From Bacteroidales bacterium (GTDB lineage Bacteria; Bacteroidota; Bacteroidia; Bacteroidales; WCHB1-69), in the NCBI GenBank assembly GCA_017438945.1, contig JAFRUI010000014.1:146360-210359 (forward strand): a stretch of 64,000 bases of DNA. Reading direction: 5' to 3'. Shown here piece after piece: positions 1 to 64,000 of the stretch (the first letter of the stretch is position 1; each line of letters starts with the position of its first letter). The notes beneath the pieces were generated by a model. That model ran no database searches. It was given only the letters and a program-made list of their open reading frames with translations, and was not told the DNA's origin. The position numbers and the translations under genes are program-made.

Positions 1-490
1 TGAATTTGCTGATACGGGTGTTCAAGCCTTCGCATTCATCCTCGTTGTCGCGAATTTCCTCGGGAAGCTCGCCGCGGATCATGCGGATGTCATCAATCTT
101 GGTGCAAATTTGTTGCAGGTTGTACAGGGAAAGCAGTTTCTGCTCGATTGACAATTCCTCGGCGGTGCTTTGGGTGCTTTCGTGTTTTTTCACTTCCACA
201 ACCCCGTCAGAGGTTTTTTCGACGGTGACATCGTCATCTTCAATGATGGTTTCCACCACAAGTTTTTTGGCCACTTTTTGCTTAGGTTGCGGCACTTCCT
301 TCACCTCCTTCACTTCCACTTCTTCCACAACTTCCACTGTTTCCTCGGGCTTCTCCACTTTTTTCTCTTCCACTTGAGGAACCTTCACTCGTTTCGGAGT
401 GATTTTTTTCATTTTAGGAACAATTTTCTCTACTTTTGTTTTTTTTGTGCCGTTTTCAACCTCTTCTTCGGTAACTTTTTTCTTGGCCAT
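1..490 (-). CDS. COG1579/DUF164-type coiled-coil zinc-ribbon protein, 5' part only (runs off the window), with an E/K/V-rich N-terminal extension
   Basis: Not in the ORF track because there is no stop in the window. The reverse complement from ATG 490-488 reads MAKKKVTEEEVENG...AEELSIEQKLLSLYNLQQICTKIDDIRMIRGELPEEI. This is the typical start of the protein that follows nif3. The + strand ORFs 6-377 and 170-496 are its antisense shadows. Confidence 0.6.
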   Translation of the reverse strand, partial: MAKKKVTEEEVENGTKKTKVEKIVPKMKKITPKRVKVPQVEEKKVEKPEETVEVVEEVEVKEVKEVPQPKQKVAKKLVVETIIEDDDVTVEKTSDGVVEVKKHESTQSTAEELSIEQKLLSLYNLQQICTKIDDIRMIRGELPEEIRDNEDECEGLNTRISKF

Positions 491-520
491 ATTTGATTTA
501 ACTATTTGATTATCAATATT

Positions 521-1618
521 CTAAAAGTATTTAACCTCTAAAAATTCCAATTTAGAAATCAAAGTTGCAAATGTAGTAAATTTTTCGTTTAATAGTTGAT
601 ATATTATATTTTTGATAAAAAATTCACCTTCATAGTGACCGATATCCACCAATAGTGTGCCAGAATGGGACTTGAAGAAATCGTGATATTTAAAATCTCC
701 CGAAACGTATGCGTCCGCGCCCGAAGCGATGGCGAGGTCGATGAAACTGGAGCCGCCGCCGCCGCAGACGGCCACCTTGCGGATAATCCGCTCCGTGTTT
801 CCGGCATAGCGGAACGGAGGAAGTTTCAGTTTGTCTTTTAGGAAAGACAGGAAAGCTGTACCGGTCATCTCTTCCGGCAGCTCTCCGATGCGGCCGAGGC
901 CAATGGTGCGGCTTTCGTTCTCCAGCGGCAGCAGGTCGAAAGCGGGTTCCTCGTAGGGGTGGTTTTCGTAGAGGGTTTGGAGCACAGTTCGTTGCAAACC
1001 AGTAGGGTAGAGGACTTCGACCCGTTCCTCCGCCACATGTTCGAGGGTACCCTCCTGTCCGAGGAAGGGGTTGGCGCCGGCTTGCGGCCGGAACTGTCCG
1101 GTGCCGCTTATCGTGTAGGCGCATGAGTCGTAATTGCCTTGCACTCCGCAACCTGCAGCGAACAAGGCGGATTTGAGTTTTTCGGCGTGGTCGGTGGGCA
1201 CGAAGACCACCAGTTTGCGATACAAGCCTGTATGCGGAGCCAGTACTTTTACGTTTTGCAAACCGAGTTTTTCCGCGAAAGCGTCGTTGCCGCCGCCCTC
1301 GCCACTGTCGATATTTGTGTGCATGGAATAGAGTACCATGTTGTGTGCCAACGCTTTGCAGATCATCGCACCCACACGGTCGGTGGGCACAATCTTGTTG
1401 ATTCCGCGCTTCAGCATCAGTGGGTGGTGCGAAATCACGAGGTTGCAGCCCTTTTCAATGGCCTCGTCAATGACCTGCTCCGACATCTCGAAACAGACCA
1501 TCGCGCCGGTGATCTCCTGCGACACATCGCCGCACTGCACCCCGCAGTTGTCGAAGTCCTCCTGGAGGTACAATGGGAATTTTTGTTCTAAAAAGGTGGT
1601 TACGTCTTTGATTGTCAT
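521..1618 (-). CDS. Nif3-like dinuclear metal centre protein (GTP cyclohydrolase 1 type 2 homologue)
   Basis: 365 aa with a DFDNCGVQCGD N-terminal motif, ISHHPL and a C-terminal GHYEGE. The insert between the halves is typical of long NIF3 proteins. Confidence 0.85.
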   Translation of the reverse strand: MTIKDVTTFLEQKFPLYLQEDFDNCGVQCGDVSQEITGAMVCFEMSEQVIDEAIEKGCNLVISHHPLMLKRGINKIVPTDRVGAMICKALAHNMVLYSMHTNIDSGEGGGNDAFAEKLGLQNVKVLAPHTGLYRKLVVFVPTDHAEKLKSALFAAGCGVQGNYDSCAYTISGTGQFRPQAGANPFLGQEGTLEHVAEERVEVLYPTGLQRTVLQTLYENHPYEEPAFDLLPLENESRTIGLGRIGELPEEMTGTAFLSFLKDKLKLPPFRYAGNTERIIRKVAVCGGGGSSFIDLAIASGADAYVSGDFKYHDFFKSHSGTLLVDIGHYEGEFFIKNIIYQLLNEKFTTFATLISKLEFLEVKYF

Positions 1619-1625
1619 TGTTTTT

Positions 1626-1688
1626 GCGGTTTACGATTTACGATTTACGGTTTGCGACCTGAAACTTGAATCTTGAAACCTGAAACTA
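1626..1688. repeat. Heptamer tandem array, 9 units (GCGGTTT ACGATTT ACGATTT ACGGTTT GCGACCT GAAACTT GAATCTT GAAACCT GAAACTA)
   Basis: Read directly from the sequence with strict 7-nt phasing. It lies between the pnp terminator and the nif3 start. Confidence 0.9.
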
Positions 1689-1692
1689 TTAA

Positions 1693-1722
1693 AAGAGCGC
1701 CGTGACGATTCGCGGCGCTCTT
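1693..1722 (-). terminator. Rho-independent terminator of pnp
   Basis: A perfect 10-bp stem, AAGAGCGCCG / CGGCGCTCTT, followed on the minus strand by TTTTAAT. It lies 16 nt after the pnp stop. Confidence 0.75.
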
Positions 1723-1737
1723 CGTATGATGGGGAAA

Positions 1738-4041
1738 TTAGTCAAAATCGGGGAAGTCCCGTCTTTCCTGGCGGTGACGTTGGCCGTCGTGCTGGTTGCT
1801 GTTGCCCCGACGGGGAGCACCGCCTTGACGCCCGCGGTCACCACGATCACGGCCACCGTTACGGTCGCGGCCGCCGTTACGACCACCGTTACCACGCGGC
1901 TTTTCCTCTTCGTAACCCTCGGGTTTCGGGAGTAAAGCTCTGTGTGACAGTCTGTACTTGCCGGTCTTCTCATCGATTTCGATGAGCTTCACCTTGATCT
2001 TGTCGCCCACGTTGAGCACGTCAGCCACATTGTCGATACGGCGGTAAGCGATTTCGGAGACGTGCAGTAAACCGTCAGTGTTGGGTAGGAATTCCACGAA
2101 TGCACCGAAGTCGGTGATGGTCTTGACAGTGCCTTCGTAAATCTCACCCACTTCAGGAAGCGTGGTGATGAGTTTGATGCGCGCCATGGCAGCATTGATG
2201 TCATCCACGTTGGCGGCTGCGATGTCAATGATACCGAATTCACCGACCTCCTCAATGTTGATGACGGTGTTGGTCTCACGCTGCATCTCTTGGATGATCT
2301 TTCCTCCAGGTCCGATGACCGCGCCGATGAATTCGCGCGGGATTTGCATTTGGACGATACGCGGCACGAACGGACGGTAATCCTCTCTCGGTGCGGGCAT
2401 CGCTTCTTTGATCTTGCCAAGGATGAACATTCTGCCGCGGTGTGCCTGTGCCAAAGCTTCGGCCATCACTTCGGAAGAGAGTCCCTTGACCTTGATGTCC
2501 ATCTGGCAGGCAGTGATACCGTCTTCGGTACCGCAAACCTTAAAGTCCATGTCGCCGAGGTGGTCCTCGTCGCCGAGGATATCGGAGAGGATGGCGTAGC
2601 GGCCGGTAGCCTCATCGGTAATCAAGCCCATGGCGATACCGGAAACGGGCTTCTTCATCTTCACACCGCAATCAAGCAGCGCGAGGGTGCCAGCGCAAAC
2701 CGTTGCCATAGAGGAACTTCCGTTGGATTCGAGAATGTCGGAAACCAAGCGGACAGTATAGGGGAATGACGGATCGTCGAACGGAATCATCGGTTTGAGG
2801 GCGCGTTTGGCCAAGTTGCCGTGACCGACTTCGCGACGGGAGGTGCTGCCGATACGTTTCACCTCACCCACGCTGTAGGGAGGGAAGTTGTAGTGCAGCA
2901 GGAAACGGCTGGTGCCATCCACTACGGCGCCGTCGATGATCTGCTCGTCGAGCTTGGTGCCGAGCGTGCAGGTGGTCAAAGACTGGGTTTCACCGCGGGT
3001 GAAGATGGCGGAACCGTGTGCGGACGGCAGATAACCGGTCTCAATCCAGATGGGACGGATGTCCTCGGTGTGGCGGCCGTCGAGACGGATGCGCTCGTCG
3101 AGGATCATGTTGCGCATGGCGTGCCACAGGATTTCGTCGTAGTAGCGTTTCACCATCACGGCCTTCTCGTCGCGCTCCTCTTCGGGAATGGTCTCGATGA
3201 AGTCGGCGAGAATTTGGTCGAAATCGGCGTTGCGGTCTTGTTTGCCCTTGAAGGACTTGGCGACGGCATACACTTTGTCGTAAAGTTCGGTATTCATACG
3301 CTCACGGATGGCCTCGTCGTCGGTCTCGTGGCAGTATTCGCGTTTCGGGTTGGCGGTGGGCACCTGTGCGGCGAGATCCAACTGCGCCTGGCACTGCACT
3401 TTGATGGCTTCCTTGGCGAAATTGAGGGCGGCGACCATGTCGTCCTCGGAAATCTCATTCATCTCGCCTTCCACCATCATGATGTTGTCCATGGAGGCGG
3501 CCACGATCATGTCGATGTCGGAGCGTTCCATATCCTCAACGGTGGGGTTCACCACGAGTTGTCCGTCCACGCGGCCCACGCGCACCTCGGAAATCGGGCA
3601 CTCGAAGGGGATGTTGGAAACGGCGATAGCGGAAGAAGCTGCGAGACAGGCGAGGCAGTCGGGCAGGAAGTTCTTGTCGCCAGAAATCAGCGTCACAACG
3701 ACCTGAGTTTCAGCGTGGAAATTCTTGGGGAAGAGGGGACGGATGGCGCGGTCCACCAGACGGGCGATGAGGATCTCATACTCGGAAGGGCGTGCTTCGC
3801 GTTTGAAGAAACCGCCGGGGAAACGACCCACAGCGCCGTATTTTTCCTGATATTCAACTTGGAGAGGCATGAAGTCAGTGCCTTCAACGGCCTCTTTTTT
3901 GCAACACACGGTTGCGAGCAACATGGTGTTGCCCATGGTGACGACAGCAGCGCCGTCGGCCTGCTTCGCCAGCTTGCCGGTTTCAATCGTAACCATACGA
4001 CCGTCACCGATATCGAAAGTTGTTCTTACTCCTAAATTCAT
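1738..4041 (-). CDS. pnp: Polynucleotide phosphorylase with a C-terminal Arg/Gly-rich tail
   Basis: Two RNase PH domains, KH and S1 ([20 protein letters not shown]). The track ORF starts at TTG 4080. ATG 4041 ([14 protein letters not shown]) fits PNPase N-termini better. Confidence 0.95.
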
Positions 4042-4086
4042 AATGTTTTTTTTTAGATGTACGAGTTTCGACAATAACAAATATTC

Positions 4087-4118
4087 AAAAAGGCAATTTT
4101 CATCAAAATTGCCTTTTT
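4087..4118 (-). terminator. rpsO terminator / pnp leader hairpin
   Basis: A perfect 14-bp stem, AAAAAGGCAATTTT / AAAATTGCCTTTTT, with a 4-nt loop in the rpsO-pnp spacer. Confidence 0.7.
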
Positions 4119-4143
4119 GAATACTGAAATCGCCTGTAAAAAA

Positions 4144-4413
4144 TTATTTTCTTAAGCCTAATTCTTTGATTAACGCTCTGTAGCGTTCAATGTCTTGTTG
4201 TTTGAGGTACTCGAGCATTTTTTTGCGCTTACCGACCAGGGTAATCAGGGCGCGTTTGGTCACGCGGTCGCTGTGGTTTTCTTTCACATGCTCGGTCAAA
4301 TGTTTGATGCGGTGTGTAAACAGGGCAACTTGAGCTTCGGGGGAGCCGGTGTCCTTTTCGTTTTTACCGTACTTCGTGAAAATTTCTTTCTTAACGTCGT
4401 TTGTCAAATACAT
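4144..4413 (-). CDS. rpsO: 30S ribosomal protein S15
   Basis: 89 aa with GSPEAQVALFTHRIKHLTEH. Classic rpsO-pnp synteny. Confidence 0.97.
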   Translation of the reverse strand: MYLTNDVKKEIFTKYGKNEKDTGSPEAQVALFTHRIKHLTEHVKENHSDRVTKRALITLVGKRKKMLEYLKQQDIERYRALIKELGLRK

Positions 4414-4464
4414 AACTTCTAACTGCTTTTAATTTATCTTTTTAACCTATTTTTAAATCGGCGG

Positions 4465-4472
4465 CAAAAATA
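4465..4472 (-). promoter_or_regulatory. Bacteroidota -7 box TATTTTTG for rpsO
   Basis: Matches TAnnTTTG on the minus strand, 52 nt upstream of the rpsO ATG. Confidence 0.5.
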
Positions 4473-4600
4473 CACTTTTTTCTTATATATCGCATGACGG
4501 ACGTACTATTTTTTATTTGGGCTACAGACATGCAACCGCTAACGCGGTTGGTCATCACGATCACTCACACTATTCACTGTTCACCATTCACAAAAAATTG

Positions 4601-4608
4601 TATCTTTG
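4601..4608 (+). promoter_or_regulatory. -7 box TATCTTTG for the dsrC-like gene
   Basis: Matches TAnnTTTG, 23 nt upstream of ATG 4631. Confidence 0.5.
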
Positions 4609-4630
4609 CGCCTCTAAAAAAATTATCATT

Positions 4631-4948
4631 ATGGCAAATATTGAATTCAATAACAAGACCTACGAGATGGACGGCGACGGCTTCATGGTCCATCCGGAAG
4701 AATGGAACAAGGAACTGGCTGCGGAAATCGCCAAGGCCGACGGTATCACGGAGATGACCGAGAATCACTGGAAGGTGGTCGATTGCATCCGTGCCAACTA
4801 CGAGGAAAAAGGCATCGCCCCGATGGTCCGCACCATCTGCAAGACCGCCAATCTGAAACTGAAAGACATCTACGAACTCTTCCCGCTGGGTCCCGCGAGA
4901 GGTGCCTGCCGTGTGGCCGGTCTTCCCAAACCCGAAGGCTGCGTATAA
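4631..4948 (+). CDS. DsrC/TusE family sulfur-relay protein, DsrC type with two C-terminal cysteines
   Basis: MANIEFNNKTYEMDGDGFM... ends in GACRVAGLPKPEGCV, the Cys-X10-Cys C-terminal arm. The track ORF from 4517 reads through the promoter box, so ATG 4631 is preferred. Confidence 0.8.
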   Translation: MANIEFNNKTYEMDGDGFMVHPEEWNKELAAEIAKADGITEMTENHWKVVDCIRANYEEKGIAPMVRTICKTANLKLKDIYELFPLGPARGACRVAGLPKPEGCV

Positions 4949-4950
4949 TC

Positions 4951-5028
4951 GGCTTTTAGCTTTTAGCTATTAGCTTTTGGCTACGAGGTGTTCGCCAACA
5001 GCCAATGGCCAATAGCTAATAGCCAAAG
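4951..5028. repeat. Head-to-head heptamer arrays: (GGCTTTT/AGCTTTT/AGCTATT) x4.7, a 10-12 nt spacer, then (GCCAACA/GCCAATG/GCCAATA/GCTAATA) x5
   Basis: Starts 3 nt after the stop codon. The two arms are imperfectly complementary, with about 25 of 31 positions pairing by hand. Confidence 0.85.
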
Positions 5029-5081
5029 TCATAGATGCATAAATAATATAGGCTAAATCAACAAAACTTAAACTTGTAATT

Positions 5082-5732
5082 ATGAGTATAATGCAATATC
5101 TGGCGATAGCCGCGGCGGTTTATTGCCTTGTTAGTTTATTCGTGCATTTTGTCAGGATTGTGCGCCTCGGTGCCCCGAAGGACAAGTCGGAGCCGAGCGG
5201 CAGTGTGAAGGAGGGCGTGATTTACGCCAACACCCGTGCCATGATGCCCGACCAGAAGGAGTCGGCATACTTGCATTTGCCTTCTTACGCCACGGGCATG
5301 TTGTTCCACATCGGTGTGTTCACCTGCTTGTTGATCTTTGTGCTCTCCTTCTTTCCGTTTTTCAACCGCTGGATTTCCGCTTGCAATTGGCATCTGCTTT
5401 TGGCCATTCCCGCCGCGCTGGGGACCGTCTGTGGCGTTGTCTTGTTTATCAGAAGAGTGGTTTCCAAAGATTTGAAGGTGCTTTCTATGCCGGATGACTT
5501 CATTTCCACATGCTTGGTCACCTTCTTTCAATTGATGACCACACTTTACCTGTGCTTCCCAACTTGTTGTGGAGCTATTACAATATTATATTATATAAGC
5601 TGCATCCTGCTGTTCCTCTACATGCCGTTGGGCAAGTTGCGCCATGCGGTCTATTATTTCGCGGCGCGCTATCATTTGGGATTTTTCTACGGCTGGCGGA
5701 ATGTGTGGCCGAATCACGAAAATAAAAAGTAA
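5082..5732 (+). CDS. Five-TM membrane protein resembling NarI / DsrM (nitrate reductase gamma-like cytochrome b)
   Basis: 216 aa with 5 predicted TM helices. GMLFHIGVF resembles NarI SNLFHIGIL, and PLGKLRHAVYYF resembles NarI PFSRLIHIWSVP. The second His of each helix pair is not seen. Confidence 0.5.
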   Translation: MSIMQYLAIAAAVYCLVSLFVHFVRIVRLGAPKDKSEPSGSVKEGVIYANTRAMMPDQKESAYLHLPSYATGMLFHIGVFTCLLIFVLSFFPFFNRWISACNWHLLLAIPAALGTVCGVVLFIRRVVSKDLKVLSMPDDFISTCLVTFFQLMTTLYLCFPTCCGAITILYYISCILLFLYMPLGKLRHAVYYFAARYHLGFFYGWRNVWPNHENKK

Positions 5733-5738
5733 ACCATT

Positions 5739-7145
5739 ATGAGACTCGACTTTTTAGGTGCGACCGAAGAGGTCACTGGCAGCAAGTTCCTGCTGACCAC
5801 CAAGGACGGAATTAAGATATTGCTGGACTGCGGAATGTACCAAGGCAAGGGTTTGGAGACCGATGCCATGAACCGCGATTTAGGCTTTGACCCGACCAAG
5901 ATCGACATCGTGTTGCTCTCGCACGCGCATATCGACCACGCCGGGCTTATACCATATATATATAAGTTGGGATTCCGCGGCAAGGTGTTCTGCACCCCCG
6001 CCACCCGCGACCTCTGCGCCATCATGCTGGCCGACTCGGGCAGAATCCAGGAGGCCGATGCGCGGCAGTTCAACAAGAAGACCGAACGCGTGGGCAAGAC
6101 CCCCATCGAGCCGATTTACAACGAGAAGGACGCGGTGGAATGTATGCGGCTCTTCATCAGCATCCCGCGCGGGCTGCACTTCAACATTACCCCGACCGTG
6201 GCCATCGACTTCATTGACAGCGGCCACATGCTCGGCAGCAGTGCCATCTACCTCACTTTCAAGGAAGGCCGCAAGACCCGTACGCTCTGCTATACCGGCG
6301 ACGTGGGCCGCTATGACAAGCGCATCCTGCCCGACCCGGAGCCGTTCCCCTACGCCGACTACATCATCACCGAATCCACCTACGGTGACCGCTTGCACTC
6401 CACTTTGGACGAAGCAGACAAGGAGCTGATGCTCGTGGTGCGCGACGCGTGTGCGAAGCGCAAGGGCAAACTGCTCATTCCTTCGTTCGCCATCGGCAGG
6501 ACACAGGAGATTGTCTATACGCTGCACCGTTTGGAACTCGCCGGCGACCTGCCCGACATCGAATGTTTCGTGGATAGTCCGTTGGCTTGCTCCGCCACTA
6601 ACATTTTCCGTTTGCACGACGACTGCTTCAACGAGGAGATGCGGCAGTTCATGGCTGCCACGAAGGATCCTTTCGGTTTCGACAAGCTCTCATACGTGCG
6701 CACCATCGACGACTCCAAGGCGCTGAACGAGCATAACCGTCCATGCATCATCATCTCCGCCTCCGGCATGATGGAGGCCGGGCGTATCAAACACCACCTG
6801 GCCAACAACATTGAGAACCCGAAGACCACCATCCTGTGTGTGGGTTACTGCGCCCCGACCACGTTGGGAGCAAAGATTATGCGCGGTGACGAAACCGTTT
6901 CCATCTTCGGTAACGAGTATAAAGTCCGCGCCACCCTCGCCCGCATCGACGCCTTCTCCGGTCACGGCGACTACAGCGAGCTCATCCGCTATCTCTCCTG
7001 CCAGAAGGGCAACAAGAAGCTCAAGAAAATCTTCGTTGTCCACGGTGAGAACGATGCGCGTGATGCCTACGCAAAACATTTGAAGGATGCCGGTTTCAAG
7101 CAGGCGTACGTGCCGAAGTTCCGGGAATCGATTGAATTGGAGTAA
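5739..7145 (+). CDS. MBL-fold beta-CASP ribonuclease-like hydrolase
   Basis: 468 aa with HAHIDHAG, beta-CASP-like motifs and a C-terminal HGE. It starts 6 nt after the previous gene. Confidence 0.8.
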   Translation: MRLDFLGATEEVTGSKFLLTTKDGIKILLDCGMYQGKGLETDAMNRDLGFDPTKIDIVLLSHAHIDHAGLIPYIYKLGFRGKVFCTPATRDLCAIMLADSGRIQEADARQFNKKTERVGKTPIEPIYNEKDAVECMRLFISIPRGLHFNITPTVAIDFIDSGHMLGSSAIYLTFKEGRKTRTLCYTGDVGRYDKRILPDPEPFPYADYIITESTYGDRLHSTLDEADKELMLVVRDACAKRKGKLLIPSFAIGRTQEIVYTLHRLELAGDLPDIECFVDSPLACSATNIFRLHDDCFNEEMRQFMAATKDPFGFDKLSYVRTIDDSKALNEHNRPCIIISASGMMEAGRIKHHLANNIENPKTTILCVGYCAPTTLGAKIMRGDETVSIFGNEYKVRATLARIDAFSGHGDYSELIRYLSCQKGNKKLKKIFVVHGENDARDAYAKHLKDAGFKQAYVPKFRESIELE

Positions 7146-7180
7146 GCTGGCTGTTAGCTTTTAGCCGTTGGCTGTTGGCT
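7146..7180. repeat. Heptamer array, 5 units (GCTGGCT GTTAGCT TTTAGCC GTTGGCT GTTGGCT)
   Basis: Starts at the first nucleotide after the stop codon. Confidence 0.9.
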
Positions 7181-7255
7181 ATACATAGACAAAAACATAA
7201 ACTAATGATATAGACAATGGCCTTTTTTAATAATCATACTTCACCAAAAAGAAAA

Positions 7256-8131
7256 ATGAACCAACAAAACATTCTCATCACAGGAGCTAACGGTCAATTA
7301 GGTCACTGTTTGCGTGATGTGGCGGAAGCGTATCAAGAAAATTATCGCTACTTCTACACAGATGTGGAGGAATTGGATATAACGGATGCGGAGGCGATTG
7401 ACAATTATATTATAGACAATCAAATCAACGTCATTATTAACGCTGCGGCATATACAGCGGTGGATAAAGCTGAAGACGACGAGGAGAATGCCTACCGGCT
7501 CAACTGCACAGCGGTTGGGAATCTGGCGAAGGTTGCGAAAAAGCACGGACTCCTGTTGGTACACATCTCCACAGACTACGTTTTCTCCGGCGAATTGGCC
7601 ACGCCATACGTGGAGACGGATACGCCCGCGCCGAAGTCGGTGTATGGAAGCACGAAATTGGCTGGCGAGCAGGCGATCGTGGAGAGCGGTTGCCGGGCAA
7701 TCATTATCCGCACGTCGTGGCTCTATTCCGAATATGGTAACAATTTCGTGAAGACGATGTTGCGATTGGGAGCGGAACGGGAGAACTTGCGGGTGGTGTG
7801 CGACCAGATCGGAGGCCCGACATACGCCGGAGACCTCGCCAGAGTCATTTTCCATTTGGTTGAGAATGGAGTAGGGCATTCTGGTACAGAGTTTTACCAC
7901 TTCGCCAACGAAGGTGTCTGCAGCTGGTTCGACTTCTCGAGAGCCATCATGGATATGGCCGGATTGCCATGCCGTGTTGAAGCGATTTCAACGTCGGAAT
8001 ATCCCGCAAAAGCGCATCGTCCACCCTTTTCTGTGTTTAATTTGAGGAAAATCAAAACGGCCACTAAAAAGGATATACCTTATTGGAGAGACAGTTTGGC
8101 GCTGGTGGTCAATAAGTTACAAGAAAAATAA
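7256..8131 (+). CDS. rfbD: dTDP-4-dehydrorhamnose reductase
   Basis: ILITGANGQLG Rossmann motif and STDYVFSG. ATG 7256 is preferred over 7217. Confidence 0.9.
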   Translation: MNQQNILITGANGQLGHCLRDVAEAYQENYRYFYTDVEELDITDAEAIDNYIIDNQINVIINAAAYTAVDKAEDDEENAYRLNCTAVGNLAKVAKKHGLLLVHISTDYVFSGELATPYVETDTPAPKSVYGSTKLAGEQAIVESGCRAIIIRTSWLYSEYGNNFVKTMLRLGAERENLRVVCDQIGGPTYAGDLARVIFHLVENGVGHSGTEFYHFANEGVCSWFDFSRAIMDMAGLPCRVEAISTSEYPAKAHRPPFSVFNLRKIKTATKKDIPYWRDSLALVVNKLQEK

Positions 8132-8170
8132 AAAAAATTACACAGGAGGGTGAAGTATTAAAAAAAAGTG

Positions 8171-8178
8171 TATTTTTG
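8171..8178 (+). promoter_or_regulatory. -7 box TATTTTTG for tRNA-Thr / tuf
   Basis: Matches TAnnTTTG, 51 nt upstream of the tRNA. Confidence 0.5.
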
Positions 8179-8228
8179 CGCACCTTATTTCCCGATGTGG
8201 GAAACGTTCTTTTTTATCGAAAAAAAAA

Positions 8229-8300
8229 GCCGTTGTAGCTCAGTGGTAGAGTACATCCTTGGTAAGGATGGGGTCATGAGTTCAACTCTCATCAACGGCT
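8229..8300 (+). tRNA. tRNA-Thr (anticodon GGT)
   Basis: Acceptor stem GCCGTTG / CAACGGC, anticodon loop TTGGTAA and T arm GGGTCATGAGTTCAACTCTCATC. Length 72 nt. Confidence 0.9.
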
Positions 8301-8357
8301 CTTTTTTTTTTGAAACGAACATAAGGATTAAAAATTAATAACATAAATTTATAAAAA

Positions 8358-9545
8358 ATGGCAAAAGAAAAATTTGAACGTACTAAACCCCACGTGAACG
8401 TGGGTACAATCGGTCACATCGACCACGGTAAAACTACTCTTACCGCTGCCATCACCACCGTGTTGGCTGAAAAAGGTCTCTCTGAACTCAGATCTTTCGA
8501 TTCTATCGATAACGCCCCTGAGGAAAAAGAGCGTGGTATCACCATTAACACCGCTCACATTGAGTACCAAACCGCTAACCGTCACTACGCACACGTTGAC
8601 TGTCCTGGTCACGCCGACTATGTGAAGAACATGGTAACGGGTGCTGCCCAGATGGATGGCGCTATCCTCGTTGTGGCTGCTACCGATGGTCCTATGCCTC
8701 AAACTCGTGAGCACATCCTGTTGGCAAAGCAGGTTGGCGTGCCGAGAATGGTTGTCTTCATGAACAAGGTTGACCTTGTTGATGACCCCGAGCTTCTCGA
8801 CCTCGTTGAAATGGAAATCCGTGACCTTCTCACGTTCTACGGTTTCGACGGCGACAACACTCCCGTTATCCGTGGTTCCGCCCTCGGTGGCTTGAACCTC
8901 GAGCCGAAGTGGGTTGAGAAGATCGTTGAACTGATGGATGCCGTTGACACTTGGATTCCGCTGCCTCCTCGTGATGTTGATAAAGACTTCCTCATGCCTG
9001 TTGAGGACGTGTTCTCCATCACCGGTCGTGGTACCGTGGCTACCGGCCGTATCGAAACTGGTATCGTCCACACTGGCGATCCCGTCGATATCATCGGTAT
9101 GGGTGCTGAAAAACTGAAATCTGTCGTGACGGGTGTGGAAATGTTCCGCAAGATCCTCGACGATGGTGAAGCTGGTGATAACGTGGGTCTTCTGCTCCGC
9201 GGTATCGACAAGGATGAAATCCGTCGTGGTATGGTTATCGCGAAACCCGGTTCCATCCATCCTCACAAACAATTCAAGGCTTCTGTCTATGTGCTGAAGA
9301 AAGAAGAAGGTGGTCGTCACACTCCGTTTGGCAACAACTACCGTCCTCAATTCTACTTCCGTACCACGGACGTTACCGGTGCCATCACCCTGCCTGCTGG
9401 CGTGGAAATGGTTATGCCTGGTGATAATATCGAGATCAAGGTTGACCTGCTCTCTGAAATCGCTTTGAACCAAAACCTCCGTTTCGCTATCCGCGAAGGT
9501 GGTCGTACGGTCGGCGCTGGTCAGGTTACTGAAATCTTAGACTAA
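8358..9545 (+). CDS. tuf: Elongation factor Tu
   Basis: 395 aa with [18 protein letters not shown] and NKVD. Confidence 0.99.
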
Positions 9546-9566
9546 TTTAACACCAAAATACGAAAA

Positions 9567-9593
9567 ATCGGGGTACGCATGTGCCCCGATTTT
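9567..9593 (+). terminator. tuf terminator hairpin
   Basis: ATCGGGGTAC GCAT GTGCCCCGAT followed by TTT. Confidence 0.6.
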
Positions 9594-9595
9594 AC

Positions 9596-9666
9596 AGGGG
9601 AATAGTTTAAGGGCAGAATAGTGGTCTCCAAAACCATTGATGGGAGTTCGAATCTCTCTTCCCCTG
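9596..9666 (+). tRNA. tRNA-Trp (anticodon CCA)
   Basis: Acceptor stem AGGGGAA / TTCCCCT, anticodon loop CTCCAAA and T arm GGGAGTTCGAATCTCTC. Confidence 0.88.
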
Positions 9667-9668
9667 CA

Positions 9669-9707
9669 AAAAGTCAGGTTCTTTTACGACCTGACTTTTC
9701 TTTTTTC
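9669..9707 (+). terminator. Terminator after tRNA-Trp
   Basis: An 11-bp stem, AAAAGTCAGGT / ACCTGACTTTT, followed by CTTTTTT. Confidence 0.7.
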
Positions 9708-9721
9708 AAAAGTCCCACGCT

Positions 9722-10447
9722 ATGATCTTGATGTACCATAACATCGATGAAAAAGCCGGTTTCAATACCGTTTCTGCCGAAAACTTCGTGCGGCAGCTTC
9801 GTTTCGTGCAGCAACACTGGCAGCTCACCGATATGGACACCTATGTGCGCGAATGCCGCACGAATCCCCGTCTTGCCACTGTCACGTTCGACGATGCCTA
9901 CTCCTGCATCATCACTCAGGTTTTGCCCATCATACATGAACTAGACATACCCATTACGGTTTTTGTGCCCGTATCCTATGTGGGAAAATATAACCAATGG
10001 GACGATAATCTTTCTGGTTATAAGAGAATTAACATTCTTTCTTGGAATGAGATTGAGAGATTGTCACAAGATTCGCATTTTATTATCGGCTCCCATGGAA
10101 TGAGTCACATTTCTCTTAAAAATCTTTCGAAAAGTCAAACAGAATCCGAGTTGAGAGAATCTAAAGAGAGTTTAGAGCGTCATCTGCAAAAACAGGTGCG
10201 ATATTTCGCTTTTCCATACGGACAGCGCAAGGATTTTGGTTGTGCGACTCCGGATCTGCTGCAGGAACTCGGTTTCAAGGCCGCCTTCACTACGCTCTGG
10301 AAACGAAATAATCTGCGAGAAAATCCCTACCGTCTTCGCCGAGTTGAGGTGAAACCGACGGATTCCATTGATGATTTCCAATGTTATTTGAATCGCAAAA
10401 TCGATTTTCGATTTATCAAGCAGGAATTTAAAAATCTGATACGCTAA
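9722..10447 (+). CDS. Polysaccharide deacetylase (NodB homology) family protein
   Basis: 241 aa with TFDDAY and GSHGMSH motifs. Confidence 0.8.
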   Translation: MILMYHNIDEKAGFNTVSAENFVRQLRFVQQHWQLTDMDTYVRECRTNPRLATVTFDDAYSCIITQVLPIIHELDIPITVFVPVSYVGKYNQWDDNLSGYKRINILSWNEIERLSQDSHFIIGSHGMSHISLKNLSKSQTESELRESKESLERHLQKQVRYFAFPYGQRKDFGCATPDLLQELGFKAAFTTLWKRNNLRENPYRLRRVEVKPTDSIDDFQCYLNRKIDFRFIKQEFKNLIR

Positions 10448-10451
10448 AATC

Positions 10452-10480
10452 GTAGAGACGTTTCAGGAAACGTCTTTTAC
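10452..10480. repeat. REP-like palindrome, GTAGAGACG...CGTCT family
   Basis: AGACGTTTC AG GAAACGTCT with partial outer GTA/TAC pairing, 5 nt after the stop codon. Confidence 0.6.
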
Positions 10481-10520
10481 AGGGGTTGTCTCAATAGTTT
10501 GTATGTATTCGAAATTTATG

Positions 10521-10528
10521 TACTTTTG
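10521..10528 (+). promoter_or_regulatory. -7 box TACTTTTG for the wbpE-like operon
   Basis: Matches TAnnTTTG, 27 nt upstream of ATG 10555. Confidence 0.5.
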
Positions 10529-10554
10529 CGCTCGAATGTAAGAAACGTAAAGTG

Positions 10555-11682
10555 ATGAACCCCATACAAATGGTCGATCTGAAAAGTCAGTATCTGCGCA
10601 TCAAGCCTGAGCTGGATGCGGCCATTCAGCATGTGTTGGATTCCACCGCTTTCATTCAAGGATCACCGGTTTTTGAATTTGAGCAACAACTTTCGCAATA
10701 TACTGGTTCAAAATGTGTTATAAGTTGCGGTAATGGAACCGATGCATTAATGGCCGCGCTTTTAGCACTTGGAATCGGGAAAGGGGATGAGGTTATCACC
10801 CCGGCATTCACATTTGTTTCTACCGTGGAGGTGATAGCCTTGTTAGGGGCTACGCCAGTATTTGTTGATGTGTGCGAGGACACCTTCAACATGGATGTCC
10901 ATGCACTGGAGAAAGCCATTACCGCAAAAACCAAAGCCATCCTCCCAGTCCATTTATATGGACAGTGTGCGGATATGGAGCCGGTTTTGAATGTTGCTAA
11001 AAAACACAATGTCAAAGTGATAGAGGATGCGTGCCAGGCCGTCGGAGCAAAATATACTTTCCCGGACGGCACGGTGAAACTGGCGGGTACCATGGGTGAT
11101 ATCGGGTGTCTTTCTTTTTTCCCGTCAAAAAATTTGGGATGTTATGGGGATGGCGGTGCCTTAATGACACAAGATGCGGATTTGGCCGAAAGGTTGCGTG
11201 CCATCTGCAAACATGGTTCGAAAGTGAAATATCACCATCAATATGTCGGATTTAACTCTCGTCTGGATACCATACAAGCAGCGGTTCTGCAAGTAAAGCT
11301 TCACCATTTAGACGGATTTTTAAACGCCCGCAAGTCTGCAGCTTATTATTATTACAAGGCATTGAAGAATGTTAATTGGATAGAACTTCCTGAAATAAAG
11401 CAAAATACGACACATACTTTCCATCAGTTCACCCTCAAGGTGAAAGAGGGCAAGCGGGAAGCATTGAAACAGTATTTGTCGGAGAAGTCGATACCTTCAA
11501 TGGTCTATTATCCTGTTCCTGCGCATTTGCAACCGGCATACCATTTTCTAGGTTATCAGGAAGGTGACCTTCCGGTTTCGGAGCAACATAGCAAAGAGGT
11601 GCTGTCCTTGCCCATGCACACTGAGCTGTCGGAAGATCAGCTGCAATATATTTGTCAAACCATCGTTAATTGCCCGCTATGA
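10555..11682 (+). CDS. wbpE: DegT/DnrJ/EryC1 aminotransferase, WbpE-like (UDP-2-acetamido-2-deoxy-3-oxo-glucuronate aminotransferase type)
   Basis: [31 protein letters not shown] and [18 protein letters not shown] closely track my recollection of P. aeruginosa WbpE. Confidence 0.75.
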
Positions 11683-12254
11683 GTAGATATTTTGCACATG
11701 GGACTGCCGTTTTAGATGAAGGATGCCAGATAGGGGATGATTCCAGGATTTGGCATTTCAGTCATGTGATGTCTCGAGCTGTCATCGGCCGGAACTGCGT
11801 GATTGGGCAGAATGTGATGATCGCCAACAAGGTGACGTTGGGCAATAATGTAAAGGTGCAGAACAATGTGTCTGTATATGAAGGGGTTACGTGTGAAGAT
11901 GATGTTTTTTTAGGACCGTCGATGGTGTTCACGAATGTCATCAACCCAAGGGCTTTTATCGAGCGAAAGAGCGAATTCCAGCCCACTTTGGTCCGACAAG
12001 GGGCGACTATCGGGGCGAATGCCACCATAGTATGCGGTCACACCATCGGGCGTTATGCGATGATTGGCGCAGGGGCGGTCATCACGCACGATGTTCCTGA
12101 TTACGCACTTATGACAGGCAATCCCGCGCGCCAGACAGGATGGGTTAGCGAAGCTGGCTGTCGATTGGATTTCGACGAAAAAGGGTTCGCCGATTGTCCG
12201 GAAAGTGGACAGAAGTATCGTTTGTCCGATGATCATGTAAAAAGAATAGAGTAG
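11679..12254 (+). CDS. wbpD: Left-handed beta-helix N-acetyltransferase, WbpD-like
   Basis: IWHFSHV...[11 protein letters not shown]...[19 protein letters not shown]...GANATIVCG...[14 protein letters not shown]. There is an ATGA start/stop overlap with the upstream gene. Confidence 0.8.
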
Positions 12255-14852
12255 ATGGGAAAGCTGTTCATACGATTTCTTTTGATGGTTTTCCTGTTGA
12301 CGGGAGCTGTCCCGTCGCTATTTGCCACACACCAACGTGCTGGCGAAATCAGCTATACGTATGTTTCCGGTCTGACTTATGAGTTCACTATTGTCACCTA
12401 TACCTATACGCCTAGTCCTGCCGACCGTCCACAGATTGAAGTGTTCTGGGGCGATGGTACCTCTTCTGAAATCGACCGTCTCCAGAAGGTCAACATGGAC
12501 AATAACATCAGCAAGAACGTATATGTCACGCAGCACACTTTTCCCGCTGCGGGTACCTTCCACGTCACATTTGAGGACCCTAACCGCAATGCCGGAATCG
12601 TGAACATCCCGAGTTCGGTGGAGATTCCGTTTTTCATAGAAACAATCTTGGTCATCAACCCTTTCATTGGCGGAAACTCTTCGCCGCAGCTGTTGAATCC
12701 GCCATTGGACAATGGATGTACCAATGTGCCCTACTATCACAATCCAGGCGCATTCGATGCGGATGGGGACAGTCTTTCATACTCCCTGATTAACTGTCGA
12801 GGGTATGAAGGGGAGGACATTCCGGGCTATACACTTCCTCAAGCTTCCCATTTTATTGAAATAAACCCGATTACGGGTGATTTGACATGGGACTCTCCTC
12901 TTATGGCAGGGGAATATAATATCGCTATCTTGATTGAGGAGTGGCGCAATGGAATGCTCATCGGAAGTATGGTCAGGGACATGCAAATCACGATTGCACC
13001 CTGTAACAATGAGCCGCCGGAAGTGGAAGTGTATGATACTTGTGTCGTGGCGGGTTCCAGGATTGACCTTCTTGTCCGCGTTAAGGATGAGACATCCACG
13101 CACGTCACATTGACGGCGACGGGTGAACCTTTTTTGCTCAGTGAGTCGCCCGCTCAGTTTTCAGAAATCACGGACAGTGTTCCGTATGCCACTCATTTCG
13201 TTTGGCAGACTACCTGTAGTCATGTGAAGTTGAATCCGTATGAGGTGATTTTCAAGGCGAAGGACAACGGTCCGCAAGTGGAGCTGGTCTCTTTTAAGAC
13301 AATTCACATTCGTGTTATTGCTCCAGCTCCGAAAAACCTGAATGCGATTCCCGAAGGAAATGTAATTCACTTGGATTGGAGTCCGGACTCCTGTTCCAAC
13401 GCAATCGGATATGATGTATATCGGCGAAATGGAAATGATGAATTTGAGCCCGATTCGTGTCAGACGGGGCTGCCTTCTGAGGCGGGATATGTGAAAATAG
13501 GGTCCACAGAGGGTTGGACGGACACAATTTTTACGGATGACGGATCGTCACGGCCGCTTTACCACGGCAATGAATATTGTTATCGTGTGGTGGCCCGATT
13601 TCCGGACGGGTCGGAAAGTATAGTGTCTGAAAGGGTTTGCGCGCATATTGCCAATGATGCGCCTATCATTGTCAACACCGATGTGGTGGCCACAGGTGTG
13701 GATGATGGCAGTGTGCTGGTTCGCTGGCTGTTCCCTCCCGAGATGGATTCTGTCGCTTTTCCCCCGCCATATCAATATCAGCTCTTTAGGGTTTCAGACG
13801 AGGATGTTGAGTTGATATATACCGTCAATGTTCCTGAAAATCCGAATGACACGCTTTCCTTCTTGGATGAAAATTTAAACACTTCGGAGGGAGATTTTAC
13901 CTACAAAGTAAGAGTCCTTAATTTGGACACGATTATTGAGGAATCCGATCCGGCAACTTCAATATTCCTCACGCTGGAATCTGCAGACAAGCGTCTTTCG
14001 CTCTATTGGACAGATTTACAGCCTTGGAACAATGTCCGTTATGTAGTTTACAGATACAGCGGGCACACTTCCATTTGGGATTCTGTCGCGACTGTTTCGG
14101 AAACTCACTACACTGATTATAATCTTGAAAACGGAAAGGAGTATTGTTATTATATCGAAGCGGAAGGTTATTATTGGTTGCCCGACACGATTGGTCCTTT
14201 GTATAACCGGTCGCAGCAAGAATGCGGGGTCCCGATAGATAATGAACCTCCTGAGATGCCAGAAATCAGCATTTCCACAGATTGCCAAAATGTGACATTC
14301 GATTGGGTGTTCAGTTCGGATACGGCATCTTCCGACGCAGTCCATTATTACATCTACTATAAGCCCACTTTGGATGGCAAATTTACCTGTATTGACTCTT
14401 TTGACCATACGGACGTTTGTTTTCCGATGCCCTGTACTTATAGCATTGAAGCCTCCGGCTCCGTAGTGCTAGTGGGTTGTTATGCCATGCGAATTGCCGA
14501 CAGTAATTACAATTTCACAGAACTTGCAGATTCAGTGTGTATAGACGTTTTTGAATGTTTGGACTATCGTCTGCCCAATGTGTTTACTCCGAACGGTGAT
14601 GGCATAAATGAGCTGTTCACGCCATTCACACCTTATTCGGGTGTCACTAGAATCGAGATGGAGATTTACAACCGATGGGGAAAACGGGTGTTCCGCACCA
14701 CGGACCCGGACATATTGTGGGATGGGACGGACGAGACCACCAAACAACCCTCTTCTGACGGTGTTTATTTCTATGGTTGTAAACTGTTTGTCAATACTCT
14801 TTCTGGGGAGGTGACCTATTTGGTGAATGGGTCTGTCACGTTGATTCGATAA
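12255..14852 (+). CDS. Large secreted protein with a T9SS type-B C-terminal sorting domain (gliding-motility-associated CTD)
   Basis: 865 aa with a signal peptide and an N-terminal THQRAGEISYTY motif. The C-terminus reads LPNVFTPNGDGINELF...IYNRWGKRVF...WDGT...DGVYFY. Its ATG directly abuts the upstream stop codon. Confidence 0.85.
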   Translation: MGKLFIRFLLMVFLLTGAVPSLFATHQRAGEISYTYVSGLTYEFTIVTYTYTPSPADRPQIEVFWGDGTSSEIDRLQKVNMDNNISKNVYVTQHTFPAAGTFHVTFEDPNRNAGIVNIPSSVEIPFFIETILVINPFIGGNSSPQLLNPPLDNGCTNVPYYHNPGAFDADGDSLSYSLINCRGYEGEDIPGYTLPQASHFIEINPITGDLTWDSPLMAGEYNIAILIEEWRNGMLIGSMVRDMQITIAPCNNEPPEVEVYDTCVVAGSRIDLLVRVKDETSTHVTLTATGEPFLLSESPAQFSEITDSVPYATHFVWQTTCSHVKLNPYEVIFKAKDNGPQVELVSFKTIHIRVIAPAPKNLNAIPEGNVIHLDWSPDSCSNAIGYDVYRRNGNDEFEPDSCQTGLPSEAGYVKIGSTEGWTDTIFTDDGSSRPLYHGNEYCYRVVARFPDGSESIVSERVCAHIANDAPIIVNTDVVATGVDDGSVLVRWLFPPEMDSVAFPPPYQYQLFRVSDEDVELIYTVNVPENPNDTLSFLDENLNTSEGDFTYKVRVLNLDTIIEESDPATSIFLTLESADKRLSLYWTDLQPWNNVRYVVYRYSGHTSIWDSVATVSETHYTDYNLENGKEYCYYIEAEGYYWLPDTIGPLYNRSQQECGVPIDNEPPEMPEISISTDCQNVTFDWVFSSDTASSDAVHYYIYYKPTLDGKFTCIDSFDHTDVCFPMPCTYSIEASGSVVLVGCYAMRIADSNYNFTELADSVCIDVFECLDYRLPNVFTPNGDGINELFTPFTPYSGVTRIEMEIYNRWGKRVFRTTDPDILWDGTDETTKQPSSDGVYFYGCKLFVNTLSGEVTYLVNGSVTLIR

Positions 14853-14857
14853 AAATG

Positions 14858-14865
14858 TATCTTTG
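14858..14865 (+). promoter_or_regulatory. -7 box TATCTTTG for the ClC gene
   Basis: 18 nt upstream of ATG 14883. Confidence 0.5.
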
Positions 14866-14882
14866 CCGCTTGAGTTAGTCGT

Positions 14883-16670
14883 ATGAAAAACAGACGGTTT
14901 CTATATGCTGTGGCGCGGTTCAGGCGGTTTGTCCGGAAGCATTTTGCGGACAAGACGACCGTACTGATACTCAGCGTGGTAATCGGTTTTTTAGGGGCTG
15001 CTGCGGCTATTATTATCAAGAACTTGCTGCACTTCACCACACGGCTGCTGAGCGATGCGTTCCCTGTGGCCGATGTCAACTACCTTTACTTGATTTTCCC
15101 GCCTATCGGCATTTTCCTGACGCTTTTGTTCGTGCGACGAGTTGTGCGCGACAATCTCAGTCACGGCGTGAGCATCGTGCTGAAGTCCATCTGCAAGAGC
15201 GACGGCATGTTGCGGTTCCACAACGTCTATTCCTCCATGGTGGCGAGTGCCATCACCGTCGGGTTCGGCGGCTCCGTGGGCTTGGAGGCGCCCATCGTGC
15301 TCACCGGCAGTGCCATCGGCTCAAACGTGGCGAGATTTTTCCACCTCAACACGAAGCAAACCACGCTGTTGCTGGCCTGCGGTTCCACGGCTGCCATGGC
15401 GGCTATCTTCAAAGCGCCTATCGCTGCGTTGGTCTTCACCTTTGAGGTGCTGATGCTTGACCTTACCGGCAGCGCGATTCTTCCGCTATTGCTCTCTGCT
15501 GCTACGGGAACGGTGATGTCTGTTCTTTTCCTGGGTCAAGACGTGATGTTCACCATCGATGCCACCCAGGGTTTCTCCGTGGGCAATATCCCGTTTTACA
15601 TCATTCTGGGCTTGCTCTGCGGCCTCATCTCCGTCTATTTTCTGCGTGTGTCGCGTTGGATTGAGAAGCAGATGCGGCGGATTAAGAAGGTCTATGTGCG
15701 CGCACTGATCGGCTCGTTGGCATTATGTTTGTTAATTTACCTCTTCCCAGCATTCTATGGTGAAGGCTACAATAACATCAACGATCTGCTGCATGGCGAA
15801 TGGATTTCCGTCTTCAACAACTCGCCGTTGCTGAAGCTGATGGGACACGAAGGACTACTGGTGTTGGCGGTTGTTGGCATCATTCTGATGAAAGTCTTTG
15901 CCACCACGTTCACCACTACCGCCGGTGGTGTGGGCGGTGTTTTCGCCCCGACTCTCTTCATCGGCGCGTTTGTCGGATTCCTGGTCGCGCACGTGGCACA
16001 GGTCTTCCTCCATGTCGATCTGCCCTACGTTAACTTCATCCTTGCAGGCATGGCCGGCGTGATGACCGGCGTGATGCAGGCCCCGCTCACGGCTATGTTC
16101 CTAATCGCAGAATCCTCAACAGGTTACACACTGCTGATTCCTTTGATGGTCACCGCCGCATGTTCCTACCTCTGCGTAAACCCGTTCGAGAAATACTCTG
16201 TCTATACTCAACCGCTAGCCGAAAAAGACAACCTCCGCACTCACAACAAAGACAAATACGCGCTCCGCAAACTGCCTTGGCATCAGACCATAGACACCAA
16301 CATCCTCACTATTCCCGTACACAGCACGCTCCGTACCTACACTGATGTCATCGCCCACTGCAAGCGCAACCTCTTCGTGGTCATTGACGAGAACAACCTC
16401 TTCTCCGGTCTCTTGGTGATGGACGACCACCGCGAGGTCATCTTCAAGCAGGATTTGTATGACAAAGTGCATGTCGAGGATTTGATGATTGAGCCGGAAG
16501 AGTTCATCTACGATGATGACACGGCAGCGATGGTGCTGGAGAAGTTCAAACGCACCGGCAACTTCAACATGCCTGTCATCACCCGCGATCGGAAATACAT
16601 TGGGTTTGTTTCGAAGGCGAAGTTCCTGTCGGAATATCAGACGTTTATTGCGGACAACTCCGAAGACTGA
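14883..16670 (+). CDS. ClC family voltage-gated chloride channel with C-terminal CBS pair
   Basis: 595 aa with GFGGSVGLEAPIV and GVFAPTLFIGA selectivity motifs and a soluble C-terminal region. Confidence 0.88.
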   Translation: MKNRRFLYAVARFRRFVRKHFADKTTVLILSVVIGFLGAAAAIIIKNLLHFTTRLLSDAFPVADVNYLYLIFPPIGIFLTLLFVRRVVRDNLSHGVSIVLKSICKSDGMLRFHNVYSSMVASAITVGFGGSVGLEAPIVLTGSAIGSNVARFFHLNTKQTTLLLACGSTAAMAAIFKAPIAALVFTFEVLMLDLTGSAILPLLLSAATGTVMSVLFLGQDVMFTIDATQGFSVGNIPFYIILGLLCGLISVYFLRVSRWIEKQMRRIKKVYVRALIGSLALCLLIYLFPAFYGEGYNNINDLLHGEWISVFNNSPLLKLMGHEGLLVLAVVGIILMKVFATTFTTTAGGVGGVFAPTLFIGAFVGFLVAHVAQVFLHVDLPYVNFILAGMAGVMTGVMQAPLTAMFLIAESSTGYTLLIPLMVTAACSYLCVNPFEKYSVYTQPLAEKDNLRTHNKDKYALRKLPWHQTIDTNILTIPVHSTLRTYTDVIAHCKRNLFVVIDENNLFSGLLVMDDHREVIFKQDLYDKVHVEDLMIEPEEFIYDDDTAAMVLEKFKRTGNFNMPVITRDRKYIGFVSKAKFLSEYQTFIADNSED

Positions 16671-16705
16671 TTTGGCCATTGGCTATTAGCTTTTAGCTGT
16701 TGGCT
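16671..16705. repeat. Heptamer array, 5 units (TTTGGCC ATTGGCT ATTAGCT TTTAGCT GTTGGCT)
   Basis: Starts at the first nucleotide after the stop codon. Confidence 0.9.
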
Positions 16706-16720
16706 TTTTATACTGACTAT

Positions 16721-16748
16721 TTAACCCTTAACCTTTAAACCCTAAACC
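16721..16748. repeat. Heptamer array, 4 units (TTAACCC TTAACCT TTAAACC CTAAACC)
   Basis: A second array with a different unit in the same spacer. It ends 5 nt before the rfbC ATG. Confidence 0.85.
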
Positions 16749-16753
16749 ATATA

Positions 16754-17302
16754 ATGGAAATAATAAAAACGCAAATTGAAGGATTGTTAATCATCGAGCC
16801 GACGGTTTTCAAGGATGACCGCGGGTATTTTTTTGAGAGTTATAACGAACAACGGTTCAAAGAGTTGGGTGTTTTGGACGATTTCGTGCAGGATAACCAG
16901 TCGTGTTCGCAGAAGGGGGTGGTGCGTGGTTTGCATTTTCAGAAACCTCCTTACGCGCAGGCCAAGCTGGTGCGGGTGCTGCGCGGCGCATGCCTTGACT
17001 TCGCCGTGGACATCCGCAAGGGCAGCCCGACATACGGTCAGTACGTTTCCACTTTGCTCACTGCCGACAATTTTCGCCAGTTCTACATCCCCGCCGGCTT
17101 CGCGCATGGGTTCACCGCATTGGAGGACGACACTGTCTTCGCCTACAAATGCTCGAATTTCTACAACAAGGCCTCCGAGGGGTGTATCATGTTCAATGAC
17201 AAGGATTTGAACATCGACTGGCAGGTGGAGAACCCGATTACGTCGGAGAAGGATATGCAAGGTGAGGCGTTCGCCACATTCGATTCCCCATTTGAATTTT
17301 AA
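16754..17302 (+). CDS. rfbC: dTDP-4-dehydrorhamnose 3,5-epimerase
   Basis: 182 aa with DDRGYFFE, RGLHFQ and AGFAHGF. Confidence 0.95.
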   Translation: MEIIKTQIEGLLIIEPTVFKDDRGYFFESYNEQRFKELGVLDDFVQDNQSCSQKGVVRGLHFQKPPYAQAKLVRVLRGACLDFAVDIRKGSPTYGQYVSTLLTADNFRQFYIPAGFAHGFTALEDDTVFAYKCSNFYNKASEGCIMFNDKDLNIDWQVENPITSEKDMQGEAFATFDSPFEF

Positions 17303-17318
17303 CCCGAATTTCCTATTT

Positions 17319-17346
17319 GTAGAGACGTTGTGCGCAACGTCTCTAC
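17319..17346 (+). terminator. REP-like palindrome / terminator GTAGAGACGTTG TGCG CAACGTCTCTAC
   Basis: A perfect 12-bp stem followed by TGTTTTT, 17 nt after the rfbC stop. Confidence 0.7.
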
Positions 17347-17386
17347 TGTTTTTCCCCCTTTTTTCACACCATAAAAACCACACATT

Positions 17387-19459
17387 ATGAAAAAACACCT
17401 GCTCCTGTTGCTGTTTTGCGGCTTTTTGCTGACTATTTCCGCACAAGAAGAAAGATTGTATTCTCCTGATGGACTTACGATGGTGATGGTCAATTGTTCG
17501 ACGGATCAGTTACATTATTCCGTTCGAAGCACTTTTCCATACAGTGACACTTTAGGAAATGTTTTTATTCAGCCTTCTAATATTGGGATAGAATTGGATA
17601 ACGGCACCATACTCGGACGTAATCCGAAAGTGACAAAAATAGAACGAAACTCCGTTAATCAGGAAGTTGCTGCATATTTTTACAGAAAAGCGAAAATCCA
17701 AGATCAATATAATGAGCTGATTATCAGTTTTAAGGGGGATTTTCAGGTAATATTCCGCGCCTACAACTCCGGCATCGCGTATCGCTTTGTAACAAAGCGA
17801 AAGGAATCCCTTGTCATAAAGCAAGAGATTGCAGAATTTAATTTCTCGGGCAGTAAATGGAATGGTTCATGTAAGGAACCCGAAGCCCTTATTCCATACG
17901 TCAACCGACAACCAGCTAAAAACGGTGACTTTTCCGAACAATTTTGCACCTCATTTGAAAACACCTACGTGGATATGTTTCTCCACGACATGGCCAACGA
18001 TCGACTTGCTTTTCTGCCTATGTTAGTGAAGCAACGCTTTATGCCCAGTTGGGAAAGTAACTCGAATAATTGGCATTTACGCATGGCCGTCATAACCGAA
18101 GCCGACCTGCACGACTACCCGGGAATGTATCTCAAGCACACCGAGGGCAACTCGATGATCGGCTACTTCGCACCGCTGCCGAAGAAGTGGGAGCAGGGCG
18201 GGCACAACAACCTGCAATATGTGGTAAAAGAACGTCACGACTACATCGCCAAGACCGCCGGCACAAGAAACTTTCCGTGGCGCGTGATCGCCATCACCAC
18301 TGAGGATAAGGATTTGGCAGACAACGACCTCGTCTATCTGCTTTCCGAACCGTCGAAAGTGGCTGACATCTCGTGGATTAAGCCCGGCAAGGTGGCATGG
18401 GACTGGTGGAACAACTGGAACATCTGGGGCGTGGATTTCAAGGCCGGCATCAACAACGAAACCTACAAATACTACATCGACTTTGCCGCGGATAAGGGTA
18501 TTGAGTACGTAATTCTGGACGAAGGTTGGGCGGTCAACAAGCAAGCCGATCTCTTCCAAGTGGTGCCCGAAATTGACCTGCCGATGTTGGTGAAATACGC
18601 TGAATCAAAGGACGTTGGTATCGTGTTGTGGGCGGGTTACGCGGCCATGGACAAAGATATGGAACGCGTCTGCAAGCACTATTCCGAGATGGGCGTGAAG
18701 GGCTTCAAGGTCGATTTCATGGACCGCGACGATCAGATTGTGGTGAACTTCTACGAACGGATGGCCGCTATGGCCGCTAAATACCACCTCTTCATCGACT
18801 TTCATGGGGCGTACAAACCCACGGGCCTGAGCCGCACCTACCCGAATGTGCTGAACTACGAGGGTGTGTTCGGGTTGGAGCAGTGCAAATGGGTCGATAG
18901 CAAAACTGACATGGTAGGTTATGAGGTCACGATTCCGTTCATTCGGATGCTGGCTGGTCCGATGGACTTCACGCAGGGCGCGATGCGCAACGGTGCCTAC
19001 TGGTGCTACTTCCCAAGCTGGAACGAGCCGATGAGCCAGGGTACGCGCTGCCGTCAATTGGCTGAGTACATGGTCTTTGACGCGCCCTTCGCGATGCTCT
19101 GCGACGCCCCCACGGCCTACATGCAGGAGCCCGAATGCACGGAGTTCATCGCCAAGGTGCCCACCGTATGGGACGAGACCCGCATTTTAGACGGTAGGGT
19201 CGGGGAATTTATCGTCTCCGCCAAGCGCAAAGGCGACACCTGGTACATCGGTGCCATCACCGACTGGAACGCCCGCACCGTCGAAATCGACCTCAAGGCC
19301 TTGGGCATCACCTCCGGCACGGTCACGATGTTTGTCGATGGTCCCAACGCCCACCGCAAAGGCGTTGACTATCAGAAGAAAACGGTGGCTGTTCCCGCTG
19401 ACGGGAAGCTGAAAGTCGAGTTAGCCCCGGGCGGGGGAGCCGCGATTACGGTTCGATGA
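17387..19459 (+). CDS. Glycoside hydrolase family 97 (SusB-like alpha-glucosidase/galactosidase)
   Basis: 690 aa with a signal peptide and GIEYVILDEGW, GVKGFKVDFMDRDDQ and YEGVFGLEQ motifs. Confidence 0.85.
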   Translation: MKKHLLLLLFCGFLLTISAQEERLYSPDGLTMVMVNCSTDQLHYSVRSTFPYSDTLGNVFIQPSNIGIELDNGTILGRNPKVTKIERNSVNQEVAAYFYRKAKIQDQYNELIISFKGDFQVIFRAYNSGIAYRFVTKRKESLVIKQEIAEFNFSGSKWNGSCKEPEALIPYVNRQPAKNGDFSEQFCTSFENTYVDMFLHDMANDRLAFLPMLVKQRFMPSWESNSNNWHLRMAVITEADLHDYPGMYLKHTEGNSMIGYFAPLPKKWEQGGHNNLQYVVKERHDYIAKTAGTRNFPWRVIAITTEDKDLADNDLVYLLSEPSKVADISWIKPGKVAWDWWNNWNIWGVDFKAGINNETYKYYIDFAADKGIEYVILDEGWAVNKQADLFQVVPEIDLPMLVKYAESKDVGIVLWAGYAAMDKDMERVCKHYSEMGVKGFKVDFMDRDDQIVVNFYERMAAMAAKYHLFIDFHGAYKPTGLSRTYPNVLNYEGVFGLEQCKWVDSKTDMVGYEVTIPFIRMLAGPMDFTQGAMRNGAYWCYFPSWNEPMSQGTRCRQLAEYMVFDAPFAMLCDAPTAYMQEPECTEFIAKVPTVWDETRILDGRVGEFIVSAKRKGDTWYIGAITDWNARTVEIDLKALGITSGTVTMFVDGPNAHRKGVDYQKKTVAVPADGKLKVELAPGGGAAITVR

Positions 19460-20497
19460 ATGTTGACCGTTGTAATTGGCAGTATGGACGAGATTCAACA
19501 TAAACGAGTAATTGTGGCGGGGGCAGGACCTGCTGGCAGTGTCTGCGCCTACCTGCTGCACAAGGCCGGCGTGGACGTGACACTGATCGACAAAGCACAG
19601 TTTCCCCGCGACAAGATCTGCGGCGGCGGACTGACGCACAAGGCCTACAAACTGCTGTCGGAGTTCTATCCTGATTTCCAGTACGATTATAACCCTGTCC
19701 GCCACATCAAGGTTACCGTGAACGGAAAGCACACCTGCGAATTTGATTCAAGTCATGAAATACGTATCGTTCGACGTGAGAAGTTCGACCACGAGCTGCT
19801 GCGACAATACGAGCAGGCCGGCGGACTATTTGTGAATGAAGGACTGAAGAGTTTCCGAGAGGAGAAAGACGGAAGTATCGTGGTGACCCTGTCCAGCGGT
19901 AGGGAGTTGGTTTGTGACTACCTTGTGGGGGCCGATGGAGCAAACAGCTGTGTACGGAGACAAATGATGCCTCAAAAAGACCAAAAGGTGCTGATTTTGG
20001 AGCAATATATGGAGAAAAATGGCGGAAATGAAATAGAAGTTTTGTTGTCAAAGGATTATTCCTGCGGATATTATTACCGCTTTCCGAACAATGACTTCGA
20101 TGCTGTCGGTTACTGCGACCATCAAAACAGTATCGAAAAATTTCGTACTATTCTGAAAAACAAGAATTTAGAAGAGACAACGATAAAAGGAGCTGTCATT
20201 ACAGTCTCTTCGGATTATATCAGGCACGATCGCATTCTCTTGATCGGGGATGCAGGAGGTTTTGGCAACCGAGTGACATACGAGGGGCTTTTCTACGCTT
20301 TCAAGACTGCGGAAAATGCTTGCAAGGCCATTGTGAGTGGACAAAGTTTCTCAAAGGTGAATAGCTTGTTTTTCAAGAAGAAAGATGGGGAACAGCGGAT
20401 GACAAAGTTTTTCTATTCAAGATTTGGCCTTGCTTTCAGCGGATTCTGTTGCCGGTGGCCCCGGTTGGTGAAGTTCGTTTTCGACAGGAATGTGTGA
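19460..20497 (+). CDS. FAD-dependent oxidoreductase, geranylgeranyl reductase family
   Basis: VIVAGAGPAGSVCAYLL...DKICGGGLT dinucleotide-binding motif. The start is uncertain (19460 or the internal M at 19484). Confidence 0.75.
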   Translation: MLTVVIGSMDEIQHKRVIVAGAGPAGSVCAYLLHKAGVDVTLIDKAQFPRDKICGGGLTHKAYKLLSEFYPDFQYDYNPVRHIKVTVNGKHTCEFDSSHEIRIVRREKFDHELLRQYEQAGGLFVNEGLKSFREEKDGSIVVTLSSGRELVCDYLVGADGANSCVRRQMMPQKDQKVLILEQYMEKNGGNEIEVLLSKDYSCGYYYRFPNNDFDAVGYCDHQNSIEKFRTILKNKNLEETTIKGAVITVSSDYIRHDRILLIGDAGGFGNRVTYEGLFYAFKTAENACKAIVSGQSFSKVNSLFFKKKDGEQRMTKFFYSRFGLAFSGFCCRWPRLVKFVFDRNV

Positions 20498-20589
20498 ATC
20501 TTGTTTCCTGTGTAACTGGATGTTTGGTTTCCGACAAGAAAAGAAAGGATAACTATTAGTGGAGGGGTTTCGCGTTAAAAAAGAACGTT

Positions 20590-20718
20590 ATGACAAAAGA
20601 TCACGAATCTAGTTTTAGCGAATCCGACGGCCGCACCAAACTGCTGCGCAACGACGACCAGCAGGAGTTTGTCATAGAGCGCATTAAGGAGCTGTGCGTG
20701 GAGAGTTTCGGGAAATAA
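20590..20718 (+). pseudogene. Collapsed 42-codon copy of the two-TM membrane-protein gene (N-terminal and C-terminal ends only)
   Basis: MTKDHESSFSESDGRTKLLR|NDDQQEFVIERIKELCVESFGK. The 5' part matches 22993-23017 and the 3' part matches 21856-21933. Not in the ORF track. Confidence 0.5.
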
Positions 20719-20733
20719 TAATAGGCGATAGGT

Positions 20734-21057
20734 CTATTCCAATTCCGACAAACGATATGGGATGCTGTTGGGATCTTGGTAATTGTTCCAAACGGCAAGA
20801 ATAGTCACTTTGTCGGACTGAGGAGAATAAAAAACGGTAATTTGTCGAATGGCAATCTTTCGAACTTCACAACCTTTGTATGTTGCACCTTCATATTGCT
20901 CTTCGATATGGGGGAATGAGGCAAGCTGTTCGACATTATCCATTATTCTTCTGTAGGTTTTCCGAGCGGCTCCAAATCCAAACCTGCCAAGCACATATTC
21001 GATTTCGGCGTCAAGTTCACGTTGAGCACCTCGCAACCACTCTATTTCAAAAACCAT
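20734..21057 (-). CDS. Type II toxin, RelE/ParE family
   Basis: MVFEIEWLRGAQRELDAEIEYV...ITVFYSPQSDKVTILAVWNNYQDP. ATG 21057 overlaps the antitoxin stop by 11 nt. The track ORF start at 21198 is an upstream extension. Confidence 0.75.
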   Translation of the reverse strand: MVFEIEWLRGAQRELDAEIEYVLGRFGFGAARKTYRRIMDNVEQLASFPHIEEQYEGATYKGCEVRKIAIRQITVFYSPQSDKVTILAVWNNYQDPNSIPYRLSELE

Positions 21058-21319
21058 ACTTCGAACGGATTGAATCAGAAACTTCCTGATGAGAGACCAC
21101 AGACTCTTCACCAGCTTCAGCCCTACGGATGCGGTCAAGCAGAATGACCTGCATCTCTTCAGCAGTATGTACGTTTGGGGATTGACGTGGAGTGGCAAGT
21201 TCAGAAATCAGCAAGTACACCTTATTCTGGAGCCATTGGCCGATGCTTTCGCGAGTGGTGAGGCTGGGATTAATACGCCTCAAGGTGGCATCATCTACAT
21301 TTATAGTTACTGTACACAT
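21047..21319 (-). CDS. Putative antitoxin partner of the ParE-like toxin
   Basis: 90 aa, directly upstream of the toxin and overlapping it. The family is not recognised. Confidence 0.55.
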   Translation of the reverse strand: MCTVTINVDDATLRRINPSLTTRESIGQWLQNKVYLLISELATPRQSPNVHTAEEMQVILLDRIRRAEAGEESVVSHQEVSDSIRSKYGF

Positions 21320-21457
21320 AGTTTCTATATCCTATTTCGAGCCGTAAAAGTACTATTTTTCCTTTATGCTACGACGCATTAACGAAATTTAACTTTATAG
21401 TCGGTTGCAGATTGTAGATTTCAGGTGTAAAGTCATAGTGTCTATTCCAATAAAGTG

Positions 21458-21465
21458 TACTTTTG
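21458..21465 (+). promoter_or_regulatory. -7 box TACTTTTG
   Basis: 14 nt upstream of ATG 21479. Confidence 0.45.
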
Positions 21466-21478
21466 CCGTCTGAAAAAT

Positions 21479-21847
21479 ATGAATAGAATGAAAAATCATA
21501 CAAAACAAAAGAAACTTCCTGAGGCAGCAGAACCAGTTGATGCTTGTTACGGGGGTGGGGCTGTTTTTATTTTGACGAATCACCATGATGGGATTACAGA
21601 ACGGGAAGCCTTTGTCTTGGCAGATTGTTACGAAGAAGGAAAAGTGTTCCAGATTGTTCAGATCACAGGATGTCATGCAGGTTGGATGGCGGGATACATA
21701 AACGAAGGTATCTTGAAGGATTCTTGTGTTGCTATAACACACGAAGAATTAGTTGAGGCTATCAAGTACAATTTTCTAGGACCGGATTTCAACACAATGC
21801 AGATTTTGGATAAAGGATTGAAGCTGGAAGACTTATCAATTGACTGA
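21479..21847 (+). CDS. Hypothetical small protein (cassette ORF)
   Basis: 122 aa from MNRMKNHTKQ, low GC, no recognisable motif. The GTG start at 21455 lies inside the promoter box. Confidence 0.5.
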   Translation: MNRMKNHTKQKKLPEAAEPVDACYGGGAVFILTNHHDGITEREAFVLADCYEEGKVFQIVQITGCHAGWMAGYINEGILKDSCVAITHEELVEAIKYNFLGPDFNTMQILDKGLKLEDLSID

Positions 21848-21849
21848 AA

Positions 21850-21933
21850 TTCGGTCTGCTGCTCAACGAAGACCAGCAGGAGATTGTCATAGAGCGCATT
21901 AAGGAACTGTGCGTGGAGAGCTTTGAAAAATAG
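21850..21933 (+). pseudogene. 3'-terminal remnant of the two-TM membrane-protein gene
   Basis: FGLLLNEDQQEIVIERIKELCVESFEK-stop, in a different frame from the preceding ORF. About 87% nucleotide identity to 20641-20718. Confidence 0.6.
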
Positions 21934-21942
21934 AAAAAAGAC

Positions 21943-21950
21943 TATTTTTG
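21943..21950 (+). promoter_or_regulatory. -7 box TATTTTTG
   Basis: 20 nt upstream of ATG 21970. Confidence 0.45.
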
Positions 21951-21969
21951 CCATCCCAAACTGAATGTT

Positions 21970-22815
21970 ATGAGACCAAAACTGTTATTATTGGCCCTAT
22001 GTCTGCTCTACCTCGCTGGCACGCCGCTCGTAGGGTCCGCGCAGGATCCTGGCCAAAGGGAGCTGTTGGAGCGGGCTTACGATACAAAATCGTACGTCCT
22101 TTTGGAACAGTTCTTCGACAATTGGCAGAAGGAATATGCTGATAACGAGGCGGAAGCACCCGACAAATGGGTCGCGGAAGCGCACAAGGTGTTCGCCGCA
22201 ATGCTACGTCCGGATATTTCCTCGGAGATTGGGATTGAGGTTCTCGGACCAGTGCTTGTCGTACAAAGCACGTTGGATAAAATAGGTTATGTGAATAAGA
22301 AATCAATGGCTTTTCAAAAAGGTGATTTGGACAAAACAGTATATGTCACTGTTGATTCCGCCATAGATTTCCGACCGAAATACCAAATCGAAGGACTTAC
22401 GGCAGTTTATCTGACTGAAGGTTATAAAACTATCGTCAACGATTATCTTACAACATTCATACTTCCTCCGTTGGAAATTGAAACATTTGATGATTGGGAG
22501 ATGACGGAAACAGATAGTATATGGAATATAACTGGCAATGAGAAGGAACCTTACGACTTAGAGGAGGCAAAATTACAAGAAGAATTAGAGAGAATATTTT
22601 TTTTGAGAGATTATGCCGGTTCGATACTCTGCCATTACTTTTTGGCGTCCGTGATCACCCCTTTTTTCTCAATAGACAAGATTATATTTGACCGCTCCTT
22701 TCAATATGCTGTTGTAGAATATCATCAGTGCAAACGTGGCGGCACCATCGTGCTTAAAAAAGTGAAAAACAAATGGACTTTCGACCATCTATATGAAAGG
22801 TGGGTTTCCAGTTAG
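21970..22815 (+). CDS. Hypothetical secreted protein
   Basis: 281 aa with signal peptide MRPKLLLLALCLLYLAGTPLVGSAQ. No recognisable domain. Confidence 0.6.
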   Translation: MRPKLLLLALCLLYLAGTPLVGSAQDPGQRELLERAYDTKSYVLLEQFFDNWQKEYADNEAEAPDKWVAEAHKVFAAMLRPDISSEIGIEVLGPVLVVQSTLDKIGYVNKKSMAFQKGDLDKTVYVTVDSAIDFRPKYQIEGLTAVYLTEGYKTIVNDYLTTFILPPLEIETFDDWEMTETDSIWNITGNEKEPYDLEEAKLQEELERIFFLRDYAGSILCHYFLASVITPFFSIDKIIFDRSFQYAVVEYHQCKRGGTIVLKKVKNKWTFDHLYERWVSS

Positions 22816-22956
22816 TAAAGGGTTTCAGCTAATAGCACTTTTTTATTATTGTGTGGAACTATGCCTAAGCGAAACACTTGTTTTTATTAACTATATATGA
22901 TAAAAATTGTGTTAAACTTCTTTTTATAAAGTATAATTCATAAAATTTATAATCCT

Positions 22957-24546
22957 ATGCCAACAAACCCCGATTCAGACAAAAACGAGCTCGACGGCCG
23001 CACCAAACTGTTGCGCAGTCGCCCGGAGCCGGATCTCATACTCTTTTTCGGTCTGTGTACACTCATCGGTTCTGCATTCTGTATTATCGGCTTGATTTCC
23101 CTTATCTGGTGGATAATAGACGAGTGGCCCGATATATTTGGCATATTGTTTTTTATATTGCTACTGATGTTACCTGTCGCTTATACTTTATATGCTTTGG
23201 ATATGCTTGTTTGGCAGGTTAAGGGTGCCGAAACCGTGTCGTATGATGAAAACGGTATCGTAATCCATCTTAAAAAACTCATTGATAGGGAAACAACTAT
23301 TCCTTGGAACAGTATTGTGGAAGTGGAAAAATACAAGTCACCTTGGTGGATTTATTTCAGGAGGTCATACTTGTATGATGCCTCTCTTCGAATACATTAC
23401 ACGTCGGAGAATGGGAATCCAAACACGATCAGATTCGGGTTGCTGCTCAACGAGAAGCAGGAAGACATTATAATTGACAGAATTTACGAGCTTCGAGATA
23501 AATTTTCAACAAAAATGGATTATAACGATAGTGCCATCACCCTTTTCACACTGAAAAACGTCAACGGCCTCCGGGCAACCATCACAAACCTCGGAGGGCG
23601 CATCGTGTCGATGTTCGTGCCCGACAGAAATGGTATCCTGCGCGATGTGGTGCTCGGGTTCGAAAACGTGGAAGACTATCTTCCCGAAAACCACCGTTCC
23701 GATTTCGGGGCGGCGATCGGAAGATACGCGAACCGGCTGAACAACGGGCAGATAACCATCGACGGGAAAACGTACCAGCTGCCGCAAAACGATGGCAAGA
23801 ACTGCCTGCACGGCGGTCCTGACGGCTGGCAGTACCGCATCTTTAACGTTGAAGAAGTGGGCGACAACCGGCTGGTGCTGAGCTTGGTCAGCGAGGACGG
23901 CGACAGCGGGTTCCCGGGCAATGTGTGCGCCCGTGTCACCTACATGCTGACGGACGACAATGCGCTGGACATTGTGTACGAGGCGGTTACGGACGAGCCG
24001 ACGGTCATCAACATGACCAACCACAGCTACTTCAACCTCAACGGCGACGCTTCCACTGACATCCTCAACCACCTGCTGACCATAGACGCCGACCGCTACA
24101 CGCCGATCGGGGAAACCTTCATTCCCACGGGCGAGTTGGCTTCCGTTGAAGGCACACCGATGGACTTCCGGTGGCCCAAGCCGATTGGCCGCGACATCTC
24201 TGCCGACTTTGAGCAGCTGCGCATCGGCCACGGCTACGACCACAACTGGGTGCTGAACACCAAAGGCGACGATTCCCGTCCGTGCGCGCACTTGGAGAGT
24301 CCCGTAACGGGCATTGCCTTAGAGGTTTACACTACCGAACCGGGAATGCAGGTCTATACCGGCAACTTCCTCGACGGCACAGTTGTCGGGAAGGGTGGGG
24401 TAGTCTATCAACAGCGGGCGGCCGTCTGCCTCGAAACGCAGAAGTTCCCTGATTCGCCGAACCAGGGATGGCCGGAATCGGATGCGATTTTACGGCCAGG
24501 GGAGGTTTATCGGAGTCATACGATGTTTCGGTTCTCGAAACAGTAG
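22957..24546 (+). CDS. galM: In-frame fusion: two-TM membrane domain (about 186 aa) + aldose 1-epimerase
   Basis: The N-terminus has two TM helices plus a soluble domain ending FGLLLNEKQEDIIIDRIYELRDKF. From MDYNDSAITLF (about 23515) it is a full mutarotase (NHSYFNL, HGGPDGW). No stop codon separates the two parts. Confidence 0.8.
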   Translation: MPTNPDSDKNELDGRTKLLRSRPEPDLILFFGLCTLIGSAFCIIGLISLIWWIIDEWPDIFGILFFILLLMLPVAYTLYALDMLVWQVKGAETVSYDENGIVIHLKKLIDRETTIPWNSIVEVEKYKSPWWIYFRRSYLYDASLRIHYTSENGNPNTIRFGLLLNEKQEDIIIDRIYELRDKFSTKMDYNDSAITLFTLKNVNGLRATITNLGGRIVSMFVPDRNGILRDVVLGFENVEDYLPENHRSDFGAAIGRYANRLNNGQITIDGKTYQLPQNDGKNCLHGGPDGWQYRIFNVEEVGDNRLVLSLVSEDGDSGFPGNVCARVTYMLTDDNALDIVYEAVTDEPTVINMTNHSYFNLNGDASTDILNHLLTIDADRYTPIGETFIPTGELASVEGTPMDFRWPKPIGRDISADFEQLRIGHGYDHNWVLNTKGDDSRPCAHLESPVTGIALEVYTTEPGMQVYTGNFLDGTVVGKGGVVYQQRAAVCLETQKFPDSPNQGWPESDAILRPGEVYRSHTMFRFSKQ

Positions 24547-24570
24547 AGACGCGCCATGGCACGTCTCTAC
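24543..24570. repeat. REP-like palindrome GTAGAGACG CGCCATGGCA CGTCTCTAC
   Basis: A 9-bp perfect stem that overlaps the galM stop codon. Confidence 0.7.
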
Positions 24571-24632
24571 AAAAAAACACCGCCAAGTGAGATGACGGTG
24601 TTATTTGTAGCTGTTAGGAACGGAATGTCCCA

Positions 24633-24660
24633 AAAGTCTTAGGTCCTAAGTCTTAAGTCC
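24633..24660. repeat. Heptamer array, 4 units (AAAGTCT TAGGTCC TAAGTCT TAAGTCC)
   Basis: Ends at the nucleotide before the DUF937 gene stop codon on the minus strand. Confidence 0.85.
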
Positions 24661-25158
24661 TTATTTCTTGAAAATTTTCCCAAGCAGGCCGCCGAGGACC
24701 TTGCCGGCATTGGAGCTGCTGCTAGAGTTGGAGGCACCGCCCAGCAGTCCGCCAAGGATGTTGCCGATGTTGCCCGTGCCGGCCCCTTTGCCCAAAACGG
24801 AAAGGAGATTCGGAGCGATGGAGGCCAAGATGTTGGAAACCTGATCGTTGGTGGTGTTGGTCTGACCGCTCAAGTTGGAAACCACGGAACCCAGATTGCC
24901 GCCGAAGACTTTTTGCAGAATCTTCATGCCGTCTTCGATGTTAATGCCCATACCTTGACCTGCGTGGTTGCCCAGAGCTTGGGTTAATGCGGCTGCGCCA
25001 GCGGCAGTTCCAGCGTTTTTCTGCATTGAACTCAGAAATTTAGGGATAGCGGCCTTGATGACTTCGATGATTTTTTTCGGGTCAATTTTGAACTTTTTGG
25101 AAATCTCTTCGATGAGGTTGTTGCCCGTGAGCGAGGAAATGATACTGTTTAGATCCAT
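24661..25158 (-). CDS. DUF937-like protein with Gly/Asn/Leu-rich repeats
   Basis: 165 aa, MDLNSIISSLTGNNLIEEISKKFKIDPKK... with GGLLG repeats. Confidence 0.55.
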   Translation of the reverse strand: MDLNSIISSLTGNNLIEEISKKFKIDPKKIIEVIKAAIPKFLSSMQKNAGTAAGAAALTQALGNHAGQGMGINIEDGMKILQKVFGGNLGSVVSNLSGQTNTTNDQVSNILASIAPNLLSVLGKGAGTGNIGNILGGLLGGASNSSSSSNAGKVLGGLLGKIFKK

Positions 25159-25232
25159 AATGATAAATTTTTAAGGTTTGATTATACGAGGGCAAAAGTA
25201 CATTTTATTCTGATACGATGTTCATGTAAAAT

Positions 25233-25263
25233 GGCTTTTGGCTTTTAGCTAGTAGCTTTTGGC
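25233..25263. repeat. Heptamer array, 4.4 units (GGCTTTT GGCTTTT AGCTAGT AGCTTTT GGC)
   Basis: Abuts the stop codon of the minus-strand gene at 25264. Confidence 0.85.
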
Positions 25264-25875
25264 CTATTCCTCGTCATTTTCTTCGCTTTCCTCAATCTGA
25301 CTGATGATTTCCTCCGCGTTGCGGATCACCGATTTGTGCATCTTCCATCCGATGAATCCGCCTATTCCACCACCAATTAGTGTAGCAATGATAATGGTAA
25401 TTGTTAACTTCCAGTCTTTCAATTGAATATAGTATTCGATAGAGAGCCAGACAAGCCATACGATACTCATTGCAATACCATATTTCAGCCATTTTTGGTA
25501 GTTGTCACGTAGCTGTTTCATCACTTTGGCAACGGTTACCAGATCGCCGCTCATTGTCTTGGCATTCACATCCTTATGGTACTTCCAGGTGAAGAAATCG
25601 CACACGAGCATCATCAAGATGGTGGCGGCAATGAACCACCAGCTGAATCCCAAACTTCGGAGAGTGGTCAGTGCGCTGAAAATCACGAAAATAGAGGCGG
25701 TGATGCCGATCCATGCGGTGGTGTTGATGGATTTGGCCTTATGCTGCATCGTGTCGCGAAGAAGCTTGTCGGAAACGATGGTCTCCTTGTCTAATTTGTC
25801 CTTCAGCAGTGCGATTTGCGCACGCATGGTTTCCAATTCGCTGTTGTTTATTTCATTGTTTTCCATAACTAACAT
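25264..25875 (-). CDS. Membrane protein downstream of the ECF sigma (possible anti-sigma-like partner)
   Basis: 203 aa with an N-terminal coiled coil, 4 TM segments and an acidic tail. It overlaps the sigma gene stop by 7 nt. Confidence 0.5.
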   Translation of the reverse strand: MLVMENNEINNSELETMRAQIALLKDKLDKETIVSDKLLRDTMQHKAKSINTTAWIGITASIFVIFSALTTLRSLGFSWWFIAATILMMLVCDFFTWKYHKDVNAKTMSGDLVTVAKVMKQLRDNYQKWLKYGIAMSIVWLVWLSIEYYIQLKDWKLTITIIIATLIGGGIGGFIGWKMHKSVIRNAEEIISQIEESEENDEE

Positions 25876-26360
25876 TCTTGATTGTCAGACATTTTCATTA
25901 ACTGTTGTTTGATTCTAACCAACTTCACGGAAACGTTTTTGGCGGAGATGCCGGCGATAGCTCCGATCTCCTCGTAGCTGAGGTTCTCCAGCCAGAGCAG
26001 GACGAGGGCGCGGTCCATGATGCCCAGCTTGTTGATGCGCGCATAGAGCTGGCGGATCTGCTTGGTGTCCTCGTCGGTGTCGGTGTAGAGGTCGGCGGCC
26101 ATTTCGAGGGGCACGCGCTCGCCGCGCCGCTTCTTCTTGCGGTCGTCGGAGATGCAGGTGTTGAGGGCGATACGCCATATCCAGGTGTCCACCTTCGACT
26201 CGCCCCTGAAACTGTCGAAGCCTTTCCAGAGGTTGATGAGGACTTCCTGGAACAGGTCGTTGACCTCGTCGGCGTCCTTGGAGAACATGTAGCAGACCGT
26301 ATAGACGGTGCTTTTGTGCTCCCGGACCATTCGTTCAAAATCTGTTTCTTTCTTTGTCAT
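25869..26360 (-). CDS. ECF-type RNA polymerase sigma-70 factor
   Basis: 163 aa. Region 2 reads DLFQEVLINLWKGFDSF...TWIWRIALNTC and region 4 reads LSYEEIGAIAGISAKNVSVKLVRIKQQL. Confidence 0.85.
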   Translation of the reverse strand: MTKKETDFERMVREHKSTVYTVCYMFSKDADEVNDLFQEVLINLWKGFDSFRGESKVDTWIWRIALNTCISDDRKKKRRGERVPLEMAADLYTDTDEDTKQIRQLYARINKLGIMDRALVLLWLENLSYEEIGAIAGISAKNVSVKLVRIKQQLMKMSDNQEC

Positions 26361-26425
26361 TGGTTTAGAATTACACAGGTTAGACGCAGGCGGTATGGAA
26401 AAACTACAAAGAATGTTTTATGGCG

Positions 26426-26433
26426 CAAAAATA
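26426..26433 (-). promoter_or_regulatory. -7 box TATTTTTG for the ECF sigma operon
   Basis: 66 nt upstream of ATG 26360 on the minus strand. Confidence 0.4.
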
Positions 26434-26523
26434 GCAAAATGACACAGCGCTTCTAATCGAGCAGGAACCATGTTCAATTTTTTTGAACACAGCTTCTTTT
26501 TTGAACAAGATTGCATTTGTCCT

Positions 26524-26555
26524 CCCGCAGAACGCGCAGACTTCCGCAGAAAAAA
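26524..26555 (+). repeat. 32-nt direct repeat, copy 1 (CCCGCAGAACGCGCAGACTTCCGCAGAAAAA)
   Basis: 30/32 identical to 28238-28269. Confidence 0.85.
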
Positions 26556-26624
26556 ATCACATGCAAATACGTGCGATACGCGGAGATAAAAAATCGTATT
26601 TTCGCACCTGTAAAATTCACCGTT

Positions 26625-28229
26625 ATGAATCACCATCGACATACACATTTGGTCATATTCTTCGCCTCTGTGCTGCTATTGTTAGCGTCGCGGCCTGCGC
26701 GGGGACAGCAGCGGTTCACGGTGATTCGGGACACGGTGTATGTTAACGATTTGGCACCATATAACAAAATGTCCGAAACCTATTTGACCAATATCAGGAA
26801 GTATCGAGACTACTATTTTTGCAAATTTTATGAATCATTAAAGTTCGAACATAATTCTTGCATGACGTTGTTGGCAATTTCCGTAAAGGATGGCACTTCT
26901 AAAATAGTTGAAAAACCAATGGGCATAGACGATTTCTGGAATGTCAACCTGTTCATTTGGAATGATACGCTGTATCTCGGGGCTTCAGATTACAATTATA
27001 ACAAAAAAGGCTATTATTTCGATTATGACAAGTGGCAATGGCATTCTGTATCGCATATTCCGAACTATTTTTATGAAGATGAAAACTATTATGTGGTTCC
27101 GCGATCTAATATCGATTTGCTTTTCGTTGATAAAAATACCACATGGTATCCCGAGACAAAAAACGGATGGTTGCAGATGGAACCCGTCAATCGGCCCTAT
27201 TTGAACCATTTTGCGGGAAGTCGGATTATCAGAACAAAAGACCAATATCTTTTCATTCGTAGGGGAAAAATTGACAGTTTGCCCATCAGTCGTCCAGGCG
27301 AACCCGGCCATGAAAACACCTTGGGCAAAATTTTTGAGGAATTCAGGTTCTATCCAACTTCTAAGTGGGTGTTTGAGGGAGATCCGACTAACTATGGTTT
27401 CCGGTGTGGACTTGGTGACAGCCATATCGGATACCGAGAACCCATATTGGACACGGTGTTTCACAATGCCTTATATGTTAATGACCGGTTGTATTTTATC
27501 ATCACCGTTCAAGACAGAACTTTCATAGCGCGAAAAGAAAATGTCGTATTTCGGGAAGTTCAACCTCTGTTTCACAACATTAAAATAACATTAGAGCTTG
27601 ATGACAACGATTTAAATCGCGCGCCAAACAGTTGTCATCTGCATTTCTCAAACAGCACCCGTGATTATGGGACTGTTGATATAGAGGACACGACGGTCTT
27701 TATCCGATGCTTCCTCTATCATCATCAGGAAGAGGACTCGCTGCCTATCGTCCCTGATAATGCCACAGTGCCCATCCTTGATTTCCTTCTGCACAATCTG
27801 CCTGACATCTCTTTGTCTAAATTGGACAGTTGCGAGCAACAACTGTCTGAAGTCGGATTAGGTCGTTTTATGCCTCTGAATAACGGCTATTTTCCGATTG
27901 CCTATCAAAACGACAAAAAGTACGCCAAGTATCCCTATTACAGAATTTTAGATGATGGATTAGTATGCCGAAGGGCTTATTGCGTACACAAACAGGATTC
28001 AGTAGTAAAAGGGGTCTTCATAGAATGGGGACGTTCCTATTATGGGCCTCACGGATGGGACAAAAAGGATTGGAACGAGGGGATCAAAGGTAAATGCGAG
28101 GAGGTTTCCGACATTCTCACTCAACTCACCGGCACGAAACCTGAGCAAGATTACCAAATTTGCAGGAAATGGACTTATAACGGATTGACAATCAAGCTGT
28201 ATGATTACGGGTGCATGGTTATTTACTGA
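26625..28229 (+). CDS. Orphan secreted protein, 534 aa, low GC
   Basis: Signal peptide MNHHRHTHLVIFFASVLLLLASRPARGQQ. Rich in Y/W/N/D, with no recognisable domain. An imperfect -7 box TATTTTCG lies at 26597-26604. Confidence 0.6.
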   Translation: MNHHRHTHLVIFFASVLLLLASRPARGQQRFTVIRDTVYVNDLAPYNKMSETYLTNIRKYRDYYFCKFYESLKFEHNSCMTLLAISVKDGTSKIVEKPMGIDDFWNVNLFIWNDTLYLGASDYNYNKKGYYFDYDKWQWHSVSHIPNYFYEDENYYVVPRSNIDLLFVDKNTTWYPETKNGWLQMEPVNRPYLNHFAGSRIIRTKDQYLFIRRGKIDSLPISRPGEPGHENTLGKIFEEFRFYPTSKWVFEGDPTNYGFRCGLGDSHIGYREPILDTVFHNALYVNDRLYFIITVQDRTFIARKENVVFREVQPLFHNIKITLELDDNDLNRAPNSCHLHFSNSTRDYGTVDIEDTTVFIRCFLYHHQEEDSLPIVPDNATVPILDFLLHNLPDISLSKLDSCEQQLSEVGLGRFMPLNNGYFPIAYQNDKKYAKYPYYRILDDGLVCRRAYCVHKQDSVVKGVFIEWGRSYYGPHGWDKKDWNEGIKGKCEEVSDILTQLTGTKPEQDYQICRKWTYNGLTIKLYDYGCMVIY

Positions 28230-28237
28230 TTGTTTTA

Positions 28238-28269
28238 CCCGCAGAACTCGCTGACTTCCGCAGAAAAAG
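28238..28269 (+). repeat. 32-nt direct repeat, copy 2
   Basis: CCCGCAGAACTCGCTGACTTCCGCAGAAAAA. The inverted CTGCGGG lies at 28291-28297. Confidence 0.85.
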
Positions 28270-28307
28270 ATCTGCACGGATCAGCGTAGTCTGCGGGAAA
28301 ATGTCAA

Positions 28308-28342
28308 CAGCTCACAGCTCACCGTTCACTAATCACTAAAAA
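28308..28342. repeat. Heptamer array, 5 units (CAGCTCA CAGCTCA CCGTTCA CTAATCA CTAAAAA)
   Basis: Ends 3 nt before the galK -7 box. Confidence 0.85.
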
Positions 28343-28345
28343 TCG

Positions 28346-28353
28346 TACCTTTG
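28346..28353 (+). promoter_or_regulatory. -7 box TACCTTTG for galK
   Basis: Part of the 20-nt block CGTACCTTTGCCCCCTGAAA, which is also present upstream of recA. Confidence 0.55.
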
Positions 28354-28367
28354 CCCCCTGAAAATCC

Positions 28368-28389
28368 GAGACGCGGCATGCCACGTCTC
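28368..28389 (+). promoter_or_regulatory. Near-perfect 22-nt palindrome in the galK 5' leader (GAGACGCGGCATGCCACGTCTC)
   Basis: Lies between the -7 box and ATG 28411. It belongs to the same GAGACG...CGTCTC family as the three post-stop palindromes. Confidence 0.6.
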
Positions 28390-28410
28390 TACAAGGGTAA
28401 AACTCCGACT

Positions 28411-29523
28411 ATGCAGAAAACCGAACGCCACTTTTTCGCCCCGGGGCGCGTGAACCTCATCGGCGACCACACCGACTACAACGGCGGACTCGTCTTCCCC
28501 GCCGCGCTCAATATGGGTACGTATCTCACTGTGAAAAAACACGATGATGCGAATCTTTGCCGTTTCATCTCCGAAAACGATTCGGCGGAGTTTCTGATTC
28601 GCAAGGAGGAACTGTCGCAGAAGCGGAACAGCTGGGTGGATTACCCGCTCGGCGTGGTCAAGGAGTTCACCGACAGGGGATTTCCCGTGAGTGCTCTCCA
28701 GTTCCGCTATCGCGGCGACCTGCCCATCGGGGCCGCGCTCTCCTCTTCCGCCTCCATCGAAATGGTGACCGCCGTGGCCCTCAACACCCTGAACGGCAGT
28801 CCGTTCACGATGATGCAGCTTGTCCAAATGGCCCAGCACGCGGAAAACGACTTCGTGGGGATGAACTGCGGCATCATGGACCAGTTTGCCTCGGGATTCG
28901 GCAAAAAGGACTGCGCTATCGCGTTGGACTGCAACACGTTGGAGTACGAGCACGTGCCGTTGGAGATGCACGGGCTGAAGTTCGTCATCGCCAATACCAA
29001 CAAGAAACGCGGACTCGTGGATTCGGCCTACAACCAGCGGCGCAGCGAATGCCAGCAGGCGTTGGAGATCATCCGTGCGCACCGGCAAGTCGATTGTCTC
29101 TGCCAACTCACGATGGATCAGTTTGATACATTTGCGCCATATCTTACGGGCAATGTGCTCAAGCGGGCGCGACACGCGGTGCGCGAGAACGAGAACGTGC
29201 GCGAGGCCGTCACTGCGCTCAAGGCCGGCGACATGGTCCGTTTCGGTCAGCTGATGAACGCCTCGCACGCCACCCTGCGCGACGACTACGAGGTCACCTG
29301 TCCCGAACTGGACTTCTTGGCCGAACGGGCGCAGCATTTCCCCGGCGTGCTCGGCAGCCGCATGACCGGCGCGGGCTTCGGTGGCTGCACGGTAACGTTA
29401 ATCGCTGATGATCAAGTAAATGCGTTTATCGAAAGTCTCGGCAAGGCATACGAGGAAAGATTCAGCTTGCGTGCTGATTTCTATGTGGCGGAGATTGGAG
29501 ACGGAGCGGGGGAATTCATCTGA
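28411..29523 (+). CDS. galK: Galactokinase
   Basis: APGRVNLIGDHTDYNGG and GAALSSSAS, a GHMP kinase. The track start at 28351 translates the promoter and palindrome. Confidence 0.95.
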   Translation: MQKTERHFFAPGRVNLIGDHTDYNGGLVFPAALNMGTYLTVKKHDDANLCRFISENDSAEFLIRKEELSQKRNSWVDYPLGVVKEFTDRGFPVSALQFRYRGDLPIGAALSSSASIEMVTAVALNTLNGSPFTMMQLVQMAQHAENDFVGMNCGIMDQFASGFGKKDCAIALDCNTLEYEHVPLEMHGLKFVIANTNKKRGLVDSAYNQRRSECQQALEIIRAHRQVDCLCQLTMDQFDTFAPYLTGNVLKRARHAVRENENVREAVTALKAGDMVRFGQLMNASHATLRDDYEVTCPELDFLAERAQHFPGVLGSRMTGAGFGGCTVTLIADDQVNAFIESLGKAYEERFSLRADFYVAEIGDGAGEFI

Positions 29524-30878
29524 GAAACGGCGTACAACGGAATAATCGTCACGTGGCGGACCTCGTTTCCCGATTTAGGGTCAGTGTAGTCGAATTGACC
29601 GAAGTTCTCCAACGAGCAACGTACGGCTTGTGTCAAATTCTTGTCGCGCATGAAGTCCCACAAACTTTTCATGCCACCTTGAACACCGGCCTTCACCTCG
29701 AAAGGTAGTACTTTCATATCGTATGGAAGCACATAATCGACCTCTGCGGTGGCATTCTTGGCCTGTCGTATCCAATAGAACAACTCGTGGTGAAGATTGG
29801 GCGAGAGATAATGCAACAACTCTAATCCAGCCAACATTTCTGCCAAAGGACCCTTGTTCACCAGATCTGCCGCCGAGGCTGTTAGAATCTGAGTGGTAAT
29901 GGCTGTGATGTCACCCATTGACATGTTGAGCAACCTCAACAACAAACCAGTGTCTAATAACAATATTTTGCGGATAGTGTCGTTTCGCTCATCGCCCAAG
30001 GGCAGGCCGTTGGCATCAGTGTACGTAACAGGAATCAGGATGCCAGCCTTAATCAGCATTTCGAGAGATTTCTTCACTTCTGCCGTTTTGTATTCGCCCG
30101 GCACTTTCGCATAGATGAACTTCTTGGTGGCCTGTACAGCAGCGCTTTTCATGGTGGCACTCAACAATTGTGGATCAATCTTTTTCTTGTACTTCGGGAA
30201 ATCGGCCTCATAACCCGTCAGGATGTCATCCTGCACTTCCTGACACTGAAGGTAGTCGTTGGTTTCCACCCATTTAGCCACTGACTCAGGCATTCCTCCT
30301 ACCAACATGAAAGTACGTAAAAGTTGTACCAGCTTGTCGTGCAGCGGGGCGGGTAGCGGAGAAATGGCAGATGCTTGATTTCGAGCCTCCAAAAGCAGTT
30401 TCTCTCCATTGGCTAAGAGAAACTCGTCGAATGTCATGGGAAACATATACATAGAGTGGATGCGGCCTACGCCGAAGGTGGGGATGTCGTCAAGTACAAA
30501 TTCCAATAGCGAACCTGCGGCAATCACATGAAGGTCAGGCATATCCTCTCTGAAAAAACGCAACGCCATGATGGCCTCCCGACAGTCCTGTATCTCATCG
30601 ATGAACAGCAGGGTATCACCTGGGATGATGGGGATGCCACACATCGCAGCCATCTGCGAGACAATACGATTTACTTGTAGATCATTGATAAACAATGTTT
30701 TATAGTCGGGTTGTTTCTCAAGGTTGATTTCCACAAAATGCTTGAATTGCTCACCCAAATGCCGGACGGCTGTGGATTTTCCCACCTGACGTGCACCACG
30801 CAACAGGATAGGTTTATGCATTTTTCGCGCCGCCCATTCGCTTAAATAGCTGTCTATGATTCTTTTATAATATATCAT
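29481..30878 (-). CDS. AAA-type ATP-binding protein (AAA_14 / DUF4143 architecture)
   Basis: 465 aa with Walker A GARQVGKST and LFIDEIQ. It converges on galK with a 43-nt overlap. Confidence 0.75.
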   Translation of the reverse strand: MIYYKRIIDSYLSEWAARKMHKPILLRGARQVGKSTAVRHLGEQFKHFVEINLEKQPDYKTLFINDLQVNRIVSQMAAMCGIPIIPGDTLLFIDEIQDCREAIMALRFFREDMPDLHVIAAGSLLEFVLDDIPTFGVGRIHSMYMFPMTFDEFLLANGEKLLLEARNQASAISPLPAPLHDKLVQLLRTFMLVGGMPESVAKWVETNDYLQCQEVQDDILTGYEADFPKYKKKIDPQLLSATMKSAAVQATKKFIYAKVPGEYKTAEVKKSLEMLIKAGILIPVTYTDANGLPLGDERNDTIRKILLLDTGLLLRLLNMSMGDITAITTQILTASAADLVNKGPLAEMLAGLELLHYLSPNLHHELFYWIRQAKNATAEVDYVLPYDMKVLPFEVKAGVQGGMKSLWDFMRDKNLTQAVRCSLENFGQFDYTDPKSGNEVRHVTIIPLYAVSQMNSPAPSPISAT

Positions 30879-30896
30879 CTCCTAATTCTTCGGGTG

Positions 30897-30904
30897 CAAA
30901 AATA
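30897..30904 (-). promoter_or_regulatory. -7 box TATTTTTG for the ATPase gene
   Basis: 19 nt upstream of ATG 30878 on the minus strand. Confidence 0.45.
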
Positions 30905-30918
30905 CAAAAAATGAAATT

Positions 30919-30998
30919 ATCCAAAGAAATAATTTGCCAGAAATCGAAAAAATCCAAAGAAATAACGAGGATATTTTTGAAAAAATCCAAAGAAAAAC
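30919..30998 (+). repeat. Three direct repeats ATCCAAAGAAA(T/A)AA phased exactly 33 bp apart
   Basis: Copies at 30919, 30952 and 30985, each preceded by GAAA(A/T)(A/T), in the divergent promoter region. Confidence 0.85.
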
Positions 30999-31028
30999 CC
31001 CGAAGTTCACTGTTCACTAAAAAAAACG

Positions 31029-31036
31029 TACCTTTG
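31029..31036 (+). promoter_or_regulatory. -7 box TACCTTTG for the VanX-like gene
   Basis: 20 nt upstream of ATG 31056. Confidence 0.5.
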
Positions 31037-31055
31037 CCAACCAAAATTCCCAATT

Positions 31056-31871
31056 ATGAAAAGAGACCTCAGAACACTGCTTATATGTGCCGTCGCGTTG
31101 TGTTTCACCTTGACAGTCAGCGCCCAAAACGGGCATGTCATCGTGGCCGGGGTTGCGCCCTGCACGTCCGCCGCTTCCAGCACAACCGTGAAGCCCGAGC
31201 AGGACGCCAGCCAGTTCGTGAACATCACCGACGTGGTGCCGGACGCGATTCTGGAAATCCGCTATTTCAGTACCTACAACTTTGTGGGTCAGCGCATTGA
31301 CGGCTACCTGCAGCCCACCGCGCTGATGACCAGACGCGCCGCCGACAGTCTCAAGGCCGTCAGCGACGACGTGATGCGCATGGGCTACCGGCTGAAAATC
31401 TACGACGCCTACCGTCCGCAGATGGCCGTCAATCATTTCGTGCGCTGGGCCGCCGACATCCCCGACACGCTGATGCGGCGCTATTTCTACCCCGAGGTCG
31501 ATAAGAGTCGGTTGTTCGAACTGGACTACATCGCGGCGAAGAGCGGCCACACCCGCGGCTCCACCGTCGATCTCACCCTCTTCGACATGGCCACCGAGAA
31601 GGAGGTTGACATGGGCGGCACCTTCGACTGGTTCGGCGAGGAGAGCCATCCTGACTTCGGCGGTAACCCCGAGACGGGCGTCTATAACGGGAAACCGTCT
31701 CCTGCAGGCCGTACCATCACCGAAGAACAGTTCCGCAACCGCATGATCTTGCGTGCCGCGATGCTCCGCCACGGCTTCAAGCCCATCGACAGCGAGTGGT
31801 GGCACTTCACGTTGAAGGACGAGCCGTATCCCAGCACTTACTTTGAGTTCCCGGTGGAAGAGCTGAGATAG
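31056..31871 (+). CDS. Secreted D-Ala-D-Ala dipeptidase (M15D, VanX/DdpX-like)
   Basis: Signal peptide, AYRPQ, SGHTRGSTVDLTL and EWWHFTL. Confidence 0.8.
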   Translation: MKRDLRTLLICAVALCFTLTVSAQNGHVIVAGVAPCTSAASSTTVKPEQDASQFVNITDVVPDAILEIRYFSTYNFVGQRIDGYLQPTALMTRRAADSLKAVSDDVMRMGYRLKIYDAYRPQMAVNHFVRWAADIPDTLMRRYFYPEVDKSRLFELDYIAAKSGHTRGSTVDLTLFDMATEKEVDMGGTFDWFGEESHPDFGGNPETGVYNGKPSPAGRTITEEQFRNRMILRAAMLRHGFKPIDSEWWHFTLKDEPYPSTYFEFPVEELR

Positions 31872-31938
31872 GGGTCTATTAATGATGGAGTAGATAATGA
31901 TAACGGTGTGATAATTGAAATAAAAAAAACTGTGTTTT

Positions 31939-32433
31939 ATGAGAAAGTTATTGTTTTCGTTCGCTATTGTGATGATCGGCATTTTATCGGCTATTGCTCA
32001 GCCAGTAGGATATACCCACAAGGCTTTCCTTCCCGATGGCTGTGTGGTGAACTATTTGGTGGTAATCCAGAATGACAGCTGTTTTATCGAGGTGAACTTT
32101 GACTCCGACCAGTCAAAATTCACGGATCAACCCACGATGATGATTCGTACTTTTGCGGATGAAGTATTCAAGTTGAATGGATCGAACCCTGTATGCGTGG
32201 TCCAATCAAAATTAGTGGAGCGGGACGGTGAGACCAAGGTAGTTTCAGGTTTTTATTCAACAGTAAGATTCAATATTGAGCCATCTCAGATGGAGGCGCT
32301 GAAGAACGGAATTGCGAAAGTGAGACTCTCCACAACTCCGTATGAGCACGAGCGGGAATTCAAAAAAGATAAAATCGGCAAAAAACTGTATGAACACTAT
32401 CTGAAGGAGAAAGACAAAGATTCCAATTTCTAA
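31939..32433 (+). CDS. Hypothetical secreted protein
   Basis: 164 aa with signal peptide MRKLLFSFAIVMIGILSAIAQ. Confidence 0.55.
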   Translation: MRKLLFSFAIVMIGILSAIAQPVGYTHKAFLPDGCVVNYLVVIQNDSCFIEVNFDSDQSKFTDQPTMMIRTFADEVFKLNGSNPVCVVQSKLVERDGETKVVSGFYSTVRFNIEPSQMEALKNGIAKVRLSTTPYEHEREFKKDKIGKKLYEHYLKEKDKDSNF

Positions 32434-32554
32434 TTTTGATTCTCCCATTATTTGGAGGCGGAGACGAGTTTGTAACAGCGTTTTTCATTTATGCCCTCTT
32501 CGGGGCTGCAACATTGCCAAGCAAGACAGCGTCAGCGTACAACAATCCTGCACG

Positions 32555-33424
32555 TTGCTGCGTAATCTGCTCAAGGGTCAGGTGCCGCGCTATGAGCTGC
32601 CCGCCCACAAAGAGAACATTCTCGGTCAGGCCACGGGCACCCTCGTGGGCGGCAATCTCGCCACCTTCGCCCCGCTGCTCTGCTCCCAGGTCAACGAAAT
32701 CGGCCAGTCCGACATCATCCTCTTCGTGGAAGAGGTGGAGGAGACCCACCATAACATCGACCGCCTTTTCAACATGCTGAAAATGAGCGGTGTGCTTGCC
32801 CATTGCAAGGGCATCGTTTTGGGCGATTTCACCGATTGTGAAAACGATGTCGGCTATGAAAGCGTGGAGGCGATGCTGCGCCAATACATTGAACCGTACC
32901 ACATCCCGTTGCTCTGCGGCTTTCCTGCCGGTCACGAAAAGCTGAACCTACCGCTCGTGATAGGCGCACCCGTCACCCTCGACGTGCGTGCGGACGGTGC
33001 CACGCTCTCTTTCGACATCCCTGGCGACCAACGGGAAATTTACCCTCGGGAGATTATCTTTCAAGACGCGGAATTTGCCGAATGCCTAAACATTCAGCCA
33101 TCCAAAGACACAATTTTGGTGAAATTGTACTGGAGATTAGCGAAAGCGGAACTCTTAGAGTCCTCACTGGCAGAGTTGGACAGCGTTTTACAAACCGTCT
33201 GCACAGAAAGTAACCGTTTTGAACTCACCTACTGGGATTACACCATCGCGGAAGCCTCATCATATCCTGCTACCAGAAGAGGTGCGTTTTTGTACCAACG
33301 AATGGAATCCATTTGTCCAAACAGCCGCGTCACAAAAATGACTATCAAGCATGAAATCATCGAAAGATATACTGAAAAACAGCCCGGTTACCGTGTTTTG
33401 ATGATTTGCCCGGTGCGGGAGTGA
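32555..33424 (+). pseudogene. 5'-truncated LD-carboxypeptidase (S66, ldcA-like) remnant read through into about 130 unrelated codons
   Basis: Residues 1-155 (to about 33020) match only the C-terminal LdcA domain (GGNLATF, ILFVEEVEE, GFPAGHE). The N-terminal Ser-nucleophile domain is absent. The ORF opens with TTG, and GC content drops after about 33050. Confidence 0.65.
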
Positions 33425-33959
33425 AAAATCAGCCTACAAAACTAAAGATGCAATGCGAGTTGTCACATTCGTTGGAAAAAGTGCAACGAAGTAGCAATTA
33501 TTCGTTGAAAAAAATGCTGTAATGTTGTGTTAAAGAGAAGAATATCAGATACTTTGAAAATATAGAAGATAAAACTAAACCATAAGCCACTCGTTATCAC
33601 AGGAATTCGACATTTTGGAAAAACTTTCATCACTCAACATTTTGCTTCACGATTTAAGGGAGCCCATCCTACGCTTCATTCGTACCTGTCAGAATTAGTT
33701 TTGCATGAAATAGCAGAAAAACCTGCGAAAAACTTCCTGTGTAATTTAACTATTACAAAATTAAATTGTTAATGTTATTTATATATCATTGGTTTTTAAC
33801 AACAAAGAAAATCTCTCTAAAACCTTGACAATCATGAGATTTATTCGTATGTTTGCAAGGTGATTATTTTGCGTTTTTATAGAAATGCTATCGTGAAAAA
33901 TCGCAAATAACAATCACGAAAAAATATTGTTTTTTTATTGAAAAATCAACATTTATGTT

Positions 33960-33967
33960 TATTTTTG
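33960..33967 (+). promoter_or_regulatory. -7 box TATTTTTG for the HigB-like gene
   Basis: 17 nt upstream of ATG 33984. Confidence 0.45.
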
Positions 33968-33983
33968 CAAACTGATTTAAACT

Positions 33984-34466
33984 ATGACGAAGAAAAACTT
34001 ACTGATTGAATTACTGGAAGATAGCGGAAAAGTTAGCTTGTATTCTCCACGTTTTGAAGGCGAAGAACTCACAGAATTTGAGAAATTTTTGATCCGATTT
34101 AAGGATACTTATCCTAAAGACGTGGCTCAGCTCGTATATCGCTTGGATATCATTAAGCGTGATGGAGCGGCGGATAGGCACTTCAGATATGAGGGGACTC
34201 TACATGATCGGGTGATGGCATTACCTTCTCATTTAGAAACGACATCTTTGCGACTCTATCTACTTAACATTCAGTCTAAAATTCTAATACTTGGAAATGG
34301 CGGGCTAAAAACCACTTCCACCTATCAAGAAGATTATCATTTGAACAAATGTATGCAAACATTGCAAAAGATTGATATCGAATTGAAACAACTTGAAAGG
34401 AAGAATATTCTTACTATAAAGGGCACCCAGATCATAGGTCCTTTATTGCTTGAAATTAACGATTAA
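33984..34466 (+). CDS. Putative HigB/Gp49 (RelE-fold)-like toxin with an N-terminal extension
   Basis: 160 aa. LRLYLLNIQSKILILGNGGLKTTSTYQED resembles the RelE/Gp49 core. It is toxin-first and overlaps or abuts an XRE HTH gene. Confidence 0.45.
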   Translation: MTKKNLLIELLEDSGKVSLYSPRFEGEELTEFEKFLIRFKDTYPKDVAQLVYRLDIIKRDGAADRHFRYEGTLHDRVMALPSHLETTSLRLYLLNIQSKILILGNGGLKTTSTYQEDYHLNKCMQTLQKIDIELKQLERKNILTIKGTQIIGPLLLEIND

Positions 34467-34476
34467 ATATAATGGT

Positions 34477-34779
34477 ATGAAAACCAATAAGTTGATGGAT
34501 GAAATTAGACAGACCATGACTCCTGAAATGAAAAAGCAGATGGAGTTGTCAGTGAGTATAGCCAATCGTATCTATGAGATTTTGGAAGAGAAAGGGATGA
34601 GCCAGAAGGATTTGGCGCATGCACTGGGCAAAACAGAAACCGAGGTTAGCAGATGGCTTTCCGGAACGCACAACTTAACCACCGCCACCATAGCGAAAAT
34701 TTCTGTTGCCCTTGGTCAGGATATTATCCAAGTTGTCAGACCTCGTAAGAAAGTGAATTTGGCTGCGGCTGTGCTGTAA
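34477..34779 (+). CDS. XRE-family HTH protein (HigA-like antitoxin candidate)
   Basis: KGMSQKDLAHALGKTETEVSRWLSGTHNLTTATIAKISVAL. Confidence 0.7.
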   Translation: MKTNKLMDEIRQTMTPEMKKQMELSVSIANRIYEILEEKGMSQKDLAHALGKTETEVSRWLSGTHNLTTATIAKISVALGQDIIQVVRPRKKVNLAAAVL

Positions 34780-34896
34780 CATTTGACCAGCAAAGCGGCC
34801 ATGTTCTTTTTTCAGATACTTGTACTTATGGTTTTTCTTATAGCCATAGGCATTCCAGTCCGCTGCATCGCCAAGTTGCAAAAGACAACAGTCATA

Positions 34897-34917
34897 AGCT
34901 AACAGCCAATAGCCAAA
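34897..34917. repeat. Heptamer array, 3 units (AGCTAAC AGCCAAT AGCCAAA)
   Basis: Ends 6 nt before the SGLT -7 box. Confidence 0.75.
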
Positions 34918-34923
34918 AATTTG

Positions 34924-34931
34924 TACTTTTG
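34924..34931 (+). promoter_or_regulatory. -7 box TACTTTTG for the SGLT gene
   Basis: TACTTTTGCCCCC, 25 nt upstream of ATG 34956. Confidence 0.5.
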
Positions 34932-34955
34932 CCCCCAACTTAAAACCCTTAAAGA

Positions 34956-36599
34956 ATGAACCCCGCATTTCATACCTTAGACATCATCATTTTTGCCGCT
35001 TATCTGCTAGTGATTGTTGGATTAGGCATCTGGATTTCACATCGGAAGAAGAATAAAGACAAGACCGCCGAGGACTACTTTCTCGCAGGCAAGTCGTTGC
35101 CATGGTGGACGATAGGCGCTTCGCTGATTGCCGCGAACATCTCGGCAGAGCAGTTTATCGGGATGTCCGGATCTGGATTCGCGGGTGGTTTCGCGGTGGC
35201 GTCCTACGAGTTTATGGCCGCGCTCACCCTCATCATTGTGGCCAAGTTTTTCATGCCGATATTTGTGAAACAGGGAATTTACACCATTCCCCAATTCGTG
35301 GAGCAACGTTATTCACGGAATCTCAAGACAATCCTTGCCATTTTTTGGCTGGGACTCTTCATTTTCGTGAATCTCACCTCCGTGCTCTTCCTCGGCGCCA
35401 AAGCCATTGACACCATCATCGGCACAGGTGACGGCTCGCTCATCATGCCCGCTATCATTGGGCTGGGGGTGGTTGCCGCGCTCTATTCCATCACCGGTGG
35501 CCTTTCCTCTGTGGCGTGGACGGACATCCTGCAGGTCATTCTGCTTGTGTTAGGCGGCCTTATCACCACGGTGGTGGCGTTGCAGGTCATCAGTCCTGAC
35601 GGCACCGTGATGCAGGGCATCCAGCATCTCACCAACGTGGCAGGTGACCGGATGCATCTGATATTGCCGAAGGATAACCCCGAATACCATAACCTGCCCG
35701 GCATTGCGATGCTCATCGGCGGACTGTGGGTGGCCAACCTCTACTATTGGGGCTTCAACCAATACATCATCCAGCGGGCGTTTGCCGCCAAGTCGCTGCC
35801 CGAAGCGCAAAAGGGCCTGGCTTTCGCAGCCTTCCTCAAGTTGCTCATCCCGTTCATCGTGGTTATTCCTGGCATTGTGGCCTACGTGATGTTTACAGAA
35901 GGGCATCCGGGAGCATTGGAGGCCCTCACCAAGGCCAACGGCGCCCTCAACAACGACAACGCCTATCCGTGGCTGATCAGCACTTTCATCCCGACGGGTC
36001 TTAAAGGACTGGTACTCGCTGCGTTAGCCGCCGCCATTATCTCTTCGTTGGCTTCTATGCTCAACTCCGCTTCCACGATTTACACGATGGACATTTATAA
36101 ACCTTATATTGCTCCAAAAGTGAAGGAGAAAACGAGCAAAGATGTCAGTTTAGTGTTGGTCGGACAGATTTCCGCCGGACTTTTCCTCATTATCGCCATT
36201 CTGATTGCCCCACTGCTCGGAAGTGTGGGACAGATGTTCCAGTATATCCAGGAATACACGGGATTGGTGAGTCCGGGCATCCTCGCGCTCTTCTTGTTAG
36301 GATTATTCTGGAAGAAGACCACCAACAAAGGCGCCATTACGGGCGTGGTGTTATCCATCCCCATTGCATTGGCACTCAAGTTCTTGCCTATTGACATGCC
36401 CTTCATCGACCAAATGTTCTACACCTGTCTGCTCACGATGGCCATCATCGTGATGGTGAGTTTATGCACCTGCGAAAACGAAGACGATGTTAAGGGTATT
36501 GCGTTGACATCCAGCATGTTCCAAACCAAGCGCGATTTCCATATCGCAGCATACGCGATATGCATTCTCCTGGTGGTAATTTACGCCGTATTTTGGTAA
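34956..36599 (+). CDS. Sodium:solute symporter (SGLT-type sodium/sugar cotransporter)
   Basis: 547 aa with 13-14 TM segments and SSF motifs (YFLAGKSLPWW, GGLSSVAWTD). Confidence 0.88.
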   Translation: MNPAFHTLDIIIFAAYLLVIVGLGIWISHRKKNKDKTAEDYFLAGKSLPWWTIGASLIAANISAEQFIGMSGSGFAGGFAVASYEFMAALTLIIVAKFFMPIFVKQGIYTIPQFVEQRYSRNLKTILAIFWLGLFIFVNLTSVLFLGAKAIDTIIGTGDGSLIMPAIIGLGVVAALYSITGGLSSVAWTDILQVILLVLGGLITTVVALQVISPDGTVMQGIQHLTNVAGDRMHLILPKDNPEYHNLPGIAMLIGGLWVANLYYWGFNQYIIQRAFAAKSLPEAQKGLAFAAFLKLLIPFIVVIPGIVAYVMFTEGHPGALEALTKANGALNNDNAYPWLISTFIPTGLKGLVLAALAAAIISSLASMLNSASTIYTMDIYKPYIAPKVKEKTSKDVSLVLVGQISAGLFLIIAILIAPLLGSVGQMFQYIQEYTGLVSPGILALFLLGLFWKKTTNKGAITGVVLSIPIALALKFLPIDMPFIDQMFYTCLLTMAIIVMVSLCTCENEDDVKGIALTSSMFQTKRDFHIAAYAICILLVVIYAVFW

Positions 36600-36629
36600 T
36601 ATTGGCGAAGCACAACAGCTAACAGCCAA

Positions 36630-39600
36630 CTACTGCGACAGCATCAGCTGAAGCTGAATACCCGTCTGGAAATTCATCCGGTTGTATTGATTCTGGTTTT
36701 TCGGCCGGTTGATGGTTTGGTCGTAGTAGAATTTGATACCGACCATACGACTGAACTGATAATCCGCCGCCACATTAATGGTAATATCCAAGGATCCTGA
36801 TGTAACTTGCTCATCATCTTCCGTGATTCTACGCAGCATTGTCTGGTTGTCTTTCAGGCCAAATCCGGCTGTGAGATTCAAGTCGCTGACAAACTGCCGT
36901 TTCATGCCGGAAAACACCAGTCCAATCTTGATGTCTTTGAAGCGATAGCCTGCGGAGACAGTCACCTCTTTGCTGGTGGTTTCGGTCAGCTGGGTGTTTG
37001 TGAAACTCAAGGAGATGTTGCGGGATTGTTTGTATTCAACTTTCAGCAACATACTGTTTTTCAAAGTCATATCAAAACCAATGAGTGGGGAGAACTGTTC
37101 CGACAATGCCATTTGGCTGAGTTCGTGTGTGGAGATGAAGTCACCGAGGGCATTATATGCGTTGGGGAATCCATTTTCATCCTGAGTGTATGAGATGTTC
37201 GTAGAATAGCCGTTGACATTGTAGTTACAGGTGTAATTGTGGATAAGGGAGAAAGTCTGGAAGACCCTGTTCATACCTTTGATTTTGGTAAGTCCGTTGT
37301 AATTGATGCGCCAGTTGGGGAGCGGGATTTTCAAGAAGGGGGAGAAGATGTTGGATTTCTCAGCATCTTTATTCAGATAAGTGGCAAAGAAAGCACCCAT
37401 TAACACATCTTGGGATATGGCGCTGTAACCAATGGGGAATCCTGTCTCCGGGTCCACCTCTCCAGTGCTGTTGGGGTTGTTTTGGGCATAACGTTCCGAT
37501 AATTGAGCTCTTACAGCACGGAAATCTTGGAATAAATCGTCATGATTCTTAAAGAAAGTTCCTAAACCGCAATATGTCATGCTGAAGGAGCCGGAGCGTT
37601 GGGGGGTGTAGTGTTCCACAATACCCATCTCATTCACATGGAAGTATTCGGAGAAGTTTTCCGTGAAGTTGCGGTTTGCCGAAACGTCAATTCGGAAATC
37701 TTTGAAAGGTTCCACAGAAGCCCGGAAGTTGAGCACCTGGTTTTTGGTCCGCTGATATGGGGAATTCATCAGCGAGTCAGTTGTCAGCCAATGGTTTCTG
37801 GCTCCAATTTCTTGAATGTCAGGTTGGCCGCCGAACATAAACAGGAAGCCGGGTGTGCTGCTTTCCTTGGTATGTCCCACAAGTGTGGCCGAATACATAT
37901 AACCTGGCAAGGTTGTTCCGCGCCCTTGAGTATAGTTGGCGGAGACATTTCTGAGGGACATCAGCAGTCGCACGGTTCCATCCAGGATGATCTTGCCGAC
38001 TTGCGGCTTCTCTTTCAGCGAGTCGTTCTTGTCTCTGTTCTTTCTGCCCTTTTGGATTTCCTCTTCGGTCTCTTCTTTGGAAGCTTTGGAGTCTTTGGAG
38101 CCTTTAGGGTCTCTTGAGTTGGCGTTTTTGCCCGATTTGTTGTTCTGGAGAATGCCCTGGTTCACCTTTTTAAGATACGGGACAGAATTGTAAAGAGTCA
38201 CAAAATTCAAAGAGGCGTTCCCTTGAACATTCTGTGAGTTTTGGATGGTGTTGCCAAGGTATGCGAGCGAAAGAGCCGATGCGGAGAAGGTGTACATGGA
38301 GGTATAGCGTACATTGGCATTTACGAACTTGAACAACGGTATTTTGTTCAGCGGGAGTTGGTAGGTGGCGTTGAAGTTCTGGCGGTAGTCGGTGGTACGT
38401 CCTCCTTTGCCGATGCAGCGCCATAACGAGTCTTTTTTCACGCGGGTGTCAATACGTCCGTCCGGCTCGTCTATGCGTGCTGAAGCATCGGCTTTGAACT
38501 CCAATTTCAGACTTTGGAAGATATCCCAGTTGACAGCGTAGTTTCTTGTCCAGTCGTAGGATTTCACATAGTTGGTGTCAATGATGATATTTCCTTGACT
38601 CTTAGGACGGTATTTGAACTCCTGCAAATCACGGTGCATACTGGTGCGAACGGTGATGTTCTTCGGCATGGGTGTGATGTTGAAATCCCGGATCAGCTGG
38701 AGCCATTTGCTCTTGGTCCATTTTGCACGCGAGAAAGGACGGAAGTTTTTAGGGTTGGTGCTGAAGGTATAGCCGATTTCTCCATGATGAATGTATTCGT
38801 TATTCATCTCCATATCCTCATTGCGCTGAATCATTTCGGAATAGGAGTAAGAGAAGTCGAGGTTTTCGATATCCCAAGGATGCATTTTGGTGTTGCCCTT
38901 TGAGAAGTCACGCTCTTTGCGGACGTTCATCAGGTTCACATTCTGCCGTTGGGTTACCGTGTTGGTTAGGAAGCGCAGGGAGTCGCGGGCTTCGGCGTTG
39001 GGAAGTTGCGACAGCTCGTCTCTCATCTTAACATCCGGATTCAGCGGGTTGTATTCCGGTTGCACAACGCCCAAGGAGTAGTCGTAATGAAGAGGGATTC
39101 TGATATTCCATTTCTCCGGGAAGAAAAGTTTTCCTCCGTCGATGTTGGTGGCAATGTCCACGTTGATGTTGGTCTCATGAGCCCTTTCGGTAATGGATTG
39201 CTCTAAAGCTCCGTAGCCGGGGGTGGAGTATGTTCCAGACACGGTGATATTACCGACATCAGCGAGGGTGGTGCGGGCGCGCAGGAGGGCGGCGACCCCT
39301 TGACGGTCGTCGAAGCCGCTCAAACGCAGTTCGTTAATCCAGACTTCCGCTGATTTTGGCAACATGTCATCGTAGTAGCCGTGCGGGTCTGCATTTTGAG
39401 TCCGTTTCTTGGGGTTGCGAACGCCGATCATGATGGTCGTGACCTCGCCTAAGTTGGGGTTGCCCACCACGGTCATCCGGTTTTCGCCGGTTTCAAGACC
39501 TACAGGAGGGTAAGGTATGGTGTTGCCGGGATGCATGCCGTTTCTGACGGCGGCATTACGTTGCATCTTCAAAGCAACCAAGGAGTCCAATGAGATAAAC

Positions 39601-42600
39601 ATGCGGTTTTTCTCCGGCCAGATGGCATTGGTGTCGCGACCGACTGTCCAAGGGGTGATATCCACGGGAATTTCATATTCGTAGAAGTTCTCCGTGAAGT
39701 CGGATCCTAAACGGATGAAAACCCGGATGTCGCCAGGATTCAGCTCACCGGAAGAGTGGGCATCCTCGGCGTGGATGTACATCTGCAAGTTGTTGAACTG
39801 GCGCAGGTCGTATGATGTGTTTTTATACACGGCACGAGAGTCGCCGTCGGGCAGGTTGACCACTTTCATGGTCAAAGACTGCTCGTTTTGGTTGATAAGC
39901 TGGGCGGTCATACCGTACGTCTGTTCACGGACAATGCCGGGAGGCAGCACGTATGGGATCGGCACTCTGTTGGCATTCTCTTCCAAACTCACAGTCCCTA
40001 CGTAGAAGGAGCATTCCCCATCATCTTGCGTCGGAAGGTAGTCACCGTCTTCACGCAGACTCAGGTTATACGAGCGCCAGTCGCTGCGGACCAGCTCGAA
40101 GGTGGCCAGACGGCAGATGATAGGCTCTTCGAAATCTTTCATGAAAACACGCATGAAGCGAATGGAGTTGAATCCGGACATGTTGTTCACCACCTTGTCG
40201 GGATTGTGAATGGGGATGCGGAATTGATACCATTTCGTGGTAGGGCGGCTTCCGTCGGGAAGTGCTTTGGGGTGCCCTTCGTAAACATCGTTGATGTAGT
40301 TCTCTCCCACCACCATTTTGTCGGGCGACAGGTCGATGACGTACTGGTAGTAACGTTCGTCTTCGCTCAAGGTATTGTCGTTGTTCATGTCCTCCATGTT
40401 GGGCATACTGGTGGCGGAAGTGGGATAGTTTTCCCCCCCTTGACCTTGTTCGGGGGAGTTGCCCTCAGCGTTATTAAAGTATTTGTATCGTTCAGTGATT
40501 TTGACGTCAGCAGCATCATAGTCGCTGCCTCTGAAGTAGTGGTAGTCATCGGCAGACGGGTCTGCGACAGCCATTTGGTAGGCTTGGGAACCGACACCGA
40601 AAGCCGCCGCCACTCTGTCAAGGAAGGATTCCTTGAAAAAATCCGCCTCACGGGTGGAGGGCAGTCCGTCGTAGCCGATATCTTGATAGACGCGAGAGCC
40701 TGTCTTGTTGTCAAAAGCGTTGATAATCATTTGCTTGGTCGGCACGCGTCCCCAAACGGTGAATTCGACATCCTCGTCTGAGTCATCGGTGGGCATTCCG
40801 TTTTCGAAAAATTTACGTCCGTCGCGCAAAATATCCTCGGAGATGTCTCCTAAGTTGAAATAGAGCTTACCTCCCTTGTGGTCTGGGTTATCAATGAACG
40901 GGTCCATCATCCAGAACTCGATATATTCGTAGTTGGAGGACTCGAAGTCGGTGTTGTCGAATTTCCGCATGATACCGCCCCAACGGGTTTCGGGGTCACG
41001 CAGGGTGCCGTCTTCGTTCAAACCACGGGAGAATCCTTCCGATCCATCGACATCATAGTTGTATGCACCGCGCTCTGACGGATAATAAGCTAAGTTGAAC
41101 ACGGTCATCAGGGTGGAAAGAGCGGTGGTGGGCTGTTCTTTGAAGGGGAAGAGCTCGGGCTCATACACCGCGCGGGCGTATGGTTGCGAAAGATCCTCCG
41201 CCGTCAGGTTCGATGGCACGGAGGTGCCTCCGTTATAGAATAACGGGTCAATGGTGTACCAGGCAAGGCGGGCGCGGTTGTAACCGTATGCCAATTGTCG
41301 GCGTGCGGAAGCGGAGATGTTCACTGGTGACGCCTCTGGGAAGAGGTCTGGCTGGCCTTGTGGTGTGGAAGCCAACACCCAGTTGGACATGTTCATCAGG
41401 TCGATGGTCGATTTCGCAGACTCGAAATTGTCAATATATGTGGTTCCACTTTTGCCGATCTGGCGGTTGTGGCCCGGGACAAAATGGGCAAATTCTCCAT
41501 CCAGGTTCAAATAAGACTTGGTGGTAGTATGGTGGAAACTTAACAGGTCAATTGCCTTGGTGATGAACGGCAACTCTGTCTTATATGCGAAGTTCATGCC
41601 CCAGATCAAGTTGTTGATGGGTTCGTCACCATAGTTGACCTTGTTGGTGATCGGACGCTCGCGGAGGTTCAGCAAGGTAGCTCCGACGGTGAAATCAGGA
41701 GAAAAGACATAGTCCAAATTCACGCCGAACATTCGCTTGTCCATCTGATAGTTGTCGTCCGTTTCCGGTGTGACGGTGATGGGTGTTCCGGAAGCCAGAA
41801 TGCTTTGGTTGATGATGGTCACCACGCCCATGTCATAGTTGACCGTATAGTCCACATTCTCTGTTAATGCCACGCCGCCGGCAGTCACTTTCACCGACTT
41901 GGTCGCGCCACCGCTGGGGAAATGGAATTCGGATCCGTATGACGAGCGATAGCTACCTTCAATGTAATATTTGTTCTTGTTAGTGATCTGCTGCGCCATC
42001 GTTTTCGTCATGGTATACAACGAATCGAAAGCATATTTGTCAGCCAACTCGGGGTCGTCGAGGGCGGCGCGCAGATCCTTGCCGAAAGGTTCTGTGGTGG
42101 GGAAGTAAACACGGCCGTTGCTGGAGTTAATGGTACCGCCATTGACGGCCGCTCCGTCAATGAAGTCGAAAACACCGTCGGGGGTGGGATCCTGCTGCTT
42201 GTTCAAACGGTCCAGACCCATTAACCTGATCAACGGGATGCCCTTTTGGGCACCTTGCGTGAAGAAACCGTTGGGAGTGCCTTCTGCGTCACCGGTATAC
42301 AAAACGTTCAGACGGAACTTCTCGGGGGAAAGCTGATATGCGGACAAGCTGTAAACGTTCTTCATCATCAGTTTCCACAGCGGCGACTTGACGTTCAGGC
42401 TGGAACTCTTCAACAGTTTGACACGGATACAGTTCGGCGTGGCCACCTCGTTGGCGAACTCACCGACTTGGTAAACGTGGTCGTCACCGATGACCGTGTA
42501 TTGGAACGCCACAGCCAGCACTTGGTCTGAGGCCAAGGCTGAATTCAGCGAGATGAAACCCAACTTGGTGTTCACCGTGTATTCACTGGGGGAAAGAAGA

Positions 42601-43931
42601 CGGGCGCTCTCCACTTTTTCGTAGTTGGTCCCGGATTTCATGCCGATGGACTGCATATTGCCCGACACATTGGCGATGTTCCTGATCAGTGAACTGTCAG
42701 CATACGAAATCAGGTTGTTAGCGTTGTTGTCAGGGTATTGGCCTCCGGGGTAAGCCGGGTTGTATGAGAGGTTTGCAAATTCGGGGTCATATTCTCCCAA
42801 ATCCGTGAATGCCACGATGTTACGATTGTTTGTGGTAGCAGAACCTACCGTGGTGCGCCAAACTTCGATTTTCGTGATGATGATAGGCGAGCTTACCAAA
42901 GGTAAAGTGCTGAGGTATTGGTTGTAATGCTCTTCGAAGAAGTGTCCCAGGAAGAAGTGTTTGTTCTCTTCATATTCGTCAGCACGGAAATAGAATTCGG
43001 TTTCCTCCGCACCTCCGGAAATGGTGATGGATTGGGAAGAACTCTTTTTACGGGAAGCCACCGCCGTGACAAACAAGTTTCCGAATTTGAGTTGTGTCTT
43101 CACGCCGAACAAACTCTGGCTGCCCGTAATCAACGTGCTGTTCAACGGGAAGGTGATGTCGCCGAATTCAATCAGCTGTAAAATGTCATCCTCCTTGCCG
43201 TTGTATTTCAGCTTGATCTGGTCTGATTTGGTGGTGACGGACAGTTCATCGGTGGAGTAGTTCAAGTTGAACTCGATTTTCTCACCGATTTTGGCTAACA
43301 AATTCAGTTGAATGTCCTCGTCGAAGTCGAGTTGCAAGTTCTTTCTCTTTTTCACGGGGATGGCGAAGTTGTCGGTCTTGGTGAATTTTACGCCCAGTTT
43401 CAAGCCGATGTTTCCGGACGGGCGGATATCTATCGTGTTGCTGCCGAAGATGCCTTCGAAAATGTCACCTCCGATATGGAGTTGTGGAATCAGACCGCTA
43501 CCGGTACGCGAATTCCCTTTACTGCCGATACTGCGGCTTTGGTTCTGCCAGTAGTCATGGATGCTCTGTTGCAGGTCGTAATCGATGTACTCGTTGATGT
43601 TCATGTATGCACCCGGTCCGAAGGGGGTGTTGCCGGTCATGTACTGGAAATTGTACGTGTTGGTGGTCGGATCGTAGATGATGGACGGTCCGACGCCCGG
43701 CGGATTCTGGAGGTAGAACGGATTGTTGGAACCAGGAATCAACGGGTTGTTGTCTGGTTGGGGCAAAGTCGGAGGATTCGTGTCAGGCGGACAAACCGGG
43801 TACGACAGTAGAGCCCTCTCAGGCAAAGACTTATGCATTCCGATCACGTCCGAAGCAAGCAGACTCAATGGCACGAGCCCGATTACAAGGAATGCTAGGA
43901 TGACAGCACGTATATAATGTCTTACTTTCAA
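36630..43931 (-). CDS. sprA: T9SS translocon / cell-surface gliding protein SprA (Sov)
   Basis: 2433 aa with a signal peptide. Its giant beta-barrel size and its position next to ruvA match the SprA/Sov arrangement I recall for other Bacteroidota. Confidence 0.92.
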   Translation of the reverse strand: MKVRHYIRAVILAFLVIGLVPLSLLASDVIGMHKSLPERALLSYPVCPPDTNPPTLPQPDNNPLIPGSNNPFYLQNPPGVGPSIIYDPTTNTYNFQYMTGNTPFGPGAYMNINEYIDYDLQQSIHDYWQNQSRSIGSKGNSRTGSGLIPQLHIGGDIFEGIFGSNTIDIRPSGNIGLKLGVKFTKTDNFAIPVKKRKNLQLDFDEDIQLNLLAKIGEKIEFNLNYSTDELSVTTKSDQIKLKYNGKEDDILQLIEFGDITFPLNSTLITGSQSLFGVKTQLKFGNLFVTAVASRKKSSSQSITISGGAEETEFYFRADEYEENKHFFLGHFFEEHYNQYLSTLPLVSSPIIITKIEVWRTTVGSATTNNRNIVAFTDLGEYDPEFANLSYNPAYPGGQYPDNNANNLISYADSSLIRNIANVSGNMQSIGMKSGTNYEKVESARLLSPSEYTVNTKLGFISLNSALASDQVLAVAFQYTVIGDDHVYQVGEFANEVATPNCIRVKLLKSSSLNVKSPLWKLMMKNVYSLSAYQLSPEKFRLNVLYTGDAEGTPNGFFTQGAQKGIPLIRLMGLDRLNKQQDPTPDGVFDFIDGAAVNGGTINSSNGRVYFPTTEPFGKDLRAALDDPELADKYAFDSLYTMTKTMAQQITNKNKYYIEGSYRSSYGSEFHFPSGGATKSVKVTAGGVALTENVDYTVNYDMGVVTIINQSILASGTPITVTPETDDNYQMDKRMFGVNLDYVFSPDFTVGATLLNLRERPITNKVNYGDEPINNLIWGMNFAYKTELPFITKAIDLLSFHHTTTKSYLNLDGEFAHFVPGHNRQIGKSGTTYIDNFESAKSTIDLMNMSNWVLASTPQGQPDLFPEASPVNISASARRQLAYGYNRARLAWYTIDPLFYNGGTSVPSNLTAEDLSQPYARAVYEPELFPFKEQPTTALSTLMTVFNLAYYPSERGAYNYDVDGSEGFSRGLNEDGTLRDPETRWGGIMRKFDNTDFESSNYEYIEFWMMDPFIDNPDHKGGKLYFNLGDISEDILRDGRKFFENGMPTDDSDEDVEFTVWGRVPTKQMIINAFDNKTGSRVYQDIGYDGLPSTREADFFKESFLDRVAAAFGVGSQAYQMAVADPSADDYHYFRGSDYDAADVKITERYKYFNNAEGNSPEQGQGGENYPTSATSMPNMEDMNNDNTLSEDERYYQYVIDLSPDKMVVGENYINDVYEGHPKALPDGSRPTTKWYQFRIPIHNPDKVVNNMSGFNSIRFMRVFMKDFEEPIICRLATFELVRSDWRSYNLSLREDGDYLPTQDDGECSFYVGTVSLEENANRVPIPYVLPPGIVREQTYGMTAQLINQNEQSLTMKVVNLPDGDSRAVYKNTSYDLRQFNNLQMYIHAEDAHSSGELNPGDIRVFIRLGSDFTENFYEYEIPVDITPWTVGRDTNAIWPEKNRMFISLDSLVALKMQRNAAVRNGMHPGNTIPYPPVGLETGENRMTVVGNPNLGEVTTIMIGVRNPKKRTQNADPHGYYDDMLPKSAEVWINELRLSGFDDRQGVAALLRARTTLADVGNITVSGTYSTPGYGALEQSITERAHETNINVDIATNIDGGKLFFPEKWNIRIPLHYDYSLGVVQPEYNPLNPDVKMRDELSQLPNAEARDSLRFLTNTVTQRQNVNLMNVRKERDFSKGNTKMHPWDIENLDFSYSYSEMIQRNEDMEMNNEYIHHGEIGYTFSTNPKNFRPFSRAKWTKSKWLQLIRDFNITPMPKNITVRTSMHRDLQEFKYRPKSQGNIIIDTNYVKSYDWTRNYAVNWDIFQSLKLEFKADASARIDEPDGRIDTRVKKDSLWRCIGKGGRTTDYRQNFNATYQLPLNKIPLFKFVNANVRYTSMYTFSASALSLAYLGNTIQNSQNVQGNASLNFVTLYNSVPYLKKVNQGILQNNKSGKNANSRDPKGSKDSKASKEETEEEIQKGRKNRDKNDSLKEKPQVGKIILDGTVRLLMSLRNVSANYTQGRGTTLPGYMYSATLVGHTKESSTPGFLFMFGGQPDIQEIGARNHWLTTDSLMNSPYQRTKNQVLNFRASVEPFKDFRIDVSANRNFTENFSEYFHVNEMGIVEHYTPQRSGSFSMTYCGLGTFFKNHDDLFQDFRAVRAQLSERYAQNNPNSTGEVDPETGFPIGYSAISQDVLMGAFFATYLNKDAEKSNIFSPFLKIPLPNWRINYNGLTKIKGMNRVFQTFSLIHNYTCNYNVNGYSTNISYTQDENGFPNAYNALGDFISTHELSQMALSEQFSPLIGFDMTLKNSMLLKVEYKQSRNISLSFTNTQLTETTSKEVTVSAGYRFKDIKIGLVFSGMKRQFVSDLNLTAGFGLKDNQTMLRRITEDDEQVTSGSLDITINVAADYQFSRMVGIKFYYDQTINRPKNQNQYNRMNFQTGIQLQLMLSQ

Positions 43932-43946
43932 ACTTTCTTTTTTTTG

Positions 43947-44537
43947 TTACAACAATTTCAACGACTTCTTAATAAGTTCTTCCACAGATAGTTGTATTCC
44001 CTCTGCTTTTATGATTTTATCCAACACTGCTTCTGCTCCGGATTTCGGGAAACCCAAAGCAACAAGAGCAGATAACGCTTCATATTTGTTATTATTGTAT
44101 GCCACGTTAATTTTTGTTGCATCCGCCCAGGAAGCCTTCTTCGCCTTGTCCTTCAATTCTATCACAACACGCTGCGCGGTCTTGGCGCCAATGCCTTTTA
44201 CCGATTGGATGGCTTTGACGTTTTCGGTGGCGATGGCGTTCAGCACCTCGCCCACACTCATGGAAGACAGAATCAGTCGCGAAGTGTTCGGACCGATGCC
44301 ATTGACCGAGATCAACAGTTTAAACAGCTCGCGCTCCTCTTCCGTGGCAAAGCCGTAAAGCACCTGCGCATCCTCTTTCACGATGAAATGCGTGAGCAGT
44401 TTGATTTCCTGCTTGTCCTTGATTTCGGAAAATGTCGCCAAGGAAATGTTAACATAATAGCCAACCCCGCCGGCAGTCTCAATGATGATATACGCGGGAT
44501 TCACTTCTTCTATTCTGCCTTTGATGTGGTTTATCAT
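43947..44537 (-). CDS. ruvA: Holliday junction branch migration protein RuvA
   Basis: 196 aa with MINHIKGRI and HhH motifs VNGIGPNT and VKGIGAKTAQR. Confidence 0.95.
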   Translation of the reverse strand: MINHIKGRIEEVNPAYIIIETAGGVGYYVNISLATFSEIKDKQEIKLLTHFIVKEDAQVLYGFATEEERELFKLLISVNGIGPNTSRLILSSMSVGEVLNAIATENVKAIQSVKGIGAKTAQRVVIELKDKAKKASWADATKINVAYNNNKYEALSALVALGFPKSGAEAVLDKIIKAEGIQLSVEELIKKSLKLL

Positions 44538-44556
44538 ATTTTAAAAAAACAAGCGG

Positions 44557-44564
44557 CAAAGATA
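44557..44564 (-). promoter_or_regulatory. -7 box TATCTTTG for ruvA-sprA
   Basis: 20 nt upstream of ATG 44537 on the minus strand. Confidence 0.45.
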
Positions 44565-44591
44565 CAAAATTTGGGGTTATCTAGCTCATGT

Positions 44592-46658
44592 TCATTTTTC
44601 ATCCCCAGTGTAATGGAATGGAACCCCTTTTTCAGCACAGAAACTGCGCCATTTTTCTACATAATAAACGGAATTAGACCCGTCTGCCACCACTTCCTTG
44701 AATGGGAGGTGAGACATCATCTCGTCGGGGGGGATCCTCGGATTACGATGGAGAAGCAAGTAATCAATACATAGTTCATCATTTTTGTTTCGAACCATTT
44801 TTTTCTGGTTTTTGTTGAGAATAAAGTAGTTTTTGCCATTAAATCGGATGAAATCCCCGCGTTTGCACAAAAAAGGAGCGTCAAAATCGGAAGTGTCTAT
44901 CGGCACTACCATGACGATCAGGTGATGTTTCCTCACATAGTTGCTGATGTTGTAACGGTACAAATTCTCCTTCTCGTTTCGGATGGAATCCGAAAAAAGC
45001 ACCATGCTGCCTTGGCACTGAAATCCCGTCGCGCTGCTTTTCCGGATATGGTAGGCCAGAAACCCCGTTTCACTCTCCAACTGTACTTTCCGCACGGCAA
45101 AGGAGACGCAAAATAAGGTGAACAGCGTGCAGGTTGTCCAAAACGTTTTACGGCTTCTCCGATAAAGCAGCAAACACACACATCCGATAACGGCGTACAA
45201 AAGAATTACTTGAACGACGTGATAGTCAATGTTTTCCGTTACAGAGTGGGGAAGCTGCTCAATGAACCTGATGATGCGGTTCATGATGCTGATTTCCTTG
45301 GTCAGTACCCAAGAGGCATGTTGCGCGATGACAGGAATCACCGAAAGCGGCAGCAGGGAGATGCCGGTGATGATAACGACAAAGGAGAGAGTGATCACGG
45401 ACAGGTTGGAGAGCAGGAAGTAGTTGGGAAATTTCGCAAAATAGTAGATGGAGATGGGGAACGTGCCGATCTGCGCCGCCACGGAAACCGTAACCAACTC
45501 CCAAAAATAGTTTCCGATGCGGGTCCGGCACGTGTACAATGCCGATAACTTTGGTTGGAAGAGCACAATTCCCGCCACAGCAAGGTAGCTGAGCTGGAAA
45601 CCCACCTCGAATAATAGCAGTGGATTGACAATCAGGAGAATGAACATAGAGGCAAACAGACTGTGGAAAACATTGGTGTTCCGTCGCAGCAGCTGCCCGG
45701 CGGCCACAAACGTGAACATGGTGGCGGAGCGCGTTACAGACGGAGCTAATCCGGTGATGTGCGCATACAGCCAAATGATCAGCATGACCAAAATTGTTTT
45801 GAGGATTCTTGAGCGGCGAAAAAAATCCAGAGGCTTCAGCATGAAGTTGATAATCATGAAGATAACGCCCACGTGCATTCCGGAAACACACAGAATGTGG
45901 CTTACTCCCGCAGATGAATAGGAGGCCTTCAGCTCGGGATCCAAGGTGTCGTCATCGCCCAACAGGATGGCTTTCAGAATGTCCAATTCCTCGCCGTTCA
46001 TTCCTGCGGATATATAGGTGCTTGTCAGTCTGTTACGCGTTTTTTGCGCTAGGTATTTCACCCTGTTTTCGGGTCTGTTGCCAATACTCTCCCAGGCGTT
46101 CTCGTTCACGAAGCCAGTATAGTGGATGCCCCGCAGTTGCATGTAACGCTGGTTGTCGAAAGCGTCCGGATTGTATGGCGGCGGGATGCGGGATAGTTTC
46201 GCGTGAACAAACAGAAGGTCGCCGTAATGTAGCCCCTTGGCATCGGCGGAGGGTTTCAGGTAGAGCAGAACTTTTGCTTTTACGTCCTGTTTGTGGTTGA
46301 CTTGCAATACTTCCACCGGGATTTTCACATTCTTTTGACGCAGAGTGGGCTCTTCCGCCACGCGAACCACCCAGTCGGTGTTGCTCGTCATCAATTCAGT
46401 AGGCAATGTCGGATGTAACCTTATGTTAGTCAGTAATATACCTGTCATAATAAAAGCTATGACCATCATAAGAGTCTTCCCGATTCGCCAGCGATACGAT
46501 TTGACAAACGTCAAGGAAAAGGTCATCAGAAAAGATACGCCTGTTAAGGTTAGCAGCAAGGGTCTGATCTGTTCCCCAAAATCGGCGTTGTAAGCAATAA
46601 GAATACCGATGACATACGGGAAAAGCAGTTTCACAACAGGATAGTTTTCAATCTTCAT
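44592..46658 (-). CDS. comEC: ComEC/Rec2 family membrane protein (no MBL domain)
   Basis: 688 aa, polytopic, with SGMHVG, a DUF4131-like N-terminus and a competence domain. Confidence 0.8.
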   Translation of the reverse strand: MKIENYPVVKLLFPYVIGILIAYNADFGEQIRPLLLTLTGVSFLMTFSLTFVKSYRWRIGKTLMMVIAFIMTGILLTNIRLHPTLPTELMTSNTDWVVRVAEEPTLRQKNVKIPVEVLQVNHKQDVKAKVLLYLKPSADAKGLHYGDLLFVHAKLSRIPPPYNPDAFDNQRYMQLRGIHYTGFVNENAWESIGNRPENRVKYLAQKTRNRLTSTYISAGMNGEELDILKAILLGDDDTLDPELKASYSSAGVSHILCVSGMHVGVIFMIINFMLKPLDFFRRSRILKTILVMLIIWLYAHITGLAPSVTRSATMFTFVAAGQLLRRNTNVFHSLFASMFILLIVNPLLLFEVGFQLSYLAVAGIVLFQPKLSALYTCRTRIGNYFWELVTVSVAAQIGTFPISIYYFAKFPNYFLLSNLSVITLSFVVIITGISLLPLSVIPVIAQHASWVLTKEISIMNRIIRFIEQLPHSVTENIDYHVVQVILLYAVIGCVCLLLYRRSRKTFWTTCTLFTLFCVSFAVRKVQLESETGFLAYHIRKSSATGFQCQGSMVLFSDSIRNEKENLYRYNISNYVRKHHLIVMVVPIDTSDFDAPFLCKRGDFIRFNGKNYFILNKNQKKMVRNKNDELCIDYLLLHRNPRIPPDEMMSHLPFKEVVADGSNSVYYVEKWRSFCAEKGVPFHYTGDEK

Positions 46659-46740
46659 GGTAATATTTTTTTTGTAATAGTCTTGTTTTCAATGTTTTAT
46701 ATATTGTTTTCGAGGTTAATACAGATAAGTTTCCATGCCG

Positions 46741-46748
46741 CAAAAATA
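46741..46748 (-). promoter_or_regulatory. -7 box TATTTTTG for comEC
   Basis: 83 nt upstream of ATG 46658 on the minus strand. Confidence 0.4.
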
Positions 46749-46799
46749 AAAATTTTTGTTACATGAAAATCAAATATAAACAAAAAAAGCAAGCAAACG

Positions 46800-46866
46800 G
46801 CTAAATGCTAATAGCCAATAACCAATAGCCAAAAGCTAACAGCCAACAGCCAACAGCCAACAGCCG
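46800..46866. repeat. Heptamer array, 9.5 units ending in 4 perfect GCCAACA
   Basis: GCTAAAT GCTAATA GCCAATA ACCAATA GCCAAAA GCTAACA GCCAACA x3 GCCG. It abuts the fucosidase stop codon on the minus strand. Confidence 0.92.
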
Positions 46867-48291
46867 TTACAGCACTACCACCACCGCGTCTTTTGCTTTC
46901 TGGCGCACACCTTTTGGCAATGTTATGGTGTATTCGTCACCTTTTTTGGAGATGGAGGCCTTTTCGGAGGAACCCAAAATGGTGGCTTTACCCGTTTTCA
47001 CGGGTTTCTCAAGGTTTTTGAAAGTATAGGTGGCGGGGGCGAGTTCGTTTTCGGGGAATAGCAGCAAAGCGTAGCGTTGCCCGTCTTTGCCCTGCGTGAA
47101 ACGAACTTGTCCGTAGCAATAGGGGAGGCAAGGGCGGGTGCTGTAAATTGCCTTTCCGTTGACGCTCAGCCATTTGCCCATGTCTTGCAAGCGTTCCACG
47201 GCGGTTTGCGGGAGGGTGCCCTCAGGGGATGGTCCCACATTAAGCAGGAAATTGCCGCCTTTGGCCACGATGTCGATCAGCAGGTGGATGAGCCGGTTGG
47301 TGGACTTGTAGTTGTCGGTGGCCACGTACGACCAGGAATCGCCCATCGACATGCAAGTTTCCCAGGGGTAGGGGAGCAGCGTGTCGGGGACCTCCTGTTC
47401 GGGGGTGCGGTAGTTCTCATATTTGCCGTGCACGCTGCGATCGACGATGATGAGGTCGGGGTTGTTAGCGCGCACATCCTTCGCCACCCGCGGCATGTCG
47501 ATGTCCTGGATCCAGCCCTGGCATCCGAGCCAGTCGCGGACTTCCTCGTCAACGCTCCACGCGGGGCGTACCCAGCCGCCGTCGAGCCACAGGATGTCAA
47601 TGTCGCCGTAGTTGTTGGCTATTTCGTGCAGCTGTTTGCGGGTGAAGTCGCAGTATTTCGCCCACCGTTCGGGATGTTTCTCGGGGTCGTAGTTCACGTT
47701 GCGGTCGGGGGTGGCCCATTCCGGCGCCCAGTAGTCGGGACAGTGCCAGTCGGGCTTCGAGAAATAAAGTCCTGTCCAAAGACCTTGACTCCGGAAAGCT
47801 TTCACCAATGCACCGGTCACGTCGGCGTTAGGGTTTTTGGAGAATGGACAATCTTTTCCGGTGACAGAGTAGTCGGTCTCTTTAGTGTCATACATGCAGA
47901 AGCCGTCGTGATGCTTGGTGGTGAACACGAAGTACTTCATGCCGCAATCTTTGGCCAGCTTCGCCCAAGATTCCGGGTCGAATTTTGTGGGATTGAAGGT
48001 TTTGTTAAGAGCCTGGTAGTTGGCCTTATATTCTGTATATGGAACGCCATCGCGGCTGATCCATGGTTCATTGCAGATGGACCACGACTCCACCACGCCC
48101 CATTGCGCGTAAATACCCCAGTGCATCATCAGTCCGAACTTCAGATCCTGCCACTGGTCAATGCGGTTCAGGATGACAGGGTCGGTTTCAAACTTTTGTT
48201 CGTCTTGTGCGTAAGATGTTGAAAATGAAATTATTGTAAATGTCAATAACAAAAAACGGAGGAGGTTGTTTTTTCTGAAAGCCATAATCAT
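46867..48291 (-). CDS. Alpha-L-fucosidase, GH29
   Basis: Signal peptide, HWGIYAQWG, TTKHHDGFCMYDT and DILWLDGGW. Confidence 0.9.
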   Translation of the reverse strand: MIMAFRKNNLLRFLLLTFTIISFSTSYAQDEQKFETDPVILNRIDQWQDLKFGLMMHWGIYAQWGVVESWSICNEPWISRDGVPYTEYKANYQALNKTFNPTKFDPESWAKLAKDCGMKYFVFTTKHHDGFCMYDTKETDYSVTGKDCPFSKNPNADVTGALVKAFRSQGLWTGLYFSKPDWHCPDYWAPEWATPDRNVNYDPEKHPERWAKYCDFTRKQLHEIANNYGDIDILWLDGGWVRPAWSVDEEVRDWLGCQGWIQDIDMPRVAKDVRANNPDLIIVDRSVHGKYENYRTPEQEVPDTLLPYPWETCMSMGDSWSYVATDNYKSTNRLIHLLIDIVAKGGNFLLNVGPSPEGTLPQTAVERLQDMGKWLSVNGKAIYSTRPCLPYCYGQVRFTQGKDGQRYALLLFPENELAPATYTFKNLEKPVKTGKATILGSSEKASISKKGDEYTITLPKGVRQKAKDAVVVVL

Positions 48292-48345
48292 GAATCTTTA
48301 AATATGAAAGCGCAAATATCGCATTTTTTTGGATAGCAGCGAAGA

Positions 48346-49500
48346 CTACTTGTCAAAGCTACTTTTGCGGATTCCTAAAGATTTTTCTACAGCATCAATT
48401 AACTTCTCACCCCGAAAGTTACCGATGATGGTGCCTTTTGGGTCGATGAGGAGGACATACGGCACACCTTTAAGTCCGTATAACAATCCCGCGTTGTCAT
48501 GGATGGTATCCACAATTTGGGGATATTGGATGCCCAGTTCTTTGACGGCTTGGTCGTGGTCCTCTATCTTGTCCCAGATGTCCACCCCTATCACGACCAG
48601 TCCGCTGTCGGCGTACTTTTCGTGCAATGGTTTGAGCGTTTCGAGAATTTCCTTGCGACACGGTCCGCACCACGACGCCCAAAAATCGACGACGGCCAGA
48701 TGTCCGGCGATTTTTTCCCCGAGGGTTGTGGGCTTTCCCGTGATGTAGTCGATGGCTTCAAAGTCGCGGAAACGGTTGCCGGGAGCTATCGCCGCCTGCG
48801 ATTGAAGCTTGGTCATGGTCCGCTTCAACGACGGGAACTCCTTCACGGCGGGCGGCGCAGACTCATATAGTGAGAAGAGGCGGAGGATGGCGGGAGTCGG
48901 TTCCTCTCCTTTGTCCAAAAAAACGTCTTCTGTCACTACATTTGCAATTTCAAAGAGGATGTGGGCGGCGGCGGGATTGTTGATGTTCTCCTTGTAATAA
49001 TCCCATCCCAATGAATCCATCAGCTGCTTCCGGCGGTCGTCGCAGCTGTGATAGAGCGCTTTCAGGGAGTCGAAAGCAGGATCTTCGCCGGCAGCCATCA
49101 TCTGATAGGCGATTCTGGTCCGCTCCTTCATCAATGCCCTGTTTCCCTGCGCAAGCCGGTTAAGCTGTTCCGTGGGCTTGTTTCCTGTCACTTCGCCGGC
49201 CACCATGTCCACCGTCATTTGGCTGCCCGGCATCACCAGCAGATCGGCATACATACTGTAATCGCTGGAATACAGTCCCACCATCATGGCGGAGTCGGCG
49301 CGGCCTTGGAGTTGGAACTTGTTGTCACTCACTACAATCGAATCCATAGTTTGTCTTGTGGCATCATCATACATGGTGATAACAACACCTTCCATGTCCT
49401 TCACCGTTCCCGTTACGGTGAAATTGGGATTCTGCGCCGCAGCGGGGAGGGAGAGAATCAGCCCCAACAGAAGAGTAGTCGCTGATGTCACTTTATTCAT
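48346..49500 (-). CDS. TlpA-family thiol:disulfide oxidoreductase with an N-terminal DUF4369-like domain
   Basis: Signal peptide and a thioredoxin motif FWASWCGPC. Confidence 0.85.
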   Translation of the reverse strand: MNKVTSATTLLLGLILSLPAAAQNPNFTVTGTVKDMEGVVITMYDDATRQTMDSIVVSDNKFQLQGRADSAMMVGLYSSDYSMYADLLVMPGSQMTVDMVAGEVTGNKPTEQLNRLAQGNRALMKERTRIAYQMMAAGEDPAFDSLKALYHSCDDRRKQLMDSLGWDYYKENINNPAAAHILFEIANVVTEDVFLDKGEEPTPAILRLFSLYESAPPAVKEFPSLKRTMTKLQSQAAIAPGNRFRDFEAIDYITGKPTTLGEKIAGHLAVVDFWASWCGPCRKEILETLKPLHEKYADSGLVVIGVDIWDKIEDHDQAVKELGIQYPQIVDTIHDNAGLLYGLKGVPYVLLIDPKGTIIGNFRGEKLIDAVEKSLGIRKSSFDK

Positions 49501-49551
49501 AGACGGTTACTTGTGTGAACGTATGACTTGTGCCGTGAGACTTTGAGATCG

Positions 49552-50403
49552 TCAATGATTCTTGTACTTGAAACAGAGGATATACGCTAATTCCATTCCT
49601 ATGAGATTGTGACGGTAGCTTAGCGTTCCATTGGTTTGGCGGAGGGGATATGTGTAAGTGCCGTACACATCATTGGACAAGGAGAAATTGGCGAGAAGGG
49701 AGAGTCTGATCATATCAGAATATGGCAGGCGGTAGGTGAATCCGACATTCAGGAGCAAGTCCGTTTTTAGTTTCATCGGGTTCTGCTCCGCAATGTTGTA
49801 CTTGTAAACATTATACGGATCAATATCTCCCGTGCTGCAAGAATGGCTGCCGTGTTCTGCGAATCCATGTTTGGTCTCATACGCCCACGCTGTATTGGGA
49901 TCTTTCCTTTTTGCATTGGCATATCCGATGGCGTTTTCGATGTTTCGGAGATTCACCCCTGCAGCAGCAAAAAACGCCCAATGGTCATTGAATGGAATGC
50001 TAACCGACAGTTTTACAGGAATTTGTAAACCGTGCACGTATCGTTTGTCATCCGAAAAGGCATTTTCCAGCTCTTGGTCGTCGTATAGCTTCGGGTGATA
50101 TTGGAGCTGGAGTCGTGTCCCGTAGGTGAACCCGACGGACACACCGAAATAATCCAGAAAATGGTACGACAGTTCTACTCCCGATTTCCACCCCATGGCA
50201 GGTGCGGTGGCGGGTTTTTGCCAAAGGCCTTCCACGTTCATCGCGTACATGCCTTGTGCGAAGTTTCCCTCACCGAGAATTCCGAGGTGGAAGCCGTTCG
50301 GAACGGGCTGATAACGTGTGTTCTGTGCTGGTGCCTGAAAAATAATCCCTATGATTAAAGCTGTAAGGGTATAAAACATTCTTTTTTTCATAAATATTAT
50401 CAT
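49552..50403 (-). CDS. Putative outer-membrane beta-barrel protein
   Basis: 283 aa with a signal peptide, alternating aromatic/polar strands and a C-terminal aromatic-rich strand. Confidence 0.5.
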   Translation of the reverse strand: MIIFMKKRMFYTLTALIIGIIFQAPAQNTRYQPVPNGFHLGILGEGNFAQGMYAMNVEGLWQKPATAPAMGWKSGVELSYHFLDYFGVSVGFTYGTRLQLQYHPKLYDDQELENAFSDDKRYVHGLQIPVKLSVSIPFNDHWAFFAAAGVNLRNIENAIGYANAKRKDPNTAWAYETKHGFAEHGSHSCSTGDIDPYNVYKYNIAEQNPMKLKTDLLLNVGFTYRLPYSDMIRLSLLANFSLSNDVYGTYTYPLRQTNGTLSYRHNLIGMELAYILCFKYKNH

Positions 50404-50435
50404 TTCTTGTCTAATTACAAAATAACATCAACATA

Positions 50436-50924
50436 TTACGGCCTATATGCCATTATAGATTTACGAAATGTCGGGTTCGATAGTAGCGACGGGTCATCAC
50501 TTTTTGATTTCCAACTGTACTCTCCATTATATATGGGTGGCAAATAGTTTTCAATATGAAGTCCCGTGAAAGTGGCCACCGACATTGGAAACTCGCCGAT
50601 GTATTGGATTCCCGTTCCCTCGGGATTGGCCGGGGCGGCAAAAACGGTCATTTCGCCATTCTCCTTCGTGGCAACCGCTACAAGAATCGTATAACCGTTA
50701 CTTTGCCTGTAAGCCCTACAGGAATCGAATGCTATCGTTACATGGTTGACTTTTTCATGTAGTTCTTCCATTTGGAGTGTCAGGCGTTGTGCGACGGTGT
50801 CCGTTTTCTCCAATGCAACCCCCTTGTCAACAGCCCGTTTCCGATTGCACGAAGGCATCAGCACAAGAAAACCCAATAGTGCCATGATTACAAAAATAAT
50901 TGTTCTGCTCTTGTTGTGTTTCAT
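50436..50924 (-). CDS. Hypothetical lipoprotein
   Basis: 162 aa with a lipobox-like LVLMPSC. Confidence 0.5.
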   Translation of the reverse strand: MKHNKSRTIIFVIMALLGFLVLMPSCNRKRAVDKGVALEKTDTVAQRLTLQMEELHEKVNHVTIAFDSCRAYRQSNGYTILVAVATKENGEMTVFAAPANPEGTGIQYIGEFPMSVATFTGLHIENYLPPIYNGEYSWKSKSDDPSLLSNPTFRKSIMAYRP

Positions 50925-51201
50925 AATGAACGATATTATGTCTGTTGAAAATTCGAAGCAAAAATAGACATTATTCCAAGACCTTTCTTCACCAGTTTGG
51001 AAAATTATGTTATTAATATTTCATAACGCCTAATTTTGAGCATAAAATCAACGTGAGATTTTGACGTAAAATATATTTATAAATACCTGAAATACAAACA
51101 TCTATAATTTATAACGGAATGCTTTTATCGCATCAATTTCGTTTCTTTCCCATAAGTTGTTTTGGGCATAATAGAAAAGATGGAAGTTCCCCGATTTTTT
51201 G

Positions 51202-51209
51202 TATGTTTG
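51202..51209 (+). promoter_or_regulatory. -7 box TATGTTTG
   Basis: 19 nt upstream of ATG 51228. Confidence 0.45.
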
Positions 51210-51227
51210 CCACGAAATATATGATGT

Positions 51228-52400
51228 ATGAAAGAAAAACAGTCAGACTATCTCCGCTGTGCTGCCCAAGTGCTATGCGCTGTCATGGTTGTGCTGCTAT
51301 TCGGCAACTTCTGTCGTCTGCGGCATGTTGCGTGGCCCTGTTTGTACAAGGAGTATCTTTCAGGAGTGATTGCAATTGCCCCTGTTTTCCTGAACATCTA
51401 TCTGTTTTTTCCACGGCTTTACCTGAAAAACAAAAACGCCAACTATCTGTTTTTCACTTTTTTAAGTGTGTTCTTAGCATGTTTGGCAGAAATGTGGATG
51501 GTTTATCCGCAGATTTATGCGGTGGCGATGTATCATTCTTCTGCAGAGGCGGCCTCCGTTTCGGTTTTCTTCGACGGTTTGTGTGTCCTGTTCCGCGACA
51601 TTGCCTTTGTATGTTTTGCTTTCTTGACCCAGGCGTTACGTGAGAACAGGCAACACCGCCTTGAAATGGAGAGTCAAGTGCTTACCTTCCACAACCAGAT
51701 TCAAGCGCAGATGGACGAAAATGTATCCTTTGATAGTACGGGATTTTTTTCTGATAATCAAGATGTTAAGACTGAGAATAACGCTGAAGATATGATAAAA
51801 ACCGAACAAAAGCTGCTCCGGGGTAAATCTTTCGAAGAAAAAGAAATGGTGCTGTTAGATGTGGACAATATTTTATATTGCCAACAAGACCACAATTATA
51901 CCTATATGTATCTCGTGGATGGCCAGCGTTATTTCCGATATGGTTCTTTGCAGGAGGTGATGGGATTGTTGACCGATGCAAACGGGGTACAGATATCCCG
52001 CAACACCTTTGTGCTGTATCGGCACATCGTCCGCTACGACCATGAGGCAGTGTATCTGCGAAACCCTCACACAGACAAGGAAAACGGTTTGTCCATTTCC
52101 TCCTATTACCGTGAAAGCGCACAGTCTTTGCTTGGGCAACATTTTCGCAAGGTCGTGACAGAGAATCGAAAGCAGCGGAAGGAATTTTCCGACATCACAT
52201 CTGACAAAAGAAGGAAACAGACTGCGTCGGTTTATTCGTTCATTGCAAACCATCCCGGCTGTTCGGCGGTGGAGATTAAGAAGCATAAACATTTGTCCAT
52301 AAGCACTATACAACGGATAGTGGTGATTCTGAAGCGGCGAGGCATGGTGGAGTATCGGGGCTCGAAAAGGTCGGGCGGATATTATGCCGTTTCATCTTAA
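51228..52400 (+). CDS. Membrane-anchored LytTR DNA-binding protein with an additional C-terminal winged-helix-like module
   Basis: 4 N-terminal TM segments, a LytTR core VLLDVDNILYCQQDHNYTYMYLVDGQRYFRYGSLQEV...ISRNTFV, and a tail HPGCSAVEIKKHKHLSISTIQRIVVILKRRGMVEYRG. Confidence 0.65.
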   Translation: MKEKQSDYLRCAAQVLCAVMVVLLFGNFCRLRHVAWPCLYKEYLSGVIAIAPVFLNIYLFFPRLYLKNKNANYLFFTFLSVFLACLAEMWMVYPQIYAVAMYHSSAEAASVSVFFDGLCVLFRDIAFVCFAFLTQALRENRQHRLEMESQVLTFHNQIQAQMDENVSFDSTGFFSDNQDVKTENNAEDMIKTEQKLLRGKSFEEKEMVLLDVDNILYCQQDHNYTYMYLVDGQRYFRYGSLQEVMGLLTDANGVQISRNTFVLYRHIVRYDHEAVYLRNPHTDKENGLSISSYYRESAQSLLGQHFRKVVTENRKQRKEFSDITSDKRRKQTASVYSFIANHPGCSAVEIKKHKHLSISTIQRIVVILKRRGMVEYRGSKRSGGYYAVSS

Positions 52401-52555
52401 CAGCGGCCTTCTTCCATGTAAAAGAATAATCCTCTCCCAATTCCTGCGAAATCCGTCATTTTAAATTAACTATCAATAGTGAAGATTATCGTAAACAATT
52501 AGTTTCCAATGAAATATTTTTGTGATTCCGGGCTTTGAACGATTGAAAAAAAGCG

Positions 52556-52563
52556 TACCTTTG
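52556..52563 (+). promoter_or_regulatory. -7 box TACCTTTG for recA
   Basis: Lies within the 20-nt block that is identical to the galK promoter. Confidence 0.55.
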
Positions 52564-52591
52564 CCCCCTGAAATCATTAAACCTATCAAGA

Positions 52592-53614
52592 ATGGAAAAA
52601 GAAGAAATTAAAAACAATGTGAATGCTGAGAAACTGAAAGTGCTCAACTCCACACTCGAAAAACTCGAAAAAACCTTCGGAAAGGGCTCTATTATGCGTA
52701 TGGGCGAGACCCATATTGAAGAGATGGACGTCATATCTACCGGTTCCATTGGCCTGGACACGGCACTCGGTGTCGGCGGATTCCCGAAAGGCCGTATTGT
52801 TGAAATCTATGGACCCGAATCCTCCGGTAAGACCACATTGGCCATCCACGCCATCGCGGAGGCGCAAAAACAGGGCGGTATCGCCGCTTTCATCGATGCG
52901 GAACACGCCTTCGACCGCTTCTATGCCGAAAAATTAGGCGTGAATACCGCTGAACTGCTGATTTCCCAACCCGACAACGGTGAACAGGCGCTCGAAATCG
53001 CCGACAACCTCATCCGCTCCGGCGCCATTGACATCATCGTCATCGACTCCGTGGCCGCCCTCACCCCGAAAAGCGAAATCGAAGGCGACATGGGCGACTC
53101 CAAAGTCGGCCTGCAGGCACGCCTGATGTCACAAGCACTGCGTAAACTGACGGCAACCATCAACAAGACAGGTTGTTGCTGCATCTTCATCAACCAATTG
53201 CGTGAGAAAATCGGCATCATGTTCGGCAACCCGGAGACCACCACGGGCGGTAATGCCTTGAAGTTCTACGCCTCTGTGCGCCTAGATATTCGCCGCCAGA
53301 CCCAAATCAAAGACGGAGACAAGGCCATCGGTAACCACGTGAAAGTCAAGGTGGTAAAGAACAAAGTCGCGCCTCCGTTCCGCACAGCGGAGTTTGACAT
53401 TATGTTCGGTGAAGGCATCTCCAAGTCGGGCGAAATTGTCGATCTCGGTGTCGAATACAATATTATTAAGAAGTCTGGCTCCTGGTTCTCCTACGGCGAC
53501 TCCAAGCTCGCCCAGGGTCGCGACAGCGTGAAACAGTTGCTTAACGACAACCCCGAGCTCTCTGACGAAATCGAGGCCAAAATCCGCGAAGCCATTAAAG
53601 AGAATATGAAATAA
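52592..53614 (+). CDS. recA: Recombinase RecA
   Basis: 340 aa with [10 protein letters not shown] and [10 protein letters not shown]. Confidence 0.99.
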
Positions 53615-53615
53615 G

Positions 53616-53680
53616 AGCTTTTGGTTTTTAGCTTTTAGCAAAATATTTTAATAGCCAACAGCCAACAGCTAATAGCAAAA
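53616..53680. repeat. Head-to-head heptamer arrays: (AGCTTTT GGTTTTT AGCTTTT AGCAAAA), a spacer, then (AGCCAAC AGCCAAC AGCTAAT AGCAAAA)
   Basis: Starts 2 nt after the recA stop and ends 9 nt before the next ATG. Confidence 0.85.
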
Positions 53681-53689
53681 AAAGACAGA

Positions 53690-54688
53690 ATGAAAAAAAT
53701 TATTCCCTGTTTTCTGGCATTATTGTTATTCTTCGGTTACGGTTGCCACAACAAGAACAAGTACGCCGATCTGCCGCCGGAGTTGGCCGAATTGTGCCTG
53801 AACATCGACAAACACCCTAAAAAGTCCGAAAACTACTACAAAAGAGCGCAATATTATTATTCACACGAGAACATTGACAAGGGTATCGCCGACATGCAGA
53901 CGGCCATCAAGTTGCAACCCGACAGCAGCAAGTACTATGTGATGCTCTCCGACCTCTACTTTGCGCAGCATGAAACCGACTTGACGGAGGAGATGCTGTT
54001 GAAGGCCATTTCCACGGACGAGAACAACAATGAAGCCCGACTGAAATTAGCTGAGCTTCAATTTCATACGCGGCAGTATGAGGATTGTAGCAAAACCATC
54101 GACGAGGCCGTACAGCGGCAGCCACACAATCCGAAAGCCTACCTCATCAAGGCCTTCATGTTGAAGGATATGCAAGACACGGTGGGTTATCTGCGTATGT
54201 TACAGCTTGTTATCGACCAGGACCCTCGGGAGACCAAAGCGTTCCTCGAACTTGGCTACTTCTACCAGCAGAAAAACGACCCGATAGCGATTTCCTATTA
54301 TCAAAACGGTTTGAAGGCAGATCCCAACAATGTGGAGCTGCACTATAATCTGGGCAAGATGTTTCAGGATATGGACAAGCTGGAGGAGGCGGAGCAAGAG
54401 TACAAGACCGCTATTGCCATCGATTCCACGCATATTCCCTCTCTGAATAATTTGGGATATATGTATTTGGACGATAATACAAAATATGAGGAGGCCGTGA
54501 AGCTGTTCACTCAGGTGCTGCAGATAAACCCGCAATTCGTGTATGCCCTTTGCAACCGTGGCGTGGCGTATGAGTGTCTGGGCAATTATGTGGCCGCCCG
54601 TAAAGACTATGAGGAGACATTGAAACTCGCCACTAACTTTGAGCCGGCCATCAAGGGCCTCAACCGTTTGGACAAACTGCAACATTAA
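53690..54688 (+). CDS. TPR-repeat lipoprotein
   Basis: Lipobox FFGYGC and multiple 34-aa TPR units. Confidence 0.8.
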   Translation: MKKIIPCFLALLLFFGYGCHNKNKYADLPPELAELCLNIDKHPKKSENYYKRAQYYYSHENIDKGIADMQTAIKLQPDSSKYYVMLSDLYFAQHETDLTEEMLLKAISTDENNNEARLKLAELQFHTRQYEDCSKTIDEAVQRQPHNPKAYLIKAFMLKDMQDTVGYLRMLQLVIDQDPRETKAFLELGYFYQQKNDPIAISYYQNGLKADPNNVELHYNLGKMFQDMDKLEEAEQEYKTAIAIDSTHIPSLNNLGYMYLDDNTKYEEAVKLFTQVLQINPQFVYALCNRGVAYECLGNYVAARKDYEETLKLATNFEPAIKGLNRLDKLQH

Positions 54689-54694
54689 ACGCGT

Positions 54695-55720
54695 ATGAAC
54701 GAGAATCTGGATCCCACCACCCAACACCTGTCGGCCTCGGACAAAGAGTTCGAACGGGCGATTCGTCCTGCACAATTCACGGATTTCCAGGGACAGAAAC
54801 AGGTCTTGGAGAATCTGATGGTCTTCGTGCACGCGGCCAAAGGGCGTGGCGAAGCATTAGACCATGTCCTCCTGCACGGTCCTCCGGGCTTGGGCAAGAC
54901 CACCCTGTCGCACATCATCGGCAACGAGATGGGCGTGAACGTGCGTGTCACTTCCGGGCCCGTCATTGACAAACCCGGCGATCTGGCCGGACTGCTTACT
55001 AACCTGGAACCGCACGATGTCCTGTTCATCGACGAAATCCACCGTTTATCGCCGGTGGTGGAGGAGTACCTCTACTCAGCGATGGAGGATTACAAAATCG
55101 ACATCATGATTGACAGTGGTCCGAGCGCGCGTAGCGTGCAGATTTCCATCAACCCGTTCACGCTGGTGGGCGCCACCACACGGTCGGGTTTGCTGACAGC
55201 GCCGTTGCGTTCGCGCTTCGGTATCAACCTGCGTCTGCAATACTATGATGCCCAGACACTTGGCAACATCATTAAACGGTCGGCTTCCATTTTGGACATC
55301 CCCATTGACGAGGATGCCGCATACGAAATCGCTTCCCGTAGTCGTGGCACTCCGCGTATCGCCAACCTGTTGTTGCGACGTGTCCGCGACTTCGCCCAGA
55401 TCAAAGGCGACGGCACCATCACCCTGCCCATCACTCAGATTGCCTTGACAGCGTTGAATGTCGATAAACACGGTTTGGACGAGATGGACAACCGTATCCT
55501 GAGCACCATCATCGACAAGTTCAAGGGCGGTCCGGTAGGCTTGAGCACCATCGCCACCGCCGTGGGCGAAGACCCTGGCACCATCGAGGAGGTCTATGAG
55601 CCGTTCCTCATCCAGGAAGGTTACCTGATGCGCACCCCCCGCGGACGCGAAGCCACCGACCTGGCGTTCACGCACCTGGGGAAGTCGAGGTATGTGTCGG
55701 GGCAGGGGGAGCTGTTCTGA
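54695..55720 (+). CDS. ruvB: Holliday junction helicase RuvB
   Basis: [16 protein letters not shown] and RTPRGR. Confidence 0.98.
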
Positions 55721-55760
55721 ATTAAGAATGCAGAATTAAGAATTAAGAATTAAGAATGAG
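55719..55760. repeat. Heptamer array, 6 units (GAATTAA GAATGCA GAATTAA x3 GAATGAG)
   Basis: The first unit overlaps the ruvB TGA stop codon. Confidence 0.92.
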
Positions 55761-55782
55761 GGAGAGGTAACTACTATCCCAA

Positions 55783-55830
55783 CAATTATCAATTATCAAT
55801 TATCAATTATCAATTATCAATTATCAATTC
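55783..55830. repeat. Heptamer array: CAATTAT x6 perfect plus a partial unit
   Basis: Read directly from the sequence. This is the most perfect array in the window. Confidence 0.95.
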
Positions 55831-55911
55831 ATTACAAGTTCTTGATGGATAGTTGATTGCATTGCTTTAGTAAAAAAAATCAACATCGCACGTTTGATAT
55901 CAAAAAAAGTG

Positions 55912-55919
55912 TATTTTTG
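55912..55919 (+). promoter_or_regulatory. -7 box TATTTTTG for L31
   Basis: 39 nt upstream of ATG 55958. Confidence 0.5.
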
Positions 55920-55957
55920 CCGCCCAATTTGTAACGACAAAAAAATATAGTGATATT

Positions 55958-56227
55958 ATGAAAAAAGACATCCATCCCAAAGAGTACAGAACCGTGGTTT
56001 TCAAGGACATGTCAAACGATTATGCGTTCCTGACGAAGTCAACGGTCAACACGAAAGACACGATTGTGTGGGAAGACGGAAATGAATATCCGCTCGTGAA
56101 ATTAGAGATTTCCAGCACCTCCCACCCCTTCTTCACCGGTAAAATGAAGTTGGTTGACACCGCTGGACGTGTGGATAAATTCCGCAACAAATATGCCCGC
56201 CATTTTGATGCTGGCAAGACGAAATAA
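55958..56227 (+). CDS. rpmE: 50S ribosomal protein L31, type B (zinc-independent)
   Basis: [10 protein letters not shown]...[11 protein letters not shown]. No CxxC motif. Confidence 0.93.
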
Positions 56228-56240
56228 TCCATATATTTTG

Positions 56241-56248
56241 TACTTTTG
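56241..56248 (+). promoter_or_regulatory. -7 box TACTTTTG for lon
   Basis: 55 nt upstream of ATG 56303, abutting the L31 terminator stem. Confidence 0.4.
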
Positions 56249-56286
56249 CTGACCTTTTTTGTAACCCGAAAAAGGTCAGTTTTTTT
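56249..56286 (+). terminator. L31 rho-independent terminator
   Basis: An 11-bp stem, CTGACCTTTTT / AAAAAGGTCAG, followed by TTTTTTT. Confidence 0.8.
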
Positions 56287-56302
56287 ATGCTAACTTCCTG
56301 AA

Positions 56303-58726
56303 ATGATAAAAGATATTATTACACTAGGCGGTTTTATGAATGGCGAGTCGAATGTCATCCCCATCCTTTCGGTGGATGATGAGATCAAGCTCAGCGAGGA
56401 GTCTGTGCCGGAAGAAGTGCCTCTTCTTCCGCTGCGTAATACCGTGCTGTTCCCCGGAATGGTCATCCCGATCACGGTCGGGCGTGAGAAATCTTTGAAA
56501 CTGGCCCGTGACTGCGCCAACAGCGATGAACTTATCGGGGTGGTCGCTCAGCGCGATAACAGCGTGGAAGACCCTACCATCAAGGACATGTACCGCATTG
56601 GCACCATCGCCCGTATCCTCAAAACACTCAACATCCCCGACGGCAATGTCATGATGGTTGTGCAGGGCGTCAAACCTTTTGAGATAGGAAGAGTCGTCCA
56701 TTCACGCCCTTACTACAGATGCTTCGCCCATCCGTTCCTGACCAACGATTTGGATCCAGATGTTATTGAATCAGAGGAGTTTAAAGCAAAGATGATCATG
56801 ATCCGGGAGACCATGAGCAACATTATGCAGCTGACTCCCGGCACCCCGCGCGATGCCATGGCCGCCGTGAATAATATCGAAAGCAATACTTTCCTGCTCA
56901 ATTTTATTGTCTCTAACCTCACCCTTACGGTGGAGGAAAAGCAGGATGTGCTGGAAACCCAGGATATCATGATCCGTGCCGACAAGGTGCTGTCCATGTT
57001 AACCCACGAATTGCAGGTGGTGGAAATCAAACACCAAATTCACACCAAATCCAGCAAAGAGATGGAGAAGCAGCAGCGTGAGTATATCCTGAACCAGCAG
57101 ATGAAGACTATTCAGGAGGAACTTGGCGGTCCATCCACGGAAAAGGATTTCGACGACCTTCGTGAGCGCGCGGCCAAGAAAAAGTGGGATCAGGAGACGG
57201 CGGACCTTTTCGACAAAGAGTTCAAGAAACTGCAACGCACCAACTATATGTCCCCTGACTACTCCGTGCAACTCAACTATTTGGAGTTGCTGCTGGATCT
57301 GCCGTGGAACGAGTATAGCGAGGACAATTTCGACTTGAAGAAGACTCGCGAAATACTTGACAAGGACCACTATGGTTTGGAGAAGGTGAAAGAGCGTATT
57401 CTCGAATATCTGGCTGTTTTGAAGCTGAAAGGAGACATGAAATCCCCGATTCTCTGCTTGGCAGGGCCTCCGGGTGTGGGCAAGACTTCTCTTGGCCGCT
57501 CCATCGCGGAATCCATCGGTCGGAAATATGTCCGCATCTCCCTCGGCGGCGTGCATGACGAAGCGGAGATCCGTGGTCACCGCAAGACCTACATCGGCGC
57601 CATGCCCGGTCGCATCATCCAAAACATGCGCAAAGTGGGCTACGCCAACCCCGTTTTCGTGCTGGACGAAATCGACAAGGTGTCCGGCATGGGCGTCAAC
57701 GGCGACCCTTCAGCGGCTCTTCTCGAGGTGATGGATCCCGAACAGAACAGCACCTTCAACGACAACTATCTCGAAACCCCGTTCGACCTCTCCAAAGTGC
57801 TCTTCATCGCCACCGCCAACAATCTCAACAGCATTCACCCCGCTTTGCTCGACCGTATGGAAATCATTGACATTCCCGGCTATCTGGCGGAGGAGAAGTT
57901 GGCTATCGCTATGAAACATCTTATCCCCAAGCAACTGAAAGACAATGGGTTGAACGAAGAACAACTTACAATTCCCGAAGAGACGGTAAAGCTGGTCATC
58001 AGCGATTATACCCGGGAATCAGGCGTGCGCGGCTTGGAACGCACTATCGCCAAGATCATCCGCAAACGCGCGGCAAAACTCGTGCAGGACGGTGCCATGG
58101 ATCCTGTCGTGAAACCAGATGAGCTGAAAGATATTCTCGGATCCCCGATTTTCCAGATGGAGAAAGCTCTCGACAAGGATGTGTTTGGAGTCGCCACAGG
58201 GCTGGCCTGGACGGCCGTGGGGGGTGAGATCCTTTTTGTGGAGGCTCTCACGAGTGCAGGGAAAGGCGAGCTTTCTATGACAGGCAACCTCGGTGACGTG
58301 ATGAAAGAGTCGGCCACCATTGCTTACGAGTACCTGAAAGCCCACGCTGCTGACTATCACGTTGATCCTGAAGATTTTAACAATAAAAAGGTACATGTTC
58401 ATGTGCCTGAAGGGGCAACTCCGAAAGACGGTCCTTCCGCAGGTATCACCATCCTCACCGCTTTAGTGTCTGCTTTCACGCAAACGCCTGTGCGCGAGAA
58501 GATTGCCATGACCGGCGAAATCACCCTGCGTGGAAAACTCCTGCCCGTGGGCGGCATCAAGGAGAAAATCCTGGCAGCCAAACGCTGCGGCATCTTCGAC
58601 ATCGTGATGTCCAAGGAAAACAAGAAGGACATTGACGATATTAAGGAAAACTTCATCGATGGAATGACCTTCCACTACTTTGAATCGATGAAAGAGGCGG
58701 TTAAGTTCAATTTTAATTGGAAATAA
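56303..58726 (+). CDS. lon: ATP-dependent Lon protease
   Basis: 807 aa with GPPGVGKTS and the protease motif PKDGPSAG. Confidence 0.98.
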
Positions 58727-58727
58727 G

Positions 58728-59786
58728 ATGGCAAATCCCTATTACGAATCGGCATTGACGGAGCGCGCGGGCGTGGAACAACCCATGCAGGTGAATCCGC
58801 ATTTTAAACGGCACAAAAAAGTCGAGCTGACCGTGGACGATTACGTGAAGGGGATTTTGAACGGCGACCGTACCATCCTAAGCCGGGCCATCACCATGAT
58901 AGAGAGCGAGAATCCCACACACATCGCGATGGCGCAGGACATCATTGAACGTTGCCTTCCCCATTCGGGCAATTCGTTGCGCATTGGCATCACGGGTGTG
59001 CCGGGGGTGGGCAAGAGCACGTTCATCGAGTCTTTCGGCGGGATGTTGACCGCGCAAGGCCACAAGTTGGCGGTGCTGGCCATTGACCCGTCAAGTGAGC
59101 GCACGAAAGGCAGCATTTTGGGTGACAAAACCCGCATGGAAACGCTTTCCGTCGATCCGAACGCCTTTATTCGCCCTTCGCCCTCCGGTTCCGCATTGGG
59201 CGGCGTGGCCCGCAAGACCCGCGAATCCATCATTCTTTGCGAGGCCGCCGGCTTCGACACCATCATCGTGGAGACCGTGGGGGTTGGACAGTCGGAAACC
59301 GTGGTCAAGTCCATGGTCGATTTCTTCCTGTTGTTGATGCTGGCCGGTGCTGGCGACGAACTGCAGGGCATCAAGCGCGGCATTATGGAAATGGCTGATG
59401 CATTGGTGATTAACAAGGCAGACGGTGACAACCTGCCCAAGGCAAAGGGTGCTGCCTCGCAGTACCGTGCTGCTTTGAAACTCTTCCCCAAGAGCGACAA
59501 TGGCTGGGAAGTGCCCGTGGAGGTCTGCTCCGCCCGGGAATGTTTCGCCTTGGACAAAGTGTGGCAGATCATTCAGGATTTCGTCACGCTCACCAAAGGA
59601 AACGGTAGTTTTGATAGAACCCGTAACGAGCAGTTGATCAACATTTTCTACCATTGGATAGAATACACTTTACATAACCGTTTCTACAATAACGAAGCCA
59701 CTCAAGCGCGCATTGACGAGCTGATTCCGAAAATTCAGTCGAAGCAGATTTCGCCTTACATGGCCGCTGCGAAATTGACGGAATAA
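58728..59786 (+). CDS. meaB: MeaB/ArgK-type G3E GTPase
   Basis: GITGVPGVGKSTFIE, ETVGVGQSE and NKADG. Confidence 0.88.
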   Translation: MANPYYESALTERAGVEQPMQVNPHFKRHKKVELTVDDYVKGILNGDRTILSRAITMIESENPTHIAMAQDIIERCLPHSGNSLRIGITGVPGVGKSTFIESFGGMLTAQGHKLAVLAIDPSSERTKGSILGDKTRMETLSVDPNAFIRPSPSGSALGGVARKTRESIILCEAAGFDTIIVETVGVGQSETVVKSMVDFFLLLMLAGAGDELQGIKRGIMEMADALVINKADGDNLPKAKGAASQYRAALKLFPKSDNGWEVPVEVCSARECFALDKVWQIIQDFVTLTKGNGSFDRTRNEQLINIFYHWIEYTLHNRFYNNEATQARIDELIPKIQSKQISPYMAAAKLTE

Positions 59787-59809
59787 TTCGCTCACGTCCT
59801 AAAAAAATG

Positions 59810-59817
59810 TATCTTTG
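59810..59817 (+). promoter_or_regulatory. -7 box TATCTTTG
   Basis: 23 nt upstream of ATG 59840. The track start at 59807 lies inside this box. Confidence 0.5.
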
Positions 59818-59839
59818 CGCGTTTAAAAAAATAGGTGAG

Positions 59840-61486
59840 ATGAAACGCTTCGTTCTTTACAGTCTTCTGACTTTCACAATGTTATGCGCTATGGCGCAGC
59901 CCAAAGCCATCAAGAATGTTATTTTGATGATTCCTGATGGCACCTCCACCAGTCTGCTCTCCGCAGCTCGATGGTACCAAACCTACATGGATTCCAACAG
60001 CACTACTTTGAATATAGACCCGTACATCTGCGGGCTTGTGCGTACGCACTCCTCTGATGCGCCCATCGGCGACTCGGCACCCACCACTTCCTGCTACGTC
60101 TCAGGACAACCTTCACAAACAGGTTTTATCTCTACCTATCCCGTGGCTACTGACCACGATTTGGTCCCCATAGATGCCACTCGCGCTTACCAACCTTTGG
60201 CCACCGTGCTGGAAGCCGCTAAAATCCTGCAGCACAAATCTACAGGATTGGTTTTCACCTGCGAATTCCCGCACGCCACCCCCGCCGACTGTTCCGCACA
60301 TACCTATAAACGCAGCAAGTACGGCATGATTGCCCCGCAAATGGCTCATAACCATCTGGATGTGGTAATGGGCGGCGGTGTGAAATATCTCTCCGAGAAA
60401 CTTCAAAACGACCTGAAAGAGACCGGTTACAATGTATATTTGGATGATATACAGGGTTTCAGAAAGTGTAACAAAACCCCAGTCTGGGCTCTTTTCGGCG
60501 AAACCTCCATGCCTTACTGGCTGGAAGCAGACAAACAGAAAATGCCATCATTAGCCGAAATGACACAAAAAGCCATCGAGTTGCTTTCCAAAGATGAGGA
60601 TGGGTTTTTCCTGATGGTGGAGGGTAGTAAAGTTGATTGGGCTGCCCACGACAATGACGCCAAAAATGCTGTCATAGAGTTTCTGGAGTTCGACAAGGCC
60701 TGTGGCGTGGCCCTCGATTTTGCCAAGAAAAACGGCGAAACCGTCGTGGTGATTCTGCCCGACCACGGCACGGGTGCCGTCACGATCGGCAACCCCAAAG
60801 CCAGCCGTGACGGTTATGACAAGTTGTCGCTTAAACAACTCATGAGCCCCATCGACCACTACCAACTTTCCAACTGGTCCATGGGGGAGAAACTCAAAGC
60901 GGTTGATACCACTCAATGGCCTCAAATCTTCGAAACCTATTTCGGTTTCACCCCACAACCCGCTGAAATCACTTATCTTGCTACCGCTAAGGATTACGAC
61001 AAATCCTCATTCTCCAAAGAAGAGCGCAAAGACAATCTTTCGATGTGCAAAATGCTCAGCCAAGTGCTGTATAATCGCACCTATTTCGGCTTCACCACAT
61101 TCGGACACACTATTGAGAATGTTTTTTTGGCTGTATATCACCCTCAAAACGACATACTTAGGGGCGTTCCTACCAATATCGATGTTTTCAACTATCTGTG
61201 CCGCCAGATGGGTCTGACGGACAAAATGGACAGCTTGACCTCAGACATCTATGCTGACCATCATCAGGTTTTTGAAGGTTATGACATGAAAATTGACAGT
61301 TTGGACAAATACCATTATCGTTTGACGGTCAAAAACAGGCGTAATGTGCTGGTGGCTGACAGTTATGAAAACTATTTCACTATCAACAATAAAAAAGTAG
61401 ACCTGGAGTCTGTGATTGTCTATATGGACAAGAACAAAACATTTTATCTACCAAAGGAGTTGAGATTATATATTGAGTTAAAATAA
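59840..61486 (+). CDS. Alkaline phosphatase family protein with a C-terminal extension
   Basis: Signal peptide, MIPDGTS, DSAPTTSCY (Ser nucleophile context), VDWAAHDND and DHGTG. Confidence 0.8.
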   Translation: MKRFVLYSLLTFTMLCAMAQPKAIKNVILMIPDGTSTSLLSAARWYQTYMDSNSTTLNIDPYICGLVRTHSSDAPIGDSAPTTSCYVSGQPSQTGFISTYPVATDHDLVPIDATRAYQPLATVLEAAKILQHKSTGLVFTCEFPHATPADCSAHTYKRSKYGMIAPQMAHNHLDVVMGGGVKYLSEKLQNDLKETGYNVYLDDIQGFRKCNKTPVWALFGETSMPYWLEADKQKMPSLAEMTQKAIELLSKDEDGFFLMVEGSKVDWAAHDNDAKNAVIEFLEFDKACGVALDFAKKNGETVVVILPDHGTGAVTIGNPKASRDGYDKLSLKQLMSPIDHYQLSNWSMGEKLKAVDTTQWPQIFETYFGFTPQPAEITYLATAKDYDKSSFSKEERKDNLSMCKMLSQVLYNRTYFGFTTFGHTIENVFLAVYHPQNDILRGVPTNIDVFNYLCRQMGLTDKMDSLTSDIYADHHQVFEGYDMKIDSLDKYHYRLTVKNRRNVLVADSYENYFTINNKKVDLESVIVYMDKNKTFYLPKELRLYIELK

Positions 61487-61552
61487 GATATAGAACGTAT
61501 AATTTTTTTTAGAAAAAAGCGTTAAACACGATCAAATAAGTAAAAAAAGAAT

Positions 61553-62500
61553 ATGGAAACCACAAATTCAATGAATTACGGAGGACAGAGTCAGAACAAC
61601 AATCAGGAAAATCCTCTGAAGAAATGGGTGATTATTTTGGGCGCTTTGGCAGGACTTTTCTTCTGCACCACGATTTATTTCGCTCGCTTTGCAAAACCGA
61701 CCATGAATAAGGTCTACACTCAAGTGGAGACGAAAAACATGGAATTGCAAAACGAGTTGGATGCGCTCATGGCTGAGCATAACCGCATCAAGGAGCAGTA
61801 TGGCGATCTTTCCGATCAGTTGAGCGAGAAAGACAGCATCATCATGGCCAATGCCGCGGAAATCGAGAAGCTGATTAACTCCCAAGCGGATTATAACCGT
61901 ATCAAGAAGCAGCTGGCACGTTTGCAGAATATTTCGCAAGAGTATGTTCAAGAAATGGACAAACTCTATCAAGAGAATAAAGCGCTGAAAGAGGAGAACC
62001 AGCAGGTGCGCGCCACTTTGGAACAAGAGCGTGAGGTCACCCGTAATATTCAGAAATCCAATGAGGATTTGTCTCAGAAGATCAGTAATGCCGCTACTTT
62101 CAAGGCATACAACATCAAGAGTTCCGGCTATCTGGTGCGCAATAAAGGCACAGAGGAACCCACAGAAAAAGCCAGTAAGGTGAAACGGATCAAAACCACC
62201 TTGATGCTGGGCGAGAACTCCTTGATTGAACCGGGTCCGGTGAACATCTACTGCCGTATCGCCATTCCGGAAACCGGCAAGGTGTTGACGATGGGTACGG
62301 GCGACACTTATTCGTTCGTCCATAACGGACAACGTCTGCAATATTCGTGCAAAACGGTGGTGAACTATAACAACAAAGCTGAAAACATCGACCTGAATTG
62401 GGATCTGATGTCCGATGACAAGGCTATCAAGGGCCAGTATAGCGTGCAGGTATATACGGACGACCAGTTCCTTGGCGAAACTTTCTTCACTTTGAAGTAA
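61553..62500 (+). CDS. Membrane-anchored coiled-coil protein, function unknown
   Basis: 315 aa with one TM segment, about 130 aa of coiled coil and a beta-rich C-terminal domain. Confidence 0.6.
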   Translation: METTNSMNYGGQSQNNNQENPLKKWVIILGALAGLFFCTTIYFARFAKPTMNKVYTQVETKNMELQNELDALMAEHNRIKEQYGDLSDQLSEKDSIIMANAAEIEKLINSQADYNRIKKQLARLQNISQEYVQEMDKLYQENKALKEENQQVRATLEQEREVTRNIQKSNEDLSQKISNAATFKAYNIKSSGYLVRNKGTEEPTEKASKVKRIKTTLMLGENSLIEPGPVNIYCRIAIPETGKVLTMGTGDTYSFVHNGQRLQYSCKTVVNYNNKAENIDLNWDLMSDDKAIKGQYSVQVYTDDQFLGETFFTLK

Positions 62501-62528
62501 AGGTTCATACTTAAAACTTTTGGATGAC

Positions 62529-63476
62529 ATGGTTAGTAGGCGTTATTTGAGAATCAAGACAATGCAGGCGTTATATGCGTATAACGCTAATCCTAAGGCA
62601 AACATGGCAAGCGCAGAAGCTGATTTGCTGAAATCTGTCCGCAGCTGCTATGCACTGTTCCTCTGGCTATTCGCTTTGCTGCCGGAAATCGCTTTTTACC
62701 GAACAAAAAAACTGGAAAGTCTGAAAGAAAAATATAACCCTACGGCAGAAGACTTGAACCCCAACACCAGATTCGTGAACAATGCGGTGATCCGGCAGAT
62801 TGAAAACAACAAAGAACTCCAGCAACTTTGGCCCAAATACCATGTCCTTTGGGAAGATGAAACGGATCTGATCGCCAAATTGTTCCGTGAAATAGAGCAG
62901 CTGCCTGAATACGAAGTGTATATGTCGGGGCGCGAAAATGATTACCAAGAAGACAAAAAGTTTGTACTGACGGTGATAGAGAAGGTTTTCGCTGACAACG
63001 ACTTGCTGCATTGGTACTTGGGTGAAAAAAACACGCATTGGATAGATGACTATGATGAAGCAATGATGATGCTTTATCAGAATGTGAAAGATTTCAAAGA
63101 GGCCAAGGGCGATGAATGTAAAATAGATTCCTTATACAAAAGTTCCGATGATGAACTTTTCTGCAAGCAGCTGTTCCGCAAGACGCTTGAACATGCGGAC
63201 GAATATACCCAGCTGATTGAGGGAAAACTCCAGAATTGGGAATTGGAAAGGGTCATCAACTTGGACATGCTTTTGATGCAGATGGCTTTGGCCGAGCTGC
63301 TCGAATTCCCCCAAATTCCCATCAAAGTGACGTTGAACGAGTATATAGAGATGGCGAAATGGTACAGTTCGGAGAAAAGCAAGGTGTTTGTCAACGGCAT
63401 CTTGGATCGTCTGATTGTGGATTTGCGCGATAACGGACGCATAGTGAAAACGGGGAGAGGGTTGTATCAGAATTGA
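62529..63476 (+). CDS. nusB: Transcription antitermination factor NusB (long Bacteroidota form)
   Basis: RRYLRIKTMQALYAY N-terminus and C-terminal KVFVNGILDRL. The start is TTG 62520 or ATG 62529. Confidence 0.8.
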   Translation: MVSRRYLRIKTMQALYAYNANPKANMASAEADLLKSVRSCYALFLWLFALLPEIAFYRTKKLESLKEKYNPTAEDLNPNTRFVNNAVIRQIENNKELQQLWPKYHVLWEDETDLIAKLFREIEQLPEYEVYMSGRENDYQEDKKFVLTVIEKVFADNDLLHWYLGEKNTHWIDDYDEAMMMLYQNVKDFKEAKGDECKIDSLYKSSDDELFCKQLFRKTLEHADEYTQLIEGKLQNWELERVINLDMLLMQMALAELLEFPQIPIKVTLNEYIEMAKWYSSEKSKVFVNGILDRLIVDLRDNGRIVKTGRGLYQN

Positions 63477-63507
63477 TAATGGATAATTGATAATGGATAA
63501 TTGATAA
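63473..63507. repeat. Heptamer array, 5 units (TTGATAA TGGATAA) alternating
   Basis: The nusB TGA lies in unit 1, and the ATG of the next gene begins at the last base of unit 5. Confidence 0.92.
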
Positions 63508-63974
63508 TGAGAAAGACGACAATATTGTTAATGTTAACCATCGGATTGGTGTTTGGTGGGTGTCATCGGAAGCCCGCCAAGGAAGGCGATTTTTCGGTGA
63601 AGGATGTGCATATCCCGCAGACTGCCGAAGGAATGTCTGCCAAGGATGCTGAAAAGCTCCCAGTCATTGAATTTGAAACCAAAACGTACGACTTTGGGGA
63701 TGTAATAGAAGGCGAGAGGCTGACGTATGCTTTCAAGTTCAAAAATACAGGTAAGTCAAATCTGATTATCTATTCTTCCGAAGCTACTTGCGGCTGCACC
63801 ACCTCGCAGCCTCCAAAGGCACCTGTCCGTCCGGGTGAGAGCGGGGAAATTGTCGTCACGTTCGACTCCAAGGGTCAGAAAGGCAAAGTGCAGAAACGGG
63901 TCTTGGTAGGCGCCAACACCTATCCCGTGGAAACCATCCTGACCATCACTGCGAATGTGTCGTCGAGTAAGTGA
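63507..63974 (+). CDS. DUF1573 domain lipoprotein
   Basis: FKFKNTGKSNLII...ATCGCTTSQPPK...PGESGEIVVTFDS. Confidence 0.8.
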   Translation: MRKTTILLMLTIGLVFGGCHRKPAKEGDFSVKDVHIPQTAEGMSAKDAEKLPVIEFETKTYDFGDVIEGERLTYAFKFKNTGKSNLIIYSSEATCGCTTSQPPKAPVRPGESGEIVVTFDSKGQKGKVQKRVLVGANTYPVETILTITANVSSSK

Positions 63975-64000
63975 ACAGTGATAAGTGAACAGTGATTAGT
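63969..64000. repeat. Heptamer/14-mer array (AAGTGAA CAGTGAT) x2 plus a partial unit, running off the window
   Basis: Contains the stop codon of the DUF1573 gene. Confidence 0.85.

Follow-up and report, generated by a model that had tools for sequence, protein, structure and literature searches.

Heptamer arrays and their gene context

The window, that is, the whole 64,000-nt stretch analysed here, comes from an uncultured rumen Bacteroidales (contig JAFRUI010000014.1) and carries, among others, the rfbC, galK, recA, ruvB and rpmE2 genes. Many of their spacers contain tandem arrays of 7-nt units (Table 1). A detector covering all periods found 21 period-7 arrays in 15 of the 41 spacers at the loose threshold (1.07 expected) and 12 at the strict one (0.09 expected), and no spacer arrays of period 5, 6, 8, 9 or 10. 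Neither the genes of the window nor 50 kb of E. coli K-12, used as a control, contain a single period-7 array. As the sequence-only reading had anticipated, lag 7 is raised in the spacers: self-match at this lag is 0.342 in intergenic DNA, and dinucleotide-shuffled sequence gives 0.277 (z=10.6); lags 14 and 21 show harmonics, and coding DNA shows period 3 only. The heptamer pattern in the intergenic DNA of this genome is real. At least six unrelated unit families are present within the 64-kb window and hundreds across the comparison loci, most of which were picked for carrying one array family; gene calls beyond the window are crude ORF calls.

Table 1. Heptamer arrays of the window with their context and the period-7 calls of Tandem Repeats Finder (TRF); a call that spans two arrays is given for both
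Unit	Positions	Strand	Context	TRF call
(AAATCGT/AAACCGT)n	1623..1653	-	ends 4 nt before ATG (1618) of NIF3-family gene	1630-1687
(GTTTCAR)n	1660..1687	-	between PNPase terminator hairpin (1690-1725) and pre-start array 1623..1653	1630-1687
(TTCACNN)n, weak	4551..4592	+	directly upstream of A-tract/TATCTTTGC promoter box (4601) of DsrC-like gene	4568-4591
(TTAGCTT/TTGGCTN) x4.4	4951..4982	+	5' arm; begins 3 nt past DsrC-like stop	4952-5026
(AGCCAAY/AGCTAAT) x4.7	4994..5028	+	complementary 3' arm of 4951..4982	4952-5026
(TTRGCYN) x5	7146..7182	+	begins at stop of beta-CASP/RMMBL gene	7148-7180
(TTGGCCA/TTAGCTT) x5	16671..16708	+	1 nt past CLC-channel gene stop	16682-16748
(TTAACCC/TAAACCY) x4	16721..16748	+	ends 5 nt before rfbC ATG	16682-16748
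(AGGACTTAAGACTTA), period 7/14	24633..24661	-	begins at DUF937 gene stop	24634-24661
TTRGCYN family, RGCYAA orientation	25232..25263	-	abuts stop of 25264-25875; upstream of DUF937 promoter (25200)	25232-25263
(ACAGCTC)x2, then (TTCACTA/ATCACTA)	28307..28342	+	ends 4 nt before galK TACCTTTGC box	28307-28322
(TTCACTG) x2.4	31004..31020	+	upstream of A-tract/TACCTTTGC box of M15 dipeptidase gene	
(AGCYAAN) x3	34897..34917	+	ends 6 nt before TACTTTTGC box (34924)	
(TTGGCTG/TTAGCTG) x2.5	36613..36630	-	begins at SprA stop codon; convergent gene pair	
(TTGGCTG/TTAGCTT/TTGGCTA) x10	46791..46866	-	1 nt past alpha-L-fucosidase stop	46791-46865
(AGCTTTT/GGTTTTT) x3.4	53616..53639	+	5' arm; 1 nt past recA stop	53616-53669
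(AGCCAAC/AGCTAAT) x3.5	53653..53680	+	complementary 3' arm of 53616..53639	53616-53669
(GAATTAA/GAATGCA) x6	55719..55760	+	first unit contains ruvB stop TGA	55719-55829
(CAATTAT) x6.9, reverse complement of TTGATAA	55783..55830	+	upstream of rpmE2 promoter	55719-55829
(TTGATAA/TGGATAA) x5.6	63471..63509	+	whole spacer; includes NusB-like stop and DUF1573 ATG	63471-63509
(GTGAACA/GTGATAA)	63968..64000	+	includes DUF1573 stop; 5' arm of inverted pair running past window end	63968-64000

Tandem Repeats Finder confirms nearly all of the coordinates listed by the sequence-only reading; the sites at 31004-31024, 34897-34917 and 36617-36630, which are the shortest, fall under its score and are discernible by eye in the sequence. 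The earlier view that most spacers carry arrays was an overstatement, as the fraction of spacers given above shows; the arrays make up 11% of intergenic bases. It was right that they are not CRISPR, and all the MITE signs checked are absent. The CAATTAT (55783-55830) and TTGATAA (63473-63507) arrays, which it had kept apart, are reverse complements and form one family.

A stop codon is abutted or overlapped by 11 of the 21 arrays; the other ten lie directly 5' of a start codon or directly upstream of an A-tract and a TAnnTTTGC promoter box. Several arrays take up all the room between a stop and the following start or promoter box. Two arrays assigned to the post-stop class, 28308-28342 and 31004-31024, have no stop before them: the ORFs called on the minus strand at these sites are spurious, and the genuine neighbours are galK (28378-29523, +) and the M15 dipeptidase gene (31056-31871, +).

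The adjacency of many arrays to stop codons, together with the stop triplets that cycle through all three frames in TTAGCTT, GAATTAA, TTGATAA and GTGAACA units, had suggested frame-independent translational stops, or else terminators or pause sites downstream of genes. Such a role is highly improbable. Of post-stop units, 53% contain a stop triplet when read on the sense strand and 50% when read on the antisense strand, and the figure for shuffled letters is 43%; such triplets are commoner in pre-start arrays (62%), and TTGGCTG, which is the commonest unit, lacks them. None of the hairpins built by arrays has a T-run behind it, terminator-like matches are at or below shuffle level, and in Maribacter a 19-unit array is followed by a separate canonical terminator. 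The arrays are not canonical terminators.

Strand polarity, pairing and folding

The arrays are strand-polar. Stop-proximal arrays have G>C on the sense strand by 66:17, pre-start arrays are rich in A and C, and inverted array pairs are about 5-fold enriched, with the G+T-rich arm coming first in 86 of 114. Although direct repeats had been thought unable to fold as terminator hairpins, the paired arms at 4946-5035 form a predicted hairpin of -35.1 kcal/mol (z=-5.6), and the sense RNA of 46790-46869 (minus strand) reaches -34.0 kcal/mol (z=-5.8) by folding back on itself, where its antisense strand reaches -15.8. At the centre of the TTRGCYN unit is RGCY, which is self-complementary, and arrays of this unit often adjoin a complementary array. 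The 1660..1687 array is partly complementary to its neighbour (fold z=-2.3), and the loci L490-L493 show the complementary (AAATCAC)n arm of the pair that 63968..64000 begins, with an (AAAC/AAAT)n run reaching the yajC ATG. Folding is limited to some arrays: those of TTGATAA, GAATTAA/CAATTAT and GTGAAYN units have no predicted structure (z +0.2 to +1.2). Among post-stop arrays, the sense RNA folds better than the antisense RNA, 49 to 22 (p=6e-4).

These features raise the question of whether the arrays serve the transcript as functional RNA modules, with copy number tuning the effect. After stops, G-rich self-pairing arrays and pairs would act as REP-like stem-loops that make the upstream message more stable, stand in the way of exonucleases or Rho, or cause ribosomes to uncouple; before ATG codons, G-poor, A/C-rich arrays would provide an unstructured leader for the Shine-Dalgarno-less ribosomes of Bacteroidota. 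The sense-strand polarity at both positions, the predominance of sense folds and the two strong hairpins support this, as do the rplM-rpsI-rpsB spacers of Cnuella takakiae, which are TTRGCYN hairpins sited between stop and ATG, and the preservation of family and position across species. The absence of Shine-Dalgarno use and the low GC upstream of starts in Bacteroidetes (PMC3155529) are counted on the same side. Against it, structure is not predicted for many arrays, the position of several G-poor arrays upstream of the promoter box puts them outside the transcript of the downstream gene, and copy number varies between 4 and 28 without an apparent preferred value. In the inverted pairs, arm lengths do not correlate and the two arms show no covariation at the level of units; permuting the unit order in the arms gives an MFE of -41.7 compared with -41.0 as found. 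The unmatched unit order and uncorrelated lengths argue against a fine-tuned structure. We consider the RNA-module explanation possible but doubtful.

The strict 7-nt period, which is otherwise unexplained, and invariant core positions beside variable ones (TT-R-GC-Y-N; GAAT-NNN) could also point to putative binding tracks, on which a protein reads one heptamer per domain. Candidate readers would be an OB-fold cold-shock or S1-type protein for RNA or ssDNA, or a regulator for duplex DNA. The TTGATAA/CAATTAT family amounts to tandem TGATAAT half-sites of the Fur/Zur box, and its CAATTAT array lies upstream of rpmE2, which encodes a cysteine-free L31. CspB, as summarised in PMC4679880, binds heptamer direct repeats with one protein per heptamer, and in a Nostoc study, deletion of heptamer repeats altered reporter activity. 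Nevertheless, binding tracks are unlikely: the many unrelated families would demand either a single unspecific reader or a large number of specific ones, no gene of the window stands out as a candidate linked to the arrays, and the TTGATAA-family array is located ~80 nt upstream of the rpmE2 promoter and does not overlie it.

Variation among relatives and the origin of the arrays

In strains ~98% identical, both arrays of the ruvB-L31 spacer differ only by whole 7-nt units, which bears out the earlier suggestion of slippage-prone spacers. The GAAT array of this spacer (GAAT + GTA/GCT/GAT/GAA/TAA) has 4 to 28 units among related strains and sister species, and the CAATTAT array about 3 to 7 full units. 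When the flanking genes are 80-93% identical, the same unit family stands at the same gene end with 4-28 units, and the units are grouped in runs of identical variants, a signature of local duplication. The order of units in 63471..63509 varies between strains; the recA post-stop pair has 5 units per arm in the L003 and L004 strains; the 25232..25263 array is identical across 10 near-identical strains. The arrays of the CLC-channel/rfbC spacer are wholly swapped for different heptamer arrays in the L451 strain, whose flanks are 98-99.5% identical: 16671..16708 is replaced by (AATGTAG)n and 16721..16748 by (TTCACTA)n.

Placement also recurs. A TTRGCYN-family array directly follows the DsrC-like stop in all 10 related strains and species; the beta-CASP/RMMBL post-stop position is occupied in other species by TAAGAGT arrays or by a REP-like hairpin with TAAACCY arrays. 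The AAATCGT/AAACCGT unit is found directly 5' of an ATG in the rumen MAG RUG125 (locus L069), and TTAACCC/TAAACCY lies 5' of start codons in related species. Across other genes and species, TAAACCY and AAATCGT recur before ATG codons, and TTRGCYN, GAATKNN and GTGAWYA after stops.

The window is apparently metagenome-assembled (100% identity to the L001 contig), and short tandem repeats are prone to mis-assembly. An assembly or sequencing artefact can nonetheless be practically dismissed: the same arrays are present in independent ENA, JGI, NCBI and Logan assemblies, and similar ones in isolate genomes of Cnuella, Chitinophaga, Fibrella, Moorena and Maribacter sp. R86514 (complete chromosome).

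The explanation towards which we lean is that the arrays are heptanucleotide SSRs of the STRR or long-SSR kind, a slippage-born spacer fill whose orientation is filtered at the RNA level. Replication slippage in whole 7-nt units would both create them and drive their turnover, helped by point mutations that are later re-amplified. They would accumulate wherever the spacer is free, from the stop codon to the A-tract and -7 box or to within a few bases of the start. Selection would be chiefly a filter that decides which strand orientation can persist at which position: G-rich, C-poor, self-pairing arrays may be tolerated directly after stops, and G-poor, A/C-rich, unstructured ones directly before starts. 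Such a filter would cause the polarity and fits a lineage that initiates translation without Shine-Dalgarno pairing. Complementary pairs would form long register-tolerant hairpins, either incidentally or to a slight, REP-like advantage of the transcript. The restriction to period 7 and to spacers, the zero count in E. coli, the unit-step strain differences, the L451 swap, the spacer-filling arrays, the partial folding, the polarity and the literature are counted in favour of slippage fill. On the other hand, slippage alone leaves 7 rather than 5, 8, 10 or 11 unexplained; like unit families occupy like positions in different genes and species; family and position outlast what might be expected of an unconstrained microsatellite, given flanking genes only 80-93% identical; and pure filling does not predict the enriched, strongly polar inverted pairs. 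Probably the arrays have no dedicated function, but one is possible.

Comparison with known repeat classes

The arrays belong to a described class, the heptanucleotide SSRs known from cyanobacteria, Xanthomonas and sulfur bacteria. The cyanobacterial STRR, or short tandemly repeated repetitive sequences, reportedly described by Mazel et al. in 1990, are said to have CCCCAGT, TTGGTCA and CAACAGT units. Like the window arrays, they are tandem heptamer families dispersed through non-coding DNA; each genome holds many copies, and no function is known. They differ in unit sequences and phylum, having been defined in heterocystous cyanobacteria. The opinion that the arrays fit no described class is superseded by the intergenic heptanucleotide SSRs of PMC4679880 and PMC4692102, the latter of which also mentions STRR. 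According to the summaries in these two papers, heptanucleotides are the most abundant of the long SSRs of 5-11 nt (Mrazek, Guo and Shah 2007); they are mostly outside genes and patchily distributed in phylogeny, and polymerase slippage was proposed as their cause. Unlike the window arrays, the long SSRs are, in these summaries, a statistical class without anatomy.

REP/BIME elements are dispersed extragenic palindromes located after stops or between operon genes, and their transcripts can form stem-loops. They share with the window arrays the dispersed extragenic location, the position directly after stops and the stem-loop capacity; where the window has a post-stop array, related species can have a REP-like GTAGAGACG...CGTCTCTAC palindrome instead. 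REPs, among them the GTAG/CGTC-tagged ones of PMC3733652, are fixed palindromic units, whereas the arrays are tandem 7-mers changing by unit steps, with no RAYT link seen.

TAACTGA direct repeats occur in marine Beggiatoaceae, some Cyanobacteria and five Bacteroidetes (MacGregor 2015, PMC4679880); the same paper notes that spacers of Gramella and Aequorivita contain different heptamer repeats. The TAACTGA repeats too are intergenic heptamer direct repeats; their orientation is fixed relative to the adjacent gene, and they often lie a few bases before its start, a placement matched by the pre-start arrays 1623-1653 and 16721-16748. They have one dominant unit, typically in 2-6 copies, whereas the window has many units and about half of its arrays follow stops.

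The intergenic heptameric SSRs GGGAATC of Xanthomonas and GGGGAYT of Nostoc (Rehm et al. 2015, PMC4692102) share with the window arrays the 7-nt unit length, an intergenic location that is mostly between genes of like orientation, a strong tendency to overlap the stop codon or lie only a few bases from it, a G-rich strand that is sense after stops and antisense upstream of starts, frequent convergent inverted pairs, and position kept with length varied between related species. Unlike them, the TTRGCYN, GAATKNN, GTGAAYN, TTGATAA, TAAACCY and AAATCGT units have no G-tracts and cannot form G-quadruplexes, so a G-quadruplex explanation cannot be general. The host also differs, being an uncultured rumen Bacteroidales, and several unrelated families share one window.

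Period-7 arrays and their gene context

Tandem Repeats Finder (TRF) detected period-7 arrays in the window at nearly all sites named by the sequence-only reading, and the three shortest can be seen by eye in the sequence. The TRF arrays have a period of 7, 2-10 copies and, with the exception of one array, 0% indels; TRF and our own detector both describe contiguous head-to-tail 7-nt copies without spacers between units. The lag-7 identity of the intergenic DNA is 0.342 versus 0.277 for dinucleotide shuffles (z = 10.6), with harmonics at 14 and 21, and the coding DNA of the window displays period 3 only. When a single scoring scheme was applied to the window spacers at every period, 21 period-7 arrays were found at the loose threshold (1.07 expected from dinucleotide shuffles) and 12 at the strict threshold (0.09 expected), while periods 5, 6, 8, 9 and 10 gave none. 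All 12 strong arrays are located inside the non-coding 8% of the window. The same period gave zero arrays in 50 kb of E. coli K-12. This bears out the 7-nt phasing read from the sequence; however, arrays were said to occupy most spacers, which is an overstatement, since only 15 of 41 spacers carry them and they make up 11% of the intergenic bases. The density is about one array per 3 kb in the 64-kb window on which the in-depth analysis rests.

The gene map of the window was fixed by Pfam matches and synteny. At two loci, ORF-based gene calling is misled by long ORFs on the minus strand. These ORFs lack Pfam matches and are probably spurious, and the true genes at both places are galK and an M15 dipeptidase gene. 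Because of these ORFs, the arrays at both loci had looked as if they followed stop codons. The described association with stops holds for 11 of 21 arrays, which either include a stop codon or begin 0-6 nt downstream of one, whereas the remainder precede an ATG or a promoter (Table).

The promoter-like motif A5-7-nnG-TAnnTTTGC has 32 matches in the window versus 9 expected. CCCCC follows several of them, and the -33 region is unconserved and often occupied by an array. TAnnTTTG promoters, together with the SprA and CHU_C type IX secretion (T9SS) genes, are markers of a Bacteroidota host. On the relevant strand, the TTGATAA/CAATTAT arrays contain sigma-70-like matches (TTGATA-17-GATAAT), which are probably meaningless in Bacteroidota. 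In sequence, these arrays equal TGATAAT half-sites of the Fur/Zur box repeated in tandem; one of them lies upstream of rpmE2, whose L31 product has no cysteines. In practice, arrays shift spacer lengths and give rise to spurious ORFs on the opposite strand and to false sigma-70 promoter matches.

Table. Arrays, motifs and other elements of the window
Feature	Window coordinates	Remark
Arrays ending a few bases before ATG	1623-1653; 16721-16748; 63471-63509	
Arrays ending just before A5-7-nnG-TAnnTTTGC	4551-4592; 28307-28342; 31004-31020; 34897-34917	
Operon-internal spacers made almost entirely of arrays	7146-7216; 16671-16753; 53615-53689; 63477-63506	
Inverted array pairs	4951-5028; 53616-53680; 63968 onward	
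TTRGCYN family		ten arrays in eight spacers
GTGAAYN/TTCACNN family		four arrays
TTGATAA family (reverse complement of CAATTAT)	55783-55830; 63471-63509	two arrays
GAATKNN, TAAACCY, AAATCGT, GTTTCAR, TAAGTCY (period-7/14)		one array each
Promoter-like motif	4601; 28346; 31029; 34924; 52556; 55912	examples
Good terminator-like sites	17319-17346; 4080-4125; 9669-9699; 24576-24602; 56248-56280	none are arrays
galK	28378-29523 (+)	antisense ORF 28336-29337 (-)
M15 dipeptidase gene	31056-31871 (+)	antisense ORF 31017-31982 (-)
GTAGAGACG-N8-10-CGTCTCTAC palindrome	17319-17346; 24543-24570; 28366-28392	galK ATG (28378) in the loop of one copy
CCGCAGA...TCTGCGG hairpin element	28240-28300; ~26500-26560	adjoins the 28307-28342 array
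Segment GACCAGCAGGAG..GTCATAGAGCGCATTAAGGA..	~20650-20720; ~21868-21935	~70 nt, common to both spacers
GAGGGAGAGGTAACTACTATCCCAA	55761-55782	non-repeat element between the two ruvB-L31 arrays

Variation between relatives and wider distribution

Four contigs with about 98% identity to the window show nothing but whole-unit differences from it in the ruvB-L31 spacer, and these affect both arrays; the MAG GCA_029008075.1 is likewise about 98% identical. In the recA-TPR spacer, 3.5 + 3.5 units in the window correspond to 5 + 5 in two strains. Such whole-unit variation between relatives supports the earlier suggestion of slippage-prone spacers. The replacement can also be complete: in the related strain L451, the CLC-rfbC spacer lies between genes with 98.1-99.5% identity to those of the window, yet an unrelated 139 nt stand in place of the window's 83 nt, with (AATGTAG)x6 following the stop, then a GTAGAGACG...CGTCTCTAC palindrome and, before the ATG, (TTCACTA)x4.

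In contigs of sister species, the beta-CASP gene is 86-94%, the 5' end of lon 77-80% and the 3' end of ruvB 86-94% identical to the window. The stop codon of the DsrC-like gene is directly followed by a TTRGCYN array in all 10 of these contigs. In 8 of 9, a GAAT-NNN array begins within the stop of ruvB, and its 4 to 28 units form runs of identical variants. TAAACCY arrays are repeatedly found just 5' of start codons. Thus, the position and family of an array persist, while its copy number and fine sequence change fast.

Several further features of these spacers can be noted. The GAGGGAGAGGTAACTACTATCCCAA element is almost invariant in most of the contigs L480-L489, though lon there is only about 80% identical to that of the window; it is variant in L488 and missing from L485. 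The GAATGAT/GAATGCT units of the ruvB-L31 spacer in L480, L484, L487 and L489 contain overlapping ATG and TGA in all three frames (TGAATGATGAATG...) and could encode tiny ORFs. The DUF1573-yajC spacer, just past the 3' end of the window (L490-L493), consists of a GTGAWYA array, a complementary AAATCAC array and (AAAC/AAAT) up to the ATG; this 4-nt repeat is the only tandem repeat with a period other than 7 noticed in the spacers examined for the clade. In one related species (L474, 2919-3263), the spacer downstream of DsrC reaches 344 nt, with about nine GGTTTAA-type units and, after them, some 250 nt built from the complementary CCCCTAA/TTAAACC units. In the strain contig L002 (ERZ27280320 k141_2075338), an alpha-L-fucosidase gene adjoins recA, a rearrangement relative to the window.

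A scan for (TTRGCYN)x4 with one genome per species matched at least 120 loci. Among the matches listed, Bacteroidota are represented by many rumen MAGs, Alistipes, Chitinophagaceae and Maribacter, and other groups by Acidobacteriota, Cyanobacteria, Desulfobacterota, Planctomycetota, Gemmatimonadota, Clostridia and candidate phyla; the isolates among them are Cnuella takakiae, Maribacter sp. R86514, Chitinophaga hostae, Fibrella rubiginis and Moorena producens. These loci, which were mostly chosen for one family and whose gene calls are crude, contain 281 period-7 arrays versus 21 at period 6, 23 at period 8 and 8 at period 9. Among the arrays outside the window, 164 had no part in the choice of their locus, and 35 of these are again TTRGCYN (about 1.4% by chance, our own estimate); the remaining ones are very diverse in unit. 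Viral contigs also carry arrays: in them, TTRGCYN matched at least 120 loci and two scrambled controls 50 and 72. Any heptamer can therefore form arrays, and the preference for TTRGCYN is moderate at most. Across 80 Bacteroidota ruvB loci sampled without bias from metagenomes (519 kb in total), there are 25 period-7 arrays, about one quarter of the density of the window, versus 2-6 at other periods.

Polarity, pairing and possible origin

By crude ORF calls, arrays are concentrated between -1 and +3 nt relative to stop codons, much more strongly than at starts. With crude ORF calls across loci, arrays starting 0-10 nt after a stop have more G than C on the sense strand in 66 cases and fewer in 17 (p = 6e-8), and in 42 versus 11 without the main family; 31-60 nt downstream of the stop, C exceeds G (44:25). 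In the vicinity of stops, the main family has the TTRGCY orientation in 52 cases and the RGCYAA orientation in 23, and arrays within 25 nt of a start are rich in A and C. Reverse-complement neighbours account for 33 of 123 adjoining array pairs versus about 6% expected, also on crude ORF calls. The inverted pairs over all loci (n = 114) are separated by a median of 19.5 nt, and in 86 of them the first arm is the G+T-rich one (p = 5e-8).

It had been supposed that direct repeats cannot fold, which is wrong for complementary pairs and for units with a self-complementary core: region 4946-5035 folds at -35.1 kcal/mol (z = -5.6), and the single array at 46790-46869 self-folds as sense RNA at -34.0 (z = -5.8), compared with -15.8 for the antisense. 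For post-stop arrays, the sense RNA has the better fold more often than the antisense RNA does (49:22, p = 6e-4); this is not independent evidence, since it results from the G>C skew through G-U pairs. The TTGATAA, GAATTAA/CAATTAT and GTGAAYN arrays of the window have no predicted structure, which rules out a universal hairpin role. Selected hairpins with matched arms can also be rejected: permuting the unit order of one arm changes the energy from -41.0 to -41.7 kcal/mol, and arm lengths within inverted pairs do not correlate, so the pairing is generic to the family and not fine-tuned. A 4-nt palindromic core (AGCT, GGCC, AATT, TTAA) is present in 7 of 11 window units versus about 36% expected; as a rule it was dropped, because by eye classic STRR (cyanobacterial short tandemly repeated repetitive) and TAACTGA units lack it.

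Two possible functions at gene ends find no support in these data. Frame-independent translational stops had been proposed; however, stop triplets occur in post-stop units at 53% on the sense and 50% on the antisense strand (43% after shuffling), and they are commoner, at 62%, in pre-start arrays. The lack of a sense-strand excess also argues against array seeding by a duplicated stop-codon heptamer as a general rule, although at ruvB, the NusB-like gene and the DUF1573 gene the first unit does include the stop. Canonical intrinsic terminators are rejected because the array hairpins have no T-run, and terminator-like matches in the 60 kb scanned do not exceed those in shuffles. In Maribacter, a 19-unit array lies between the stop and a separate canonical terminator.

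The data show the period, spacer confinement, unit-step polymorphism, block structure, polarity and pairing. We lean towards the arrays being slippage-born microsatellites that fill free spacer DNA, with their orientation filtered by RNA-level constraints. Slippage would generate arrays in whatever spacer DNA is free, and the filter would admit unstructured, G-poor arrays before starts and G-rich ones after stops. The hairpins would be a by-product or give a mild REP-like benefit, and the arrays would have no dedicated function. Unstructured, G-poor pre-start arrays fit a lineage without Shine-Dalgarno use (PMC3155529). Complementary arms could arise without selection by intramolecular template switching at quasi-palindromes.

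Slippage filling does not explain why the unit is 7 nt, why families keep their position across species or why polar pairs are enriched, and these gaps keep two rivals alive. That the arrays are functional RNA modules is possible, if improbable: the sense-strand polarity speaks for it, and the generic pairing and the unstructured families against it. At Rfam 15 gathering scores, only two tRNAs match in the window, so no known RNA family accounts for the arrays. Binding by heptamer-reading proteins would account for a fixed period; given the diversity of units, it appears very unlikely.

Relation to known repeats

CRISPR has repeats of 24-48 nt with unique spacers, and the contiguous 7-nt units found here agree with its earlier dismissal. 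Array lengths vary by 7-nt steps with no fixed ends seen, although inverted array pairs could mimic the terminal inverted repeats of MITEs. REP/BIME elements are RAYT-linked, fixed imperfect palindromes of 20-40 nt with a GTAG/CGTC head, whereas the arrays are tandem 7-mers. Other dispersed elements occur in the same spacers. The REP-like GTAGAGACG-N8-10-CGTCTCTAC palindrome is also present in L451, L470, L472, L475, L476 and L479, and in related strains and species it sits where a post-stop heptamer array would be. The CCGCAGA...TCTGCGG element is a second dispersed hairpin, and the GACCAGCAGGAG..GTCATAGAGCGCATTAAGGA segment looks like a duplicated gene fragment.

Heptamer repeats have reportedly been seen in bacterial spacers since 1990, when STRR heptamers are said to have been described in cyanobacteria. 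The STRR1-3 units of heterocystous cyanobacteria are CCCCAGT, TTGGTCA and CAACAGT. Contrary to the earlier view, the arrays belong to a described class (PMC4679880, PMC4692102). In Mrazek et al. 2007, as summarised in these two sources, heptanucleotides are the commonest long SSRs and polymerase slippage is the suggested cause. TAACTGA repeats are located just upstream of starts in Beggiatoaceae, some cyanobacteria and five Bacteroidetes, and other heptamers were noted in Gramella and Aequorivita spacers (PMC4679880). According to Rehm et al. 2015 (PMC4692102), GGGAATC in Xanthomonas and GGGGAYT in Nostoc lie within a few bases of stop codons or overlap them, with the G-rich strand as sense, the opposite strand occurs upstream of starts, each genome has 70-75 convergent inverted pairs, and repeat position is kept while length varies between species. 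In a Nostoc preprint, deletion of heptamer repeats altered reporter output. The literature search found nothing on Bacteroidales heptamer repeats, and exact array strings gave chance matches only.

To this class the clade adds density, several times that of unbiased Bacteroidota loci, and a natural allelic series in which orthologous sites have 4 to 28 units or wholly different arrays. It also tests the G-quadruplex account: the published polarity and stop proximity are found here with units that lack G-tracts and cannot form G-quadruplexes, which rules these out as the general cause. A further reading, which we consider doubtful, is that heptamer arrays are cross-phylum strand-polar elements, which selection maintains or which a process or protein specific to heptamers produces, and not slippage debris. 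If so, G-rich self-pairing arrays would mark the end of a reading frame and G-poor unstructured ones would lead into the next start, both often matched as a register-tolerant hairpin, and the 7-nt period would be the footprint of a reader or polymerase. In that case, this rumen Bacteroidales clade would offer the densest natural setting for a test, since its orthologous spacers retain the architecture although their sequence is exchanged as a whole. What the arrays do can be tested at the bench, since TTRGCYN has cultured carriers (Cnuella takakiae, Maribacter sp. R86514, Chitinophaga hostae and Fibrella rubiginis).

The STRR1-3 units are absent from the TRF consensus units, and the host here belongs to Bacteroidota. 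TAACTGA is absent from the window arrays; a TAACTGC array occurs in the related species L472, L475 and L476. The Xanthomonas and Nostoc repeats (GGGNATC) have G-tracts of at least 3, whereas no TRF consensus unit of the window contains GGG; stop proximity with a G-rich sense strand, with 11 of 21 window arrays abutting a stop, and convergent inverted pairs are shared. With the heptanucleotide long SSRs the arrays share tandem 7-nt units, above-chance number, intergenic bias and whole-unit variation. Thus, the class itself is already known, and the host clade, the unit families and the dense natural allelic series are new.
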